Source of the DNA: Rebecca billardiae RCC1528
Lineage: Eukaryota > Protista > Haptophyta
DNA: 64,000 nucleotides
Reading direction: 5' to 3'
Assembly: GCA_965240325.2 (NCBI GenBank)
Contig: OZ251247.1
Span: 1,114,869 to 1,178,868, forward strand
Below, in pieces: positions 1-64,000 of the stretch (within the stretch, counting starts at the first letter, position 1; every line of letters begins with the position of its first letter). A program made the translations under genes and the position numbers. The notes beneath the pieces were generated by a model, which searched no databases, was not told the DNA's origin, and saw only the letters and a list, made by a program, of their open reading frames with translations.

Positions 1-883
1 CGCGGCGGGCTGCGGCAGCGGCGCGCGCGCGGCGGCCGACGCGTCCGGCGGCGGCGGCGGCGCGGCGGGCGGCGGCGCGTCGGCGGCGTGCGCGCGCGTT
101 CCCGCCTCCTCCTCCTCCTCCTCGTCGTCCGCCCCGGCCGTCGCGGGGACAAGCTTCAGCACCGCCTCCGCGAGCGCGTGGCACAGCGGGCAGCGCAGCG
201 GCGTGCCGGCACTGTCCCACCCCGCGGCCGCGCCGCGCCGCGCCGCGCGCGCGCACGGCGCGCACGCGCACAGGTGGCCGCACGGCGCAAAGACGCGGTC
301 GGGCGGCGCGGCGCGGCAGACAGAGCAGGCGCGCGCGCCGCCCGCGCCCAGCGCCGCCTCGGCCGCCGCCGCGCGCGCCTCCGCCGCGCCGCGCGCGGCA
401 CGCTCGTCTGCGCGCGCGCAGCGGAGGGCGCGCCCGGCCGTCAGAGGGCGCGCGCGCGCGCGCGCGCGCGCGCGGGTCGCCCAGATTGCAATCTCGGCGC
501 TCAGATTGCAATCTCGGCGCGCAGATTGCAATCTGGGCGCGCAGATTGCAATCTCGGCGCGCACTCTTGAGGATGAGCTGCAGCGCGCGCAGCCGGCCGT
601 CGAGCGCCGTGGCGTGCTGCGCGGCCTCCGCCGCGGCCCTCGCCGCCGCGACCGCCTCCGCCTCCGCGCCGCGCACGCGCGCGCGCTCCGCAGTCAGTAT
701 CTCTTGCGCCGCCGTCAGCCGGCGTGTGGCGGCCGCGAGCTGCGCCGCCGGCACCATCGCGGCGCCGCCGGCATGCGGATTCGCGCCGTCGGGGTCGGGG
801 TCGGCCGTACCCGCCGCGGGCGGAACCGCCGCCGGCGGCGCCGCCGCGGCCGTCACCGCCGCCGCGGCCGTCGGCTCGGCGCC

Positions 884-922
<39 letters not shown>

Positions 923-3900
923 AGCGGCGGCGGCGGCGGTGCTAGCTACCGGCGGCGGCGCCGCCGCCGCGGGGTCCGGCGGAAAGTCCGGTGCGGCAGA
1001 GTCCGGTGCGACGGGGTCCGGTGCGATGGAGTCCGGTGCGGTGCCGCCGCCGCCGCCGTCGGCGGCGGGCGCGGCGGCCTCAGCCGCGCCGCCGCCGTCG
1101 CCGCCACCGCCGCCATCGCCGTCGCCGCCGAGATTGCGATCTCGTGCGAGATTGCGATCTCGCGCGCCGCCGAGCGCAACCCAAGGGTCGGCGGGACTCG
1201 TCCGAGATTGCAATCTCGGCGGCGGCCGCGCCGCCGCCGCCGTCGCTGGCGCGGGCTGCGGCGGCGACGAGGGCGGCGGCGCAGGCGCGCCTCCGCCTCC
1301 GCGCCTGCCCACGCCGCCGCCGGCACCGGCGGCGGCGGCACGGCCGCGCCCGCCGCTGCCGCCGCTGCGCCGCGCGCCGCGCCCGCGCGCCGGGCGCGCC
1401 GCCGCGCCCGCGCCGCCGCCGCGCGCCGCGCCGCCGCCGGCCACGCCGCCGTCCGCGCTCGCCGCGGTCACCGAGATTGCAATCTCGGCCGCGGCGCCGT
1501 CGGCGGGGATCGGCGGCGCGCTCGCCGCCGCGCTCGCCGCCGCCTCCGTCTCCGCCAGCTGTGCCCAGGCCGCCGCGTCCACGGCGGCGCCGCGCGCGCG
1601 CAGCGCGCGCCGCGCCGCCGCCGCCGCCTCCGCCGCCTCCGCGCCGCCGCCGCCGCCGCCGGCGGCCACCACCGGCGGCGCGAGCAGCGCGCGCGCGTCG
1701 ATCAGGATATTAATCACCGCCGGCGTGCCGTGCGCCGCCGCAAACCCGAGCGGAAGCACGCCCTCGCGGCCCGGCGCGTTCACGTCCGCGCCCGCCTGCG
1801 CGCGCAGCGCACGCGCGCGCGCGCGCGGCGGCGGCGCGGCGGCGCGCGGTGGGCCGGGCGCGTGAGCGCTGGCCGCGCGCGCGAGATTGCAATCTCGCGC
1901 GGGGGCGCGCGCGCGAGATTGCACTCTCGCGCGGGCGTACGTTGAGCAGCAGGCCGACCATCTCCTCCGCCGCGCCGGCGTACGGCCAGCGGCACGCGAC
2001 GTGCAGCGGCGCGTCGCCCATGTCGTTACATGCCGTTACGTCCGCGGCCGCAATAAGTAACGCTTCGACAAGTCCGGGAGAGCCCTGCCGGCAGGACTCG
2101 TGCAGCGGGCGCTCGGCCGCGGCGTCGGCGAGGGACGGGTCGGCGCCGCGCGCGAGGAGGAGGAGGGCGCACGCCTGCCGCACGGTTAGGGGGTAGGGTT
2201 AGGGGGTAGGGTTAGGGGTAGGGTTAGGGGTAGGGTTGGCGCGCCCGCGGGCGGGCGCGGCGCCGGCCGCGCGGGGCGGCGGGCGTCCAGCGAGATTGCA
2301 ATCTCGCCCAGCTCGGCGAGATTGCAATCTCGGCCGCGTGCAGCGCGCGCACCTCCTCGTCCCAGCGGCACGCGGCGTGCAGCGCCGTGCGCCCGCGCCC
2401 GTCCCGCGCGTTCGGGTCCGCGCGCGCGTCGAGCAGCGCGGCGACGCACTCCGCGGCGGCGGCGCTCAGCGCAGCGTGCCGGGCGCGCGCGGCGCCCGCG
2501 CCGCCGCCGCCGCCGCCGCCGTTTCCGCCTCCGCCTCCACCGCTGCCGGCGGGGTCGGCGGGGTCGGCGGCGGGGTCCGCGCGCGCGCACTCGTCCGCGT
2601 CGTCCGCCGCACCGCCGTGCCGCGCGTCGCGCGAGCACGCGTGGTGCAGCGCCGTTCCGCCCACAGCCAGTCCCAGGCTCGTGCGCCGCGCGCCCGCGTC
2701 CGCGCCGCCGGCTAATAAAATTCGGACCGCCGCCGCGTCGGCCATGGCTGCCGCGAGGTGGAGCTCGGAGTGGCCGGCGGCGCGCGGGTCTGGGGCGTTG
2801 GGGTCGGCGTGGTGCTGGCGTGGGCGGGCGCGCGCGCGGCGGAGGGGACAGCGTGTGTGTGTGTGTGCGGAGGGTTAGGGTTAGGGTTAGCGCAGGGCCG
2901 AGATTGCAATCTCGCGCGGCGCCGGCGCGGGCCGCACCTGCAGCAGCAGCGCCATTCGGTCGGCGTGGCCGCGCGCAAAGTGTAACGGCCGCACGCCCGC
3001 GGCGTCGGCGCCCGCGGCGTCCGCGCCCGCCTGCGCGCGCGCGCGCGGGCCGGCGGCGGCGGTCGGCGCGCGGCGCGCGGCCGCGCGCACGCGGCGGCGG
3101 CGCGGCCGGCGCGCGCGGCCGGCGCGCATGCGCGCCGCGCGCGCGGCGCCGGCCGCGCGCATACCTCAAGCAGCGCGCGCAGGCACTCGGCGGCGTGCGG
3201 CGCGCCGGGCGGCGCCGTGCACGCGGCCAGCACCGCGCGCCGTGTCGGCCGCGCGCCGCTGCAAGCGCGGCGCGCGGGCGCGGGCGCGGCGGCGCGGCAC
3301 GGCGCGGCGCGCGCGTGAGTGCACACGCGCGCGCGCGCGCGGTCGCGGCGCGGCTTGGCGCGCGCCGCGCGCTCTGCCCGCGGGCGCGGGCTCCGCCAAG
3401 GGCGGTGCGGTCCGGGGGCAGGGTCCGGTGCAAGGGGTAGGGTTACGGGGGTAGGGTTGGCGGGGGCAGGGTCCGGTGCAAGGGGTAGGGTTACGGGGGT
3501 AGGGTTGGCGCGCGCACCTTCCGAGCAGAACCTCCGCGACCGCCGGCCGCGCGGCCGCGCACGCGAGCGCGAGTGCCTCTGCGCCGTCCTGCGAAAAAAA
3601 AAACACGTGCATGCATTTATTATGCATTTTCCAAAAAGCAGATGGGCAAATGCGGCGGGCGGGCGAGCGCGCGCGCGAGGCGGCGTGACGCGGCGGTGAG
3701 GGCGGTGCGGACGACGCCCGCGGCGCGGGGCGGGCGCGCGCGCGGCGGGTTAGGCTGCCGGCCACACCGCGCCCGGCCGACCGACGCAGCGCGCGCGCCG
3801 CGCGAGATTGCAATCTCGCGGCCGCAGCGGGGCTGGTCTCACCTCGCCCTTGACGTCCGCGCCGCCGGCGACGAGCGCGCGGACGGAGCCGACGCAGTCG

Positions 3901-4688
3901 CACGCCGCCGCCAGCTGCAGCGCAGTCCGGCCGGCCAGCGCCGCCGACGGCTCCGGCTGCGCGCCGCCCGCGGCCGAGATTGCAATCTCGCGCGGCGAGA
4001 TTGCAATCTCGGCTGGGCCCGAGCCCTCCGGGGCCGCACCCGCCGCCGCGGCGGCCGCCATCGCGCCGCACACCGCCAGCTCCGCCGCCGCGCGCGCCAT
4101 CTCGAACGCCAGGCCCAGCGCGTCCACCGCGCCGGCGGCGGCGCCAGCATGGCCGCCGCCGCCGCCGCCGCCGTCGGCCGCGCCGCCCGCCGCCGCGGCC
4201 GCGCCGTGCTGCGCGCCCGCGCCGCTCGCGCTGGCGGCGGCGGCGGCGGCGGCGGCGGCGCAGCCCGTGGCGAGGCCCCCACCACCGCCCCCGCCGCCGA
4301 GCCCGCCGCCGCCGCTCGCCGCGCTCGCCGCCGCGCCCGCGCGCGCGCCCACCGCGGCACCAAGCTGCAGAAGCTCCGCCACCGCCTCCGCCTCGCCAGC
4401 AATGGCCGCCGCGTGGAGGAGCGGGAGTCCGGTGCGCGGGTCCGGCTGGTCGAGCTCGAGGCCGCCGCGCTCGGCGAGCACGCGCACGCACTCCAGCTGC
4501 CCCGCCTCCACCGCCGCGAGCGCCGCCGCGCGCACGTCGGCGGCGAGCGGCGAGCCGCGCGCCGGCCCGCCGCGCCCGCCGCGCGCCGCCGCGTCGAGCA
4601 GATGGCGGAGGGACTGGAGGCGGCCGCGGCGGGAGGCGTCGACGAGCATCTCGGCGCGCTGCTTGCGCGGCATGTCGCGCAGCGCCAT
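1..4688 (-). CDS. Ankyrin-repeat + C-terminal RING-HC (C3HC4) E3 ubiquitin ligase, XBAT-like architecture; spliced; 3' end runs off the window
   Basis: Hand-spliced exons (minus): 4688-3843, 3588-3518, 3258-3165, 3030-2938, 2814-2353, 2174-1941, 1795-565, 407-<1, all GT-AG with consistent phases. Ankyrin motifs include GLPLLHAAAIAG, GRTALQLAA, GRTALHAAC, ERPLHESCRQG, GDAPLHVAC, GADVNAPG. The last exon reads CSVC..DRVFAPCGHLCACAPC..RCPLC, a RING-HC finger. Confidence 0.85.
2185..2237 (+). repeat. Intronic interstitial telomere-like tract (TTAGGG/TAGGGG variants)
   Basis: ggttagggggtagggttagggggtagggttaggggtagggtt... inside an ankyrin-gene intron; a shorter perfect tract lies at about 2872-2890. 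Confidence 0.85.
3414..3510 (+). repeat. Intronic tandem duplication (2 copies of ~49 bp) containing telomere-like ggggtagggtt units
   Basis: ggggcagggtccggtgcaaggggtagggttacgggggtagggttggcg occurs twice in tandem. Confidence 0.85.
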
Positions 4689-4990
4689 TTTGGTGTGCGC
4701 GCCCGGGCGGGCGGGCCGGCGCGCGCGCGCGCGCGCAGAGCGTGCGCGCGACTGACGGCGCGGGCGGCGCACTCGACGCCGCAAGCGCGCGCTTGCGCGA
4801 GCGCGCTGGGTGCGCTTTTGGCGCCGAGCGCCGCCATCGTGAAAGTCCGGGCGCGTGCCACCGGACCGACGCAGAGTGACGGGTGGCCGCTCGGCCGCAG
4901 CTTTTGGCGCCGCCCCGCGAGCAAGCGTCAGCGCGAAGTGGCGACGGCGCGTGCGCACAGCGGCAGCGCGGGCGCGAGCACGCAGGCGCG

Positions 4991-9017
<4,027 letters not shown>

Positions 9018-9622
9018 GCGAGGCAGCGCGTGCGAGCGAGGCAGCGCAGCGCGGGCACAGACCCGCCGCTCGCCGCGCCCCGCGCCGCGCAGCCAGCTGC
9101 GCGGGCACGCGCCGAGATGCAATCTCGGCGCTGAGATGCAATCTCGGCGACGCGTGACACACGGCCGCGCCGCGTCCACCCGGGCTCGACGCGGCGGCGA
9201 TCTCAGGCGCGTGGGCAGCCATGGCCGGCAGTCGCCGCTGCAGCACCGGCGGCGCCCGGCACCGGGGCGCGGGGTCGCCATCAAGCGACTTGACCGCGCT
9301 GACCGCCACCGTAATCGTTGATGCCGCGCTTGTTGTGGTCATCGGTGCCGGGCCCGGGGCCGCCAGTGCCGCAGCGCATTATACTCATCAGTCGTAGTAT
9401 ATATATTGGCTGAATCTGTAGTATGTGACTCACAGTGGCGCAGCCGTGGCGTGCCGCGCCACCAGACCGCGCGACGACGGCGGCGCGGAGTCGGTTTTGA
9501 GTGCTTCCAACGGCTGGGCTGGGCTCTGGGACATATTTGTAAAGTGACTCCGCAAGCGCCACGCTCGTCAGACACCTACTACATGGCATGGTAGTAGTTG
9601 TCGAAATCACAGCAATAATATA

Positions 9623-12600
9623 CACAGCGCAGGATTCCGGGAAAAGATGTCGTAAGCCCCCCCCGCCGCGCGCGGAAATTCAGTATGGCTGCCGACGACG
9701 CGGCGAGGGCGCGGCGACGCGCGCGCGCGATCCCGGACGACTCGAATGAATTTCCAAACCGGCGCTGGGCAGGCCCCAGCCATCGCTCGTCGCGTTTTGG
9801 CCGTGTTGCAACTGGCCCGCGGAGCAGCCGACGAGCAACGTTGTCAGGTGAGCGCTCGTGCACGCGACTCAGATGTGCCCACTGCATGCACTGGCCAAGA
9901 CTTGGGCGTGGATATGTGCGAGACGTACCAAGTGTCTCAGCCAGCCACCGTGTACCACGGACAGGCCTGGCTCAGGGCCCTGCCGAATTGATTTCAGCGT
10001 CGCGATGAGCTGCGCGGTGATCGCTGCTCGGCTCTGGCAGCCAGTTGGTTCCACGTCCTCGTCAACGCCGGCTCATCTGCGTGGTGGAGAGCTTCTTAAG
10101 GGCACGTTCGTGGTCAACGGATGCGCATGAGCCTGTAGGGCCCCTTCGTCCGTCTCGCCCCGCCGTTCAAGCGCTCTGGCCCTGTTCGCGCTCGTGCTTG
10201 CACTCGTCGGCAAAGGAGCCATTGCCAAGGTGATCGTGCACGTGTGCGCGCGCGCGATGCGGCGCACGAGGCTGACCCTCGCGATGATATTCTAGCTGCG
10301 GCCCTGCAATTAGGCCGAACTCTGAACTCACCGTCAATGCGTGCCGTCCATCGCGTGCTCCGCAGGTTCGCAATCACTCGCGGCAGCGGTGAATGCAGCA
10401 CTCAATCCGTGATTGCGGTAGCGTGGAGCATCTGCTCGTCTCGGCTGAGCTCCGCTCGGGACAGAGGGCGAACTCACGATGGACGAAGCTGGACACGTCC
10501 AGGTGAGCGTACGCAGGTAGCCACCGTTGCGTGCGACAGCCCCGACCAACCCGCTCCAGCCGCTGTCGGCCCGAGAAGAGCCCTGCCGCGGCGCAGACGA
10601 TACGCGCTGCGGCGGGCGCTCTGCCTTGCTCAGCTTGCGACTCGCCTGGCTCCTGCCTCACATGGCGGTGGGCGCGCCCAATACGCGCAGCAGGCGGGTC
10701 GGCGCAGGTGGCCTGTCGCCTCTGGCATCGCCCAAGCTGGCAGCCCTGCCACCGCCCCATCAGCCCGCCTTCGGCGCTGGCCGTCGGCGGCGGGCCACAC
10801 GCGCGGCAGTGGGCCACCGCTGGCCGCGCTCGCGCGAGCGCGCAGCAGGTGGCTCGTCAGCGTCGGCGGTCTGCCGCTGCAGCCCGCCTTCGAGCGGTCT
10901 GCCACGCCACCGCAGCACTGCGCGCCGTCGACGCTGGCGGCCAGCTTCTGCCCAACAGAGCTCAGGTCGGCACGCCGCCGTTGATGGCACTGGGTCTGGA
11001 GTGGTCGTCGTCGACGCGGGCGACGGTGGGCGCGGTGGAGGCTACGGCGCGATTGGCGGCGCCGCTGCCGAGCGAGGCGGGCGGGCTCGCGCTGGCGGCA
11101 GACTGTGACCGTGACTGCCGGATGGCGCGGCGGGCTCGGCGGCCGAGTCGGCGGCGCCGCCGCACGGCGATGGCAGCGGCGCGGTCCGCGCCTGCGCGCG
11201 GCCGTCGTCATTCATATCCGCGCAGTCGCGCACCGTCAGCGGCCGCGGGCCGCGCCGTGCTCGGTGCTGCGCGCGTGATTCGTCGTGTCTCGTGAACGTC
11301 GTCAGTCTCAGCAGTCGGACGACGTGCCAGCACGCTGACACAGACTATACCTGACTCTGACGACCTGACGGCTGATTTATGCCGCTGCCCGGCCGCCGCC
11401 GGCTGGCCCGCGTGGCTCGGCCGGCATCGTGGCCCCGGCCGGCGGGCCGCGTCGCCAGCGCGCCGCCCGCGGCCGCGGCCGTGCGGGGCCGGGAACCGTG
11501 GGCAGTGCGTGTGGCTGCGCCATTAGCGGCAGCGGGTCGTCATCTGCGGTGCCAGTGCGCGACTTATTAGCGGATGCGCTCATCAGCAGTGACGACCTGG
11601 GCGAGTCTTGAGTCTGATGATCGACGACGAGTCTGGTCGGGTGCTGACGACTATACTAATAATCCGCGGCGCGTCGACAGCTTCCCTCCGCGCCGAGCCC
11701 GGGAGTGCCTGAGTGATTACCGGCGGTGCCCGAGTCACTACTGAGCCGAGTCACACCTGGGTGCCGAAGTCGTAGGCGCGGCGAGCACGCAAGCATGCGA
11801 TGCGTCTTGTCCACCGCCCGGCCTGCGTGCGCCATCGCCGTCTTTGCGCGGCCGACTCGAGCTGTCTGCTGCGCGGTCGCACGACCAGCATGGCCGCCTC
11901 GCTGCTAGAGCCAGACCGGTGCAGCACCACGGCAAGTGTGCTCGCACAACACTCGCAACGATCGAGTGCGGCGATGGGCGAGCTGCGCCTTGGGTATGGC
12001 TGCGACGTTGAAGAGAGTGCCGTGCCCCATCACAGCCCTCGTGCCGAGGTACACGCGCCCGTGAATATGCGCGCTCTCGGTCATCGGCATCTCCGCGCGC
12101 TCGAGACAGCGGATGCGCTGGCCGAGACCGGATGGACGTGTGCAGCCAGGGCTCCGTCAGCTGCAAGTTGTCAACTGCGCGCACGACACGCGGGTTTCGG
12201 GCGAGAATTGTCCATAAGTCGGTGATGCTCTTGCCATGGCAGATGCGCCGCATGCCGTCCAGCGCATCGTCGCCGAGCCGAGGGGTCGCTGCGCGCGCCA
12301 CGACGGTCGAGCGACTGCCGCTGATCATCAGGTGTAGGCGCCCATGGCACGTGCGCGCGTCCACGCGGTGCAGCGAGTGCCCAAGGTGCGTCGAATGGCC
12401 CGATCGAGGCGGGGTGCACTCCTCTGGAGGGTACGTCACTGCTCAGCCGCAGAGCCGCGGGCAGCTCGTTCGTCTCCACCCCGTCCCACCGTCAGGTACT
12501 CGCTCGACTTGATCGTCGACTCGTCGCTCTGCAGCAGCGCAGCTGTGTTGCGCACGCGTCTGGAACCAGCACGCATGGTCTTGGTGCCGGTTGGCGTCGA

Positions 12601-13226
12601 TATACCAGAGCCCACATCACGTGATATGCGCCGCACCAGTCGTTGCCCGCCAGGCCCTCATCCGGCTTCGCCATGGCCTGCGCGACGGTCGGTCGGATCG
12701 CGGCGAGCGGTTGGGCGGGGGTGGGGTCACTCGACGTTTGTGTCGTGCTTCGTGCAGTTTTTGCGCTGTAGGGCGCGCGGACCACGGCAATCGCATGGCA
12801 GCCCTGACCCCAGCAACAACCACTTATTCACCGAACCCCGCCAGATACCAGCTTCTCGCGCCGCGCGTGTCGCAAGCCGCACACCAGCCATTTCTCGAGC
12901 GGTCGGTGCACGCGTGGGCACATTGGCCGATCGACGAGCCGGTGGCGAGCCTCTACCGCGGGGTAGTAGTGGGGAACACAACCGCACACATGCACATCAA
13001 CAGCGATCGATCGAACGCGCCGGCGCTGGTCGGCATCGCCGCCGTCTTCGCTCGCCCCAGGGTCGAGAAGCCCGTCGGGAGCGCACTTTCGCGCGACGCC
13101 GCCGTCGTCCGAACGCGCCTCGTCGCGAACGTTCGGGCGACCGGAGGCCATTTCGGGCTAGACCATTTTCGGCGATTTTCCCGGATATTACCTTACGACA
13201 CTGGAAAATCGGATCCCTGCGCTGTG
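9623..13226. mobile_element. Putative degenerate TIR DNA element (~3.6 kb), CAC...GTG termini flanked by TA
   Basis: Left end TA|CACAGCGCAGGATTCCG...TGTCGTAAG matches the reverse complement of right end CTTACGACA...CGGATCCCTGCGCTGTG|TA. The interior is lower in GC, with no intact recognisable ORF. Confidence 0.55.
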
Positions 13227-13232
13227 TAAATC

Positions 13233-14361
13233 CAAGGGCGGTAAGGGCTGTCAACTCCCAGTGGCGGCGGTGGCAGAGGTTGGTCGCCGCTTCGTCGCTG
13301 CGCGGCCTCGCTCCAGCGACTAACTCTCGTGGGCGCCCGCCCCGGGGGGCGAGTGGGGCGCGCACGGCGCGAGCTCCTGTGGCCGTGTACGCGCGCGCGG
13401 AGGCGGCGCGCGTGGCTGGGCAGGTGCTAAGGAGTGTATGTCGCCCTCCCACGCCGCGCGCCTTGCTCGCCGCCGCTTTCGCCGCGCCTCAGGCCAGCGC
13501 GCACGCGTTCGCCGCCTCCAGAGCCAGCCTCGGGCAATCGGCAGCCGCCCGCGCATGTGTGATGCGCGGTCTGGTCGGCGCGAGTCGGTCGGGGCCATCG
13601 GGCGAGGCTCGCATACTATAGACGCGCGCCATGCTGCCTCGCGCCGCCGCGCATGGGCCCGGTCCCATCCCGTGAAGCTGTTGAAGGAAGCTGATCGATG
13701 AATGCACGACAAGCAGAAATGAGCTCGAATACGTGACAGTGAGCGCACATGCGCGTGATAGGCGGCCGCATTGGGCGCGTGTACGGCGTCCTATGAGTGC
13801 ATTGCCCCGCTCTTCATCGCCTGCGCGCGTCTATTGTGCTCTCCAGCGTCTCCATGAGCGTCCAAACATGAGCATTTTCGCATTCGTGCTGCAGTTCGTG
13901 TCAGACCTAAGATGCTTGCGTGTCGACCCATGACAACCCACGCGCGGCGGCGCGAGGCAGCATGGCGCGCGTCTATAGTATGCGAGCCTCGCCCGATGGC
14001 CCCGACCGACTCGCGCCGACCAGACCGCGCATCACACATGCGCGGGCGGCTGCCGATTGCCCGAGGCTGGCTCTGGAGGCGGCGAACGCGTGCGCGCTGG
14101 CCTGAGGCGCGGCGAAAGCGGCGGCGAGCAAGGCGCGCGGCGTGGGAGGGCGACATACACTCCTTAGCACCTGCCCAGCCACGCGCGCCGCCTCCGCGCG
14201 CGCGTACACGGCCGCAGGAGCTCGCGCCGTGCGCGCCCCACTCGCCCCCCGGGGCGGGCGCCCACGAGAGTTAGTCGCTGGAGCGAGGCCGCGCAGCGAC
14301 GAAGCGGCGACCAACCTCTGCCACCGCCGCCACTGGGAGTTGACAGCCCTTACCGCCCTTG
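13233..14361. mobile_element. Non-autonomous long-TIR (foldback) DNA transposon, P-superfamily-like, 1129 bp
   Basis: Termini CAAGGGCGGTAAGGG...CCCTTACCGCCCTTG; near-perfect ~420-bp arms (13233-~13657 / ~13937-14361); 7-bp TSD GTAAATC at 13226-13232 and 14362-14368. Confidence 0.9.
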
Positions 14362-14702
14362 GTAAATCAATAATGGGCGGCTGCTGCTGTCATGGACCTC
14401 CTACATTCTGCATGTACACCGTGCCGGGGGAATCGTCGTCGTGGTCCGAGAGTGCGTCGTCCGACCGACGCTGTCATCACGTGCCTGACGCGCGCACTAA
14501 TAACCGAGCAGTATCTGACATGAACTAATGGCGGGCGGCCGCACGCATGCTGCCGCGCGGCGCCCGCATCACCGACAACTGCATGCACTGCCATTGCCCG
14601 AGCAGCGCCAGCGCAGCGCGGATGGGCCGGTGCTCGTCCCACGCCCTGCCGACGCATGCAGTCTCCCCACCCATCGCCTCTCGGCGGCACCGGAGCTGCA
14701 CA

Positions 14703-17700
14703 TCACAGCTCCAGCTTGCCAGCGTCCTTGCCGCTCTGCTCCCACGCCTCGCGCACCGCCTTCTTGCCTGCCTCGCTGAGGCCATTGAAACTGCGGGAGG
14801 CGCGCAGTGGGGGACGGGTGTCGGGCGCGCGGCTGGAGCGTGAGCAAGGGCAGAGCGCGTGCGCGCGGCGCATGCCCGTCCGAGCACGCGCGAGCGCGCC
14901 GCCTGCGCCGCTGCCACAGCGCCCCGCGGCCGCGCCGCCCGCCCGCCGCCGCGCGCGCGCCCGAGCCCGCCGACGCGGCCGCGCGCGCGGCGCACGCTCG
15001 GACATCACCGCGCGAGGGCGCGCGGCGCGCGCGCGCGCGGCGCGCCGCGCTCGTCGTGCGTCCGCAGCGCATGCCCCGGCTGGCGCCCACCCACCCACCC
15101 CCACCCCTCCGCGCCACCCCCGCGCCCGCCCCCGCGCGCGTGCACACGTACCTGAGGTCAAGCGACTGCAGGGAGCGGCTGTGGCGCACTGCTTCCGCGA
15201 TGGCGGTGGCGCCAGCGTCGCCGATCTGGTTGTAACTGCTGAAGGCGCGGCGGGAGGGGCGGGCACGCGGCGGGGGCGTGAGTGGGTGTCGAGCGCGCGC
15301 GCGCGCAGCGTGTGCCCGCCCGAGCACGCGCGAGCGCGCCGCACGCGCCGCTGGCACAGCGCCCCGCGGCCGCGCCGCCCGCCCGCCGCCGCGCGCGCGC
15401 CCGAGCCCGCCGACGGGCCGCGCGCGCGGCGCACGCTCGGACATCACCGCGCGAGGGCGCGCGGCGCGCGCGCGCGCGGCGCGCCGCGCTCGACGTGCGT
15501 CCGCAGCGCATGCCCCGGCTGGCGCCCACCCACCCAGCCCCGCCCCTCCGCGCCAACCCCGCACCCGCCCCCGCGCGCGTGCACACGTACTTGAGCCAGA
15601 GCGTCTGCAGGGAGCGGCTGTGGCGCACTGCTTCCGCGATGGCAGTGGCGCCAGCGGCGCCGATCTGGTTGCCACTGCGGGAGGCGCGGTGGGAGGAGCG
15701 GGCGCGCGGCGGGGGTGTGAGTGGGTGTCGAGCGCGCGCGCGCGATGCGTGCCCGCCCGAGCACGCGCGAGCGCGCCGCACGCGCCGCTGGCACAGCGCC
15801 CCGCGGCCGCGCCGCCCGCCCGCCGCCGCGCGCGCGCCCGAGCCCGCCGACGGGCCGCGCGCGCGGCGCACGCACGGACATCATCGCGCGAGGGCGCGCG
15901 GCGCGCGCGCGCGCGGCGCGCAGCGCTCGACGTGCGTCCGCAGCACATGCCCCAGCTGGCGCCCACCCACCCAGCCCCGCCCCTCCGCGCCAACCCCGCA
16001 CCCGCCCCCGCGCGCGTGCACACGTACGTGAGGTAGAGCGTCTGCAGGGAGCGGCTGTGGCGCACTGCTTTTGCGATGGCGGTGGCGCCAGCGGCGCCGA
16101 TCTGGTTGCCACTGCGGGAGGCGCGGCGGGAGGAGCGGGCGCGCGGCGGGGGCGTGAGTGGGTGTCGAGCACGCGCGCGCGATGCGTGCCCGCCCGAGCA
16201 CGCGCGAGCGCGCCGCACGCGCCGCTGGCACAGCGCCCCGCGGCCGCGCCGCCCGCCCGCCGCCGCGCGCGCGCCCGAGCCCGCCGACGGGCCGCGCGCG
16301 CGGCGCACGCTCGGACATCACCGCGCGAGGGCGCGCGGCGCGCGCGCGAGCGGCGCGCCGCGCTCGACGTGCGTCCACAGCGCATGCCCCGACTGGCGCC
16401 CACCCACCCACCCCCGCCTCTCCGCGCCACCCCCGCGCCCGCCCCCGCGCGCGTGCACACGTACTGGAGGCCAAGCGTCTGCAGGGAGCGGCTGTGGCGC
16501 ACTGCTTCCGCGATGGCAGTGGCGCCAGCGTCGCCGATCTCGTTGTAACTGCGGGAGGCGCGGCGGGAGGGGCGGGCGCGCGGCGGGGGCGTGAGTGGGT
16601 GTCGAGCGCGCGCGCGCGGCGCGTGCCCACCCGAGCACGCGCGAGCGCGCCGCACGCGCCGCTGGCACAGCGCCCCGCGGCCGCGCCGCCCGCCCGCCGC
16701 CGCGCGCGCGCCCGAGCCCGCCGCGGCAGGCGCCGCGTCGTCGCCACGCGCGCGCGCGCACACCTGAGTTCGAAGAACACTGGATCTGCCTTGAGCTGCA
16801 GCAAGCGCACGACGACGGCCTTGTGCACCACCCACGCGCAGCCCCACGCCCACGCGAGTGCCGCCAGCGCCGGCGCGCTCTGCGCCTGGCGCCACGCGGA
16901 CGGCCAGCGCAGCGCGGCCACCGCCAGCGCGGCCTCCGCGCAGCCGAGCAGGATGTGGGTGGGCGCCGTGCGCGCGAGCCACCCCGCCGAGCTCAGGTCG
17001 ACCATGCCGACGGCCGCGTACACGATGCCCGCCGTCCACGCCGCGCTCCGCCAGGCCGCCAGCTGCCCTCCGCGCTCGAGTGCACGAGTGACCTCGAGGT
17101 GGCCGCTGTAGCGCACGGAGGCGACCAGCGCGAGCGCCGCCGCCGCGAGCGCCGCCAGCAGCCAGCTGTGGAACGCGCAGGCGAAGAGGCCGTGCGTCAG
17201 CGCGCGGCACAGCACGGACGCTACCGTGCCCACGCGGCACGCCAGGTCGTCCAAACCCACCGCCCAGCCGACCACGGGCACGGTCACGCTCCACCACTGC
17301 ACGGCGGGCCGACCAGCAGCATCAACAGCCACGCTGCTGGTGGTGTACACGTACGTGTGGTGGCCAATCATCGAGGCGGAGAAGAGCAGCGAGGCGAGCG
17401 CCAGCGGCGTGGCGTGCCCGGCGCCGATGCGCAGCATCGCGTACCCCTGCAGGTACGTCTGCGGCGCGCTCTCCACCGTCGCCTCGAGCGCCTTTGCGTC
17501 GCGCAGCCGCGCTTCCTTGGCTTTGCGCCCCGACTCGTGAGCATCGGGCGGCAGCGCGGCCACCTCTGCCGCGGCGCGCGCGACTTGGAGCGTGGGCAGC
17601 GCGCCCGCGGCGGTGAAGACGAAGGCGAGGCCCGCCCACAGCCGGTGCGCGCACCGCCACCACTGCGACGCCAGCAGCGCGTCTGTGAACAGGTCGAACG

Positions 17701-18256
17701 CGGACATGGCCGCCGAGAAGAGGCTCTTCGCCGTGGACGCGGCCGCATCCGGGCTCTTCCACGCGCGCAGCAGCAGCAGCGCGGCGACGGCGAGGACGAG
17801 GATGGACGCGTCCAACACAAAAGCCCAGCGCGCAGCGTGCTCGACCGTCGAGCCCGGCGCCATGAGCCACTGCCAGTCCTGCCGCCCCACGCGCGCGAGG
17901 CAGCGCGCATCCTCGGGCACGTCCGCCGTCCCTCGCTGCTGCAGCCGGCTGAGCGAGCCCTTGATGTGGTGCCGCCAGTGGTACGCTGCGCTGGTGAGGA
18001 GGACAGTGCCGCACGCGGCGCCGACGACGAGCAGCCACCGCCCCGCGCCCCAGCCCGCGAGCCGCTCGCGCACCCCCCGCCGCGCGCCGTCGTCGCCGCC
18101 CGCGGCCGCGTCGCTCGGCTCGGCGCCATCTTGGACGAGCGTGGCGCGGGCATCGGGCGGTGCCTCGGGCGCGCCGTCGTCGCCACGCTCCTCCTCGTCA
18201 CTGGAGCGCACGCCGGCTTGCGTGCCGCAGGGGTTCTTGCCGCAGAAGAGCCACAT
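14703..18256 (-). CDS. XK-related multi-pass membrane domain fused to C-terminal RI/NLRC3-type leucine-rich repeats
   Basis: Exon 1 (18256-16764) has several hydrophobic helices, FDLFTDALLA and the XK-like LEATVESAPQTYLQ. Four 84-nt exons follow (16548-16465, 16111-16028, 15674-15591, 15235-15152), each encoding xNxIGxAGATAIAxAVRHSRSLQxLxL. The terminal exon 14790-14703 reads FNGLSEAGKKAVREAW..KLEL*. All introns are GT-AG, phase 2. The start codon is uncertain. Confidence 0.8.
14790..16730. repeat. Tandem ~437-bp intron+LRR-exon repeat (about 4.5 units)
   Basis: Exon ends at 16465, 16028, 15591 and 15152 (spacing 437, 437, 439); introns are nearly identical between units. Confidence 0.95.
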
Positions 18257-18729
18257 GCTCGGGCGTAAGGGGGAGCGCGCGTGATTCCGATGGCGGCGGC
18301 CCCTGGCAAATGATGAGCCTGCGATCGGCCACGAGCTCGTTCGAGGCTCGAGCGCGTTCATTGATGACTTGTGAGAAGCCTTGGGCGTCTGGGACGCAAC
18401 AATGACATCATATTCTGGCGCCCAAATCGGATGCCAGTTTTCATAAGCAGGTGCGATTCCCCAGTGAGTATTATGAGTACCAGGCGATCGAAATATGCAG
18501 CTTGACTGTTCGCGTTGACAGGTACTCCACCAATTTGCATAGTACAGTTTACTAAGGATAAGAGACGCACATGTACAGCTCAGGCAGGCGAGTAGTAGTA
18601 TTGGGGTCAATTCAAATTCCCCTTTATAATGGGCTCCGGGTGATCAGACTGGCGGGGTAATGGCATACAGTTTAATTAACGGTAAACGGTCTGACGATCC
18701 GCTTTATGAGAGGTAGTACAATGTTGAGG

Positions 18730-19040
18730 GCGACCGCCCGTACTCGGCGTCCGGTGTGCGCCCTCGGCGAACACGCGCGCGGGCGCGGGCGGCGCGCACG
18801 CGCCACCGCCGCCGCCGCCGCCACCCGCCGCGGAGGCGGCGAGGCGCGGCGCCGCGCTCGGCTCGGCCGGCAGCCACGTCGCGCCGGGCGCGCAGCCCCA
18901 GCAGCAGCCCGGCCGTGTCGCGCCACCACGCGCATCGCCGCGGTGAGGCTCGTCTGCAAGCGGGCTGCGCGCGTGTGGCGCGCGCGGGCGCACGGGACGG
19001 GGCGGGCGGGACGAGGCGGGCGGCGTGTCGGGCGGTTGTG
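18730..19040 (-). repeat. Dispersed duplication, inverted copy of ~58985-59310
   Basis: Both copies translate to ...ATRPGCC.GCAPGAT.LP.EPSAAPRLAASAAGGGGGGGACAPPAPARV and are in opposite orientation. Confidence 0.8.
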
Positions 19041-19700
19041 GCCGATACATACCCCCATATTGCGGTGCGATGTACGCTAGTTTGTGCGCGCAGTGAGCAG
19101 CAGGGCGTTACCGTCTCGCGGGCGGCGGCGACCCTCGTGGCGAGGCGGCTCGTAGGCCGACGAGCATGAGCGCCCGATGGTGGGTCGCCACGGCTGTGGC
19201 GCACGACGCTATGGTATGTACTGCAATACTACCTCCGAGGCGCCTCGTCTGGCTGCGGGACGTCGTCCGCACACGCTGGCCAGGTCGCGCGCGCTTCTCG
19301 TGCAGCGTCTTCGACCGCGCGTTGTTTTGAACATCGGGAGTGCTGACGATGCCGCGCACACTATCGTAGTAGTCGCATCGTCAACAAGGTCGCCGCTGCG
19401 AACACTGCGCGCCAGCGACGATATGGCGCGCGTCGCGTGTTATTATCGTCGTCAAGCCGCGGCGCAGCAGCAACGACTACGTACGACTGCTCGTCATGCT
19501 GCTCGCTCGAACCGACGCTGGCGACTCACGCGGACACGGGTCACTCACGGAGCCCGTGATTGGGCCCGTGAAGACGCGACCGTTACGACGCGCGTGGGCC
19601 GCGCGGGACTTAGCTACTGCTACTCAGCACGGGAACGGCTACCAGGGCGGCCGCGGCCGTGCCGCGGACTCACGGCGGGGCACTACTACTAGGCCGCCCA

Positions 19701-21086
19701 TCAGAGCAATCTTGCAGGCGGAGTAGCGGCGGACGCACGTCGTCGAGCAGATCGGCGCGCGGCGGCGGCGCCGGCGCCGCCGCACACCTCCGCCTCGGCG
19801 CGGCGCCCCGGGCAGTGCGTGGAGACGAACGCCCTGCACGCGTGCGCCTCGTGCACAAAGGCGTGCTCGGCGCAGCGCCAGCCGCCGCAGCCCCAGCCGT
19901 TGCGCTCCTTGTGGAACGCGCGCAGCCGCGCGCCGTCCGCCCCGCGCCAGAGCGCGCTCGCGTTGCGCAGCGCGCGCGCGTACTTGGGGCGGCCGTAGAT
20001 GCCCGCCTCCCACTGCATGTGCAGCTCCACGAGCAGCTGGCCGACGCGCAGCCGGCCGTCGCGGATGGCGCGCAGCACGGGCGGCAGCGCGCGCCACTCG
20101 CACCCCTCGCAGGCCACCTTGAGCACGTCGAGCACGCGGCCGCTGTGCCCGAGCGCGCGCATCATCGACTGCAGCGTGCGCATAGGCCCGCCCTCCGCCT
20201 CGGCCACTCCGGGCTCTAGGCCGCGCCGCGCGCCCACGGGCGCGGCAGGCGCGGCACCGGCGGAAGCGGACCGCGCGGCACTGCCGCTGCCGCCGCCACC
20301 GCCGCCACCACCCGCCCGCGCCGCTGCCGCCGCCACGCCACCGCCCGCCCGCGCCGCCGCCGCCGCGGCCGCGCGCGCCTCTGCCCGGCGCGCCTCCGCC
20401 GCCTCCTCCGCGTCTGCGCCGTCGCGGTCGCTCAGCCCGAGCGGGTGGAAGGCGGCGACGGCGGCGCCGCTGAAGCTGAGCCCGCGGCGCGCGAGCGTGC
20501 GGTCGAACGTGTGCACCTCGCACGGCGTGCGGCTGCGCACCGCCGCCTCGAACGTCCAGTCGTCGTCGCTGCCCACGCTGTACACCAGGCAGGGCGCGCG
20601 CAGCCTGTCCACGGCGCACACACACTTGGGGCCGTCGCCGTACGCGAAGTACGGCGGGTCGAGCTGCTGGAAGACGGGGCCGCCGAGGCGCTCCTCCGAC
20701 TCGCACGCCCACTCGGGCTCGATAAAGTCGAACACCGACGACTGCTTCGCCCCCGCGTGCAGCTCGTGCTCGCCGTGCAGCAGCGACAGAGCCGAGCGGC
20801 GCGCGCGGCGCGCGCGCGCCGCGCGCGCCTGCTTGGCGCGCCACAGCACCGCGCACGGCGAGGGCGTGTCGCCGACGTCCGGGACGCCCGCGACGTCGCC
20901 GAGCGCACGCGGCGGCTCGGCGGTCAGCGTGCGAGGGCGCAACCCCCATCGTGCGGCCCGCCGCCGGCCACTCCGCCCACTCGTCGTCTCGTGGCGGCGG
21001 CCGCTGCGGCCGGACCGGACCGCCTTTCCGTTTGGGCAGCACCGCACCGGGTGGCGGCAAAGCTCGACGCCGACGGACGCCGGCAT
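19701..21086 (-). CDS. Methyltransf_22 / METTL24-like SAM-dependent methyltransferase-fold protein
   Basis: EPEWAC..ERLGG..GDGPKCVC, CLVYSVGSDDDWTFE, CEVHTFD, RTLQSMMRALGH..LDVLKVACEGCEW, QLLVELH, FHKERN..C.E.AF match the family pattern. The start is uncertain (in-frame ATG at 21086). Confidence 0.75.
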   Translation of the reverse strand: MPASVGVELCRHPVRCCPNGKAVRSGRSGRRHETTSGRSGRRRAARWGLRPRTLTAEPPRALGDVAGVPDVGDTPSPCAVLWRAKQARAARARRARRSALSLLHGEHELHAGAKQSSVFDFIEPEWACESEERLGGPVFQQLDPPYFAYGDGPKCVCAVDRLRAPCLVYSVGSDDDWTFEAAVRSRTPCEVHTFDRTLARRGLSFSGAAVAAFHPLGLSDRDGADAEEAAEARRAEARAAAAAAARAGGGVAAAAARAGGGGGGGGSGSAARSASAGAAPAAPVGARRGLEPGVAEAEGGPMRTLQSMMRALGHSGRVLDVLKVACEGCEWRALPPVLRAIRDGRLRVGQLLVELHMQWEAGIYGRPKYARALRNASALWRGADGARLRAFHKERNGWGCGGWRCAEHAFVHEAHACRAFVSTHCPGRRAEAEVCGGAGAAAARRSARRRASAATPPARLL

Positions 21087-21612
21087 GTCGTCGCCGTTCC
21101 CGCTGCCACCGTCGGTGGTGCTCGCCTGCGCGCGCGCGGCGGCGGCGATCTTCGGGCTGACGGCCCTCCTGCAGGTCGCCATCGCGTCCGGCGTGCCCCT
21201 CGGACGCGTCACCTACGGCGGCCGCCACTACGACCCGCGCACGGGCCGCTCGCCGTGGGCGCTGCGCGTGCCCGCCGCCCTCTTCGTGCCCGTGATGCTC
21301 GCGCTCGCGCTCGGCGTGTACAGCAAGGGCGTGGCGCTGCGCGACGGGGTGCGGAGCCCGGCGCTCACCGCCGCGACGTGGGCCGGCGCGCTGCTCATGG
21401 CGCTCAGCTTCGCCGCCAACCTGCTCGCCGCCACCTGGCTCGAGCGGCTGTGCGGCGGCTCGCTCGCGCTGCTCGGCGCGCTGTGCTGCGCGCTCGTCGG
21501 CGCCGCCGGGAGCCCGCGTGGCGCGGCGGATTCGGACGGCGATGGCGGTGGGATTCGGCAGGGCGGCGTGTCGCGCGCAGAGCCCAAGGCGGATGCCGCC
21601 GAGCTCTTGTAA
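21085..21612 (+). CDS. Small multi-TM membrane protein resembling a bacterial uncharacterised family
   Basis: 175-aa intronless ORF from ATG 21085 with about 4 hydrophobic helices; LLQVAIASGVPLGRVTYGGRH..LRV and LSFAANLLAATWLER recall bacterial ALGAPWG..AWGG proteins (from memory, not searched). Confidence 0.6.
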   Translation: MSSPFPLPPSVVLACARAAAAIFGLTALLQVAIASGVPLGRVTYGGRHYDPRTGRSPWALRVPAALFVPVMLALALGVYSKGVALRDGVRSPALTAATWAGALLMALSFAANLLAATWLERLCGGSLALLGALCCALVGAAGSPRGAADSDGDGGGIRQGGVSRAEPKADAAELL

Positions 21613-21628
21613 CGCGGGGCCGCGCAAC

Positions 21629-22246
21629 TCACTGCAAGGCGACACTTTGCGGGCCCGTGCTGACAGTGCCACGCGCCACAGACAGTGCTTCCACACAGCA
21701 GCGCAGCAGCACACAGCAGCGGGCGGTGCGCACCCACCTCGCCCACGCGGCCGCGTAGTCGGCCGCGAGCTCGAGCGCGGTCGCCTCCGCGTCCACCGGC
21801 TCGAGCGAGCCCCCCGCCGCCGCATCCTCAACACCGCCCCCCCCCGCCCTCCGCGCCCTCCGCGCCGCCGCCCCCCGCGTGTGCGTGTGCGCCGAGCAGC
21901 GCGCCGATCGCCGCGTACGGACAGCGCTCCACGAGCAGGGCGCGCGCGGGGCGCCACGCGCTGCACTCAACGAGGTGGCGGCTGCGGGGGCGCGTGGCGC
22001 GCGGGGTGTGGGTGTCCGGGCGGAGGGGCACGCGCGCGCTCGGTTGGCAGGCGGCCGCGCGCTGCTGAGCTGCCGCAGCCGCGCGAGGCGCGGCGCGGCT
22101 GAGGCAGAGGCGGCGGCGCGGCGCGCTCGCGCGGCTCGCCTGATGGCTGCGTGCGCGGTGCCGTGCGGCGCGAGGGCCTCGGACTGCGCGCCGTGCCACT
22201 GGATGTTGCGCGCCGAGCGCGGCTGCACCGGCGGCAGCTCCGCCCA

Positions 22247-22279
<33 letters not shown>

Positions 22280-24419
22280 CAGCCCGCGCGGCGCCGCGTG
22301 CGTGAGTGCGCGCGCCCTGTTGGCGCCCGCCCAGTGGCGCAGCACCGCGTGCGGCGTGGCGGTGGACTCCGCGACGATGGCGAGCGCGCGGTGCTCGCAC
22401 CCGCGCGTCCGCCCGCCCTGCCGCCCCGCGATGCGCACCATCGGCGCATGCCGAGCACCGTCGCCCTCTCCGGATGCTGCCGGCGGCGGCCCCACCTTGC
22501 GGCCGACGGCGGCAGAGCCATGGCCGCACGCGTGCACGCGGCCGTCGGCCGTCACGTACAGCGCGTGGCTGTGCGAGAGCGCACACGCGGCCACGCGCTG
22601 CCCGCCCAGCAGCGCCACGCGCACCGGCACGCTGGCGTCTGCCGACGCTGGGCGACCGAGCTGCGCGCACCAGTTGTTCCCGAACGTGTGCACGCTGCCG
22701 TCTACGCCCAGCACCGCGCTGCCATGAGGCCCAGCGCTGGCACTCACAGCGCGCACGCCGCCGAGTGCGGTGATGGGCGTAGGCAGGAGCTGCCCGCGTG
22801 TAGAGCCATGGCCGAGCTGTCCGGAAGAGCCCCGCCCGAACGAGTGCACACGCCCCACCGTGTCCACCACCAGGCTGTGCTGTAAGCCAGCGCTCACGTG
22901 CACGGTGCGCACGCCCACGAGCGCCTCGACGCGCCTCGGCGTGTGCTGATCCTGCTCGTCGCCGTGGCCGAGCTGGCCGCAGTAGCCGTGGCCGCACGAG
23001 TAGACGGCGCCACTGATGGAGAGCAGCAGCGTGTGGTACATGCCCGCGGCGATGCCACCAACGCGCACGCCGCCCAGCGCCTCGATGCGCGTCGGCTCCC
23101 ACCGGTCCTTCGTGTCGCCGTGTCCGCAAGGCTGGGCGTGTGTGACGCGTCATGACGTGACGTAACGTCATGACGTCATGACGTGACGCGAGGAATGGCG
23201 TAACGTGACGCCCGGACAGCGCTCTGCCCACGCCTGGCACACCCGGACCGTCACAGTAGTGCCACAGGCGGCTACGCGCGCGCGCGCCACGGCCGGGCGG
23301 CGCGCCGCGCAGTGCTTGGACGGGCAGCGGTGCAGCGCCCACGGCGATAGCTCGTGGATCCTCCAGCTCCACGGCCACATGGGTGCGGGAGCGGGGGCCC
23401 TCGCCTTTGGGCGACGAGCCCACTGCTGTGCCGCACTGACTAACTAGATACGGGAAGGGAACCCCGAATTAAGGCCCGAAACGTCATAACTCGTTTTAAT
23501 ATCATCAATATTACAAGAATACATACGTAACGGACGAAACGGTACCCGCCAAAAGACGTGTTGCTATGACGCGTAAATTACGCGTAAAACGCGTTACGTC
23601 ATGACGTGACGCTGGAAATGGGCGTCATGACGCGTCATAGCCCACCCCTGCGTGTCCGAGCTGGCCGCACTCGTTGAGGCCCAAGCTGTACGCGCAGCCT
23701 GCGGCCGCAGTGAGCGCGAGGCTGTGGTAGGCGCCGGCGGCGATGCCCACGACCGGCTCGCAATGGAACCCCTCAATCTGGGCGAAAGCGGACCGAGCCT
23801 TTCCGTCGCCTGGCCCCAGCTGCCCGCACGCGTTCTTGCCGCAGCCATACACGGCGCCGGCCTCGCTCAGCGCGAGCAGGTGGGCTTCGCCAGCCGCCAC
23901 CGCGACCACGCGCACCGCAGAGAGCGAGGCGACGTGCGTCGGCGTGTGCATCGGCTCGATGCGATCGTCACCGTGCCCCAGCGCACAAGGCGCGCGAGGA
24001 GGGCGCCACGGCCGCTCTTCCACGCCGCACGTGTGCAGCCCGCCCTCCGCGTCCACGAACGCGCTCACCGCTTCGAAATCCCCGTAAAGGGCACTGTAGC
24101 CACCACAAGCCACCACCTGCGCGTGCGCACGCGCGAGCTGGAGGACGTGCTCGCGCGCAAGTAGCTCATCCGTCCACGTGCACGACGACGCGGGCAGCGC
24201 CTCGGGCAGCGCGTGCTCGTGGCCGCGCGCGCGCGCGCGCTCGCGCAGCACACGCTCGACCGGTGCGCTGGCGCGGCCGGGCGCGCCGCGGAAGAGGCGC
24301 GAGGCGGCGTTGGCGCTCGCGAGATCTTGCGCGGCGGGGAGCCAGGCGAGGATGCGCTCGATCAGCTCCGGCGCCACGTCGGCGAGCGTGAGCCGCGGCA
24401 ATGCAGCGGCGCTTGCCAT
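21629..24419 (-). pseudogene. F-box + RCC1-repeat gene A1, interrupted by a hAT-like MITE; unique C-terminal extension
   Basis: MASAAALPRLTLADVAPELIERILAWLP from ATG 24419. Removing 23127-23650 plus one TSD copy restores GQLGHG|DTKDRWEPTRIE. The 3' end differs from all other A copies after ..MVRIAG. Confidence 0.85.
23127..23650. mobile_element. hAT-like MITE, 524 bp
   Basis: 8-bp TSD CGTGTCCG (23119-23126, 23651-23658); imperfect TIRs CAAGGCTGGGC..TGACGCGTCATGACG / CAGGGGTGGGC..TGACGCGTCATGACG; subterminal CGTCATGACG palindromes. Confidence 0.85.
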
Positions 24420-24617
24420 CTCGACCGCCGTCCCTCCGCCACCGTCGCTCACGCCTTGGCTTGGCCGCCACCCCACTGGAGCGGCGCGGCTGCCCCACTG
24501 GCCGTGGCCATTCACTGGCCAAACGGTCTTCGTCCGTCCAGTTGAACACCCCGGACCGAGCAGGCCCGCCGCCGAGGCGGAGGGAGCCACCGCGCGCGAG
24601 AGAAGCGCCGCCGCGTG

Positions 24618-26084
24618 ATGGCATCACGCCCCGCGACAGACGCCACGATCGGCGCGCTGCCGCCCGAGCTGCTCGCGCGCGTGCTTGGCTTTCTCGAGCG
24701 CGCGCGCGATCTGGCCGCCGCGAACGCCGCCTCGCGCCTCTTCCGCGGCGCGCCGGGTGAGCGCTCGGCGGTCGAGCACGCGCTGCGCGAGCGCGCGCGC
24801 GCACGCGGGCACGAGCGCGCGTTGCCCGATCTGCTGCCCGCGGCGTCGTGCACGTGGACTGAGGAGCTGTTCGCACGCGACCGCGTGGCGACGATCGCCG
24901 CCGCGCACGCCAACGTTCTCGCGTGCGCGGGAAACCTCCGGAGCCGCTGGAGCGCGTTTGTGGACGCGGAGGGCGCGCTGCACACGTGCGGCGAGGAGGA
25001 GGTGCGCGCGATGGGCGCGCTTCGCGCGCCGGCAGCACTTGGGCATCCCGCATTGGCCACCGTGCCGATATGCACGCCCCAGCGCGTCGCCTCGCTCAGC
25101 GCGGTGCGCGTGGTCGCTGTGGCGGCTGGCTGGGCCCACCTGCTCGCGCTGAGCGATGCTGGCGCCGTGTACGGCTGCGGCGAGAACATCTGCGGCCAGC
25201 TCGGGCTGGGCGGCAGAACGAGCCGGTGCCCCTTCGCTTCGATTGCAGTACCTCGCGGCGCGCTGGTCGTGGGCATCGCCGCCGGCTTCAAGCACAGCCT
25301 CGCGCTCACCGCTGCTGGCTGTGCGTACAGCTGGGGCTACAACTTCGAAGGCCAGCTCGGCCACGGCGACAGGAAGGACCGGTGGGAGCCGACGCGCATC
25401 GAGGCGCTGGACGGCGTGCGCGTTGGCGGGGTGACCGCGGGCGGATGGCACACGCTGCTGCTCTCCACCAGTGGCGCCGTGCACTCGTGCGGCAATGGCT
25501 ACTTCGGCCAGCTCGGCCACGGCGACCAGCAGCATCAGCGCACGCCGAGGCGCATCGAGGCGCTCGCGGGCGTGCGCGCCGTGCACGTGAGCGCGGGCGA
25601 GGCGCACAGCCTGGTGGTGGACGCGGGTGGGCGCGTGCACTCGTTCGGGAGTGGCGCTTTCGGCCAACTCGGCACCGGCTCCGAGGACAATCAGCACACG
25701 CCGAGGCGCATCGAGGCGCTCGCGGGCGCCTGCGCAGTGCGCGCCCGCGCGGGCAGCACCTGCAGCTCGGTGCTCGGCGCGGACGGCAGCGTGCACGTCT
25801 TCGGGCACACGAATCACCCGCAACTCGGCCTGGGAGGGCCGACGGGGCCGCCTGCGCGCGTGCCCGAGCTCGCGCTCGCCCGCGTGCTCGACTGCGCGCT
25901 CGCAGATTCCCACTCGCTCTTTGCGACCGCAGACGGTGGCGTGTACGCGTGCGGCGAGCCGTCCGCAGCGCTCGGCCTCGGCCAGAGGCTGAGTCACACA
26001 GCCGTCGGCAACCGTCGACGCTGCACGCCGCTGGAGCGGGTCGCGTCGCTGCCGCGCGTGCTGCCGTGGTTCCCGCCGGGATGA
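24618..26084 (+). CDS. F-box + RCC1-repeat protein B1
   Basis: IGALPPELLARVLGFLERARDLAAANAASRLF (F-box), then about 7 RCC1 blades (AGxxHxLxLxxxGxVYxxGxNxxGQLG); intronless. Confidence 0.92.
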   Translation: MASRPATDATIGALPPELLARVLGFLERARDLAAANAASRLFRGAPGERSAVEHALRERARARGHERALPDLLPAASCTWTEELFARDRVATIAAAHANVLACAGNLRSRWSAFVDAEGALHTCGEEEVRAMGALRAPAALGHPALATVPICTPQRVASLSAVRVVAVAAGWAHLLALSDAGAVYGCGENICGQLGLGGRTSRCPFASIAVPRGALVVGIAAGFKHSLALTAAGCAYSWGYNFEGQLGHGDRKDRWEPTRIEALDGVRVGGVTAGGWHTLLLSTSGAVHSCGNGYFGQLGHGDQQHQRTPRRIEALAGVRAVHVSAGEAHSLVVDAGGRVHSFGSGAFGQLGTGSEDNQHTPRRIEALAGACAVRARAGSTCSSVLGADGSVHVFGHTNHPQLGLGGPTGPPARVPELALARVLDCALADSHSLFATADGGVYACGEPSAALGLGQRLSHTAVGNRRRCTPLERVASLPRVLPWFPPG

Positions 26085-26527
26085 GCAGCGATGGTCTACC
26101 TAGCTCGTGCCAGTGGCGCGATGCCTACCCGGGGGCGGATCGGACCAGCTTGCTCCAGCGGGCCGCGGGCGCCGCGGGGGCCGACTGCGGCCGGACACCA
26201 TTGATTGAGACTGCGCGCACTACTAGCTACTCACTGAGCGAGTCATCATGACGATGATGATCGACTGACGGACGACTGTGCTACGACGTATACGGCGCAG
26301 CAGCGGCTGCCCGCTGATGAATGGTGGCAGTGACGATGCCAGTGACGATGATGCTGCCGCCGCGGCGCGATATCGTCATTAATCATCGTCCGTCGTCGTA
26401 CTCGTAGTCGTACGACAGCACTGTGAGTCACTGTCAGCAGTCTCTCACTGCTGCCGACGAGTCCCGGGCCGGAATTGGTCGTGGCCGTACAGGCTCGTCG
26501 TCGGCAGCCGTGATGGCCCCGGCACCA

Positions 26528-28045
26528 TTAGCCAGGCAAGCCGCCACCGTCATCATCGCCGCGCACGGGCACGCGAGGCAGCCCCGCGATGCGCACCATC
26601 GGCGCGTGCCGAGCACCGTCGCCCTCTCCGGATGCTGCCGGCGGCGGCCCCACCTTGCGGCCGACGGCGGCAGAGCCATGGCAGCACGCGTGCACACGGC
26701 AGTCGGCCGTCACGTACAGCGCGTGGCTGTGTGAGAGCGCACAGGCGGCCACGCGCTGCCCGCCCAGCAGCTCCACACGCACCGGCACGCTGGCGTCTGC
26801 CGACGCTGGGCGGCCGAGCTGCGCGTACCGGTTCTCCCCGAACGTGTGCACGCTGCCGTCAGCACCCAGCACCGCGCTGCCGTAAGGCCCCGCGCTGGCA
26901 CTCACAGCGCGTACGCCGCCGAGTGCGGCGATGGGCGTAGGCAGGAGCTGCCCGCGTGTAGAGCCATGGCCGAGCTGGCCGTGCGGGCCGTCGCCAAACG
27001 AGGACACAGTGCCCCGGGCGTCCACAACCAGGCTGTGCATTTGGCCCGCGCTCACGTGCACGGCGCGCACGCCTGCAAGCGCCTCGATGCACCTCGGCGT
27101 GTGCTGACCCTGCCGGTCGCAGTGGCCGAGCCGGCCGCCGCTGCCAAATCCGCACGAGTAGACGTCACCATCGGTCGAGAGCAGCAGCGTGTGAGCATAC
27201 CCTGCGGACACCCCGCCCACGCGCACGCCGTCCAGCGCCTCGATGCGCGTCGGCTTCCACCGGAACTTCGTGTCGCCGTGGCCGAGCTGCCCAAAGTAGT
27301 TGAAGCCCCAGCTGTACACACAGCCAGCAGCGGTGAGCGCCAGGCTGTGCTCGCCGCCAGCGGCGATGCCCACGACCAGCGCGTCACGAGGTACTGCGAT
27401 CGAAGTGAAGGAGGGCCGAGCCTCTCCGTCGCCCAGGCCGAGCTGGCCACAGAAGTTCTCGCCGCAGCCGTGCACGGCGCCGGCATCGCTCAGAGCGAGC
27501 AGGTGGTGGCAGCCAGCGGCCACCGCGACCACGCGCACCGCAGAGAGCGAGGCGACGCGCGTGGGCGTGTGCATCGGCTCAAGGCGTCCATCGCCATGCC
27601 CCAGCGCAATGGCTGCCCGACGAGAGACACCTGGTCGCTCTTCCACGCCGCACGTGTGGAGCCCGCCCTCCGCGTCCACGAACGCGCTCATCACTTCAAA
27701 CTCAAAGTTGTCAGCTACGTTATTGCCACCGCAAGCCACCACCTGCGCGTGCACACGCACGAGCTGGAGGACGTGCTCGCGCACGAGCAGCTCGCCGATC
27801 CACGTGCGCGACGCCGCGGGCAGAGCCTCGGGCAGCGCGCGCTCGTGCCCGCGCGCGCGCGCGCGCTCGCGCAGCGCGCGCTCGACCGGCGAGCTGGCGC
27901 GGCCGGGCGCGCCGCGGAAGAGGCGCGAGGCGGCGTTGGCGCTCGCGAGGTCTTGCGCGGCGGGGAGCCAGGCGAGGATGCGCTCGATCAGCTCCGGCGC
28001 CACGTCGGCGAGCGTGAGCCGCGGCAATGCAGCGGCGCTTGCCAT
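26528..28045 (-). CDS. F-box + RCC1-repeat protein A2
   Basis: ATG 28045; F-box LADVAPELIERILAWL..DLASANAASRLF; RCC1 repeats. Confidence 0.92.
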   Translation of the reverse strand: MASAAALPRLTLADVAPELIERILAWLPAAQDLASANAASRLFRGAPGRASSPVERALRERARARGHERALPEALPAASRTWIGELLVREHVLQLVRVHAQVVACGGNNVADNFEFEVMSAFVDAEGGLHTCGVEERPGVSRRAAIALGHGDGRLEPMHTPTRVASLSAVRVVAVAAGCHHLLALSDAGAVHGCGENFCGQLGLGDGEARPSFTSIAVPRDALVVGIAAGGEHSLALTAAGCVYSWGFNYFGQLGHGDTKFRWKPTRIEALDGVRVGGVSAGYAHTLLLSTDGDVYSCGFGSGGRLGHCDRQGQHTPRCIEALAGVRAVHVSAGQMHSLVVDARGTVSSFGDGPHGQLGHGSTRGQLLPTPIAALGGVRAVSASAGPYGSAVLGADGSVHTFGENRYAQLGRPASADASVPVRVELLGGQRVAACALSHSHALYVTADCRVHACCHGSAAVGRKVGPPPAASGEGDGARHAPMVRIAGLPRVPVRGDDDGGGLPG

Positions 28046-28226
28046 CTCGACCGCCGTCCCTCCGCCACCGTCGCTCACGCCTTGGCTTGGCCGCCACCCC
28101 ACTGGAGCGGCGCGGCCACTGGCCGTGGCAAACGGTCTTCGTCCGTCCAGTTGAACACCCCGGACCGAGCAGCCCCGCCGCCGAGGCGGAGGGAGCCACC
28201 GCGCGCGAGAGAAGCGCCGCCGCGTG

Positions 28227-29714
28227 ATGGCATCACCCCCCGCGACAGACGCCACGATCGGCGCGCTGCCGCCCGAGCTGCTCGCGCGCGTGCTCGGCTT
28301 TCTCGAGCGCGCGCGCGATCTGGCCGCCGCGAACGCCGCCTCGCGCCTCTTCCGCGGCGCGCCGGGTGAGCGCTCGGCGGTCGAGCACGCGCTGCGCGAG
28401 CGCGCGCGCGCACGCGGGCACGAGCACGCGCTGCCCGAGGCGCTGCCCGCGGCGTCGTGCACGTGGATTGAAGAGCTCCTCGCACGCGGCCGCGTGGCGA
28501 CGATTGCCGCCGCGCACTCCAGCGTGCTCGCGTGCGCGTCCGGCATCGGCACTCGCTGGAGCGCGTTTGTGGACGCGGAGGGCGCGCTGCACACGTGCGG
28601 CGAGGAGCAGGAGTACTTCACAGGCGAGCCCCTCGCGCTGGCGGTACTTGGGCATCCCACATTGGCCACCGAGCCGGTGTGCACGCCCCAGCGTGTCGCC
28701 TCGCTCGGTTCGGTGCGCGTGGTCGCGGTGGCGGGTGGAGGTGACCACCTGCTCGCGCTGAGCGATGCCGGCGCCGTGTACGGCTGCGGCAAGAACGGGC
28801 GCGGCCAGCTCGGGCTGGGCGGCACTGCGACGCGTTGGTCGTTCGAAACGATTAGCTCTTTTCGCGACGAGCTCGTCTTGCACATCTGTGCCGGCTACTG
28901 GCTCAGCCTCGCGCTCACCGCCGCTGGGTGTGCGTACAGCTGGGGTGACAACAACAGCGGCCAGCTCGGCCACGGCGACACGAAGGACCGGTGGGAGCCG
29001 ACGCGCATCGAGGCGCTGGACGGCGTGCGCGTCGGCGGCATCGCCGCGGGTGGAAGTCACACGCTGCTGCTCTCCACCAGTGGCGCCGTGCACTCGTGCG
29101 GCGCGGGCTACTGCGGCCGGCTCGGCCACGGCGACGAGGAGGATCAGCTCACGCCGAGGCGCATCGAGGCGCTCGCTGGCGTGCGCGCCGTGCACGTGAG
29201 CGTGGGCGAGGCGCACAGCCTGGTGGTGGACGCGGTGGGGCGCGTGCACTCGTTCGGATGGGGCTATTCCGGCCAACTCGGCACCGGCTCCAAGCACGAC
29301 CAGCATACGCCGAGGCGCATCGAGGCGCTCGCGGGCGTCTGCGCCGTGCTCGCCTGCGCCGGCGACAACAGAAGTGCGATGCTCAGCGCGGACGGCAGCG
29401 TGCACGTCTTCGGGCGCACGAATCACCCGCATCTCGGCCTGGGAGGGCCGACGGGGCCGCCCGCGCGCGTGCCCGAGCTCGCGCACGCCCAAGTGCTCGA
29501 CTGCGCGCTCGCAGATTCCCACTCGCTCTTTGCGACCGCCGACGGTGGCGTGTACGCGTGCGGCGAGCAGTCCGCAGCGCTCGGCCTCGGCCAGAGGCAG
29601 AGTCACACAGCCGCCGGCAACCGTCGACGCTGCACGCCGCTGGAGCGAGTCGCGTCACGCTGCCGCGCGTGCTGCCGTGGTCCCCGATGGGATGAGCAGC
29701 GATGGTCTACCTAG
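28227..29714 (+). CDS. F-box + RCC1-repeat protein B2 (2-nt insertion near 29657 alters the C-terminal tail)
   Basis: Same architecture as B1; gtcgcgtcACgctgccg versus gtcgcgtcgctgccg in sibling copies. Confidence 0.9.
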   Translation: MASPPATDATIGALPPELLARVLGFLERARDLAAANAASRLFRGAPGERSAVEHALRERARARGHEHALPEALPAASCTWIEELLARGRVATIAAAHSSVLACASGIGTRWSAFVDAEGALHTCGEEQEYFTGEPLALAVLGHPTLATEPVCTPQRVASLGSVRVVAVAGGGDHLLALSDAGAVYGCGKNGRGQLGLGGTATRWSFETISSFRDELVLHICAGYWLSLALTAAGCAYSWGDNNSGQLGHGDTKDRWEPTRIEALDGVRVGGIAAGGSHTLLLSTSGAVHSCGAGYCGRLGHGDEEDQLTPRRIEALAGVRAVHVSVGEAHSLVVDAVGRVHSFGWGYSGQLGTGSKHDQHTPRRIEALAGVCAVLACAGDNRSAMLSADGSVHVFGRTNHPHLGLGGPTGPPARVPELAHAQVLDCALADSHSLFATADGGVYACGEQSAALGLGQRQSHTAAGNRRRCTPLERVASRCRACCRGPRWDEQRWST

Positions 29715-30122
29715 CTCGTGCCAGTGCCGCGATGCCTACCCGGGGGCGGATTGGGACCTGCTAGTTGCTCCAGCGCCGGCTGACGCGGGGGCCGACTGGG
29801 CACTGCTGGCCCGACTGCGCCGCGGACAGTGAGACTGCGCGCACTTCTCACTGAGCCATGACGATATGATGATGACTGCTGATGACGACTGTGCTACGAC
29901 GTACGTATACGGCGCAGCAGCAGCGGCTGCCCGTCGGTGAATGACGATGACGATGATGATGCCGCCGCGCGCGGCGCACGATTTCATCATATCATCATAT
30001 CGTCCGCGTCGTAGTCGCAGTCGCACAGTCAGTCTCTCACCCAGTCACTGCTGCCGACGAGTCCGAATGGTCGTGGCCGTACAGCAGGCTCGTCGTCGGC
30101 AGCCGTGATGGCCCCGGCGCCA

Positions 30123-31640
30123 TCAGCCCGGCAAGCCGCCACCGTCATCCTCGCTGCACACAGGCACGCGAAGCAGCCCCGCGATGCGCACCATCGGCGC
30201 GTGCCGGGCACCGTCGCCCTCGCCGGATGCTGCCGGCGGCGGCCCCACCTTGCGGCCGACGGCGGCAGAGCCATGGCCGCACGCGTGCACGCGGCCGTCG
30301 GCCGTCACGTACAGCGCGTGGCTGTGCGAGAGCGCACAGGCGGCCACGCGCTGCCCGCCCAGCAGCTCCACGCGCACCGGCACGCTGGCGTCTGCCGACG
30401 CTGGGCGGCCGAGCTGCGCGTACCGGTTCTCCCCGAACGTGTGCACGCTGCCGTCGGCGCCCAGCACCGCGCTGCCAAAAGGCCCCGCGCTGGCACTCAC
30501 AGCGCGCACGCCGCCGAGTGTGGCGATGGGCGTAGGCAGGAGCTGCCCGCGTGTAGAGCCATAGCCGAGCTGTCCGAACTGGCCGTCGCCAAACGAGAAC
30601 GCACCGCCCCGCACGTCCACCACCAGGCTGTGGCGGTTGTCCGCGCTCACGTGCACGGCGTGCACGCCCGCGAGCGCCTCGATGCGCCTCGGCGTGTGCT
30701 GACGCTGCTCGTCGCCGTGGCCGAGCCGGCCGCAGTAGCCGTGGCCGCACGAGTAGACGGCGCCACTGGTGGAGAGCAGCAGCGTGTGAGCACACCCTGC
30801 CGACACCCCGCCCGCGCGCACGCCGTCTAGCACCTCGATGCGTGTCGGCTTCCGCCGGTCCTTCGTGTCGCCGTGGCCGAGCTGGCCGCAGCTGTTGCGG
30901 CCCCAGCTGTACGCACAGCCAGCGGCGGTGAGCGCGAGGCTGTGGTAGGCGCCGGCGGCGATGCCGACGACCAGCACGTCACGAGGTACTGCGATCGAAG
31001 CGAAGGACGACCGAGCCTCGCCGTCGCCCAGCCCTAGCTGGCCGCGCCCGTTCTCGCCGCAGCCGTACACGGCGCCGGCATTGCTCAGCGCGAGCAGGTG
31101 GTGGATGCCAGCGGCCACCGCACGCACGCGCACCGCGCAGAGCGAGGCGACGCGCGTCGGAGCGTGCATCGGCTCGAGGTGATCATCGCCGTGCCCCAGC
31201 GCGCAGGGCGTGCGAGGAGGGAGCCCCGGCCACTCTTCCACGCCGCATGTGCGCAGCCCGCCCTCCGTGTCCACAAACGCGCTCATCACTTCGAGCCCAA
31301 AGCAGAACTCCTCATTGTTGCCACCGCAAGCCACCGCCTGCGCGTGTGCACGCGCGAGCTGGAGGACGTGCTCGCGCGCGAGCAGCTCGCCGATCCACGT
31401 GCACGACGCCGCGGGCAGCGCCTCGGGCAGCGCGCGCTCGTGCCCGCGCGCGCGCGCGCGCTCGCGCAGCACGCGCTCGACCGGCGAGCTGGCGCGGTCG
31501 GGCGCGCCGCGGAAGAGGCGCGAGGCGGCGTTGGCGCTCGCGAGGTCGTGCGCGGCGGGGAGCCAGGCGAGGATGCGCTCGATCAGCTCCGGCGCCACGT
31601 CGGCGAGCGTGAGCCGCGGCAATGCAGCGGCGCTTGCCAT
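30123..31640 (-). CDS. F-box + RCC1-repeat protein A3
   Basis: Intact ORF from ATG 31640; the upstream shared promoter is replaced by a transposon from 31701. Confidence 0.88.
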   Translation of the reverse strand: MASAAALPRLTLADVAPELIERILAWLPAAHDLASANAASRLFRGAPDRASSPVERVLRERARARGHERALPEALPAASCTWIGELLAREHVLQLARAHAQAVACGGNNEEFCFGLEVMSAFVDTEGGLRTCGVEEWPGLPPRTPCALGHGDDHLEPMHAPTRVASLCAVRVRAVAAGIHHLLALSNAGAVYGCGENGRGQLGLGDGEARSSFASIAVPRDVLVVGIAAGAYHSLALTAAGCAYSWGRNSCGQLGHGDTKDRRKPTRIEVLDGVRAGGVSAGCAHTLLLSTSGAVYSCGHGYCGRLGHGDEQRQHTPRRIEALAGVHAVHVSADNRHSLVVDVRGGAFSFGDGQFGQLGYGSTRGQLLPTPIATLGGVRAVSASAGPFGSAVLGADGSVHTFGENRYAQLGRPASADASVPVRVELLGGQRVAACALSHSHALYVTADGRVHACGHGSAAVGRKVGPPPAASGEGDGARHAPMVRIAGLLRVPVCSEDDGGGLPG

Positions 31641-31700
31641 CTCGACCGCCGTCCCTCCGCCACCGTCGCTCACGCCTTGGCTTGGCCGCCACCCCACTGG

Positions 31701-34660
31701 CAAGGGAGTCAAGGGTGCCCGCGCCCCAGTGGCGCGCTCGGCGGATGTGAGCACACAGATTTTTGCCCGCGGCCTGCGGCGGGCGGCGGCGAGGGCGTGC
31801 TCCGGTGGCGGGGCGAGCGCACGGGGCACGGCGCTGCGGGCGCGGATGTGCCCGCGAAGCCGGCGCGTGCGGACGGGCAGTTGCGGGAGAGCATATGGCG
31901 CCCTCCTGCGCCGCGCGACTTGCGCCACGCCTCTTTCGCCTCGGCTCAGAGCAGCGCGCACGCACGCGCCGCCTCAAGGCCAGCCTTGCCGCGCCGCAGC
32001 CGGCCGCGCGCGCGCCGTGTGCGGCGTGGTCGGGAAGGAGCGGGCGCTGCTGCCGGGCGAGATGGCGACATCATGCGCGCACGCCATGCCGCCCCGCCAC
32101 GCCTTGACGAGTGCGTCGTCGGTCCGTTTGCATGCCTCTTTGACTTGTCACAAATGGTGTGCACGGCCTCGCGGTCGTGACCCTTGTCGGGACGATCATT
32201 GAGACACAGAACAGTGCCAGACGGGCACGCGGGCTACTCTTACATGAATGTTCATCACCGCGTGGTCATGCAGAAGTGCTGGGTTTTTTTTTAAATTTTC
32301 CTTATTTATAACTGGCTCCGGGTGATCAGGCTGGCGGCCGAAGCCTGGCCAGCCCTACCCTGGCCAGCCCCCAACCAACCACCACCCTCACCCAACCTCA
32401 AACCACTGACCGAGACACCTAGTGTCTTGACACCACTCCACTGTGGACAGCCCGCCTCCAGAGGGGGCGGGGGTATGCCATTGCCAACAGCATACGAGCC
32501 CAACACTGTGGGGTTATGGTCCCAGGTACAAGCAGTGTACGGCCTTGCAATTCAAGACCATCGAGTTTGAGCCGAGTCGGCAGAAGGGGCACCCCCTAGG
32601 GTGCCCCAGTGTGGGCAGAGGGCCAGCCACTAGCCGATCCCTGAGCGGGGTCGAAGGGAACTGAGGGGACTGTCATCGAGCCCAGTAGCTGGGCAGGGGT
32701 CTGGGCCACTGGCCCTGGCAGCGAGGCGCCTGTATTTCACTCGTGCAGCTATGGAGGCAGAGGGGGTCATGTCAGACATGTGTGCTACATCGGGCAGCAA
32801 GTCCGGGCGTGGGCAGCTGCGACGCTTTCCTCGCGCTGATGCTCTTTCATCATCTTCTTCGAGCTCAGGACCTTTCTCTCGAACGCCAGGCAATCCTGAA
32901 ACCAAAACTGAAACCAAAAAGTGGGTTTCGGCTTGTATCTCCACATGTGCCGAAACGGAGATTTTCTGCGCCGGAAAACGAAGGGAAAAACGAGCCGGGC
33001 TTGGGAGGGCTTCAGTTTTCGCTTCGTTTCCCGAATCCAAAAAATCTCCTGCCCAAGATCGACCGTTCGACCTGCCACCTCGCCGCCCGCGGCGCCGGGG
33101 CGCTCTCGCCGTGCGCTCCGGCGGTTGTCGGGTCGGACTGCGGTGGCGGCGCGGGGCTCGAGCCGTTGCAGAGTCGCTTTGCACTCCTCTCTGTGTTGCT
33201 CGCCTTCCTCCTCCTCGCCTTCTCCGCGCCTTGACGCAGCGCGCGCGCACGCGCCGCCGTGCACGCACGGCAGCGCAAGGGATTGCGCGCCGCGCGTGGC
33301 ACGCGACGGGTCCGACTCGGGGCTGGAGCCACAGCGGGGCACGCAAACGCACGCTACGTCGTCTCGAGCCTGTGGGCCTGAACACCAGCGCGCGCTATGC
33401 TGATGCACATTCCAAACTGTTCCGTGATCTGGCAGCATCACTCACCGGTGTGGCGTGCGCGAGAAGCTTGAACAACGAAACTTGAGTGCGCAGACGCGAT
33501 CGATGCGGAGGCTGTCATGTTTGTGAGGGCGTCTCTAGTGGTGCCCATAAAGTAGTTGCTGGGCAGCGCCGTGTACGTGGCTGGCATCGTGTCTTGCCCA
33601 CATAATCATCCCGACGCATGGCGGGGTCTGGTCAGGCCGCGCCTGCGGTGACAAAAAGACCTGTGAGCCTTTAGCGCATGGCAAGCAGACCGACACGCAC
33701 GCTCGAGGCGGCGTAGCGTGCGTTTGCGATGGCTTTGCGTGCCCCCGCAGTGGCTCCAGCCCCGAGTCGGACCCGTCGCGCGCCACGCGCGCGGCGCGCA
33801 ATCCCTTGCGGTGCCACGCGTGCACGGCGGCGCGTGCGCGCGCGCTGCGTCAAGGCGCGGAGAAGGCGAGGACGAGGAAGGCGCGCAACACAGAGAGGGG
33901 TGCACAGCGACTCTGCCATGCCTGGAGCCCCGCGCCGCCACCGCACTCCGACCCTCGGAGGGCACGCGCAGTTGGCGGCATTCGGCCGCACCCGTGACCC
34001 AGCACTCGGGCAGCAATATGATGCAAGCCTGCCGAAGTTGCTGATTGGTTGCTCGGACAATCTCGGCTTTTGTGAATTCCAGCTTGCGCAGGCGTCGAGA
34101 GAAAGGCCGCAGAGTCCCCAAAACCACTTTTGGTTTCAGGTTTTGGTTTCAGGATTGCCTGGCGTTCGAGAGAAAGGGCCTCACGGTCAGGTCTGGCTTC
34201 AGGCACGACAAGTAATCAGCCCTCGTCAACAGCTGTGCGGATCCGTTCTCGTGCCCTTTCGCGGCGCCACGGGGCGGCATGGCGTGCGCACATGCCTTTG
34301 CCATCTCGCCCGGCAGCAGCGCCCGTTCCTTCCCGACCGCGCCGCGCACGGCGCGCGCGCGGCCGGCTGCGGCGCGGCAAGGCTGGCCTTGAGGCGGCGC
34401 GTGCGTGCGCGCTGCTCTGAGCCGAGGCGAAAGAGGCGTGGCGCAAGTCGCGCGGCGCAGGAGGGCGCCATATGCTCTCCCGCAACTGCCCGTCCGCACG
34501 CGCCGGCTTCGCGGGCACATCCGCGCCCGCAGCGCCGTGCCCCGTGCGCTCGCCCCGCCACCGGAGCACGCCCTCGCCGCCGCCCGCCGCAGGCCGCGGG
34601 CAAAAATCTGTGTGCTCACATCCGGCGAGCGCGCCACTGGGGCGCGGGCACCCTTGACTC
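31701..34660. mobile_element. Composite long-TIR element (CAAGGG family) with nested inverted repeats; associated with deletion of the promoter and the B3 5' end
   Basis: Left terminus CAAGGGAGTCAAGGGTG; ~390-bp arms 31706-~32095 / ~34271-34660; inner inverted segments ~32867-33370 / ~33700-34180. The right end lacks the last 5 nt and there is no TSD. Confidence 0.8.
32284..32865 (-). mobile_element. Possible 5'-truncated non-LTR retroelement 3' end inside the TIR element
   Basis: The minus strand ends ...ggccaggcttcggcc..gccagcctgatcacccggagccagttataaataaggaaaatttaaaaaaaaa. The segment has no partner in the opposite arm, and the same motif recurs at ~18621-18655. Confidence 0.35.
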
Positions 34661-34665
34661 GCCAG

Positions 34666-35986
34666 CTCGGCGGTCGAGCACGCGCTGCGCGAGCGCGCTC
34701 GCGCACGCGGCCACGAGCACGCGTTGCCCGAGGCGCTTCCCGCGGCGTCGTGCACTTGGACAGAGGAGCTCTTCGCACGTGATCGCGTGGCGACGATCGC
34801 CGCCGCGCACGCCAGCGTTCTCACGTGCGCGTGCGGCATCAGCAGTCGCTGGAGCGCGTTTGTGGACGCGGAGGGCGCGCTGCACACGTGCGGCGAAGGG
34901 GCCGAGAGCATGATTGCCACGCCCCGCGCGCTGGCGGTACTCGGGCATCCCGCATCGGCCACCCAGCCGGTATGCACGCCCCAGCGCGTCGCCTCGCTCT
35001 GTGCGGTGCGCGTGCGCGCCGTGGCAGCTGGCTCCTTCTACATGCTTGCGCTGAGCGATGCCGGCGCCGTGTACGGCTGCGGCGAGAACGGGCGCGGCCA
35101 GCTCGGGCTGGGCGACAGGAAGGAGCGTCGGTGGTTGGACGCGATCGACGCCCTGCGTGGCGAGCTCGTGGTGCACATCTGTACCGGTGCAGTCCACAGC
35201 CTCGCGCTCACGGCAGCTGGCTGTGCGTACAGCTGGGGCTGGAACTACTACGGCCAGCTCGGCCACGGCGACACGAAGGACCGGTGGGAGCCGACGCGCA
35301 TCGAGGCGCTGGACGGCGTGCGCGTGGGCGGCATCGCCGATGGCAAATACCACACGTTGCTGCTCTCAGCCAGTGGCGCCGTCTACTCGTGTGGCTTCAG
35401 TTACTTCGGCCAGCTCGGTCACGGCGACCAGCAGCATCAGCGCACGCCGAGGCGCATCGAGGCGCTCGCGGGCGTGCGCGCCGTGCACGTGAGCGCGGGC
35501 GAGGCGCACAGCCTGGTGGTGGACGCGGGTGGGCGCGTGCACTCGTTCGGGTGTGGCGCTTCCGGCCGACTCGGCGCCGACTCCGAGAACGATCAGCTTA
35601 CGCCGAGGCGCATCGAGGCGCTCAGGGGCGTGCACACAGTGCGTGCCCGCGCGGGCGACAGCTGCAGTGCGGTGCTCGGCGCAGACGGCAGCGTGCACGT
35701 CTTCGGACGCACGAATCACCTGCAGCTCGGCCTGGACGGGCCGACGGGGCAGCCCACGCGCGTGCCCGAGCTCGCGCTCGCCCGCGTGCTCGACTGCGCG
35801 CTCGCAGATTCCCACTCGCTCTTTGCGACCGCAGACGGTGGCATGTATGCGTGCGGCGAGCCGTCCGCAGCGCTCGGCCTCGGCCAGAGGCAGAGTCACA
35901 CAGCCGCCGGCAACCGTCGACGCTGCACGCCGCTGGAGCGAGTCGCGTCGCTGCCGCGCGTGCTGCCGTGGTCCCCGATGGGATGA
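34666..35986 (+). pseudogene. RCC1-repeat gene B3, 5'-truncated (no ATG or F-box)
   Basis: Similarity to B genes begins at SAVEHALRERARARG; the propeller frame is intact to the stop at 35986. Confidence 0.85.
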
Positions 35987-36470
35987 GCAGCGATGGTCTA
36001 CCTAGCTCGTGCCAGTGCAGCGATGCCTACCCGGGGGCGGATAGGGACCTGCTAGTTGCTCCAGCGCCGGCTGACGGCGGGGGCCGACTGGGCACTGGCC
36101 CGACCGCGCCGCGGACAGTGAGACTGCGCGCACTTCTCACTGAGCCATGACGATGATATTGATGATGACTGATGACGACTGTGCTACGACGTACGTATAT
36201 ACGTATACGGCGCAGCAGCGGCTGCCCCCGTCGGTGAATGATGACGACGATGACGATGATGATGCCGCGCCGCGCGCGGCGCGATTTATTCATATATACA
36301 TATACGACATCATCATATCATCATCATATATATCGATCGTCCGTATAGTCGTAGTCGCACAGTCAGTCTCTCACTCAGACTCAGTCACTGCTGCCGACGA
36401 GTCCGAATGGACGAATGGTCGTGGCCGTACAGCAGGCTCGTCGTCGGCAGCCGTGATGGCCCCGGCGCCA

Positions 36471-37958
36471 TCAGCCCGGCAAGCCCCCACCGTCATCATC
36501 ACCGCGCACGGGCACGCGAAGCAGCCCCGCGATGCGCACCATCGGCGCGTGCCGGGCACCGTCGCCCTCTCCGGATGCTGCCGGCGGCGGCCCCACCTTG
36601 CGGCCGACGGCGGCAGAGCCATGGCCGCACGCGTGCACGCAGCCGTCGGCCGTCACGTACAGCGCGTGGCTGTCCGACAGCGCACAGGCAGCCACTCGCT
36701 GCCCGCCCAGCAGCTCCACGCGCACCGGCACGCTGGCGTCTGCCGACGCTGGGCGGCCGAGCTGCGCGTATCGGTTCCACCCAAACGTGTGCACGCTGCC
36801 GTCAGCACCCAGCACCGCGCTGCCGTAAGGCCCCGCGCTGGCACTCACAGCGCGCATGCCGCCGAGTGTGGCGATGGGCGTAGGCAGGAGCTGCCCGCGT
36901 GTAGAGCCATGGCCGAGCTGTCCGAAGTGGCCGTCGCCAAACGAGAACGCACCGCCCCGCACGTCCACCACCAGGCTGTGGCGGTTGCCCGCGCTCACGT
37001 GCACGGCGCGCACGCCAGCCAGCGCCTCGATGCGCCTCGGCGTGAGCTGATGCTCCTGGTCGCCGTGGCCGAGCTGGCCGAAGCCGCCGAAGCCACACGA
37101 GTAGACGGTGCCACTGGCTGAGAGCAGTAGCGTGTGGTATTCGCCCGCGGCGATGCCACCCAAGCGCACGCCATTCAGCGCCTCGATGCGCGTCGGCTCC
37201 AACCGCTCCTTCGTGTCGCCGTGGCCGAGCTGGCCCCAGTCGTTGCTGCCCCAGCTGTACGCACACCCAGCGGCGGTGAGCGCGAGGCTGTGCTTGAAGC
37301 TGGCGGCGATGCCCACGACCAGCGCACCACGAGGTACTGCGATCAAAGCGAAGGAGAACCGAGCCTTGCCGTCTGCCAGCCCCAGCTGGCCACTGTAGTT
37401 GGCGCCGCAGCCGTACACAGCGCCGGCATCGCTCAGCGCGAGCAGGTGGTGGGTGCCAGCGGCCACCGCGACCACGCGCACACCGCTGAGGGAGGCGACG
37501 CGCGTCGGAGCGTGCATCGGCTCGAGGCGATCATCGCCGTGCCCCAGCGCAATGTGCGCGCGAGGAGGGCTCCACGGCCGCTCTTCCACGCCGCACGTGT
37601 GCAGCCCGCCCTCCGCGTCCACAAACGCGCTCACCGCGTCGAACCCCCCGTGAAAAACACTGTAGCCACCACCAGCCACCACCACCAGCCCGTGCGCACG
37701 CGCGAGCTGGAGGACGTGCTCGCGCGCGAGCAGCTCCCCGATCCAAGTGAACGACGCCGCGGGCAGCGTCCCGGGCAGCGCACGCTCGTGCCCGCGAGCG
37801 CGCGCGCGCTCAAGCAGCGCGCGCTCGACCGGCGAGCTGGCGCGGCCGGGCGCGCCGCGGAAGAGGCGCGAGGCGGGGAGCCAGGCGAGGATGCGCTCGA
37901 TCAGCTCCGGCGCCACGTCGGCGAGCGTGAGCCGCGGCAACGCAGCGGCGCTTGCCAT
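36471..37958 (-). CDS. F-box + RCC1-repeat protein A4 (30-nt in-frame deletion in the F-box)
   Basis: ILAWLP|ASRLF lacks AAQDLASANA; otherwise nearly identical to A6. Confidence 0.88.
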   Translation of the reverse strand: MASAAALPRLTLADVAPELIERILAWLPASRLFRGAPGRASSPVERALLERARARGHERALPGTLPAASFTWIGELLAREHVLQLARAHGLVVVAGGGYSVFHGGFDAVSAFVDAEGGLHTCGVEERPWSPPRAHIALGHGDDRLEPMHAPTRVASLSGVRVVAVAAGTHHLLALSDAGAVYGCGANYSGQLGLADGKARFSFALIAVPRGALVVGIAASFKHSLALTAAGCAYSWGSNDWGQLGHGDTKERLEPTRIEALNGVRLGGIAAGEYHTLLLSASGTVYSCGFGGFGQLGHGDQEHQLTPRRIEALAGVRAVHVSAGNRHSLVVDVRGGAFSFGDGHFGQLGHGSTRGQLLPTPIATLGGMRAVSASAGPYGSAVLGADGSVHTFGWNRYAQLGRPASADASVPVRVELLGGQRVAACALSDSHALYVTADGCVHACGHGSAAVGRKVGPPPAASGEGDGARHAPMVRIAGLLRVPVRGDDDGGGLPG

Positions 37959-38140
37959 CTCGACCGCCGTCCCTCCGCCACCGTCGCTCACGCCTTGGCT
38001 TGGCCGCCACCCCACTGGAGCGGCGCGGCCACTGGCCGTGGCCAAACGGTCTTCGTCCGTCCAGTTGAACACCCCGGACCGAGCAGCCCCGCCGCCGAGG
38101 CGGAGGGAGCCACCGCGCGCGAGAGAAGCGCCGCCGCGTC
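37959..38140. promoter_or_regulatory. Representative conserved ~180-bp head-to-head intergenic region (probable bidirectional promoter); also at 24420-24617, 28046-28226, 41551-41732, 45162-45336
   Basis: Near-identical sequence between the A and B start codons in every uninterrupted pair (core aaacggtcttcgtccgtccagttgaacaccccggacc). The promoter function is inferred. Confidence 0.65.
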
Positions 38141-39604
38141 ATGGCATCGCCCCCCGCGAAAGACGCCACGATCGGCGCGCTGCCGCCCGAGCTGCTCGCG
38201 CGCGTGCTCGGCTTTCTCGTGCGCGCGCACGATCTAGCCGCCGCGAACGCCGCTTCGCGCCTCTTCCGCGGCGCGCCCGGCGAGCGCTCGGCGGTCGAGC
38301 ACGCGCTGCGCGAGCGCGCCCGCGCACGCGGCCACGAGCACGCGCTGCCCGAGGCGCTGCCCGCGGCGTCGTGCACTTGGACCGAGGAGCTCTTCGCACG
38401 CGATGGCGTGGCGACGATCGCCTCCGCGCACGCCAGCGTCCTCGCGTGCGCGCCCGGCTACAGCCGTCGCTGGAGCGCGTTTGTGGACGCGGACGGCGCG
38501 CTGCACACGTGCGGCGAGGAGAAGGAGCTCACGCCGGGCGAGTCTCGCGCGCCGGCAGCACTGGGGCTACCCACATTGGCCACCGTGCCGATATGCACGC
38601 CCCAGCGCGTTGCCTCGCTCTGCGCGGTGCGCGTGGTCGCGGTGGCCGCTGGCGACGACCACCTGCTTACGCTGAGCGACGCAGGCGCCGTGTACGGCTG
38701 CGGCTTCAACCAGCACGGCCAGCTCGGGCTGGGCGACACTGGGACGCGTTACTCGTTCGAAGCGATCGCCGCCCTCAGCGGCGAGCTCGTCGTGCACATC
38801 TGTGCCGGCGCCTGGCACAGCCTCGCGCTCACCGCCGCTGGCTGCGCGTACAGCTGGGGCGACAACGCGCTCGGCAAGCTCGGACACGGCGACACGAAGG
38901 ACCGGTGGGAGCCGACGCGCATCGAGGCGCTGGACGGCGTGCGCTTGGGCGGGATAGCCGCGGGTGAAAGGCACACGCTACTACTCTCAGCCAGTGGCGC
39001 CGTCTACTCGTGCGGCGCGGGCTACTACGGCCGGCTCGGCCACGGCGACGAGCAGCATCAGCACACGCCGAGGCGCATCGAGGCGCTCGTGGGCGTGCGC
39101 GCCGTGCACGTGAGCGCAGGCGATGCGCACAGCCTGGTGGTGGATGCTGCGGGGCGCGTGTGCTCGTTCGGGGCCGGCCATGTTGGCCAGCTCGGCACGG
39201 GCCAGCGGGCCCAGCCCATGCCTCGGCGCATCGATGCGCTCGCGAGCACCCGCGCTGTGCGCGCCCGCGCCGGCGACTACAGCAGCGCGGTGCTCGGCGC
39301 GGACGGCAGCGTGCACGTCTTCGGGCGCACGCATCACCCGCAGCTCGGCCTGGGAGGGCCGACGGGGCCGCCTGAGCGCGTGCCCGAGCTCGCGCTCGCC
39401 CGCGTGCTCGACTGCGCGCTCGCCGCTTCCCACTCGCTCTTTGCGACCGCGGACGGTGGCGTGTACGCGTGCGGCGAGCCGTGCGCAGCGCTCGGCCTCG
39501 GCCAGAGGCAGAGTCACACAGCCGACGGCAACCGTCCACGCTGCACGCCGCCGGAGCGAGTCGCGTCGCTGCCGCGCGTGCTGCCGTGGTCCCCGATGGG
39601 ATGA
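38141..39604 (+). CDS. F-box + RCC1-repeat protein B4
   Basis: Intact 487-aa ORF. Confidence 0.92.
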   Translation: MASPPAKDATIGALPPELLARVLGFLVRAHDLAAANAASRLFRGAPGERSAVEHALRERARARGHEHALPEALPAASCTWTEELFARDGVATIASAHASVLACAPGYSRRWSAFVDADGALHTCGEEKELTPGESRAPAALGLPTLATVPICTPQRVASLCAVRVVAVAAGDDHLLTLSDAGAVYGCGFNQHGQLGLGDTGTRYSFEAIAALSGELVVHICAGAWHSLALTAAGCAYSWGDNALGKLGHGDTKDRWEPTRIEALDGVRLGGIAAGERHTLLLSASGAVYSCGAGYYGRLGHGDEQHQHTPRRIEALVGVRAVHVSAGDAHSLVVDAAGRVCSFGAGHVGQLGTGQRAQPMPRRIDALASTRAVRARAGDYSSAVLGADGSVHVFGRTHHPQLGLGGPTGPPERVPELALARVLDCALAASHSLFATADGGVYACGEPCAALGLGQRQSHTADGNRPRCTPPERVASLPRVLPWSPMG

Positions 39605-40032
39605 GCAGCGATGGCCTACCTAGCTCGTGCCAGTGGCTCCAGCGCCGGCTGACGCGGGGGCGGACTGGGCACTGGCCCGACTGCGCCGCGGACAGTGATG
39701 ACTGCTTGCACTTCTCACTGAGTCAGTGACTGAGTAGCCATGACGATGATGATGATGACTGATGACGACTGATGTGCTACGACGTACGTAAACGGCGCAG
39801 CAGCGGCTGCCCGTCGGTGAATGACGATGACGATGATGATGCCGCCGCGCGCGGCGCGATTTCATATTCGTCATCATCGTCATATCGCGCGTCCGTCGTA
39901 TAGTCGCACAGCAGACAGCAGTCAGTCTCTCACTCAGTCGTCACTACTGAGACTGCCGACGGCGACGAGTCCGACTGGTCCGGTGGCCGTACAGCAGGCT
40001 CGTCGTCGGCAGCAGTGATGGCCCCGGCGCCA

Positions 40033-41550
40033 TCATCCCGGCAAGCCACCACCGTCATCATCACCGCACACGGGCACGCGAGGCAGCCCCGCGATGCGCA
40101 CCATCGGCGCGAGCGGAGCACCGTCGCCCTCTCCGGACGCTGCCGGCGGCGGCTCCACCTTGCGGCCGACGGCGGCAGAGCCATGGCCGCACGCGTGCAC
40201 GCAGCCGTCGGCCGTCACGTACAGCGCGTGGCTGTGCGAGAGCGCACATGCGGCCACGCGCTGCCCGCCCAGCAGCTCCACACGCACCGGCACGCGGGGG
40301 TCTGCCGACGCTGGGCGGCCGAGCTGCGCGTACCGGTTCTCCCCGAACGTGTGCAAGCTGCCGTCCGCGCCCAGCACCGCGCTGCCGCAAGGCCCCGCGC
40401 TGGCACTCACAGCGCACACGCCGCCGAGTGCGGCGATGGGCGTAGGCAGAAGCTGCTTGCGTGTAGAGCCATGGCCGAGCTGTCCGGACTGGCCGTCACC
40501 GAACGAGGACGCAGTGCCCCAGGCGTCCACCACCAGGCTGTGGAAGTCGCCGGCGCTCACGTGCACGGCGCGCACGCCCGCGAGCGCCTCGATGCGCCTC
40601 GGCGCGTGCTGATCCTGCTGGTCGCCGTGGCCGAGCTGGCCGAAGCAGCCAAATCCGCACGAGAAGACGTCACCATCTGCCGCAAGCAGCAGCGTGTGCC
40701 AACGCCCTGCAGAGATGCCGCCCACGCGCATGCCGCCCAGCACCTCGATGTGCGTCGGCTCCCACCGCTCCTTCATGTCGCCGTGGCCGAGCTGGCCGCT
40801 GCAGTTGTAGCCCCAGCTGTACGCGCAGCCAGCGGCGGTGAGCGCGAGGCTGTGGTAGGCGCCAGCGGCGATGCCCACGACCAGCGCGTCACGAGGTACT
40901 GCGATCGAAGTGAAGGAGGGCCGAGCCTCTCCGTCGCCCAGGCCGAGCTGGCCACAGAAGTTCTCGCCGCAGCCGTACACGGCGCCGGCATCGCTCAGAG
41001 CGAGCAGGTGGTGGTAGCCAGCCGCCACCGCGACCACGCGCACCGGAGAGAGCGAGGCTACGTGCGTCGGCGTGTGCATCGGCTCGAGGTGATCGTCGCC
41101 GTGCCCCAGCGCACAGGGCGCGCCAGGAGGGCGCCCCGGCGTCTCTTCCGCGCCGCACGTGTGCAGCCCGCCCTCCGCGTCCACAAACGCGCTCATCGCT
41201 TCGAAAGTTCCGAAAGCACCGCGATTGAAGCCCCCGCAAGCCGCCACCTGCGCGTGCGCACGCGCGAGCTGGAGGAGGTGCTCGCGCGCGAGCAAATATT
41301 CTGTCCACGTGCACGACGCCGAGGGCAGCGTCGCCGGCAGCGCGCGCTCGTGCCCGCGCGCGCGCGCGCGCTCGCGCAGCACGCGCTCGACCGGCGAGCT
41401 GGCGCGGCCGGGCGCGCCGCGGAAGAGGCGCGAGGCGGCGTTGGCGCTCGCGAGGTCTTGCGCGGCGGGGAGCCAGGCGAGGATGCGCTCGATCAGCTCC
41501 GGCGCCACGTCGGCGAGCGTGAGCCGCGGCAATGCAGCGGCGCTTGCCAT
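40033..41550 (-). CDS. F-box + RCC1-repeat protein A5
   Basis: Intact ORF from ATG 41550. Confidence 0.92.
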   Translation of the reverse strand: MASAAALPRLTLADVAPELIERILAWLPAAQDLASANAASRLFRGAPGRASSPVERVLRERARARGHERALPATLPSASCTWTEYLLAREHLLQLARAHAQVAACGGFNRGAFGTFEAMSAFVDAEGGLHTCGAEETPGRPPGAPCALGHGDDHLEPMHTPTHVASLSPVRVVAVAAGYHHLLALSDAGAVYGCGENFCGQLGLGDGEARPSFTSIAVPRDALVVGIAAGAYHSLALTAAGCAYSWGYNCSGQLGHGDMKERWEPTHIEVLGGMRVGGISAGRWHTLLLAADGDVFSCGFGCFGQLGHGDQQDQHAPRRIEALAGVRAVHVSAGDFHSLVVDAWGTASSFGDGQSGQLGHGSTRKQLLPTPIAALGGVCAVSASAGPCGSAVLGADGSLHTFGENRYAQLGRPASADPRVPVRVELLGGQRVAACALSHSHALYVTADGCVHACGHGSAAVGRKVEPPPAASGEGDGAPLAPMVRIAGLPRVPVCGDDDGGGLPG

Positions 41551-41732
41551 CTCGACCGCCGTCCCTCCGCCACCGTCGCTCACGCCTTGGCTTGGCCGCC
41601 ACCCCACTGGAGCGGCGCGGCCACTGGCCGTGGCCAAACGGTCTTCGTCCGTCCAGTTGAACACCCCGGACCGAGCAGCCCCGCCGCCGAGGCGGAGGGA
41701 GCCACCGCGCGCGAGAGAAGCGCCGCCGACTC

Positions 41733-43196
41733 ATGGCATCACGCCCCGCGACAGACGCCACGATCGGCGCGCTGCCGCCCGAGCTACTCGCGCGCGTGCT
41801 CGGCTTTCTTGAGCGCGCGCGCGATCTGGCCGCCGCGAACGCCGCTTCGCGCCTCTTCCGCGGCGCCCCCGGCGAGCGCTCGGCGGTCGAGCACGCGCTG
41901 CGCGAGCGCGCGCGCGCGCGCGGCCACGAGCACGCGCTGCCCGAGGCGCTGCCCGCGGCGTCGTGCACGTGGACCGAGGAGCTCTTCGCACGTGATCGCG
42001 TTGCGACGATCGCCGCCGCGCACGCCAGCGTCCTCGCGTGCGCGCCCGGCTACAGCCGTCGCTGGAGTGCGTTTGTGGACGCGGACGGCGCGCTGCACAC
42101 GTGCGGCGAGGAGGAGGACGACGTGACGGGCGAGCTTCGCGCACCGGCAGCACTTGGGCACTCCGCATCAGTCAGCGAGCCGATCTGCACGCCACAGCGC
42201 GTCGCCTCGCTCTCTGCGGTGCGCGTGGTCGCGGTGTCCGCTGGCTGTGCCCACCTCCTCGCGCTGAGCGAGGCCGGCGCCGTCTACGGCTGCGGCGAGA
42301 ACTTGCTCGGCCAGCTCGGGCTGGGCGGCACTGCGACGCGTCGGTCGTTCGAAGCGATTGAGTCCCTTCGCCACGAGCTCGTCGTGCACATCTGTGCCGG
42401 CGCCTGCCACAGCCTCGCGCTCACCGCCGCTGGCTGTGCGTACAGCTGGGGCTACAACAGCCGCGGCCAGCTCGGCCACGGCGACACGAAGAAGCGGCGG
42501 GAGCCGACGCGCATCGCGGCGCTGGACGGCGTGCGCGTGGGCGGGATCGCGGCAGGGGGCAATCACACGTTGCTGCTCGTAATCAGCGGCGCCGTCTACT
42601 CGTGTGGCCATGGCTACGTGGGCCGGCTCGGCCACGGCGACGGGCAGGCTCAGCACACGCCGAGGCGCATCGAGGCGCTCGCGGGCGTGCGCGCCGTGCA
42701 CGTGAGCGCAGGCGAGGCGCACAGCCTGGTGGTGGACGCGGTGGGGTGCGTGCACTCGTTCGGGTGGGGCTCTTCCTGCCAACTCGGCACCGGCTCCAAG
42801 CACAATCAGCACACGCCGAGGCGCATCGAGGCGCTCGCTGGCGCCCGCTCCGTGCGCGCCCGCGCCGGCAACTACAGCAGTGCGGTGCTCGGCGCGGACG
42901 GCAGCGTGCACGTCTTCGGACGCACGAATCACCCGCAGCTCGGCCTGGACGGGCCGACGGGGCAGCCCACGCGCGTGCCCGAGCTCGCGCACGCCCGCGT
43001 GCTCGACTGCGCGCTCGCCGCTTCCCACTCGCTCTTTGCGACCGCTGACGGTGGCGTGTACGCGTGCGGCGAGCCGTGCGCAGCGCTCGGCCTCGGCCAG
43101 AGGCTGAGTCGTGCGGCAGACGGCAACCGACGCTGCACGCCGCCGGAGCGAGTCGCGTCGCTGCCGCGCGTGCTGCCGTGGTCTCCGACGGGTTGA
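41733..43196 (+). CDS. F-box + RCC1-repeat protein B5
   Basis: Intact 487-aa ORF. Confidence 0.92.
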   Translation: MASRPATDATIGALPPELLARVLGFLERARDLAAANAASRLFRGAPGERSAVEHALRERARARGHEHALPEALPAASCTWTEELFARDRVATIAAAHASVLACAPGYSRRWSAFVDADGALHTCGEEEDDVTGELRAPAALGHSASVSEPICTPQRVASLSAVRVVAVSAGCAHLLALSEAGAVYGCGENLLGQLGLGGTATRRSFEAIESLRHELVVHICAGACHSLALTAAGCAYSWGYNSRGQLGHGDTKKRREPTRIAALDGVRVGGIAAGGNHTLLLVISGAVYSCGHGYVGRLGHGDGQAQHTPRRIEALAGVRAVHVSAGEAHSLVVDAVGCVHSFGWGSSCQLGTGSKHNQHTPRRIEALAGARSVRARAGNYSSAVLGADGSVHVFGRTNHPQLGLDGPTGQPTRVPELAHARVLDCALAASHSLFATADGGVYACGEPCAALGLGQRLSRAADGNRRCTPPERVASLPRVLPWSPTG

Positions 43197-43667
43197 GCAG
43201 CGATGGCCTACCTAGCTCGTGCCAGTGGCGCGATGCCTACCCGGGGCGGATCGGACCAGCTTGCTCCAGCGGGCCGCGAGCGCCGCGGGTGGGGCCGATT
43301 GCTCCGCGGACACCAATCACCATTGAGACTGCATGCGCGCACTACTACTCAAGCTGAGAGTCATGACGATGATGATCGACTGATGACGACTGTGCTACGA
43401 CGTATACGGCGCAGCAGCAGCGGTTGCGCCCGTTGATATTCATGAATGATGATATGCCACGACGATGATGATAGATGACGACGATGATGATGCCGCCGCG
43501 GCGCGATTTATTCATATCATCGTCATCGTCCGTCGTCGTAGTCGTCGTACAGCAGTCTCTCACTGCTGCCGACGAGTCCCGGCGGAATGTTCGTGGCCGT
43601 ACGACAGGCTCGTCGTCGGCAGCCGTGATGGCCCCGGTGCCATCAGCCCGGCAAGCCGCCACCGTCA

Positions 43668-45161
43668 TCAGTCGCCGCGCACGGGCACGCGAGGCAGCTC
43701 CGCGATGCGCACCGTCGGCGCGTGCCGAGCACCGTCGCCCTCTCCGGATGCTGCCGGCGGCAGCCCCACCTTGCGGCCGACGGCGGCAGAGCCATGGCCG
43801 CACGCGTGCACGCGGCCGTCGGCCGTCACGTACAGCGCGTGGCTGTCCGACAGCGCACAGGCGGCCACTCGCTGCCCGCCCAGCAGCTCCACGCGCACCG
43901 GCACGCTGGCGTCTGCCGACGCTGGGCGGCCGAGCTGCGCGTATCGGTTCCACCCAAACGTGTGCACGCTGCCGTCGGCGCCCAGCACCGCGCCGCCAAA
44001 AGGCCCCGCGCTGGCACTCACAGCGCGCACGCCGCCGAGTGTGGCGATGGGCGTAGGCAGGAGCTGCCCGCGTGTAGAGCCATAGCCGAGCTGTCCGAAC
44101 TGGCCGTCGCCAAACGAGAACGCACCGCCCCGCACGTCCACCACCAGGCTGTGGCGGTTGCCCGCGCTCACGTGCACGGCGCGCACGCCAGCCAGCGCCT
44201 CGATGCGCCTCGGCGTGAGCTGATGCTCCTGGTCGCAGTGGCCGAGCTGGCCAAAGTAGCCGAAGCCACACGAATAGACGGTGCCACTGGCTGAGAGCAG
44301 TAGCGTGTGGTATTCGCCCGCGGCGATGCCACCCACGCGCACGCCATTCAGCGCCTCGATGCGCGTCGGCTCCAACCGCTCCTTCGTGTCGCCGTGGCCG
44401 AGCTGGCCCCAGTCGTTGCTGCCCCAGCTGTACGCACACCCAGCGGCGGTGAGCGCGAGGCTGTGCTTGAAGCTGGCGGCGATGCCCACGACCAGCGCAC
44501 CACGAGGTACTGCGATCAAAGCGAAGGAGAATCGAGCCTTGCCGTCTCCCAGCCCCAGCTGGCCACTGTAGTTGGCGCCGCAGCCGTACACAGCGCCGGC
44601 ATCGCTCAGCGCGAGCAGGTGGTGGGTGCCAGCGGCCACCGCGACCACGCGCACACCGCTGAGGGAGGCGACGCGCGTCGGAGCGTGCATCGGCTCGAGG
44701 CGATCATCGCCGTGCCCCAGCGCAATGTGCGCGCGAGGAGGGCTCCACGGCCGCTCTTCCACGCCGCACGTGTGCAGCCCGCCCTCCGCGTCCACAAACG
44801 CGCTCACCGCGTCGAAACCCCCGTGAAAAACACTGTAGCCACCACCAGCCACCACCACCAGCCCGTGCGCACGCGCGAGCTGGAGGACGTGCTCGCGCGC
44901 GAGCAGCTCCCCGATCCAAGTGAACGACGCCGCGGGCAGCGTCCCGGGCAGCGCACGCTCGTGCCCGCGAGCGCGCGCGCGCTCAAGCAGCGCGCGCTCG
45001 ACCGGCGAGCTGGCGCGGCCGGGCGCGCCGCGGAAGAGGCGCGAGGCGGCGTTGGCGCTCGCGAGGTCTTGCGCGGCGGGGAGCCAGGCGAGGATGCGCT
45101 CGATCAGCTCCGGCGCCACGTCGGCGAGCGAGAGCCGCGGCAACGCAGCGGCGCTTGCCAT
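43668..45161 (-). CDS. F-box + RCC1-repeat protein A6 (1-nt insertion shortens the tail)
   Basis: ATG 45161; ends PVRGD* instead of PVRGDDDGGGLPG*. Confidence 0.9.
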   Translation of the reverse strand: MASAAALPRLSLADVAPELIERILAWLPAAQDLASANAASRLFRGAPGRASSPVERALLERARARGHERALPGTLPAASFTWIGELLAREHVLQLARAHGLVVVAGGGYSVFHGGFDAVSAFVDAEGGLHTCGVEERPWSPPRAHIALGHGDDRLEPMHAPTRVASLSGVRVVAVAAGTHHLLALSDAGAVYGCGANYSGQLGLGDGKARFSFALIAVPRGALVVGIAASFKHSLALTAAGCAYSWGSNDWGQLGHGDTKERLEPTRIEALNGVRVGGIAAGEYHTLLLSASGTVYSCGFGYFGQLGHCDQEHQLTPRRIEALAGVRAVHVSAGNRHSLVVDVRGGAFSFGDGQFGQLGYGSTRGQLLPTPIATLGGVRAVSASAGPFGGAVLGADGSVHTFGWNRYAQLGRPASADASVPVRVELLGGQRVAACALSDSHALYVTADGRVHACGHGSAAVGRKVGLPPAASGEGDGARHAPTVRIAELPRVPVRGD

Positions 45162-45336
45162 CTCGACCCCGTCCCTCCGCCACCGTCGCTCACGCCTTGG
45201 CTTGGCCGCCACCCCACTGGAGCGGCGCGGCCACTGGCCAAACGGTCTTCGTCCGTCCAGTTGAACACCCCGGACCGAGCAGGCCCGCCGCCGAGGCGGA
45301 GGGAGCCACCGCGCGCGAGAGAAGCGCCGCCGCGTG

Positions 45337-46800
45337 ATGGCATCACGCCCCGCGACAGACGCCACGATCGGCGCGCTGCCGCCCGAGCTGCTCGCGCGGG
45401 TGCTCGGCTTCGTGGAGCGCGCGCACGATCTGGCCGCCGCGAACGCCGCCTCGCGCCTCTTCCGCGGCGCGCCCGGCGAGCGCTCGGCGGTCGAGCACGC
45501 GCTGCGCGAGCGCGCGCGCGCACGCGGGCACGAGCGCGCGTTGCCCGATCTGCTGCCCGCGGCGTCGTGCACGTGGACTCAGGAGCTGTTCGCACGCGAC
45601 CGCGTGGCGACGATCGCCGCCGCGCACGCCAACGTTCTCGCGTGCGCGGGAAACCTCCGGAGCCGCTGGAGCGCGTTTGTGGACGCGGAGGGCGCGCTGC
45701 ACACGTGCGGCGAGGAGGAGGTGCGCACGATGGGCGAGCCTCGCGCGCCCGAAGCACTGGGGCATCCGACATTGGCCACCGTGCCGATATGCACGCCCCA
45801 GCGCGTTGCCTCGCTCCGCGCGGTGCGCGTGGTCGCGGTGGCCGCTGGCTGTGACCACCTGCTAGCGCTGAGTGCGGCCGGCGCCGTGTACGGCTGCGGC
45901 GGCAACTACCGCGGCGAGCTCGGGCTGGGCGACACTGGGACGCGTTACTCGTTCGAAGTGATCGCCGCCCTCAGCGGTGAGCTCGTCGTGCACATCTGTG
46001 CCGGCGCCTGGCACAGCCTCGCGCTCACCGCCGCTGGGTGTGCGTACAGCTGGGGCAGCAACAGCTGCGGCCAGCTCGGCCACGGCGACACGGAGGAGCG
46101 GCGGGAGCCGACGCGCATCGAGGCGCTGGGCGGCGTGCGCGTTGGCGGCATCGCCGCGGGCATGTACCACACGCTACTGCTCTCAACCAGCGGCGCTGTC
46201 CACTCGTGCGGCAATGGCTACAACGGCCTGCTCGGTCACGGTGACGAGCAGCATCAGCGCACGCCGAGGCGCATCGAGGCGCTCGTGGGCGTGCGCGCCG
46301 TGCACGTGAGCGCGGCCTACGCGCACAGCCTGGTGGTGGACGCAGCTGGGCGCGTGCACTCGTTTGGGAGTGACGCTTTCGGCCAACTCGGCATCGGATG
46401 GGCGGCGCCTCGGCGCACGCCGAGGCGCATCGAGGCGCTCGCGGGCACCCGCGCCGTGCGCGCCCGCTCGCGCAACAACTGCAGCGCGGTGCTCGGGGCG
46501 GACGGCAGCGTGCACGTCTTCGGGCACACGAATCACCCGCAGCTCGGCCTGGAAGGGCAGGCTGGGCTGCCTGAGCGCGTGCCCGAGCTCGCGCACGCCC
46601 GCGTGCTCGACTGCGCGCTCGCAGATTCCCACTCGCTCTTTGCGACCGCCGACGGTGGCGTGTACGCGTGCGGCGAGCCGTGCGCAGCGCTCGGCCTCGG
46701 CCAGAGGCTGAGTCGTGCAGCCGTCGGCAACCGACGCTGCACGCCGCCGGAGCGAGTCGCGTCGCTGCCGCGCGTGCTGCCGTGGTTCCCGACGGGATGA
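45337..46800 (+). CDS. F-box + RCC1-repeat protein B6
   Basis: Intact ORF from ATG 45337. Confidence 0.92.
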   Translation: MASRPATDATIGALPPELLARVLGFVERAHDLAAANAASRLFRGAPGERSAVEHALRERARARGHERALPDLLPAASCTWTQELFARDRVATIAAAHANVLACAGNLRSRWSAFVDAEGALHTCGEEEVRTMGEPRAPEALGHPTLATVPICTPQRVASLRAVRVVAVAAGCDHLLALSAAGAVYGCGGNYRGELGLGDTGTRYSFEVIAALSGELVVHICAGAWHSLALTAAGCAYSWGSNSCGQLGHGDTEERREPTRIEALGGVRVGGIAAGMYHTLLLSTSGAVHSCGNGYNGLLGHGDEQHQRTPRRIEALVGVRAVHVSAAYAHSLVVDAAGRVHSFGSDAFGQLGIGWAAPRRTPRRIEALAGTRAVRARSRNNCSAVLGADGSVHVFGHTNHPQLGLEGQAGLPERVPELAHARVLDCALADSHSLFATADGGVYACGEPCAALGLGQRLSRAAVGNRRCTPPERVASLPRVLPWFPTG

Positions 46801-47273
46801 GCATCGATGGCCTACCTAGCTCGTGCCAGTGGCGCGATGCCTACCCGGGGGCGGATCGGACCAGCTTGCTCCAGCGGGCTGCGGGCGCCGCGGGGGCCGA
46901 CTGCGGCCGGACACCATTGATTGAGACTGCGCGCACTACTACTAGCTACTCACTGAGCGAGTCATGACGATGATGATCGACTGACGGACGACTGTGCTAC
47001 GACGTATACGGCGCAGCAGCGGCTGCCCGCTGATGAATGGTGGCAGTGATGATGATGATATGACTACGATATGGCCAGTATATTCACGGTAACGATGATG
47101 CTGCTGCCGCCGCGGCGCGATACTGTATCGTCATCATCGTCCGTCGTCGTACTCGTAGTCGTACGACAGCACTGTGAGTCACTGTCAGCAGTCTCTCACT
47201 GCTGCCGACGAGTCCCGGAATTGGGCGTGGCCGTACAGGCTCGTCGTCGGCAGCCGTGATGGCCCCTGCACCA

Positions 47274-48788
47274 TTAGCCAGGCAAGCCACCACCGTCATC
47301 ATCGCCGCGGACGGGCACGCGAGGCAGCCCCGCGATGCGCACCATCGGCGCGTGCCGAGCACCGTCGCCCTCTCCGGATGCTGCCGGCGGCGGCCCCACC
47401 TTGCGGCCGACGGCGGCAGAGCCATGGCCGCACGCGTGCACGCGGCCGTCGGCCGTCACGTACAGCGCGTGGCTGTCCGAGAGCGCACAGGCGGCCACGC
47501 GCTGCCCGCCCAGCAGCGCCACGCGCCACGGCACGCGGACGTCTGCCGACGCTGGGCGGCCGAGCTGCGCGTACCGGTTCTCCCCGAACGTGTGCACGCT
47601 GCCGTCGGCACCCAGCACCGCGCTGCCATCAGGCCCCGCGCTGGCACTCACAGCGCGCACGCCGCCGAGTGTGGCGATGGGCGTAGGCAGGAGCTGCCAG
47701 CGTGTAGAGCCATGGCCGAGCTCTCCAGACCAGCCGTCACCGAACGAGGACGCAGTGCCCCGCGCGTCCACCACCAGGCTGTGGCGGTTACCCGCGCTCA
47801 CGTGCACGGCGCGCACGCCAGCGAGCGCCTCGATGCGCCTCGGCGTGCGCTGATCCTGAACGTCGCCGTGGCCGAGCCGGCCATCGTAGCCCCAGCCAAA
47901 CGAGTAGACTGCACCATTGCACGAGAGCAGCAGCGTGTGCGCATATCCAGCCGACATCCCACCCACGCCCACGCCGCCCAGCACCTCGATGCGCGTCGGC
48001 TCCCACTGGTCCTTCGTGTCGCCGTGGCCGAGCTGGCCGTGGCTGTTGGCGCCCCAGCTGTACGCGCAGCCCGCGGCGGTGAGCGCGAGGCTGTGGTGGG
48101 CGCCAGCGGCGATGCCCACGACCAGCACGTCACGACGTACTGCGATCGAAGCGAAGGAAGACCGAGCCTTCCCGTCTCCAAGCCCGAGCTGGCCGCAGTA
48201 GTTCCGGCCGCAGCCGTACACGGCGCCGGCCTCGCTCAGCGCGAGCAGGTGGGCTTCGCCAGCCGCCACCGCGACCACGCGCACCGCAGAGAGCGAGGCG
48301 ACGTGCGTCGGAGCGTGCATCGGCTCGAGGTGATCATCGCCGTGCCCCAGCGCGAAGGGCGCCCGAAGAGGGGTCAGCAGCGTCTCTTCCACGCCGCACG
48401 TGTGGAGCCCGCCCTCCGCGTCCACAAACGCGCTCATCACTTCGAAATCCCCGTAAAGGGCACTGTAGCCACCACAAGCCACCACCTGCGCGTGCGCACG
48501 CGCGAGCTGGAGGACGTGCTCGCGTCCGAGCAGCTCCCCGATCCACGTGCACGACGACGCGGGCAGCGCCTCGGGCAGCGCGCGCTCGTGCCCGCGCGCG
48601 CGCGCGCGCTCGCGCAGCACGCGCTCGACCGGCGAGCTGGCGCGGCCGGGCGCGCCGCGGAAGAGGCGCGAGGCGGCGTTGGCGCTTGCGAGGTCTTGCG
48701 CGGCGGGGAGCCAGGCGAGGATGCGCTCGATCAGCTCCGGCGCCACGTCGGCGAGCGTGAGCCGCGGCAATGCAGCGGCGCTTGCCAT
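47274..48788 (-). CDS. F-box + RCC1-repeat protein A7
   Basis: Intact ORF from ATG 48788. Confidence 0.92.
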   Translation of the reverse strand: MASAAALPRLTLADVAPELIERILAWLPAAQDLASANAASRLFRGAPGRASSPVERVLRERARARGHERALPEALPASSCTWIGELLGREHVLQLARAHAQVVACGGYSALYGDFEVMSAFVDAEGGLHTCGVEETLLTPLRAPFALGHGDDHLEPMHAPTHVASLSAVRVVAVAAGEAHLLALSEAGAVYGCGRNYCGQLGLGDGKARSSFASIAVRRDVLVVGIAAGAHHSLALTAAGCAYSWGANSHGQLGHGDTKDQWEPTRIEVLGGVGVGGMSAGYAHTLLLSCNGAVYSFGWGYDGRLGHGDVQDQRTPRRIEALAGVRAVHVSAGNRHSLVVDARGTASSFGDGWSGELGHGSTRWQLLPTPIATLGGVRAVSASAGPDGSAVLGADGSVHTFGENRYAQLGRPASADVRVPWRVALLGGQRVAACALSDSHALYVTADGRVHACGHGSAAVGRKVGPPPAASGEGDGARHAPMVRIAGLPRVPVRGDDDGGGLPG

Positions 48789-48876
48789 CTCGACGCCGTC
48801 CCTCCGCCACCGTACCTCACGCCTTGGCTTGGCCGCCACCCCACTGGAGCGGCGCGGCCACTGGCCGTGGCCAAAC

Positions 48877-50007
48877 CAAGGGTAGTAAGGGTGAGCAACT
48901 CCGCTGGCGACAGCCGCGGAGGTCGGTCGGGCTCTGTTTGCCTCGGCGCCCGGTGCGAGCGGAGCGGAGCGAGTACTATCAGCGGCGGAGGGCGCTGAGG
49001 CCGCGCACGGCGTGAGGCGCGGCGTCGGCTGAGTCGGTCTGCGGAGGATGCGCGGCGCTCGGCCCGCTGCGCAGCAGCAGTGTGCCTCACTTTGCCCCGA
49101 GCGCCGTCCTCCGCGTCGCCTCCTTCCCGCCTTGGAGCAGCACGCATGTGCGCGCCGCCACCTCGAAGGCGGCACGGGCTTGCTCAGACGACCGCGCGCG
49201 TGTGGCGCGCGACTCGGTCGACTGCGCGCGCGCGCTGCCGCGGTGCAAGGTAGCGCCGTCGCATGCGCGCGCCGTGCCAGCGCGTGCCTTTGCTTACGGC
49301 CATCTCATGAGTGTAGTGCTCGTTTGTCTGCTTGCTCTCACGAATGGTTCGCTGTGCCTCACGCCAGCGCTCGTCGGTCGATCAGCGAGGTGTTGAGTGA
49401 CATTGGATACCCATGACGAAGGCCTAGCCGTGTGTATCCCTTCTCAGCACGAATGCAAGCGGACGCTATGGCTCCGCATCGATGGTACCAACACTCACGC
49501 CGCTGTCTTTTCCAGCTTCACGTCACTCGGCACTAGTCGGATGCGCAAGCAGCATTAGACATGTGTGTGAGCTCGCACTCACGTCCACGCACACGCTCTC
49601 GCAAGGCCTCGGCGCGCGTATGCGGTGGCGCTACCTTGCACCGCGGCAGCGCGCGCGCGCAGTCGACCGAGTCGCGCGCCACACGCGCGCGGTCGTCTGA
49701 GCAAGCCCGTGCCGCCTTCGAGGTGGCGGCGCGCACATGCGTGCTGCTCCAAGGCGGGAAGGAGGCGACGCGGAGGACGGCGCTCGGGGCAAAGTGAGGC
49801 ACACTGCTGCTGCGCAGCGGGCCGAGCGCCGCGCATCCTCCGCAGACCGACTCGGCCGACGCCGCGCCTCACGCCGAGCGCGGCCTCGCCGCCCTCCGCC
49901 GCTGATAGTACTCGCTCCGCTCCGCTCGCACCGGGCGCCGAGGCAAACAGAGCCCTCCCGACCTCCGTGGCTGTCGCCAGCGGAGTTGCGCACCCTTACT
50001 ACCCTTG
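48877..50007. mobile_element. Non-autonomous long-TIR (foldback) DNA transposon, P-superfamily-like, 1131 bp, inserted in the A7/B7 promoter
   Basis: Termini CAAGGGTAGTAAGGGTG...CACCCTTACTACCCTTG; ~400-bp arms; 7-bp TSD GCCAAAC (48870-48876, 50008-50014). The empty site tggccaaacggtc is seen in sibling promoters. Confidence 0.92.
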
Positions 50008-50107
50008 GCCAAACGGTCTTCGTCCGTCCAGTTGAACACCCCGGACCGAGCAGGCCCGCCGCCGAGGCGGAGGGAGCCACCGCGCGCGAGAGAAGCGCCG
50101 CCGCGTC

Positions 50108-51553
50108 ATGGCATCACGCCCCGCGACAGACGCCACGATCGGCGCGCTGCCGCCCGAGCTGCTCGCGCGCGTGCTTGGCTTTCTCGAGCGCGCGCGCGAT
50201 CTGGCCGCCGCGAACGCCGCCTCGCGCCTCTTCCGCGGCGCGCCGGGTGAGCGCTCGGCGGTCGAGCACGCGCTGCGCGAGCGCGCGCGCGCACGCGGGC
50301 ACGAGCGCGCGTTGCCCGATCTGCTGCCCGCGGCGTCGTGCACGTGGACTGAGGAGCTGTTCGCCCGCGACCGCGTGGCGACGATCGCCGCCGCGCACGC
50401 CAGCGTGCTCGCCTGCGCGGGAATCCACCGGAGCCGCTGGAGTGCGTTTGTGGACGCGGACGGCGCGCTGCACACGTGCGGCGAGGAGGAGGAGCTCACG
50501 ACGGGCGAGCCTCGCGCGCCCGAAGCACTGGGGCATCATGCATTGGCCACCGTGCCGATATGCACGCCCCAGCGCGTTGCCTCGCTCTGCGCGGTGCGCG
50601 TGGTCGCGGTGGCCGCTGGCTACGACCACCTGCTTGCGCTGAGCGATGCCGGCGCCGTGTACGGCTGCGGCTTCAACCAGTACGGCCAGCTCGGGGTGGG
50701 CGACACTGTGACGCGTTACTCGTTCGAAGCGATCGCCGCCCTCAGCGGCGAGCTCGTGGTGCACATCTGTGCCGGCTACTGGCACGGCCTCGCGCTCACC
50801 GCCGCTGGGTGTGCGTTCAGCTGGGGCAGCAACAGCGTCGGCCAGCTCGGCCACGGCGATAAGAAGAAGCGGCGGGAGCCGACGCGCATCGAGGCGCTGG
50901 ACGGCGTGCGCGTGGGCGGCATCGCCGCGGGCGAATACCACACGCTACTGCTCTCAGCCAGTGGTGCCGTCTACTCGTGCGGCTGTGGCTACTCGGGCGA
51001 GCTCGGCCACGGCGACACGGAGCATCAGCTCACGCCCAAGCGTGCCGAGGCGCTCGCCGGCGTGCGCGCGGTGCACATGAGCGCAGGGAGCGGGCACGGT
51101 CTCGTGGTGGACTCCGCTGGGCGCGTGCACGCCCTCGGGACCCGCCAGCTGGCAGACGAGTCCGAAGAGTTGCAGCTGCTGCCCAGGCGCGTCGAGGCGC
51201 TGGCGGGCGTGCGCGCCGTGCGCGCCCGTGCTGGCCACAGCAGCAGCGCGGTGCTGGGTGCGGACGGCAGCTTGCACGTGCGCGGGGAGACCGAGGTGGA
51301 CCAGTTTGACGGGGTGGGTCTTTCCCAGCCAGCGATCGCAGAGCAGCTGCGGCACGAGCGTGTCGTCGACTGCGCATTCAGCCACTCGCACGCGCTGTTT
51401 GTGACGGCCGACGGCGCGGTGCACGCGTGCGGCCGGCGCTCGGCAGCGCTGGGCAGCGGCGTCAAGCTGGGCCGCTACGGGCTTGCACAGCAGGAGGGGC
51501 TCGCGCCCATGCACGACGGCGATGCCGAGTGGTCGTCTGACAGTGACGATTGA
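50108..51553 (+). CDS. F-box + RCC1-repeat protein B7 (divergent C-terminal third)
   Basis: Intact 481-aa ORF; the last blades (DCAFSHSHALFVTADGAVHACG) differ from B1-B6. Confidence 0.9.
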   Translation: MASRPATDATIGALPPELLARVLGFLERARDLAAANAASRLFRGAPGERSAVEHALRERARARGHERALPDLLPAASCTWTEELFARDRVATIAAAHASVLACAGIHRSRWSAFVDADGALHTCGEEEELTTGEPRAPEALGHHALATVPICTPQRVASLCAVRVVAVAAGYDHLLALSDAGAVYGCGFNQYGQLGVGDTVTRYSFEAIAALSGELVVHICAGYWHGLALTAAGCAFSWGSNSVGQLGHGDKKKRREPTRIEALDGVRVGGIAAGEYHTLLLSASGAVYSCGCGYSGELGHGDTEHQLTPKRAEALAGVRAVHMSAGSGHGLVVDSAGRVHALGTRQLADESEELQLLPRRVEALAGVRAVRARAGHSSSAVLGADGSLHVRGETEVDQFDGVGLSQPAIAEQLRHERVVDCAFSHSHALFVTADGAVHACGRRSAALGSGVKLGRYGLAQQEGLAPMHDGDAEWSSDSDD

Positions 51554-51999
51554 TTTGTGCGCGCGCATGCTGAGTGCCTGCTGAGCCTGCCTCAGCCCGC
51601 TACGAGCGACAGCGGAGGCGATGGCGGGCTGCCTCGGGGCCGGCTGCCACCACCGTGATCGCGCTGGTGATGGAGCAGGCATCGGGTGGCTGTGAACATT
51701 GCTTTTTGTGGTGGCCGGCCTTTCGCTCGCGGGGCGGCCTGGCGCGTCATCGCTGCCAGATGGGGCGCACGTCGGCGTGATGCCGCGCAGTCCTGCGCCC
51801 ACCGGATGGAATTAAAAAAAAAAACTATCGTCGTCGCTGCTCGAGGCAGGAGCGCGATTCTCGTCAGAAGGATGACGAATAACGCGCCGTGCTCCGTGAT
51901 TGGCCGGCCGGAAGCTGCGTGGCGTCTCGTCACACGTCCGTCGCGGTCAGCGGCCGAAGCCGACGGCGGCCGGCGAAGCTTGGCAAGCCGCCGGGAACG

Positions 52000-52930
52000 A
52001 TGGAGCGCGCGCGCTTCGGCTCGGCCGGGCCGGGCGCGTACGTCGGAGCGGGCGCGTCGCCCGTGGTCTCGCGCGGCGGGCCGTTCGGCGCCTCAGCCGA
52101 GGTGTGCCCGCGCGCGCGCCCTCGCACGCCGTCCCACCCTTGGCGCGCGCGCGCGTGCGCGCGAGAGCGCAGCGCCGCGGCTCACGCGCGGCGCCCGAGC
52201 CCGCCGCCGCCGCGCGCGCCCCTCGCAGCGGCTGCCCTCGATCCCGCTCTCCGAGTCGATGGGCACGCTCAACGGCGGCTCGACCCTCGGCCTCGCCCCC
52301 GGCGTCCTCCAGCTGCCCCCCGCCGCCGGCCTCGTGCCGCCCCCAGAGGATGAGCAGCTGCTGCCGTTGTACAGGGCCGGTGCGCGCCGCCGCGCCCAGC
52401 GCGACACCGCGGGCGTGCAGCGCGGGGGCGCGCGCGCCCGGCGTGCGCGCTGGCGCGTGTGTGCGTGCTCGCACTCCCCCGCGCGCGCGTGACGCGGCGT
52501 GTGCGTGCGCGTGCCCTGCGCACACGGCGGCATGCGCTGGAGGGCGTGCGCGTGTGTGCGCGCGCTCACACGCGCCCACCGCCGCCGCCGCCCCTGCGCG
52601 CGCGGGCGGCGTTCGGTGCAGCGCGCGCGGTGCTGGGCGTGACGGACGCGCTCTCGCTGCTGCTGCCGCACGACTGCGCGGGCGCCTCGCCGCTCTCCCT
52701 CGAGCTGCACGACCTCGTGCTCACCACGGTACGCACCCTGCGGGCTGTGCGGCCGGAGGGGCACTGGGTGCGTACGGGGCAGGGCGGGGCGCACCGCGGG
52801 GCGCGCGCGGTGGGGCGAGGGCGGGGCGAACGCACGCCGCGCGCGCGGTGGCGAGCCGCGCGGGGCCGGCTGGACGCGGGCTGCGCTGCTGCGCTGCTGA
52901 GCCGCTCGGCGCGGCGCGGGCGCGGGCGCG

Positions 52931-52976
<46 letters not shown>

Positions 52977-55951
52977 TGGGCGGGGGTGTCGTGTGCCGCT
53001 GATGCCAACACTGCGCGGACGGCGGGACAACCGCGCGCGGCGCATGACCCGCGCGCACATACTTGATGATTCAGCTGAGGCGCACGCACGCACGCACACA
53101 CCGCGCACAAACGCATACACGCACACACAGCCGGCAGCGCGCGCGCACGGCAAGGGCGGCGCGCGTGGCCGGCGCGGCGCGGGCCGCGGCGCGCGCTCAC
53201 CGCCCGCGCGCGCCCCCGCGGCCGCGTGCGCGCGCGCGCCCGCCGCGCCGCCGCGTGCAGGTGTCGCTGGAGACGGCGCTCGTCGACTTTTGCAACGAGG
53301 AGCTCATCGGGCCGGTGTGCGCATCCGCCGCACCCGCCGCAGCTGCCCCCGCGCGCGCGCGCCGCCGCGGCCACCGCCGCGCGCGGCGCGGCCGCGGCGC
53401 GGCGCTGCGCGGCGCGCGCGCGCGGGGCGATGGCGGCGGGGCGCGGGCTGGCGCGTGGTGGGCGCCCCGCCGCGTGGCGGGCGGTGGCGCCGCGCGCGCT
53501 CGCTCACGCGCGCCCCGCCACGCCCGCTGCGCCCCTCCGCGCGGCGGCGGCGCGCAGCCGGGCGTGGGCGCGGACGGCGGCGCGGCCGCGGCCGCGATGG
53601 CCGCGGCTGCGTCCGCGGCGGGCGGCGCGGGCGGCGCGCACCACCACGCCGGCGTCGGGCTGCTGGGCGGCGGCGGCGCGGGCGCGAAGGCAGAGACCCT
53701 CATCGACGCGCTCGCCAAGGCGCGCTACGCCTCCGTCCGCCGCCGCGCCGCGCTCCTCTCCGGCGGCATCGCCTCTCTCCTCGAGCTGATCGCAGCGTCG
53801 TGCGAGGCCGCGCAGGCAGAACTCGGGGCGTTGCTCGCGCTGGCGGCGGCGCCGCCGGCGGTGCGGCTGGCGCGCGCGCTCGGCGGCGCGCTGCGCAGGT
53901 GCGTGCGTGCGTGCGTGCGTGCGTGCGTGTGTGCCCGCCTACCCCGCAGCGCCCGGCGCTCACGCCCAGCCCGCGCGCCGGCGCGCCGCCTCTGCGCGCA
54001 GGCCGCGGCCGCCGCGCGCGCCCGACGCCGCGGCCGCGCTGCTGGCGTGCGCGCTGGGCGTGGCGGCGGTGCGCTCGGCGCGCTCGGCGCGCCGCGCGGC
54101 GCGCGCGGCGGGCGGGCCGTGGGCGGAGCGGCCGATGCGCGCGGCCGCGCGCGCCGCGCGGCTCGCGCTCGGCGCCGCCGCGTGCCTCGGCGGCGCCACC
54201 GCGCTCGGCGCGGTCTCAGCGCTGCGAGCCGCCGACGGCCTCGGCTGGCGGCTCGGCTCGGCGCGCGCGCCGCTCGCGCCGCCCGCGCTCGCGCGCGCGT
54301 CGCTCGCGCGGCTCGACGGGCACCACCGCCGGCTGCAGCTGCTGCTGCGCTACTGGGCGCTGTGCACGCACATGCTGCGCACCGCGCATCGGTGCGCGCC
54401 CGCGGACCGCCCGCGAACCGCCCGCGCCGCCGCGCCGCCGCCGCCGCTGACACCCGCGCCGCGTTGCGTTGCGCCCGCGGCGGCGCAGGCACCGCGCGGG
54501 CTCGTATGCGGCGCTGGCGGCTGCGGTGCACTCGGCGCACGGCGCGCCGCCGCCGTCGTCGCGCGTCTCCTCGCACGCCTCCGGCCTCCACGCCCTCGGC
54601 GCCGACGGCACCGGAGGCGGCGGCGGTGGCGGTGGCGGCGGCGGTGGTGTGGGTGGCGGTGGCGGCGGCGCGCTGCGCTCGTCGTCGTCGCTGCAGGCGC
54701 TGTGCGCGCTGCTGATGCCGCCGGTCACGCCGCAGCACGCGGGCCTGAGCCCGGGGGGCGCGTCCTCGGCGTGCGCGCTCGCCGCGTCGACGTCGACCGC
54801 GCCGGGCGTCCTCCGCTCACACTCGCCGCCGCAGCAGCAGCTACAGCAGACGCTGCCGCCGCCGCCGCAGCAGCACCCGCCGCCGCCGCACCTGCCGCCG
54901 GCGCGCTCGTTCGTGCAGCTCATCCTCACGCCGCGCGAGGTGGACTTTGTGGACAGCCTCAAGCCGCGCTCGCGGCTGCTGCTCGAGCGCGCGCCGCCGC
55001 CGGGCGCGCGCGCGTACTGGCTCTCCTCGTCCGCGCACGCCGCGCTCTCCGCGCAGCGGCTGGCGATGGACGTGGCGTACGCGGCGTGTCTGGCCGCGCT
55101 GCGCGCGCGCGAGGCGGTCGAGGCGGCGGCGGCGGAGGGCGGCGGCGGCGTGGCGGGGAGCGTGCCGCCCTGGGCTGTGCGCGCGCTCGCGGCGTGGCTG
55201 GTCCCGTACTACGCCATCTGCCCCGGCGCGCGCGCCGCCGCCGTGTACGCGCTGCACCAGACGGCGACCGCACTCGACTTCCAGACGATCTTCGGCGCGC
55301 TGCGCTCGGACGGCGGGCTGCGGTGCGCGCTCGCCGCGCGGAACGGGTGGGCGGCGGTGAGCGGGCGGGTGGGGAGGGCGCTCGGGCGCGTGCGCGGCGC
55401 GCGGCAGGGCGCGGCGCTGCTCGACGCGCTGCTCGACCGGCTGCTCGGCGCGCCCGGCCCCGCGCTGCCGCCGCTGCCGCCGCCCGCCGCCGCGCGGCGC
55501 GCGTCGTCGCCGCCCGCGCCGCCGCCGGGCGTGGCGGCGTGGGGCGGCGCGGCGCGCGCGTGGCCGGCGCGCGGCGGCGGCGCGGCGGGCGGCGGCGGCG
55601 GTGCGGGCGGCGGCGCGCGCGCGACGCCGCCGCCCGCGCCCGCGCCGCCCGCCGGCCCGCTCTCGTCCTGGCTCGCGCGCGCCGCCACGCCCGCCGCGCG
55701 CGCGCCCACCGTGCACTGTCGCCTCGTCACGCTGTCGTGGCACGCGCGGCCGGGCGGGCCGGGCGCGGCGTTCGGCGCTGCGGGCGGCGGCGCGTGCGGC
55801 GAGGGCGCGTCGGGCCTCGGGCCCAACCGCGTGCGCTGCTACGTGCTCTCAGCGCAGCCGCTCGGCGAGGGCGCCGCGTCCGCCGCCGCGCGGCGCGCGG
55901 CGAGCGGCGGCGGCGGCGGCGGCGGCGGCAGCACACGCGGCGGCGGCTCGC

Positions 55952-55982
<31 letters not shown>

Positions 55983-57858
55983 GGACGCGGGCTACGACTC
56001 CGACTCGGATGAGGAGGACGGGTGCGAGCTGGGCGGCGCGGCCGAGCGCGCGGGCGGCGCGGCGCGCGGCGCGGCCGACGGGGTGGGCGCGTCCGCCGGC
56101 GGCGGCGGCGCGTCCGCCGCGCGGCGCACGCTCGTCTACGTGCCCGGCGGCGCGTTTCTGACGCACTTCCTCATCGCGGATTTATTCTTTTTGCTGCGGT
56201 GGGTGGTGGCGCTGGACGTGACGGTGTGCTACGTGCTCTACGACACGGCGCCGCAGCACCCGTTCCCGCACGCGCTCTCGCAGTGCCACGCGGCGTACCG
56301 CTGCGTCGCGCGCGCCGCGGCGCGCGGCAGCGCGCGCCCACTCGGCTTTGTGCCCGCGCGCGCGCCCGCGCTCGTCGGCCTCTCGGCGGGCGGCAACCTC
56401 GCGGCGGCGCTGGCGCTGCTGCTGTCCGCGCCGGGCTGCGCGGAGCCGGCGCCGCCGCCGCCGGCGTGCGTGCTGCTCCTCTGCCCCGTCGTCAACCTCT
56501 CCTCCTCGCCCTCCCCCTCGCGCTTTCTCTTCATGTGCGACGTGATGCTGCCACTCTCATTCCTGCTGGTCGCTGCGGACGCGTACGTGCCGCCCGGGCC
56601 GCTGGACGACGACGACGACGAGGAGGGCGGCGGTGGCGGCGGTGGCGGTGCGTACGGGGGCGTGTACCGCGCGCCGCCGCCGCTGCCCGCGCTCGCCGCC
56701 ACGCGCGCCGCCGCCGCGCTCACGCCCGCCGACGCGGACGACGCCGAGCTGCCCGCGCACCCGCTGCTGCGTGCGGTCGCGCTCGCGGGGCGCGAGGTGC
56801 GCGCGGGGCGCGCGCGCTCGGCGGGCGCGCTCGGCGGCGTGGGCGGCGGCTCGCTCGCGCTGCCGCCCGCGCTGATGCTCCCGGCCGCCGCCGCCTTCTC
56901 CGGCGCGAGCGGCGGCGGCGGCGACGGCGGCGACGACGACGACGGTGGTGGCGCCGACCACGCCGCCGCGTCGGCGGCCGAGGCGGAGGCGGAGGCGCGC
57001 GCGCTCGGCCAGGCGGCCGCGGGCGCGGGCCTCTACGCCAAGACGCACCCGCTCGCCTCGCCGCTCTTCGCGTCGGACGAGCAGCTCCGCGCCGCGTTCG
57101 GCGGCGGCGCGCGCCCCGCGTACGTGCTCGCCGCTGGGCTCGACCCGCTGCTCGACGACGCGGTCGACTTCAACACGCGGCTGCGGCGCGTGGGCGTCGA
57201 GGGCGAGCTGCACATCGAGCGCACGCTGCCGCACTCGTTCGTGTCCTTCCCGACGCTGCACCACGTGCCCGACGTGGCGGCGGCGCTCGACCGCGCGGAG
57301 GGGTGGCTCGAGGACGCGCTCGCCGCGCGCGAGCGCCGCGCGCCCTCGCCGCAGCCGGCGGCGCGGCTCGGGCGCGGCGGCGGCGGCGGCGGCGCGCTGC
57401 AGCGCCACCAGCGCAGCGGCAGCGGCGGCGGCGCCGCCGCCGCCGCGCTGCAGCAGCAGCAGCAGCAGCAGCACGCGCCGGGCAGCCCGCGGCGCAACGG
57501 CTCGCCGCTGACACGCGCGCGCTCGGGCGGCGCGCACGCGCCGTCGCCGCCGCCGCCGCAGCCGCAGCCGGGCGACGCGGCCGCGCACGACGCGGCGGCG
57601 GCGGAGCAGCAGCAGCAGGCGCAGCAGCAGCAGCCGCCCGGCGGCGGTGCGGCGCTGCGGCTCACGCGGCCGCGCGCGCGCACCTTCGACCCGTACGGCG
57701 GCCGGCCGGGCGTGGCGGGCATCGGCGTGTGGGGCGACGGCGCGAGCGGCGCGGAGACGAGCGGCAGCGGCATGTCGCGCACGCCGAGCGCGCAGTGGGG
57801 GCTGCACCACCTGGGCGACGAGGAGCCGGACGAGGGCGAGGAGGCGGACGCGTACTGA
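52000..57858 (+). CDS. Hormone-sensitive-lipase-like alpha/beta hydrolase (Abhydrolase_3) with a long low-complexity N-terminus, 7 exons
   Basis: Exons 52000-52101, 52229-52379, 52622-52728, 53261-53314, 53558-53898, 54002-54391, 54489-57858 (GT-AG, phases consistent). Motifs: LVYVPGGAF, YDTAPQHPFPHAL, VGLSAGGNLA, SPSPSR, HPLASPLFA, LDPLLDD, LPHSF. Confidence 0.85.
52915..52976 (+). repeat. Intronic (GCGCGG)n microsatellite; a (GTGC)n tract also lies at ~53899-53930
   Basis: Read directly from the sequence. Confidence 0.85.
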
Positions 57859-58419
57859 GGAGCAGCGCAGAGGCGGCGCGGCCCGAGCCGTGGGGCCAGA
57901 CCAGCGGGGGCGCGTGAGCACGCCGCCCACTCCGGGGCAGCAGGCAGGTGGGCCACCCTGGCCGTGCCCCCCGCCCCCGCCTGCTCTGCGGCCGCGCGCC
58001 GCGAGTACGACGATTGCGAATCGATCATCTGCTAGCTAACTCGTTGTCGCCAGAGTTACTCGGGTGCATGCACTCAGTTCAGCTCGCGGTGCACTTGCGA
58101 CGCGCTATGAAGTAGCGCGCATCATCAGCGTACGTTGCGTCGTCTACTGCGCGCTACTATACACTGATGATGATGCGCTGCTGATCGACACTAATACTGC
58201 TGACCAGCACAGCCGCCTAACGGAGGCGCCAGACTGCGCGGCACTGCGCGCGCGCGGCGACGGGCGGCGCGGGCGGCTGCTGGTCGCGCGCGCGAGAGGC
58301 CTCCGCGTGCGCCGCGTGGGCCGCTGCGGGGCGGGTGCTGCTGCGCGTGCGCGGGCTGCTGCCCGAGCGGCTGCTCGTGCTGGCGACCGGCTGGGCACGG
58401 ATGGGCGCGCTCGCCGCCA

Positions 58420-59284
58420 ACCAAGCTCACGCTCGTGTGGGCGCCGGACGGCGCGTGCGGCGCGGTGTACGACGAGCTGCTCGAGCAGCAACACCTCCGC
58501 CTTCCTCGCACTGCGCGCCGCGCCGCGCAGCCTGCGCAGGCGCAAGCGCGGCGGCGCGGCCGGGCGCGGCGGCGCGGCCGGGCGCGGCGGCGGCGCGCCG
58601 CGCTGGCTCGCGCTCGACGCGCGCGCGACAGGCGCGCCGCTCAGCGCGGCCGAGCTCGGGCTGCGCTCCGCCGCCGAGGCGCGCCACCGCGGGCCCGCCG
58701 CCCCCGCCGTGCGCCTCGAGATCAGCGCGGACGGCACCAACCGAGTTGAGCCCGACGCGCTCGCGCCCGGCGGCGCGCGGCTCGCCGACCGCCTCGGCCC
58801 CGCGGCGGCGCCGGCGGTGCGGCTGGCGTGGCTCAGCCCGAGGCGCGCAGACCTGCTGTGCGCGCGAAGCGCACACCCGGCCGCGCGGCCGTGCGTGCGC
58901 CGCGTACCGCCAGCCGCGTGCGGCGCGCACACGCCGCGCGTCACGACCCTATGCCCACCCGGCGCGCGCGCCGAGACCGACGCCAGCCGCCCGACGCGCC
59001 GCCCGCCTCGTCCCGCCCGCCCCGTCCGGTGCGCTCGCGCGCGCGCCGCGCGCGCGCGCCGCGCGCTCGCAGCCCGCTCGCAGACGAGGCTCAGCGCGGC
59101 GATGCGCGTGCGCGCGACACGGCCGGGCTGCTGCTCTGGCTGCGCGCCCGGCGCGACGCGGCTGCCGCCCGAGCCGAGCGCGGCGCCGCGCCTCGCCGCC
59201 TCAGCGGCGGGCGGCGGCGGCGGCGGCGGTGGCGCGTGCGCGCCGCCCGCGCCCGCGCGCGTGTCGCCGCGGGCGCACTGCTAG
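58420..59284 (+). pseudogene. Probable frameshifted gene relic of unknown function
   Basis: The protein-like KLTLVWAPDGACGAVYDELLEQ shifts frame into NTSAFLAL..RWLALDA..VRLEISADGTNRVEP..RLAWLSP; the 3' part is duplicated at 18.7-19.0 kb. Confidence 0.35.
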
Positions 59285-59394
59285 GACGCCGGGTACGGTC
59301 GCGCTCAACTATCATACAATCCCAGAAGATCGTCGATCGTCCCGTACTAATCAATGGATCGAATCAGAGCTCGTCGCAAACTGTATGCAGTATA

Positions 59395-59980
59395 CCGTCA
59401 GGGGCGTTGCGCCAGCTGGACAAACGCCCTCCGGTCTTTTCAGATCTGCGCTTTTCAAAACGAAATGTTCCGCGCTCTGTTTAGGGCGAAGCGCGGTGGA
59501 TGGCGGCTCGCCGCCGCATGGGCGGGCGAGTCGCCGCTGCCCGCAGAAAACGTGCGTCGGAGGCAAGGAAGCAGGCAGATGGCGTCTCGCGCGCGTCGTA
59601 GAATTCGGCCGTGACGCTCGCCAGCCTCAGCGCGCGCGGCGAAGCCAAGTCCATGGGCGCACTGCGTGCAGGCGGCACGGCCACGCCGCTCGGCCGCGCG
59701 ACCGGCCTCGCAAGCGTCCTTGCGGCGCGAAAGGGCATCCCAGCTGCGGTCATTCGACTTGTGCGTCGGGAGACGTGTGCCATCTAGCCAACGCGCACGC
59801 GCCGCGAGCTGCACGGCGTGCGCACACGTCGCCCGCCGCACCGGTCAGGCGTGCGCCGCAAGCGGCACAGCGGGAGAGGGCCCCGATCCGAGTGCAGGTC
59901 TCGCCGGGGCCCTCCACAAGTCCAAGGATCCTGGACGGTGGGTCCCTTCGCGTTTGTCCAGCTGGCGCAACGCTCTGTGC
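59395..59980. mobile_element. Putative MITE (Tc1/pogo-like left end TA|CCGTCAG)
   Basis: Perfect 24-bp inverted repeat GCGTTGCGCCAGCTGGACAAACGC at 59404-59427 and 59950-59973; the outermost bases are degenerate. Confidence 0.5.
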
Positions 59981-62334
59981 ATATGGGCGCGGTGGAGTAT
60001 CATAATGGAAACATCATCACCGAAAGTCTGAAAGCAGCAGATACTGGCTAGCAGATTTCAGCCAGGGGACGTGCATTTTGCACGTTGAGATGAGCATTTA
60101 AGGTTCCTAAGGCGAGCGCTCCCGGACCGCCCCCGGACACGCCCCGAGCGCCGCAAGGCCGTTGGCCTCGCCGTCGACGGCGCCGCGATGAGCGCTGCCA
60201 CGGCTGCAGACGTGCGCGCTGCGCCCAGCGCGCGAGACGAGCGGGCGCACAGTCCCCACACACGCAGCCGCGCCGCTTGACCCGACCTGCGTCTCCGTCT
60301 CCTCGGGCCGCACGCGCAGGGCGAGGCAGGCGAGTTGTGCCCAGTCCGACGCCGCGGCAGCCGCGCAGGCGGCGGCACTGATCGAGGGCTCGCCGCGGGC
60401 GCTCCTGGGGCCCTGCCTCAAGGATCTGCGCGTGGTGATCGTGACCGTCCTCGGCCGCCTTCCTCGGGCCCGAGCCCACTCCGGCGCACTGCGGCTGGCG
60501 GCCGGGCAAGCGAGCACACGCGGCGACGAGGATGATGCCACGTCGTCGCCGCGCCTGGGCGAGGAAGCTGCGCAGCCGCGTGCGCAGCCGGTGTCGGATG
60601 CGGATGTGACGACGATGGAGACGGACGACGGCGTCGGTGGCGAGATCGTTGACGGCGCGCACTCTGTAGACGAGGGCCTGCAGCAAACTACGGGCGAGGA
60701 GGGGCTTTGAGGACGGGCTTGCCGGCCCAGTGCCCGTCCCGAACCCGTTCAGTGCCGAGTCCGCGCGTCCTGCGTTGGCGGGGTCGGAGGCGATCGCGGC
60801 TCGTCGGGAACAACCAGAAGCATGCCGAGTGATCAGGCTGGAGGAGCACGCGCGGGCGCTCCATGTGTCGGTCAATCTGAGGAAGGACACGCACTTGGAC
60901 CCGGTGAGAGCCGAGTGCCACTTTCAACTCGCTGCCACAGTCGGCCCGCATGATTGCACTTGCGCGGCGCGTCTGGCACCTCTGACAACTCGGGCGCGCG
61001 GACATAGCCGAGCCGGTTGCGGCCGCGCACTGCCAGACAAGGAGCTGATTGCACTGCTCACCACAGCCCGGCTGCGCGAGCTCGTCGACGGCTCGCACGA
61101 GACGAGGCGCGCAGCCTGCCAGCCGGGACGACGTGGGCACAGGGCCGACTTCCCAGGTGCGTCCTCGACTCGGACCACCCGCTGCCAAGGCTGCCCAGCG
61201 GGGAGCGCGGCGGCCGTGGCGGCCGCGGCCGAGGCGGCCGTGGCAGCGGCCGCGCCGCCGCTGCTCCGCTGCGCTCAGCCTCGGGCCCGGTCAAGGCGGC
61301 GGCGAACGACGCACTCGCTGGCCTTCTCGCGCCGCCGCGAGGGGCGCTGCTCATCGCTGGCGCCGCCGCTGCCGCCTCGAAGCCCGACGCCAAGGACTCA
61401 CGCATTCTGCTCCGGTGCTTCGCCGTCATGGGCAAGGTGGCGAGCTGCGAGGAAGCCGCGCCGACAGGTCTTCAAAGTGGCACCACTGGCGCTCGTCAGC
61501 GCGCGCAGCCGCGGTGGAGGCGGCGGCCAAAGGGCGAGTCGGACGCGTCAGACGCCGTCTACCTGGCGCACTGGAGCAAGAAGCGTCGAGCCATTGCCAA
61601 GCTGAGCCAGGCCTTCGCTCACGCCGTCCTGAAGCAGCCGACAGTGGGCGGCGCCGCGCGAGGAGCACCCCTGCCGCGCCCGTGGGCGCCAAGCGAACGC
61701 GCGACCTCAGAGGCAGAGGCGCACGCCGCAACGGCGGCGCAGACAGTCGTTCGCGTGTCTACTGCCTCTGGCATTCGCGCCTCTGGCTCCCGCGCTACGA
61801 CCAGCAGTGACGCTGGCGCTCGTGACAGCGGTGCCAGCGCCCAAGTGAGCCGAGAGGCGACGTGACCGGTACGCGCGCGCCGCGCAGCATCTTGTCAGTT
61901 GAGTGCGCGGTGACTAGTGGGGTCAGAGCGATTTTTTGGCTAAAATAAAATCGAAAATGTTGATTTCCTCGCCCCAATTTTCATTTTGCGCCCCGCCGGC
62001 GCGCGACGACCGGAAAATCCCGAGCGCGGCGGCCGGCACACGTTCGGACGGCTCAGGGGGCTTGATGGCCCCTGGACGGTCAGGCCCGACGCCGCGCTCA
62101 CGCGGCCGCGCGCGCCGCAGCGGCCGATGGCGCTGGAGCGGGGCGGTCTGGGGGAAGGCCATGGCCCTACCGGACTCCCCAACCGCCAACGGCTCTTTGC
62201 CACAGTTCAAATTTGAACGCGCGCGCGCACATCTTCAAGAGCTGCTGAGATGGTGGCGATGCAGGTTGATGAGGGAGCTCCCAGTTCAGGTGACGCGCGC
62301 GCGATGCGGACGCATTCATGCGCGTTCAGGGTGC

Positions 62335-62702
62335 TTAGGTTTAGGTTAGGGTTAGGGTTAGGGTTAGGGTTAGGGTTAGGGTTAGGGTTAGGGTTAGGGT
62401 TAGGGTTAGGGTTAGGGTTAGGGTTAGGGTTAGGGTTAGGGTTAGGGTTAGGGTTAGGGTTAGGGTTAGGGTTAGGGTTAGGGTTAGGGTTAGGGTTAGG
62501 GTTAGGGGTTAGGGTTAGGGTTAGGGTTAGGGTTAGGGTTAGGGTTAGGGTTAGGGTTAGGGTTAGGGTTAGGGTTAGGGTTAGGGTTAGGGTTAGGGTT
62601 AGGGTTAGGGGTTAGGGTTTAGGGTTAGGGTTAGGGGTTAGGTTAGGGTTAGGGGTTAGGGTTAGGGTTAGGGTTAGGGTTAGGGGTTAGGGTTAGGGTT
62701 AG

Positions 62703-62759
<57 letters not shown>

Positions 62760-63652
62760 GGTTAGGGTTAGGGTTAGGGTTAGGGTTAGGGGTTAGGGTT
62801 AGGGGTTAGGGTTAGGGTTAGGGGTTAGGGGTTAGGGTTAGGGTTAGGGTTAGGGTTAGGGTTAGGGTTAGGTTAGGGTTAGGGTTAGGGTTAGGGTTAG
62901 GGTTAGGGTTAGGGTTAGGGTTAGGGTTAGGGTTAGGGTTAGGGTTAGGGTTAGGGTTAGGGTTAGGGTTAGGGTTAGGGTTAGGGTTAGGGGTTAGGGG
63001 TTAGGGTTAGGGTTAGGGTTAGGGTTAGGGTTAGGGGTTAGGGTTAGGGTTAGGGTTAGGGTTAGGGTTAGGGTTAGGGTTAGGGTTAGGGTTAGGGTTA
63101 GGGTTAGGGTTAGGGTTAGGGTTAGGGTTAGGGTTAGGGTTAGGGTTAGGGTTAGGGGTTAGGGTTAGGGTTAGGGTTAGGGTTAGGGTTAGGGTTAGGG
63201 TTAGGGTTAGGGTTAGGGTTAGGGTTAGGGTTAGGGTTAGGGTTAGGGTTAGGGTTAGGGTTAGGGTTAGGGTTAGGGTTAGGGTTAGGGTTAGGGTTAG
63301 GGTTAGGGTTAGGGTTAGGGTTAGGGTTAGGGTTAGGGTTAGGGGTTAGGGTTAGGGTTAGGGTTAGGGTTAGGGTTAGGGTTAGGGTTAGGGTTAGGGT
63401 TAGGGTTAGGGTTAGGGTTAGGGTTAGGGTTAGGGTTAGGGTTAGGGTTAGGGTTAGGGTTAGGGTTAGGGTTAGGGTTAGGGTTAGGGTTAGGGTTGGG
63501 TTAGGGTTAGGGTTAGGGTTAGGGTTAGGGTTAGGGTTAGGGGTTAGGGTTAGGGTTAGGGTTAGGGTTAGGGTTAGGGTTAGGGTTAGGGTTAGGGTTA
63601 GGGTTAGGGTTAGGGGGGGTTAGGGGTTAGGGGTTAGGGTTAGGGTTAGGGG

Positions 63653-63693
<41 letters not shown>

Positions 63694-63756
63694 GGTTAGG
63701 GTTAGGGTTAGGGTTAGGGTTAGGGGTTAGGGTTAGGGTTAGGGTTAGGGTTAGGG

Positions 63757-63797
<41 letters not shown>

Positions 63798-63818
63798 GGT
63801 TAGGGTTTGGGGTTAGGG

Positions 63819-63855
<37 letters not shown>

Positions 63856-64000
63856 GTTAGGGTTAGGGTTAGGGTTAGGTTAGGGGGTTAGGGGTTAGGG
63901 GTTAGGGTTAGGGGTTAGGGTTAGGGTTAGGGGTTAGGGGTTAGGGGTTAGGGTTAGGGTTAGGGTTAGGGTTAGGGTTAGGGTTAGGGTTAGGGTTAGG
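62335..64000 (+). repeat. Telomere (TTAGGG)n
   Basis: About 1.67 kb of TTAGGG with occasional TTAGGGG/TTTAGGG variants, G-strand running 5'->3' to the window end; degenerate junction ttaggtttaggttaggg. Confidence 0.99.

What the first reader, a model, noticed from the sequence alone, without database searches (positions are those of the whole stretch)
21629..51553. Subtelomeric array of 7 head-to-head F-box/RCC1 gene pairs with CDR-like hypervariable loops: candidate diversified recognition-and-degradation system
Seen: 14 paralogues (A1-A7 minus, B1-B7 plus) in ~3.6-kb units (B starts 24618/28227 and 38141/41733/45337). The F-box, scaffold and intergenic DNA are almost invariant, while two loops per blade change in almost every copy. 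Blade motif SWGxNxxGQ reads YNFE, FNYF, DNNS, RNSC, WNYY, SNDW, DNAL, YNCS, YNSR, SNSC, ANSH, SNSV. Motif AGxxH reads WA, CH, GD, IH, TH, DD, YH, CA, CD, EA, YD; the next blade reads FK, GE, YW, AY, AV, AW, AC, AH. A length-variable loop follows VACGG in A copies. The variable residues are rich in Y/W/F/S/N/G/R. Known: F-box proteins are SCF (Skp1-Cul1) substrate adaptors, and in RCC1-type propellers such as UVR8 (GWRHT motifs) and BLIP-II these loops form the ligand-binding face. Inference: this is a repertoire of ubiquitin-ligase adaptors under diversifying selection, for example against viral or parasite proteins or for self/non-self recognition. It would be analogous to nematode and plant F-box expansions but built on an RCC1 scaffold; I do not know of such a system described in algae.
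Basis: partly seen in the sequence, partly recalled or inferred. Interest (0 to 1): 0.92.

Follow-up and report, generated by a model that had tools for sequence, protein, structure and literature searches.

The report
Hypervariable F-box/RCC1 propeller gene array
Next to a chromosome end of a very GC-rich alga lie seven head-to-head pairs of genes for propeller-shaped proteins, probably ubiquitin-ligase adaptors; their framework stays constant while a few residues on one binding face change faster than neutral DNA, as expected of a recognition repertoire in an arms race.

Summary
Window 22.4-51.6 kb is a tandem array of seven ~3.6-kb units. Each unit is a head-to-head pair of intronless genes (A minus, B plus). 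Each protein has a divergent F-box-like N-terminus, a helical linker and a seven-bladed RCC1 propeller; the closest solved structure is UVR8. Eleven genes look intact. A1 and B3 are broken by transposon-like insertions, and A4 lost 10 F-box residues. The array ends 10.8 kb from TTAGGG telomere repeats.

Loop codons evolve 2.7-3.5 times faster than silent sites (cross-validated between A and B; bootstrap CI above 1). Site models find omega 4-8 in the blades but not in the F-box or the C-terminus. Silent changes are not raised beside variable codons. Segment trees conflict, which indicates gene conversion, including A-to-B exchange. Selected sites lie in loops of one propeller face, matching UVR8's Trp/Arg interface positions, and are four-fold enriched in aromatics.

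Corrections: only the promoter spacer is invariant; S/G/R are not enriched; the F-box scores below threshold in these copies, though it is clear at family level.

SCF function, targets and expression remain untested. The scan already reported this family on other DNA of this genome. I found no paper describing it.

The parts
22420..24419 (-). A1: broken copy. It is interrupted by a 525-bp insertion (23127-23651), and its 3' end is cut by the array border.
24420..24617 (.). Head-to-head spacer of unit 1, a putative bidirectional promoter. The equivalent spacers are 28046-28226, 37959-38140, 41551-41732 and 45162-45336. Mean pairwise difference is 1.3%.
24618..26084 (+). B1: intact. It carries an A-type conversion tract at alignment codons ~200-230.
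26528..28045 (-). A2: intact
28227..29714 (+). B2: intact propeller; altered and slightly longer C-terminal tail
30123..31640 (-). A3: intact
31706..34660 (.). 2955-bp insertion with 391-bp terminal inverted repeats. It replaces ~268 bp of unit 3 (part of the spacer and the B3 5' end).
34665..35986 (+). B3: 5'-truncated copy. It lacks a start codon and the F-box; the propeller frame is open from 34724.
36471..37958 (-). A4: open frame with a 10-residue deletion in the F-box. It is a near-duplicate of A6 and carries a B-type tract at codons ~270-290.
38141..39604 (+). B4: intact. This is the copy that was modelled (AF2 pLDDT 89.8).
40033..41550 (-). A5: intact
41733..43196 (+). B5: intact
43668..45161 (-). 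A6: intact; C-terminus 8 residues shorter
45337..46800 (+). B6: intact
47274..48788 (-). A7: intact
48876..50008 (.). 1133-bp insertion with 399-bp terminal inverted repeats in the head-to-head spacer of unit 7
50108..51553 (+). B7: intact, the most divergent copy. Its last ~100 residues differ and are partly A-like.
62346..64000 (+). TTAGGG telomere repeats (context only, not part of the system)

Best explanation
The array encodes a repertoire of substrate receptors for a cullin-type (SCF) ubiquitin ligase.

Proposed mechanism:
- The N-terminal F-box-like helices would dock on Skp1 (inferred).
- A long helix (residues ~80-97) holds a seven-bladed RCC1 propeller rigidly, as in Fbw7/Cdc4 (modelled).
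- The propeller's top face, built from the B-C loops (AG-xx-H) and the D-A loops (G-x-N/G-xx-G), binds the target (inferred).

How the repertoire evolves:
- Tandem duplication next to the telomere multiplies the genes.
- Gene conversion, including exchange between the inverted A and B genes, keeps promoter, F-box and scaffold alike and shuffles blade cassettes (shown).
- Positive selection keeps replacing the aromatic-rich contact residues (shown).
- Copies are also lost to transposon insertions and deletions, so the family turns over by birth and death (shown).

The targets are most likely fast-evolving foreign proteins, from viruses or intracellular parasites. Alternatively they are polymorphic self proteins. 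This last step is a guess.
For: RCC1 propeller. Pfam WD40_RLD scores 1e-69 and RCC1 6e-61. The AF2 model has pLDDT 89.8 and pTM 0.91, with seven four-stranded blades. UVR8 is the best match by sequence (5e-70) and by fold (TM 0.9 by target).

F-box.
- A profile of 30 family N-termini hits F-box proteins in all 14 best places in the PDB, and the IRF3 chains only below them (E 1.2 and weaker): FBXO31 at 1.3e-4, then FBXO22, FBXO3, cyclin F, FBXW8, FBXW7, AnkB, FBH1, GID2 and MAX2.
- 23 of 30 family members hit PF12937, best 4e-8.
- For the modelled N-terminus, the top five fold matches are Fbw7 in Skp1 complexes.

Selection.
- Variable sites defined in A and scored in B give dN/dS(scaffold) 2.68 (CI 2.0-3.5). 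The reverse test gives 3.47 (CI 2.4-5.0).
- M1a versus M2a with segment-specific trees gives LRT 71.8, 72.8 and 21.0 for the three propeller segments (omega2 4.1-8.3). The LRT is 0 for the F-box/linker and 2.9 for the C-terminus.
- 55-74% of codons have omega ~0.05-0.12, so the genes are functional.
- Non-coding 3' spacer divergence (0.17) equals silent divergence, so dS is not artificially low.

One face. Of 26 sites with P>0.9, 25 lie in B-C or D-A type loops or in the two insertion loops of blades 7/1. HMMER aligns the AG-xx-H pair to W233/R234 of UVR8's GWRHT motif. It aligns the G-x-G-xx-G sites to UVR8's GWG-W-G-RY-G aromatic positions.

Composition. Aromatics are 19.4% at selected sites against 4.8% elsewhere (p 5e-18).

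Gene conversion. AU tests reject neighbouring segments' trees (p mostly below 1e-3). A4/A6 nest among B copies in the central segment. B1 carries an A-type tract.

Precedents. FBXO24 (F-box plus RCC1) co-precipitates SKP1, CUL1 and RBX1 (PMC10932545). Nematode F-box families show the same split between a conserved F-box and a selected substrate domain, and they sit on chromosome arms (PMC8120010). A separate E. huxleyi-type group of 16 homologues is hypervariable at the same positions (2.73 versus 0.34 bits, p 8e-8).
Against: - No copy in the window reaches Pfam's F-box cut-off: B 19-23 bits, A 13 bits with the canonical Leu-Pro replaced by Val-Ala, A4 none.
- The fold match of the N-terminus to F-box proteins is not significant on its own (best E 1.3).
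- FBXO24 is not among the 30 best Swiss-Prot fold matches, so the fusion may be independent.
- No RNA run could be listed, so expression is unproven.
- Skp1 binding and the substrates are untested.
- The one-face claim rests on strand topology and on the alignment to UVR8, not on measured coordinates.
- 12 of the 26 selected sites lie in length-variable loops, where alignment error can mimic selection.
- Recombination within segments can inflate the likelihood-ratio tests. The pairwise tests are not affected by this.
Confidence: 0.6

Rival explanations
1. The proteins are diversified binding proteins that do not work through SCF. On this reading the F-box-like helices are a decayed or re-used module. 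The propellers would act as stoichiometric binders or inhibitors, or as face-to-face dimers like UVR8, possibly A with B.
For: The F-box is below threshold in all copies and very weak in A (13 bits, Leu-Pro lost). A4 keeps an open frame without helix 2. The nearest structure, UVR8, dimerises through the very face that is variable here (the structural point is from my own knowledge). The genes come in strict A/B pairs on one conserved spacer.
Against: The N-terminal 100 codons are under purifying selection with no positively selected class. The domain is conserved across distant family members, which do pass F-box models. A decayed module would drift. A4's deletion is recent, because A4 and A6 are about 98% alike.
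Confidence: 0.2
2. The proteins work as SCF adaptors, but the targets are the alga's own polymorphic proteins. The array would then serve mating or allorecognition, hybrid incompatibility or a selfish drive, rather than defence.
For: Fast-evolving ubiquitin-ligase adaptor families are linked to hybrid incompatibility in Caenorhabditis (title and abstract of PMC12951971). Subtelomeric, rapidly turning-over paired genes also fit recognition loci. Nothing in the window points to a pathogen.
Against: There is no evidence either way. According to earlier scan notes (unchecked) the family is spread over many arrays in the genome, which fits a broad repertoire better than a single recognition locus.
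Confidence: 0.12
3. The loops are simply unconstrained. Gene conversion homogenises the rest, so the pattern is neutral.
For: The same positions are the least conserved in RCC1 repeats in general (consensus of 50 homologues).
Against: Loop dN is 2.7-3.5 times silent and non-coding divergence, with bootstrap intervals above 1. Conversion tracts would homogenise neutral loop codons together with their neighbours, yet in the A/B-homogenised central region the loop codons keep pN 0.565 against pS 0.194. The strong aromatic bias is not a neutral outcome.
Confidence: 0.03
4. A targeted mutator (DGR-like or deaminase-like) writes changes into the loop codons.
For: Variable codons are sharply localised, and many differ at 2-3 bases.
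Against: Clean silent differences are flat at 0.11-0.16 per codon at every distance from the variable codons. There is no spill-over into neighbouring codons. No template repeat or reverse transcriptase was seen in the units.
Confidence: 0.02
5. The array is an assembly artefact: a repeat that was expanded or stitched wrongly.
For: The region is subtelomeric and repetitive. The one public run that could be laid holds only short fragments 90-95% alike, so there is no independent confirmation.
Against: The units differ by about 12% in DNA. Each has its own open frames, its own insertions and its own spacer indels. Artefactual copies would be near-identical.
Confidence: 0.02

Closest known systems
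Fast-evolving F-box adaptor families of nematodes and plants (Thomas 2006 as cited in PMC8120010; FTH/FBA, FBA/kelch types)
   Same: They are large, tandemly clustered families on chromosome arms or ends. The F-box is under purifying selection and the substrate-binding domain under positive selection. They evolve by birth and death (one search compared).
   Different: The recognition domain here is an RCC1 propeller, with selection focused on 2-5 loop residues per blade. The host is a haptophyte-type alga. The genes come as head-to-head A/B pairs. The F-box is much more divergent.
FBXO24 (mammalian F-box + RCC1 protein)
   Same: It has the same two-domain architecture. It is shown to associate with SKP1, CUL1 and RBX1 and to use both domains to bind its substrate MIWI (PMC10932545).
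   Different: It is a single conserved gene, not a diversifying family. It is not among the 30 best Swiss-Prot fold matches of the model, so common origin of the fusion is unsupported.
UVR8 (plant UV-B receptor), the closest solved structure
   Same: It is a seven-bladed RCC1 fold (phmmer 5e-70; TM 0.9 by target). The variable positions here are the positions of UVR8's GWRHT Trp/Arg residues and its GWG-W aromatic residues on the interaction face.
   Different: UVR8 has no F-box. Its tryptophans are conserved chromophores, whereas here those positions are the most variable ones. No photoreceptor role is implied.
Fbw7 / Cdc4 (F-box - helical linker - WD40 propeller)
   Same: The order of parts is the same, and the propeller's top face would serve as the substrate site. 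These are the best, though weak, fold matches of the N-terminal 100 residues, aligned over 85-92 columns.
   Different: Their propeller is WD40 with eight blades, not RCC1. They are conserved single genes.
Fungal NLRs with hypervariable WD40/ANK/TPR repeats, and Ectocarpus LRR/TPR candidate receptors (PMC4986451 and PMC3341825, seen but not read; comparison from my own knowledge)
   Same: Repeats are kept nearly identical by concerted evolution, with a few positively selected positions on the binding surface. They have been proposed as recognition repertoires in organisms without known adaptive immunity.
   Different: Their variable units are repeats within one gene, shuffled by repeat recombination and attached to NB-ARC/NACHT signalling domains. 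Here whole genes are the units and the effector module is an F-box.

Membership tests
RCC1-like domain proteins (PF00415 / PF25390) | Seven tandem RCC1 repeats folding into a seven-bladed propeller | tested here: met
   WD40_RLD 1e-69 and RCC1 6e-61. The AF2 model has seven four-stranded blades and pLDDT 89.8. Foldseek matches UVR8, HERC and RPGR RLDs at E 1e-35 to 1e-26.
F-box proteins (SCF substrate receptors) | Recognisable F-box sequence motif at the N-terminus | tested here: inconclusive
   The window's copies are below Pfam's cut-off of 24.3 bits: B 19.4-22.8, A 12.6-13.1, A4 none. The family profile hits F-box proteins in all 14 best places in the PDB, with unrelated IRF3 chains only below them (best 1.3e-4). 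23 of 30 homologues hit PF12937 (best 4e-8).
F-box proteins (SCF substrate receptors) | Three-helix F-box fold followed by a linker to the substrate-binding domain | tested here: inconclusive
   The model has helices 16-23, 29-38/40-43 and 51-62 plus a linker helix 80-98, with pLDDT 87. The top five Foldseek hits are Fbw7 in Skp1 complexes, and 12 of 25 hits are F-box proteins. The best E is 1.3 and TM about 0.43.
F-box proteins (SCF substrate receptors) | Binding to Skp1 and assembly into an SCF ligase | not testable with these tools
   No multimer prediction is available, and there is no access to this genome's Skp1.
Diversifying F-box adaptor repertoires (nematode/plant type) | [quoted passage not shown] | tested here: met
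   M1a/M2a LRT is 0 for codons 0-100, and 71.8, 72.8 and 21.0 for the propeller segments. Cross-validated dN/dS is 2.7-3.5. The array is tandem and 10.8 kb from the telomere.
UVR8-type UV-B photoreceptors | Conserved tryptophans in three GWRHT motifs (W233, W285, W337) | tested here: not met
   The aligned positions are the hypervariable xx of AG-xx-H; for example ER, GW, MY and CA align to WR.
Targeted-mutagenesis systems (DGR-like) | Mutations localised irrespective of coding effect, together with a template repeat and a reverse transcriptase | tested here: not met
   The silent-difference rate is flat with distance from the variable codons. No template-like repeat or RT-like ORF was seen in the units or insertions. 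ORFs of the insertions were not scanned against Pfam.

The most novel reading that the evidence does not exclude
Each head-to-head unit is a matched pair. The A and B propellers of a unit bind each other face to face, as UVR8 monomers do, through their co-diversifying hypervariable faces. On this reading the array is a set of lock-and-key cassettes, for allorecognition, mating compatibility or a toxin-antidote-like drive. One partner (B, with the better F-box) would send the other partner, or a mismatched partner, to degradation.
Probability: 0.06. Interest if true: 0.9.

Novelty: new variant of a known kind. Interest (0 to 1): 0.64.

Why it matters
Haptophytes are major marine primary producers, and their blooms are ended by giant viruses. 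Almost nothing is known about how they recognise intracellular invaders.

This family offers a concrete, testable candidate for an algal recognition system. It has a constant ligase-docking module and a propeller face that is rebuilt by selection. It is multiplied in subtelomeric arrays, and a second haptophyte lineage is variable at the same positions.

It would also show that the RCC1 propeller can serve as a diversifiable binding scaffold in the way LRR, WD40 or immunoglobulin folds do. That is of interest for protein engineering.

If the targets turn out to be self proteins, the arrays would instead mark compatibility or speciation loci in an ecologically important group.

Tried and rejected
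- RNA evidence: no RNA run could be listed for the unit or for one gene. The single run found (X1, kind unknown) holds only 70-185-bp pieces, mostly 90-95% alike, with chimeric joints. It says nothing about expression, copy number or assembly. Read laying was given 5901 letters. No telomere letters were sent to any search tool.
- Viral relatives: the search for related loci with the 50-sequence alignment failed because no stretch was conserved enough. It was not repeated.
- Neighbourhood of the closest database relative (P0001, 51-52% identity to both A and B, from a 69% GC Logan contig): no paired RCC1 gene next to it.
- Organism: the 73% GC D. lutheri assembly (PMC8379373) fits the composition. 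However, no database protein is closer than 52%, so I do not name the species.
- Literature: six searches gave no description of F-box/RCC1 arrays in algae. The 'RCC1' hits in phytoplankton papers are culture-collection strain numbers.
- Elevated pS inside the variable codons (0.32) looked like local hypermutation. It turned out to be a pathway-averaging effect, because same-amino-acid codon pairs show no excess.
- 3D mapping of the selected sites could not be done directly, because model coordinates are not exposed. I used strand topology and the UVR8 alignment instead.


Full report
**1. What is there**

The window is 70-83% GC and ends in about 1.65 kb of TTAGGG repeats starting at 62346. 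Between 22.4 and 51.6 kb, six-frame motif scans and ORF translations show 14 related genes in seven units.
- A copies lie on the minus strand, with Met at 24419, 28045, 31640, 37958, 41550, 45161 and 48788.
- B copies lie on the plus strand, with Met at 24618, 28227, 38141, 41733, 45337 and 50108. B3 has lost its start.
- Whole units are 87-88% identical in DNA, with a 3.59-3.61-kb period.
- tblastn finds no further copy elsewhere in the window.
- The last gene ends 10.8 kb from the telomere. An alpha/beta-hydrolase ORF lies in between.

Each gene is one uninterrupted ORF of about 487-505 codons.

**2. State of the copies**

Eleven genes look intact.
- A1 is cut by a 525-bp insertion and loses its 3' end at the array border.
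- B3 lost its start codon, its F-box and about 268 bp of spacer to a 2955-bp element with 391-bp terminal inverted repeats.
- A4 has an in-frame 10-residue deletion in the F-box region.
- A third inverted-repeat element (1133 bp) sits in the spacer of unit 7 without touching a coding region.

So the family turns over by duplication and loss.

**3. What the proteins are**

Propeller. Pfam gives WD40_RLD 1e-69 and RCC1 6e-61. An AlphaFold2 model of B4, built on 50 homologues, has pLDDT 89.8 and pTM 0.91 and shows seven four-stranded blades preceded by five helices. The nearest solved protein is UVR8, by sequence (5e-70) and by fold (TM 0.9 by target). HERC, RPGR and RCC2 propellers follow.

F-box. 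In the window's own proteins the N-terminus is only a sub-threshold F-box-like match. B copies score 19.4-22.8 bits and A copies about 13 bits, against a cut-off of 24.3. A4 scores nothing. At family level the case is good.
- A profile of 30 N-termini hits F-box proteins in all 14 best places in the PDB, and the IRF3 chains only below them (E 1.2 and weaker). FBXO31 leads at 1.3e-4, followed by FBXO22, FBXO3, cyclin F, FBXW8, FBXW7, AnkB, FBH1, GID2 and MAX2.
- 23 of 30 members hit PF12937, best 4e-8.
- A separate model of residues 1-100 (pLDDT 87) finds Fbw7 from Skp1 complexes in its first five places. These matches are not significant on their own (E 1.3).

I therefore treat the F-box as homologous but divergent, most degenerate in the A genes, where Leu-Pro has become Val-Ala. 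Skp1 binding could not be tested.

**4. The variation is real and localised**

The columns with five or more residues are the xx of AG-xx-H, the x and xx of G-x-N/G-xx-G, and two longer loops in the closing blade.

Nei-Gojobori counts give pN 0.40-0.52 at these codons. For the rest they give pN 0.06-0.10 and pS 0.13-0.19.

To avoid circularity I defined variable columns in one paralogue type and scored the other.
- Sites from A scored in B: dN(variable)/dS(rest) = 2.68, bootstrap 95% CI 2.00-3.54.
- Sites from B scored in A: 3.47, CI 2.36-5.02.
- No bootstrap replicate was at or below 1.

Silent divergence is not artificially low. The alignable non-coding tail-to-tail spacer differs by 0.17 on average.

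Clean silent differences, counted at codon pairs with the same amino acid, stay at 0.11-0.16 at every distance from a variable codon. This argues against a local mutator and for selection acting on amino-acid change.

**5. Site models**

I wrote a Goldman-Yang M0/M1a/M2a implementation (F3x4 frequencies, tree fixed per segment from IQ-TREE, global branch scale optimised). I ran it on five alignment segments so that each had its own tree.

| Alignment codons | Region | LRT M1a vs M2a | p | omega2 | Share of sites |
|---|---|---|---|---|---|
| 0-100 | F-box and linker | 0.0 | n.s. | - | - |
| 100-230 | propeller | 71.8 | 2.5e-16 | 4.1 | 19% |
| 230-330 | propeller | 72.8 | 1.5e-16 | 7.8 | 9% |
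| 330-430 | propeller | 21.0 | 2.7e-5 | 8.3 | 1.3% |
| 430-500 | C-terminus | 2.9 | n.s. | - | - |

In all segments 53-74% of codons have omega 0.05-0.12, so these are working genes. The two flanking segments serve as internal negative controls.

Caveats. Recombination within a segment can still inflate these tests. Also, 12 of the 26 sites with P>0.9 lie in the two length-variable loops, where alignment is less certain.

**6. Where the selected sites lie**

I mapped the 26 sites on the strands of the model.
- Four fall in loops between strands 2 and 3 of a blade (AG-xx-H).
- Eight fall in loops from strand 4 to strand 1 of the next blade (G-x-N-xx-G and the following GD-xxx).
- One (B4 residue 357) falls at the first residue of strand 1 of blade 5, at the end of such a loop.
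- Twelve fall in the insertion loops of blades 7/1.
- One falls in a loop between strands 1 and 2.

In a four-strand meander, the 2-3 and 4-1' loops emerge on the same face. This follows from established propeller topology. It is my inference here, because model coordinates are not exposed.

HMMER's alignment to UVR8 gives independent support. It places the AG-xx-H pair on W233/R234 of GWRHT. It places the G-x-G-xx-G sites on the GWG-W-G-RY-G aromatic positions. In UVR8 all of these line the dimer and partner-binding face (from my own knowledge of the UVR8 structures).

The selected sites are four-fold enriched in Tyr, Trp and Phe (19.4% against 4.8%, p 5e-18). Lys is also enriched. Ser, Gly and Arg are not. 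GC3 at these sites is 0.64 against 0.87 elsewhere.

**7. Homogenisation and shuffling**

The 181-198-bp head-to-head spacer differs by only 1.3% between units. That is ten times less than silent sites, as expected of a shared bidirectional promoter under constraint or frequent conversion.

Sliding-window comparison shows several conversion tracts.
- B1 has an A-type tract at codons ~200-230.
- A4/A6 have a B-type tract at ~270-290.
- B7 has A-like stretches near its C-terminus.
- A central region (codons ~230-320) no longer separates A from B.

AU tests reject the trees of neighbouring segments, mostly at p below 1e-3. In the central segment A4/A6 nest inside the B clade.

Even in that homogenised region the 11 loop codons keep pN 0.565 between A and B, against pS 0.194. 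Conversion therefore maintains the scaffold and moves blade cassettes between genes, including between the inverted partners, while selection keeps the contact residues different.

**8. Beyond the window**

The best database relative is only 51-52% identical to both A and B, which are about 60% identical to each other. It comes from a 69% GC contig without a paired neighbour.

Many homologues from marine assemblies, and at least one E. huxleyi protein, share the same N-terminal domain. A group of 16 E. huxleyi-type homologues (73% mean identity) is hypervariable at the same positions as the window's genes. Median entropy is 2.73 bits at the window's selected sites against 0.34 bits elsewhere (p 8e-8). 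So a constant scaffold with a variable face is a property of the family in at least two haptophyte-type lineages. I cannot tell whether those 16 are paralogues of one genome.

Earlier notes of this scan report the same family in many other arrays of this genome, three of them followed up with the same reading. I did not check those loci.

**9. Comparison with what is known**

- F-box plus RCC1 is a known architecture. FBXO24 has it and co-precipitates SKP1, CUL1 and RBX1 (PMC10932545).
- Rapidly diversifying F-box families with a conserved F-box and a selected substrate domain, located on chromosome arms, are known from nematodes and plants (PMC8120010).
- RCC1 propellers also serve other ligases. 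HERC and RCBTB proteins are among the fold matches.

Three things appear to be new. The diversifying surface is an RCC1 propeller. The variable genes come as strict head-to-head pairs next to a telomere. The host is a haptophyte-type alga. Six literature searches found no description of this. I therefore rate it a new variant of a known kind.

**10. Verdict**

Diversifying selection on one propeller face together with gene conversion is well supported. The SCF-adaptor mechanism is the best reading, at about 0.6, but it rests on divergent F-box homology. Expression, Skp1 binding and the targets are open.

Noticed in passing
window 23127-23651; 31706-34660; 48876-50008: Three insertions lie inside the array. 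They have long terminal inverted repeats (391 bp and 399 bp at 97-98% identity for the two larger ones) and short flanking duplications (GTGTCCG, CCAAA). All share a CAAGG(G/C)T-like end motif. Weak copies of one TIR occur at 13393-13530 and 14064-14217. They look like one family of non-autonomous foldback/MITE-like DNA transposons.
   Followed up: partly
window 24420-24617 and the equivalent spacers (e.g. 41551-41732): The head-to-head spacer is ten times more conserved (1.3% difference) than silent sites. It contains repeated CCACTGG-like words, whose number varies by small indels between units. It is a candidate bidirectional promoter element.
   Followed up: no
selected codons of all copies, window 24618-51553: GC3 is 0.64 at the positively selected codons against 0.87 in the rest of the propeller. 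This is consistent with recent substitutions that GC-biased conversion or codon bias has not yet reshaped.
   Followed up: no
window 54469-57858 (+): A long ORF with an alpha/beta-hydrolase domain (PF07859, 6e-29) lies in 82% GC, low-complexity sequence between the array and the telomere.
   Followed up: partly
window 14822-16723: A tandem repeat of period 437 bp, 4.3 copies, 93% matches. It overlaps the place where another note of this scan describes LRR cassettes.
   Followed up: no
window 36471-37958 and 43668-45161: A4 and A6 are near-duplicates (pN 0.013, pS 0.024), although they sit two units apart and their B partners are not duplicates. This points to a very recent conversion or duplication of the A gene alone. 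A4 then lost 30 bp of its F-box.
   Followed up: partly
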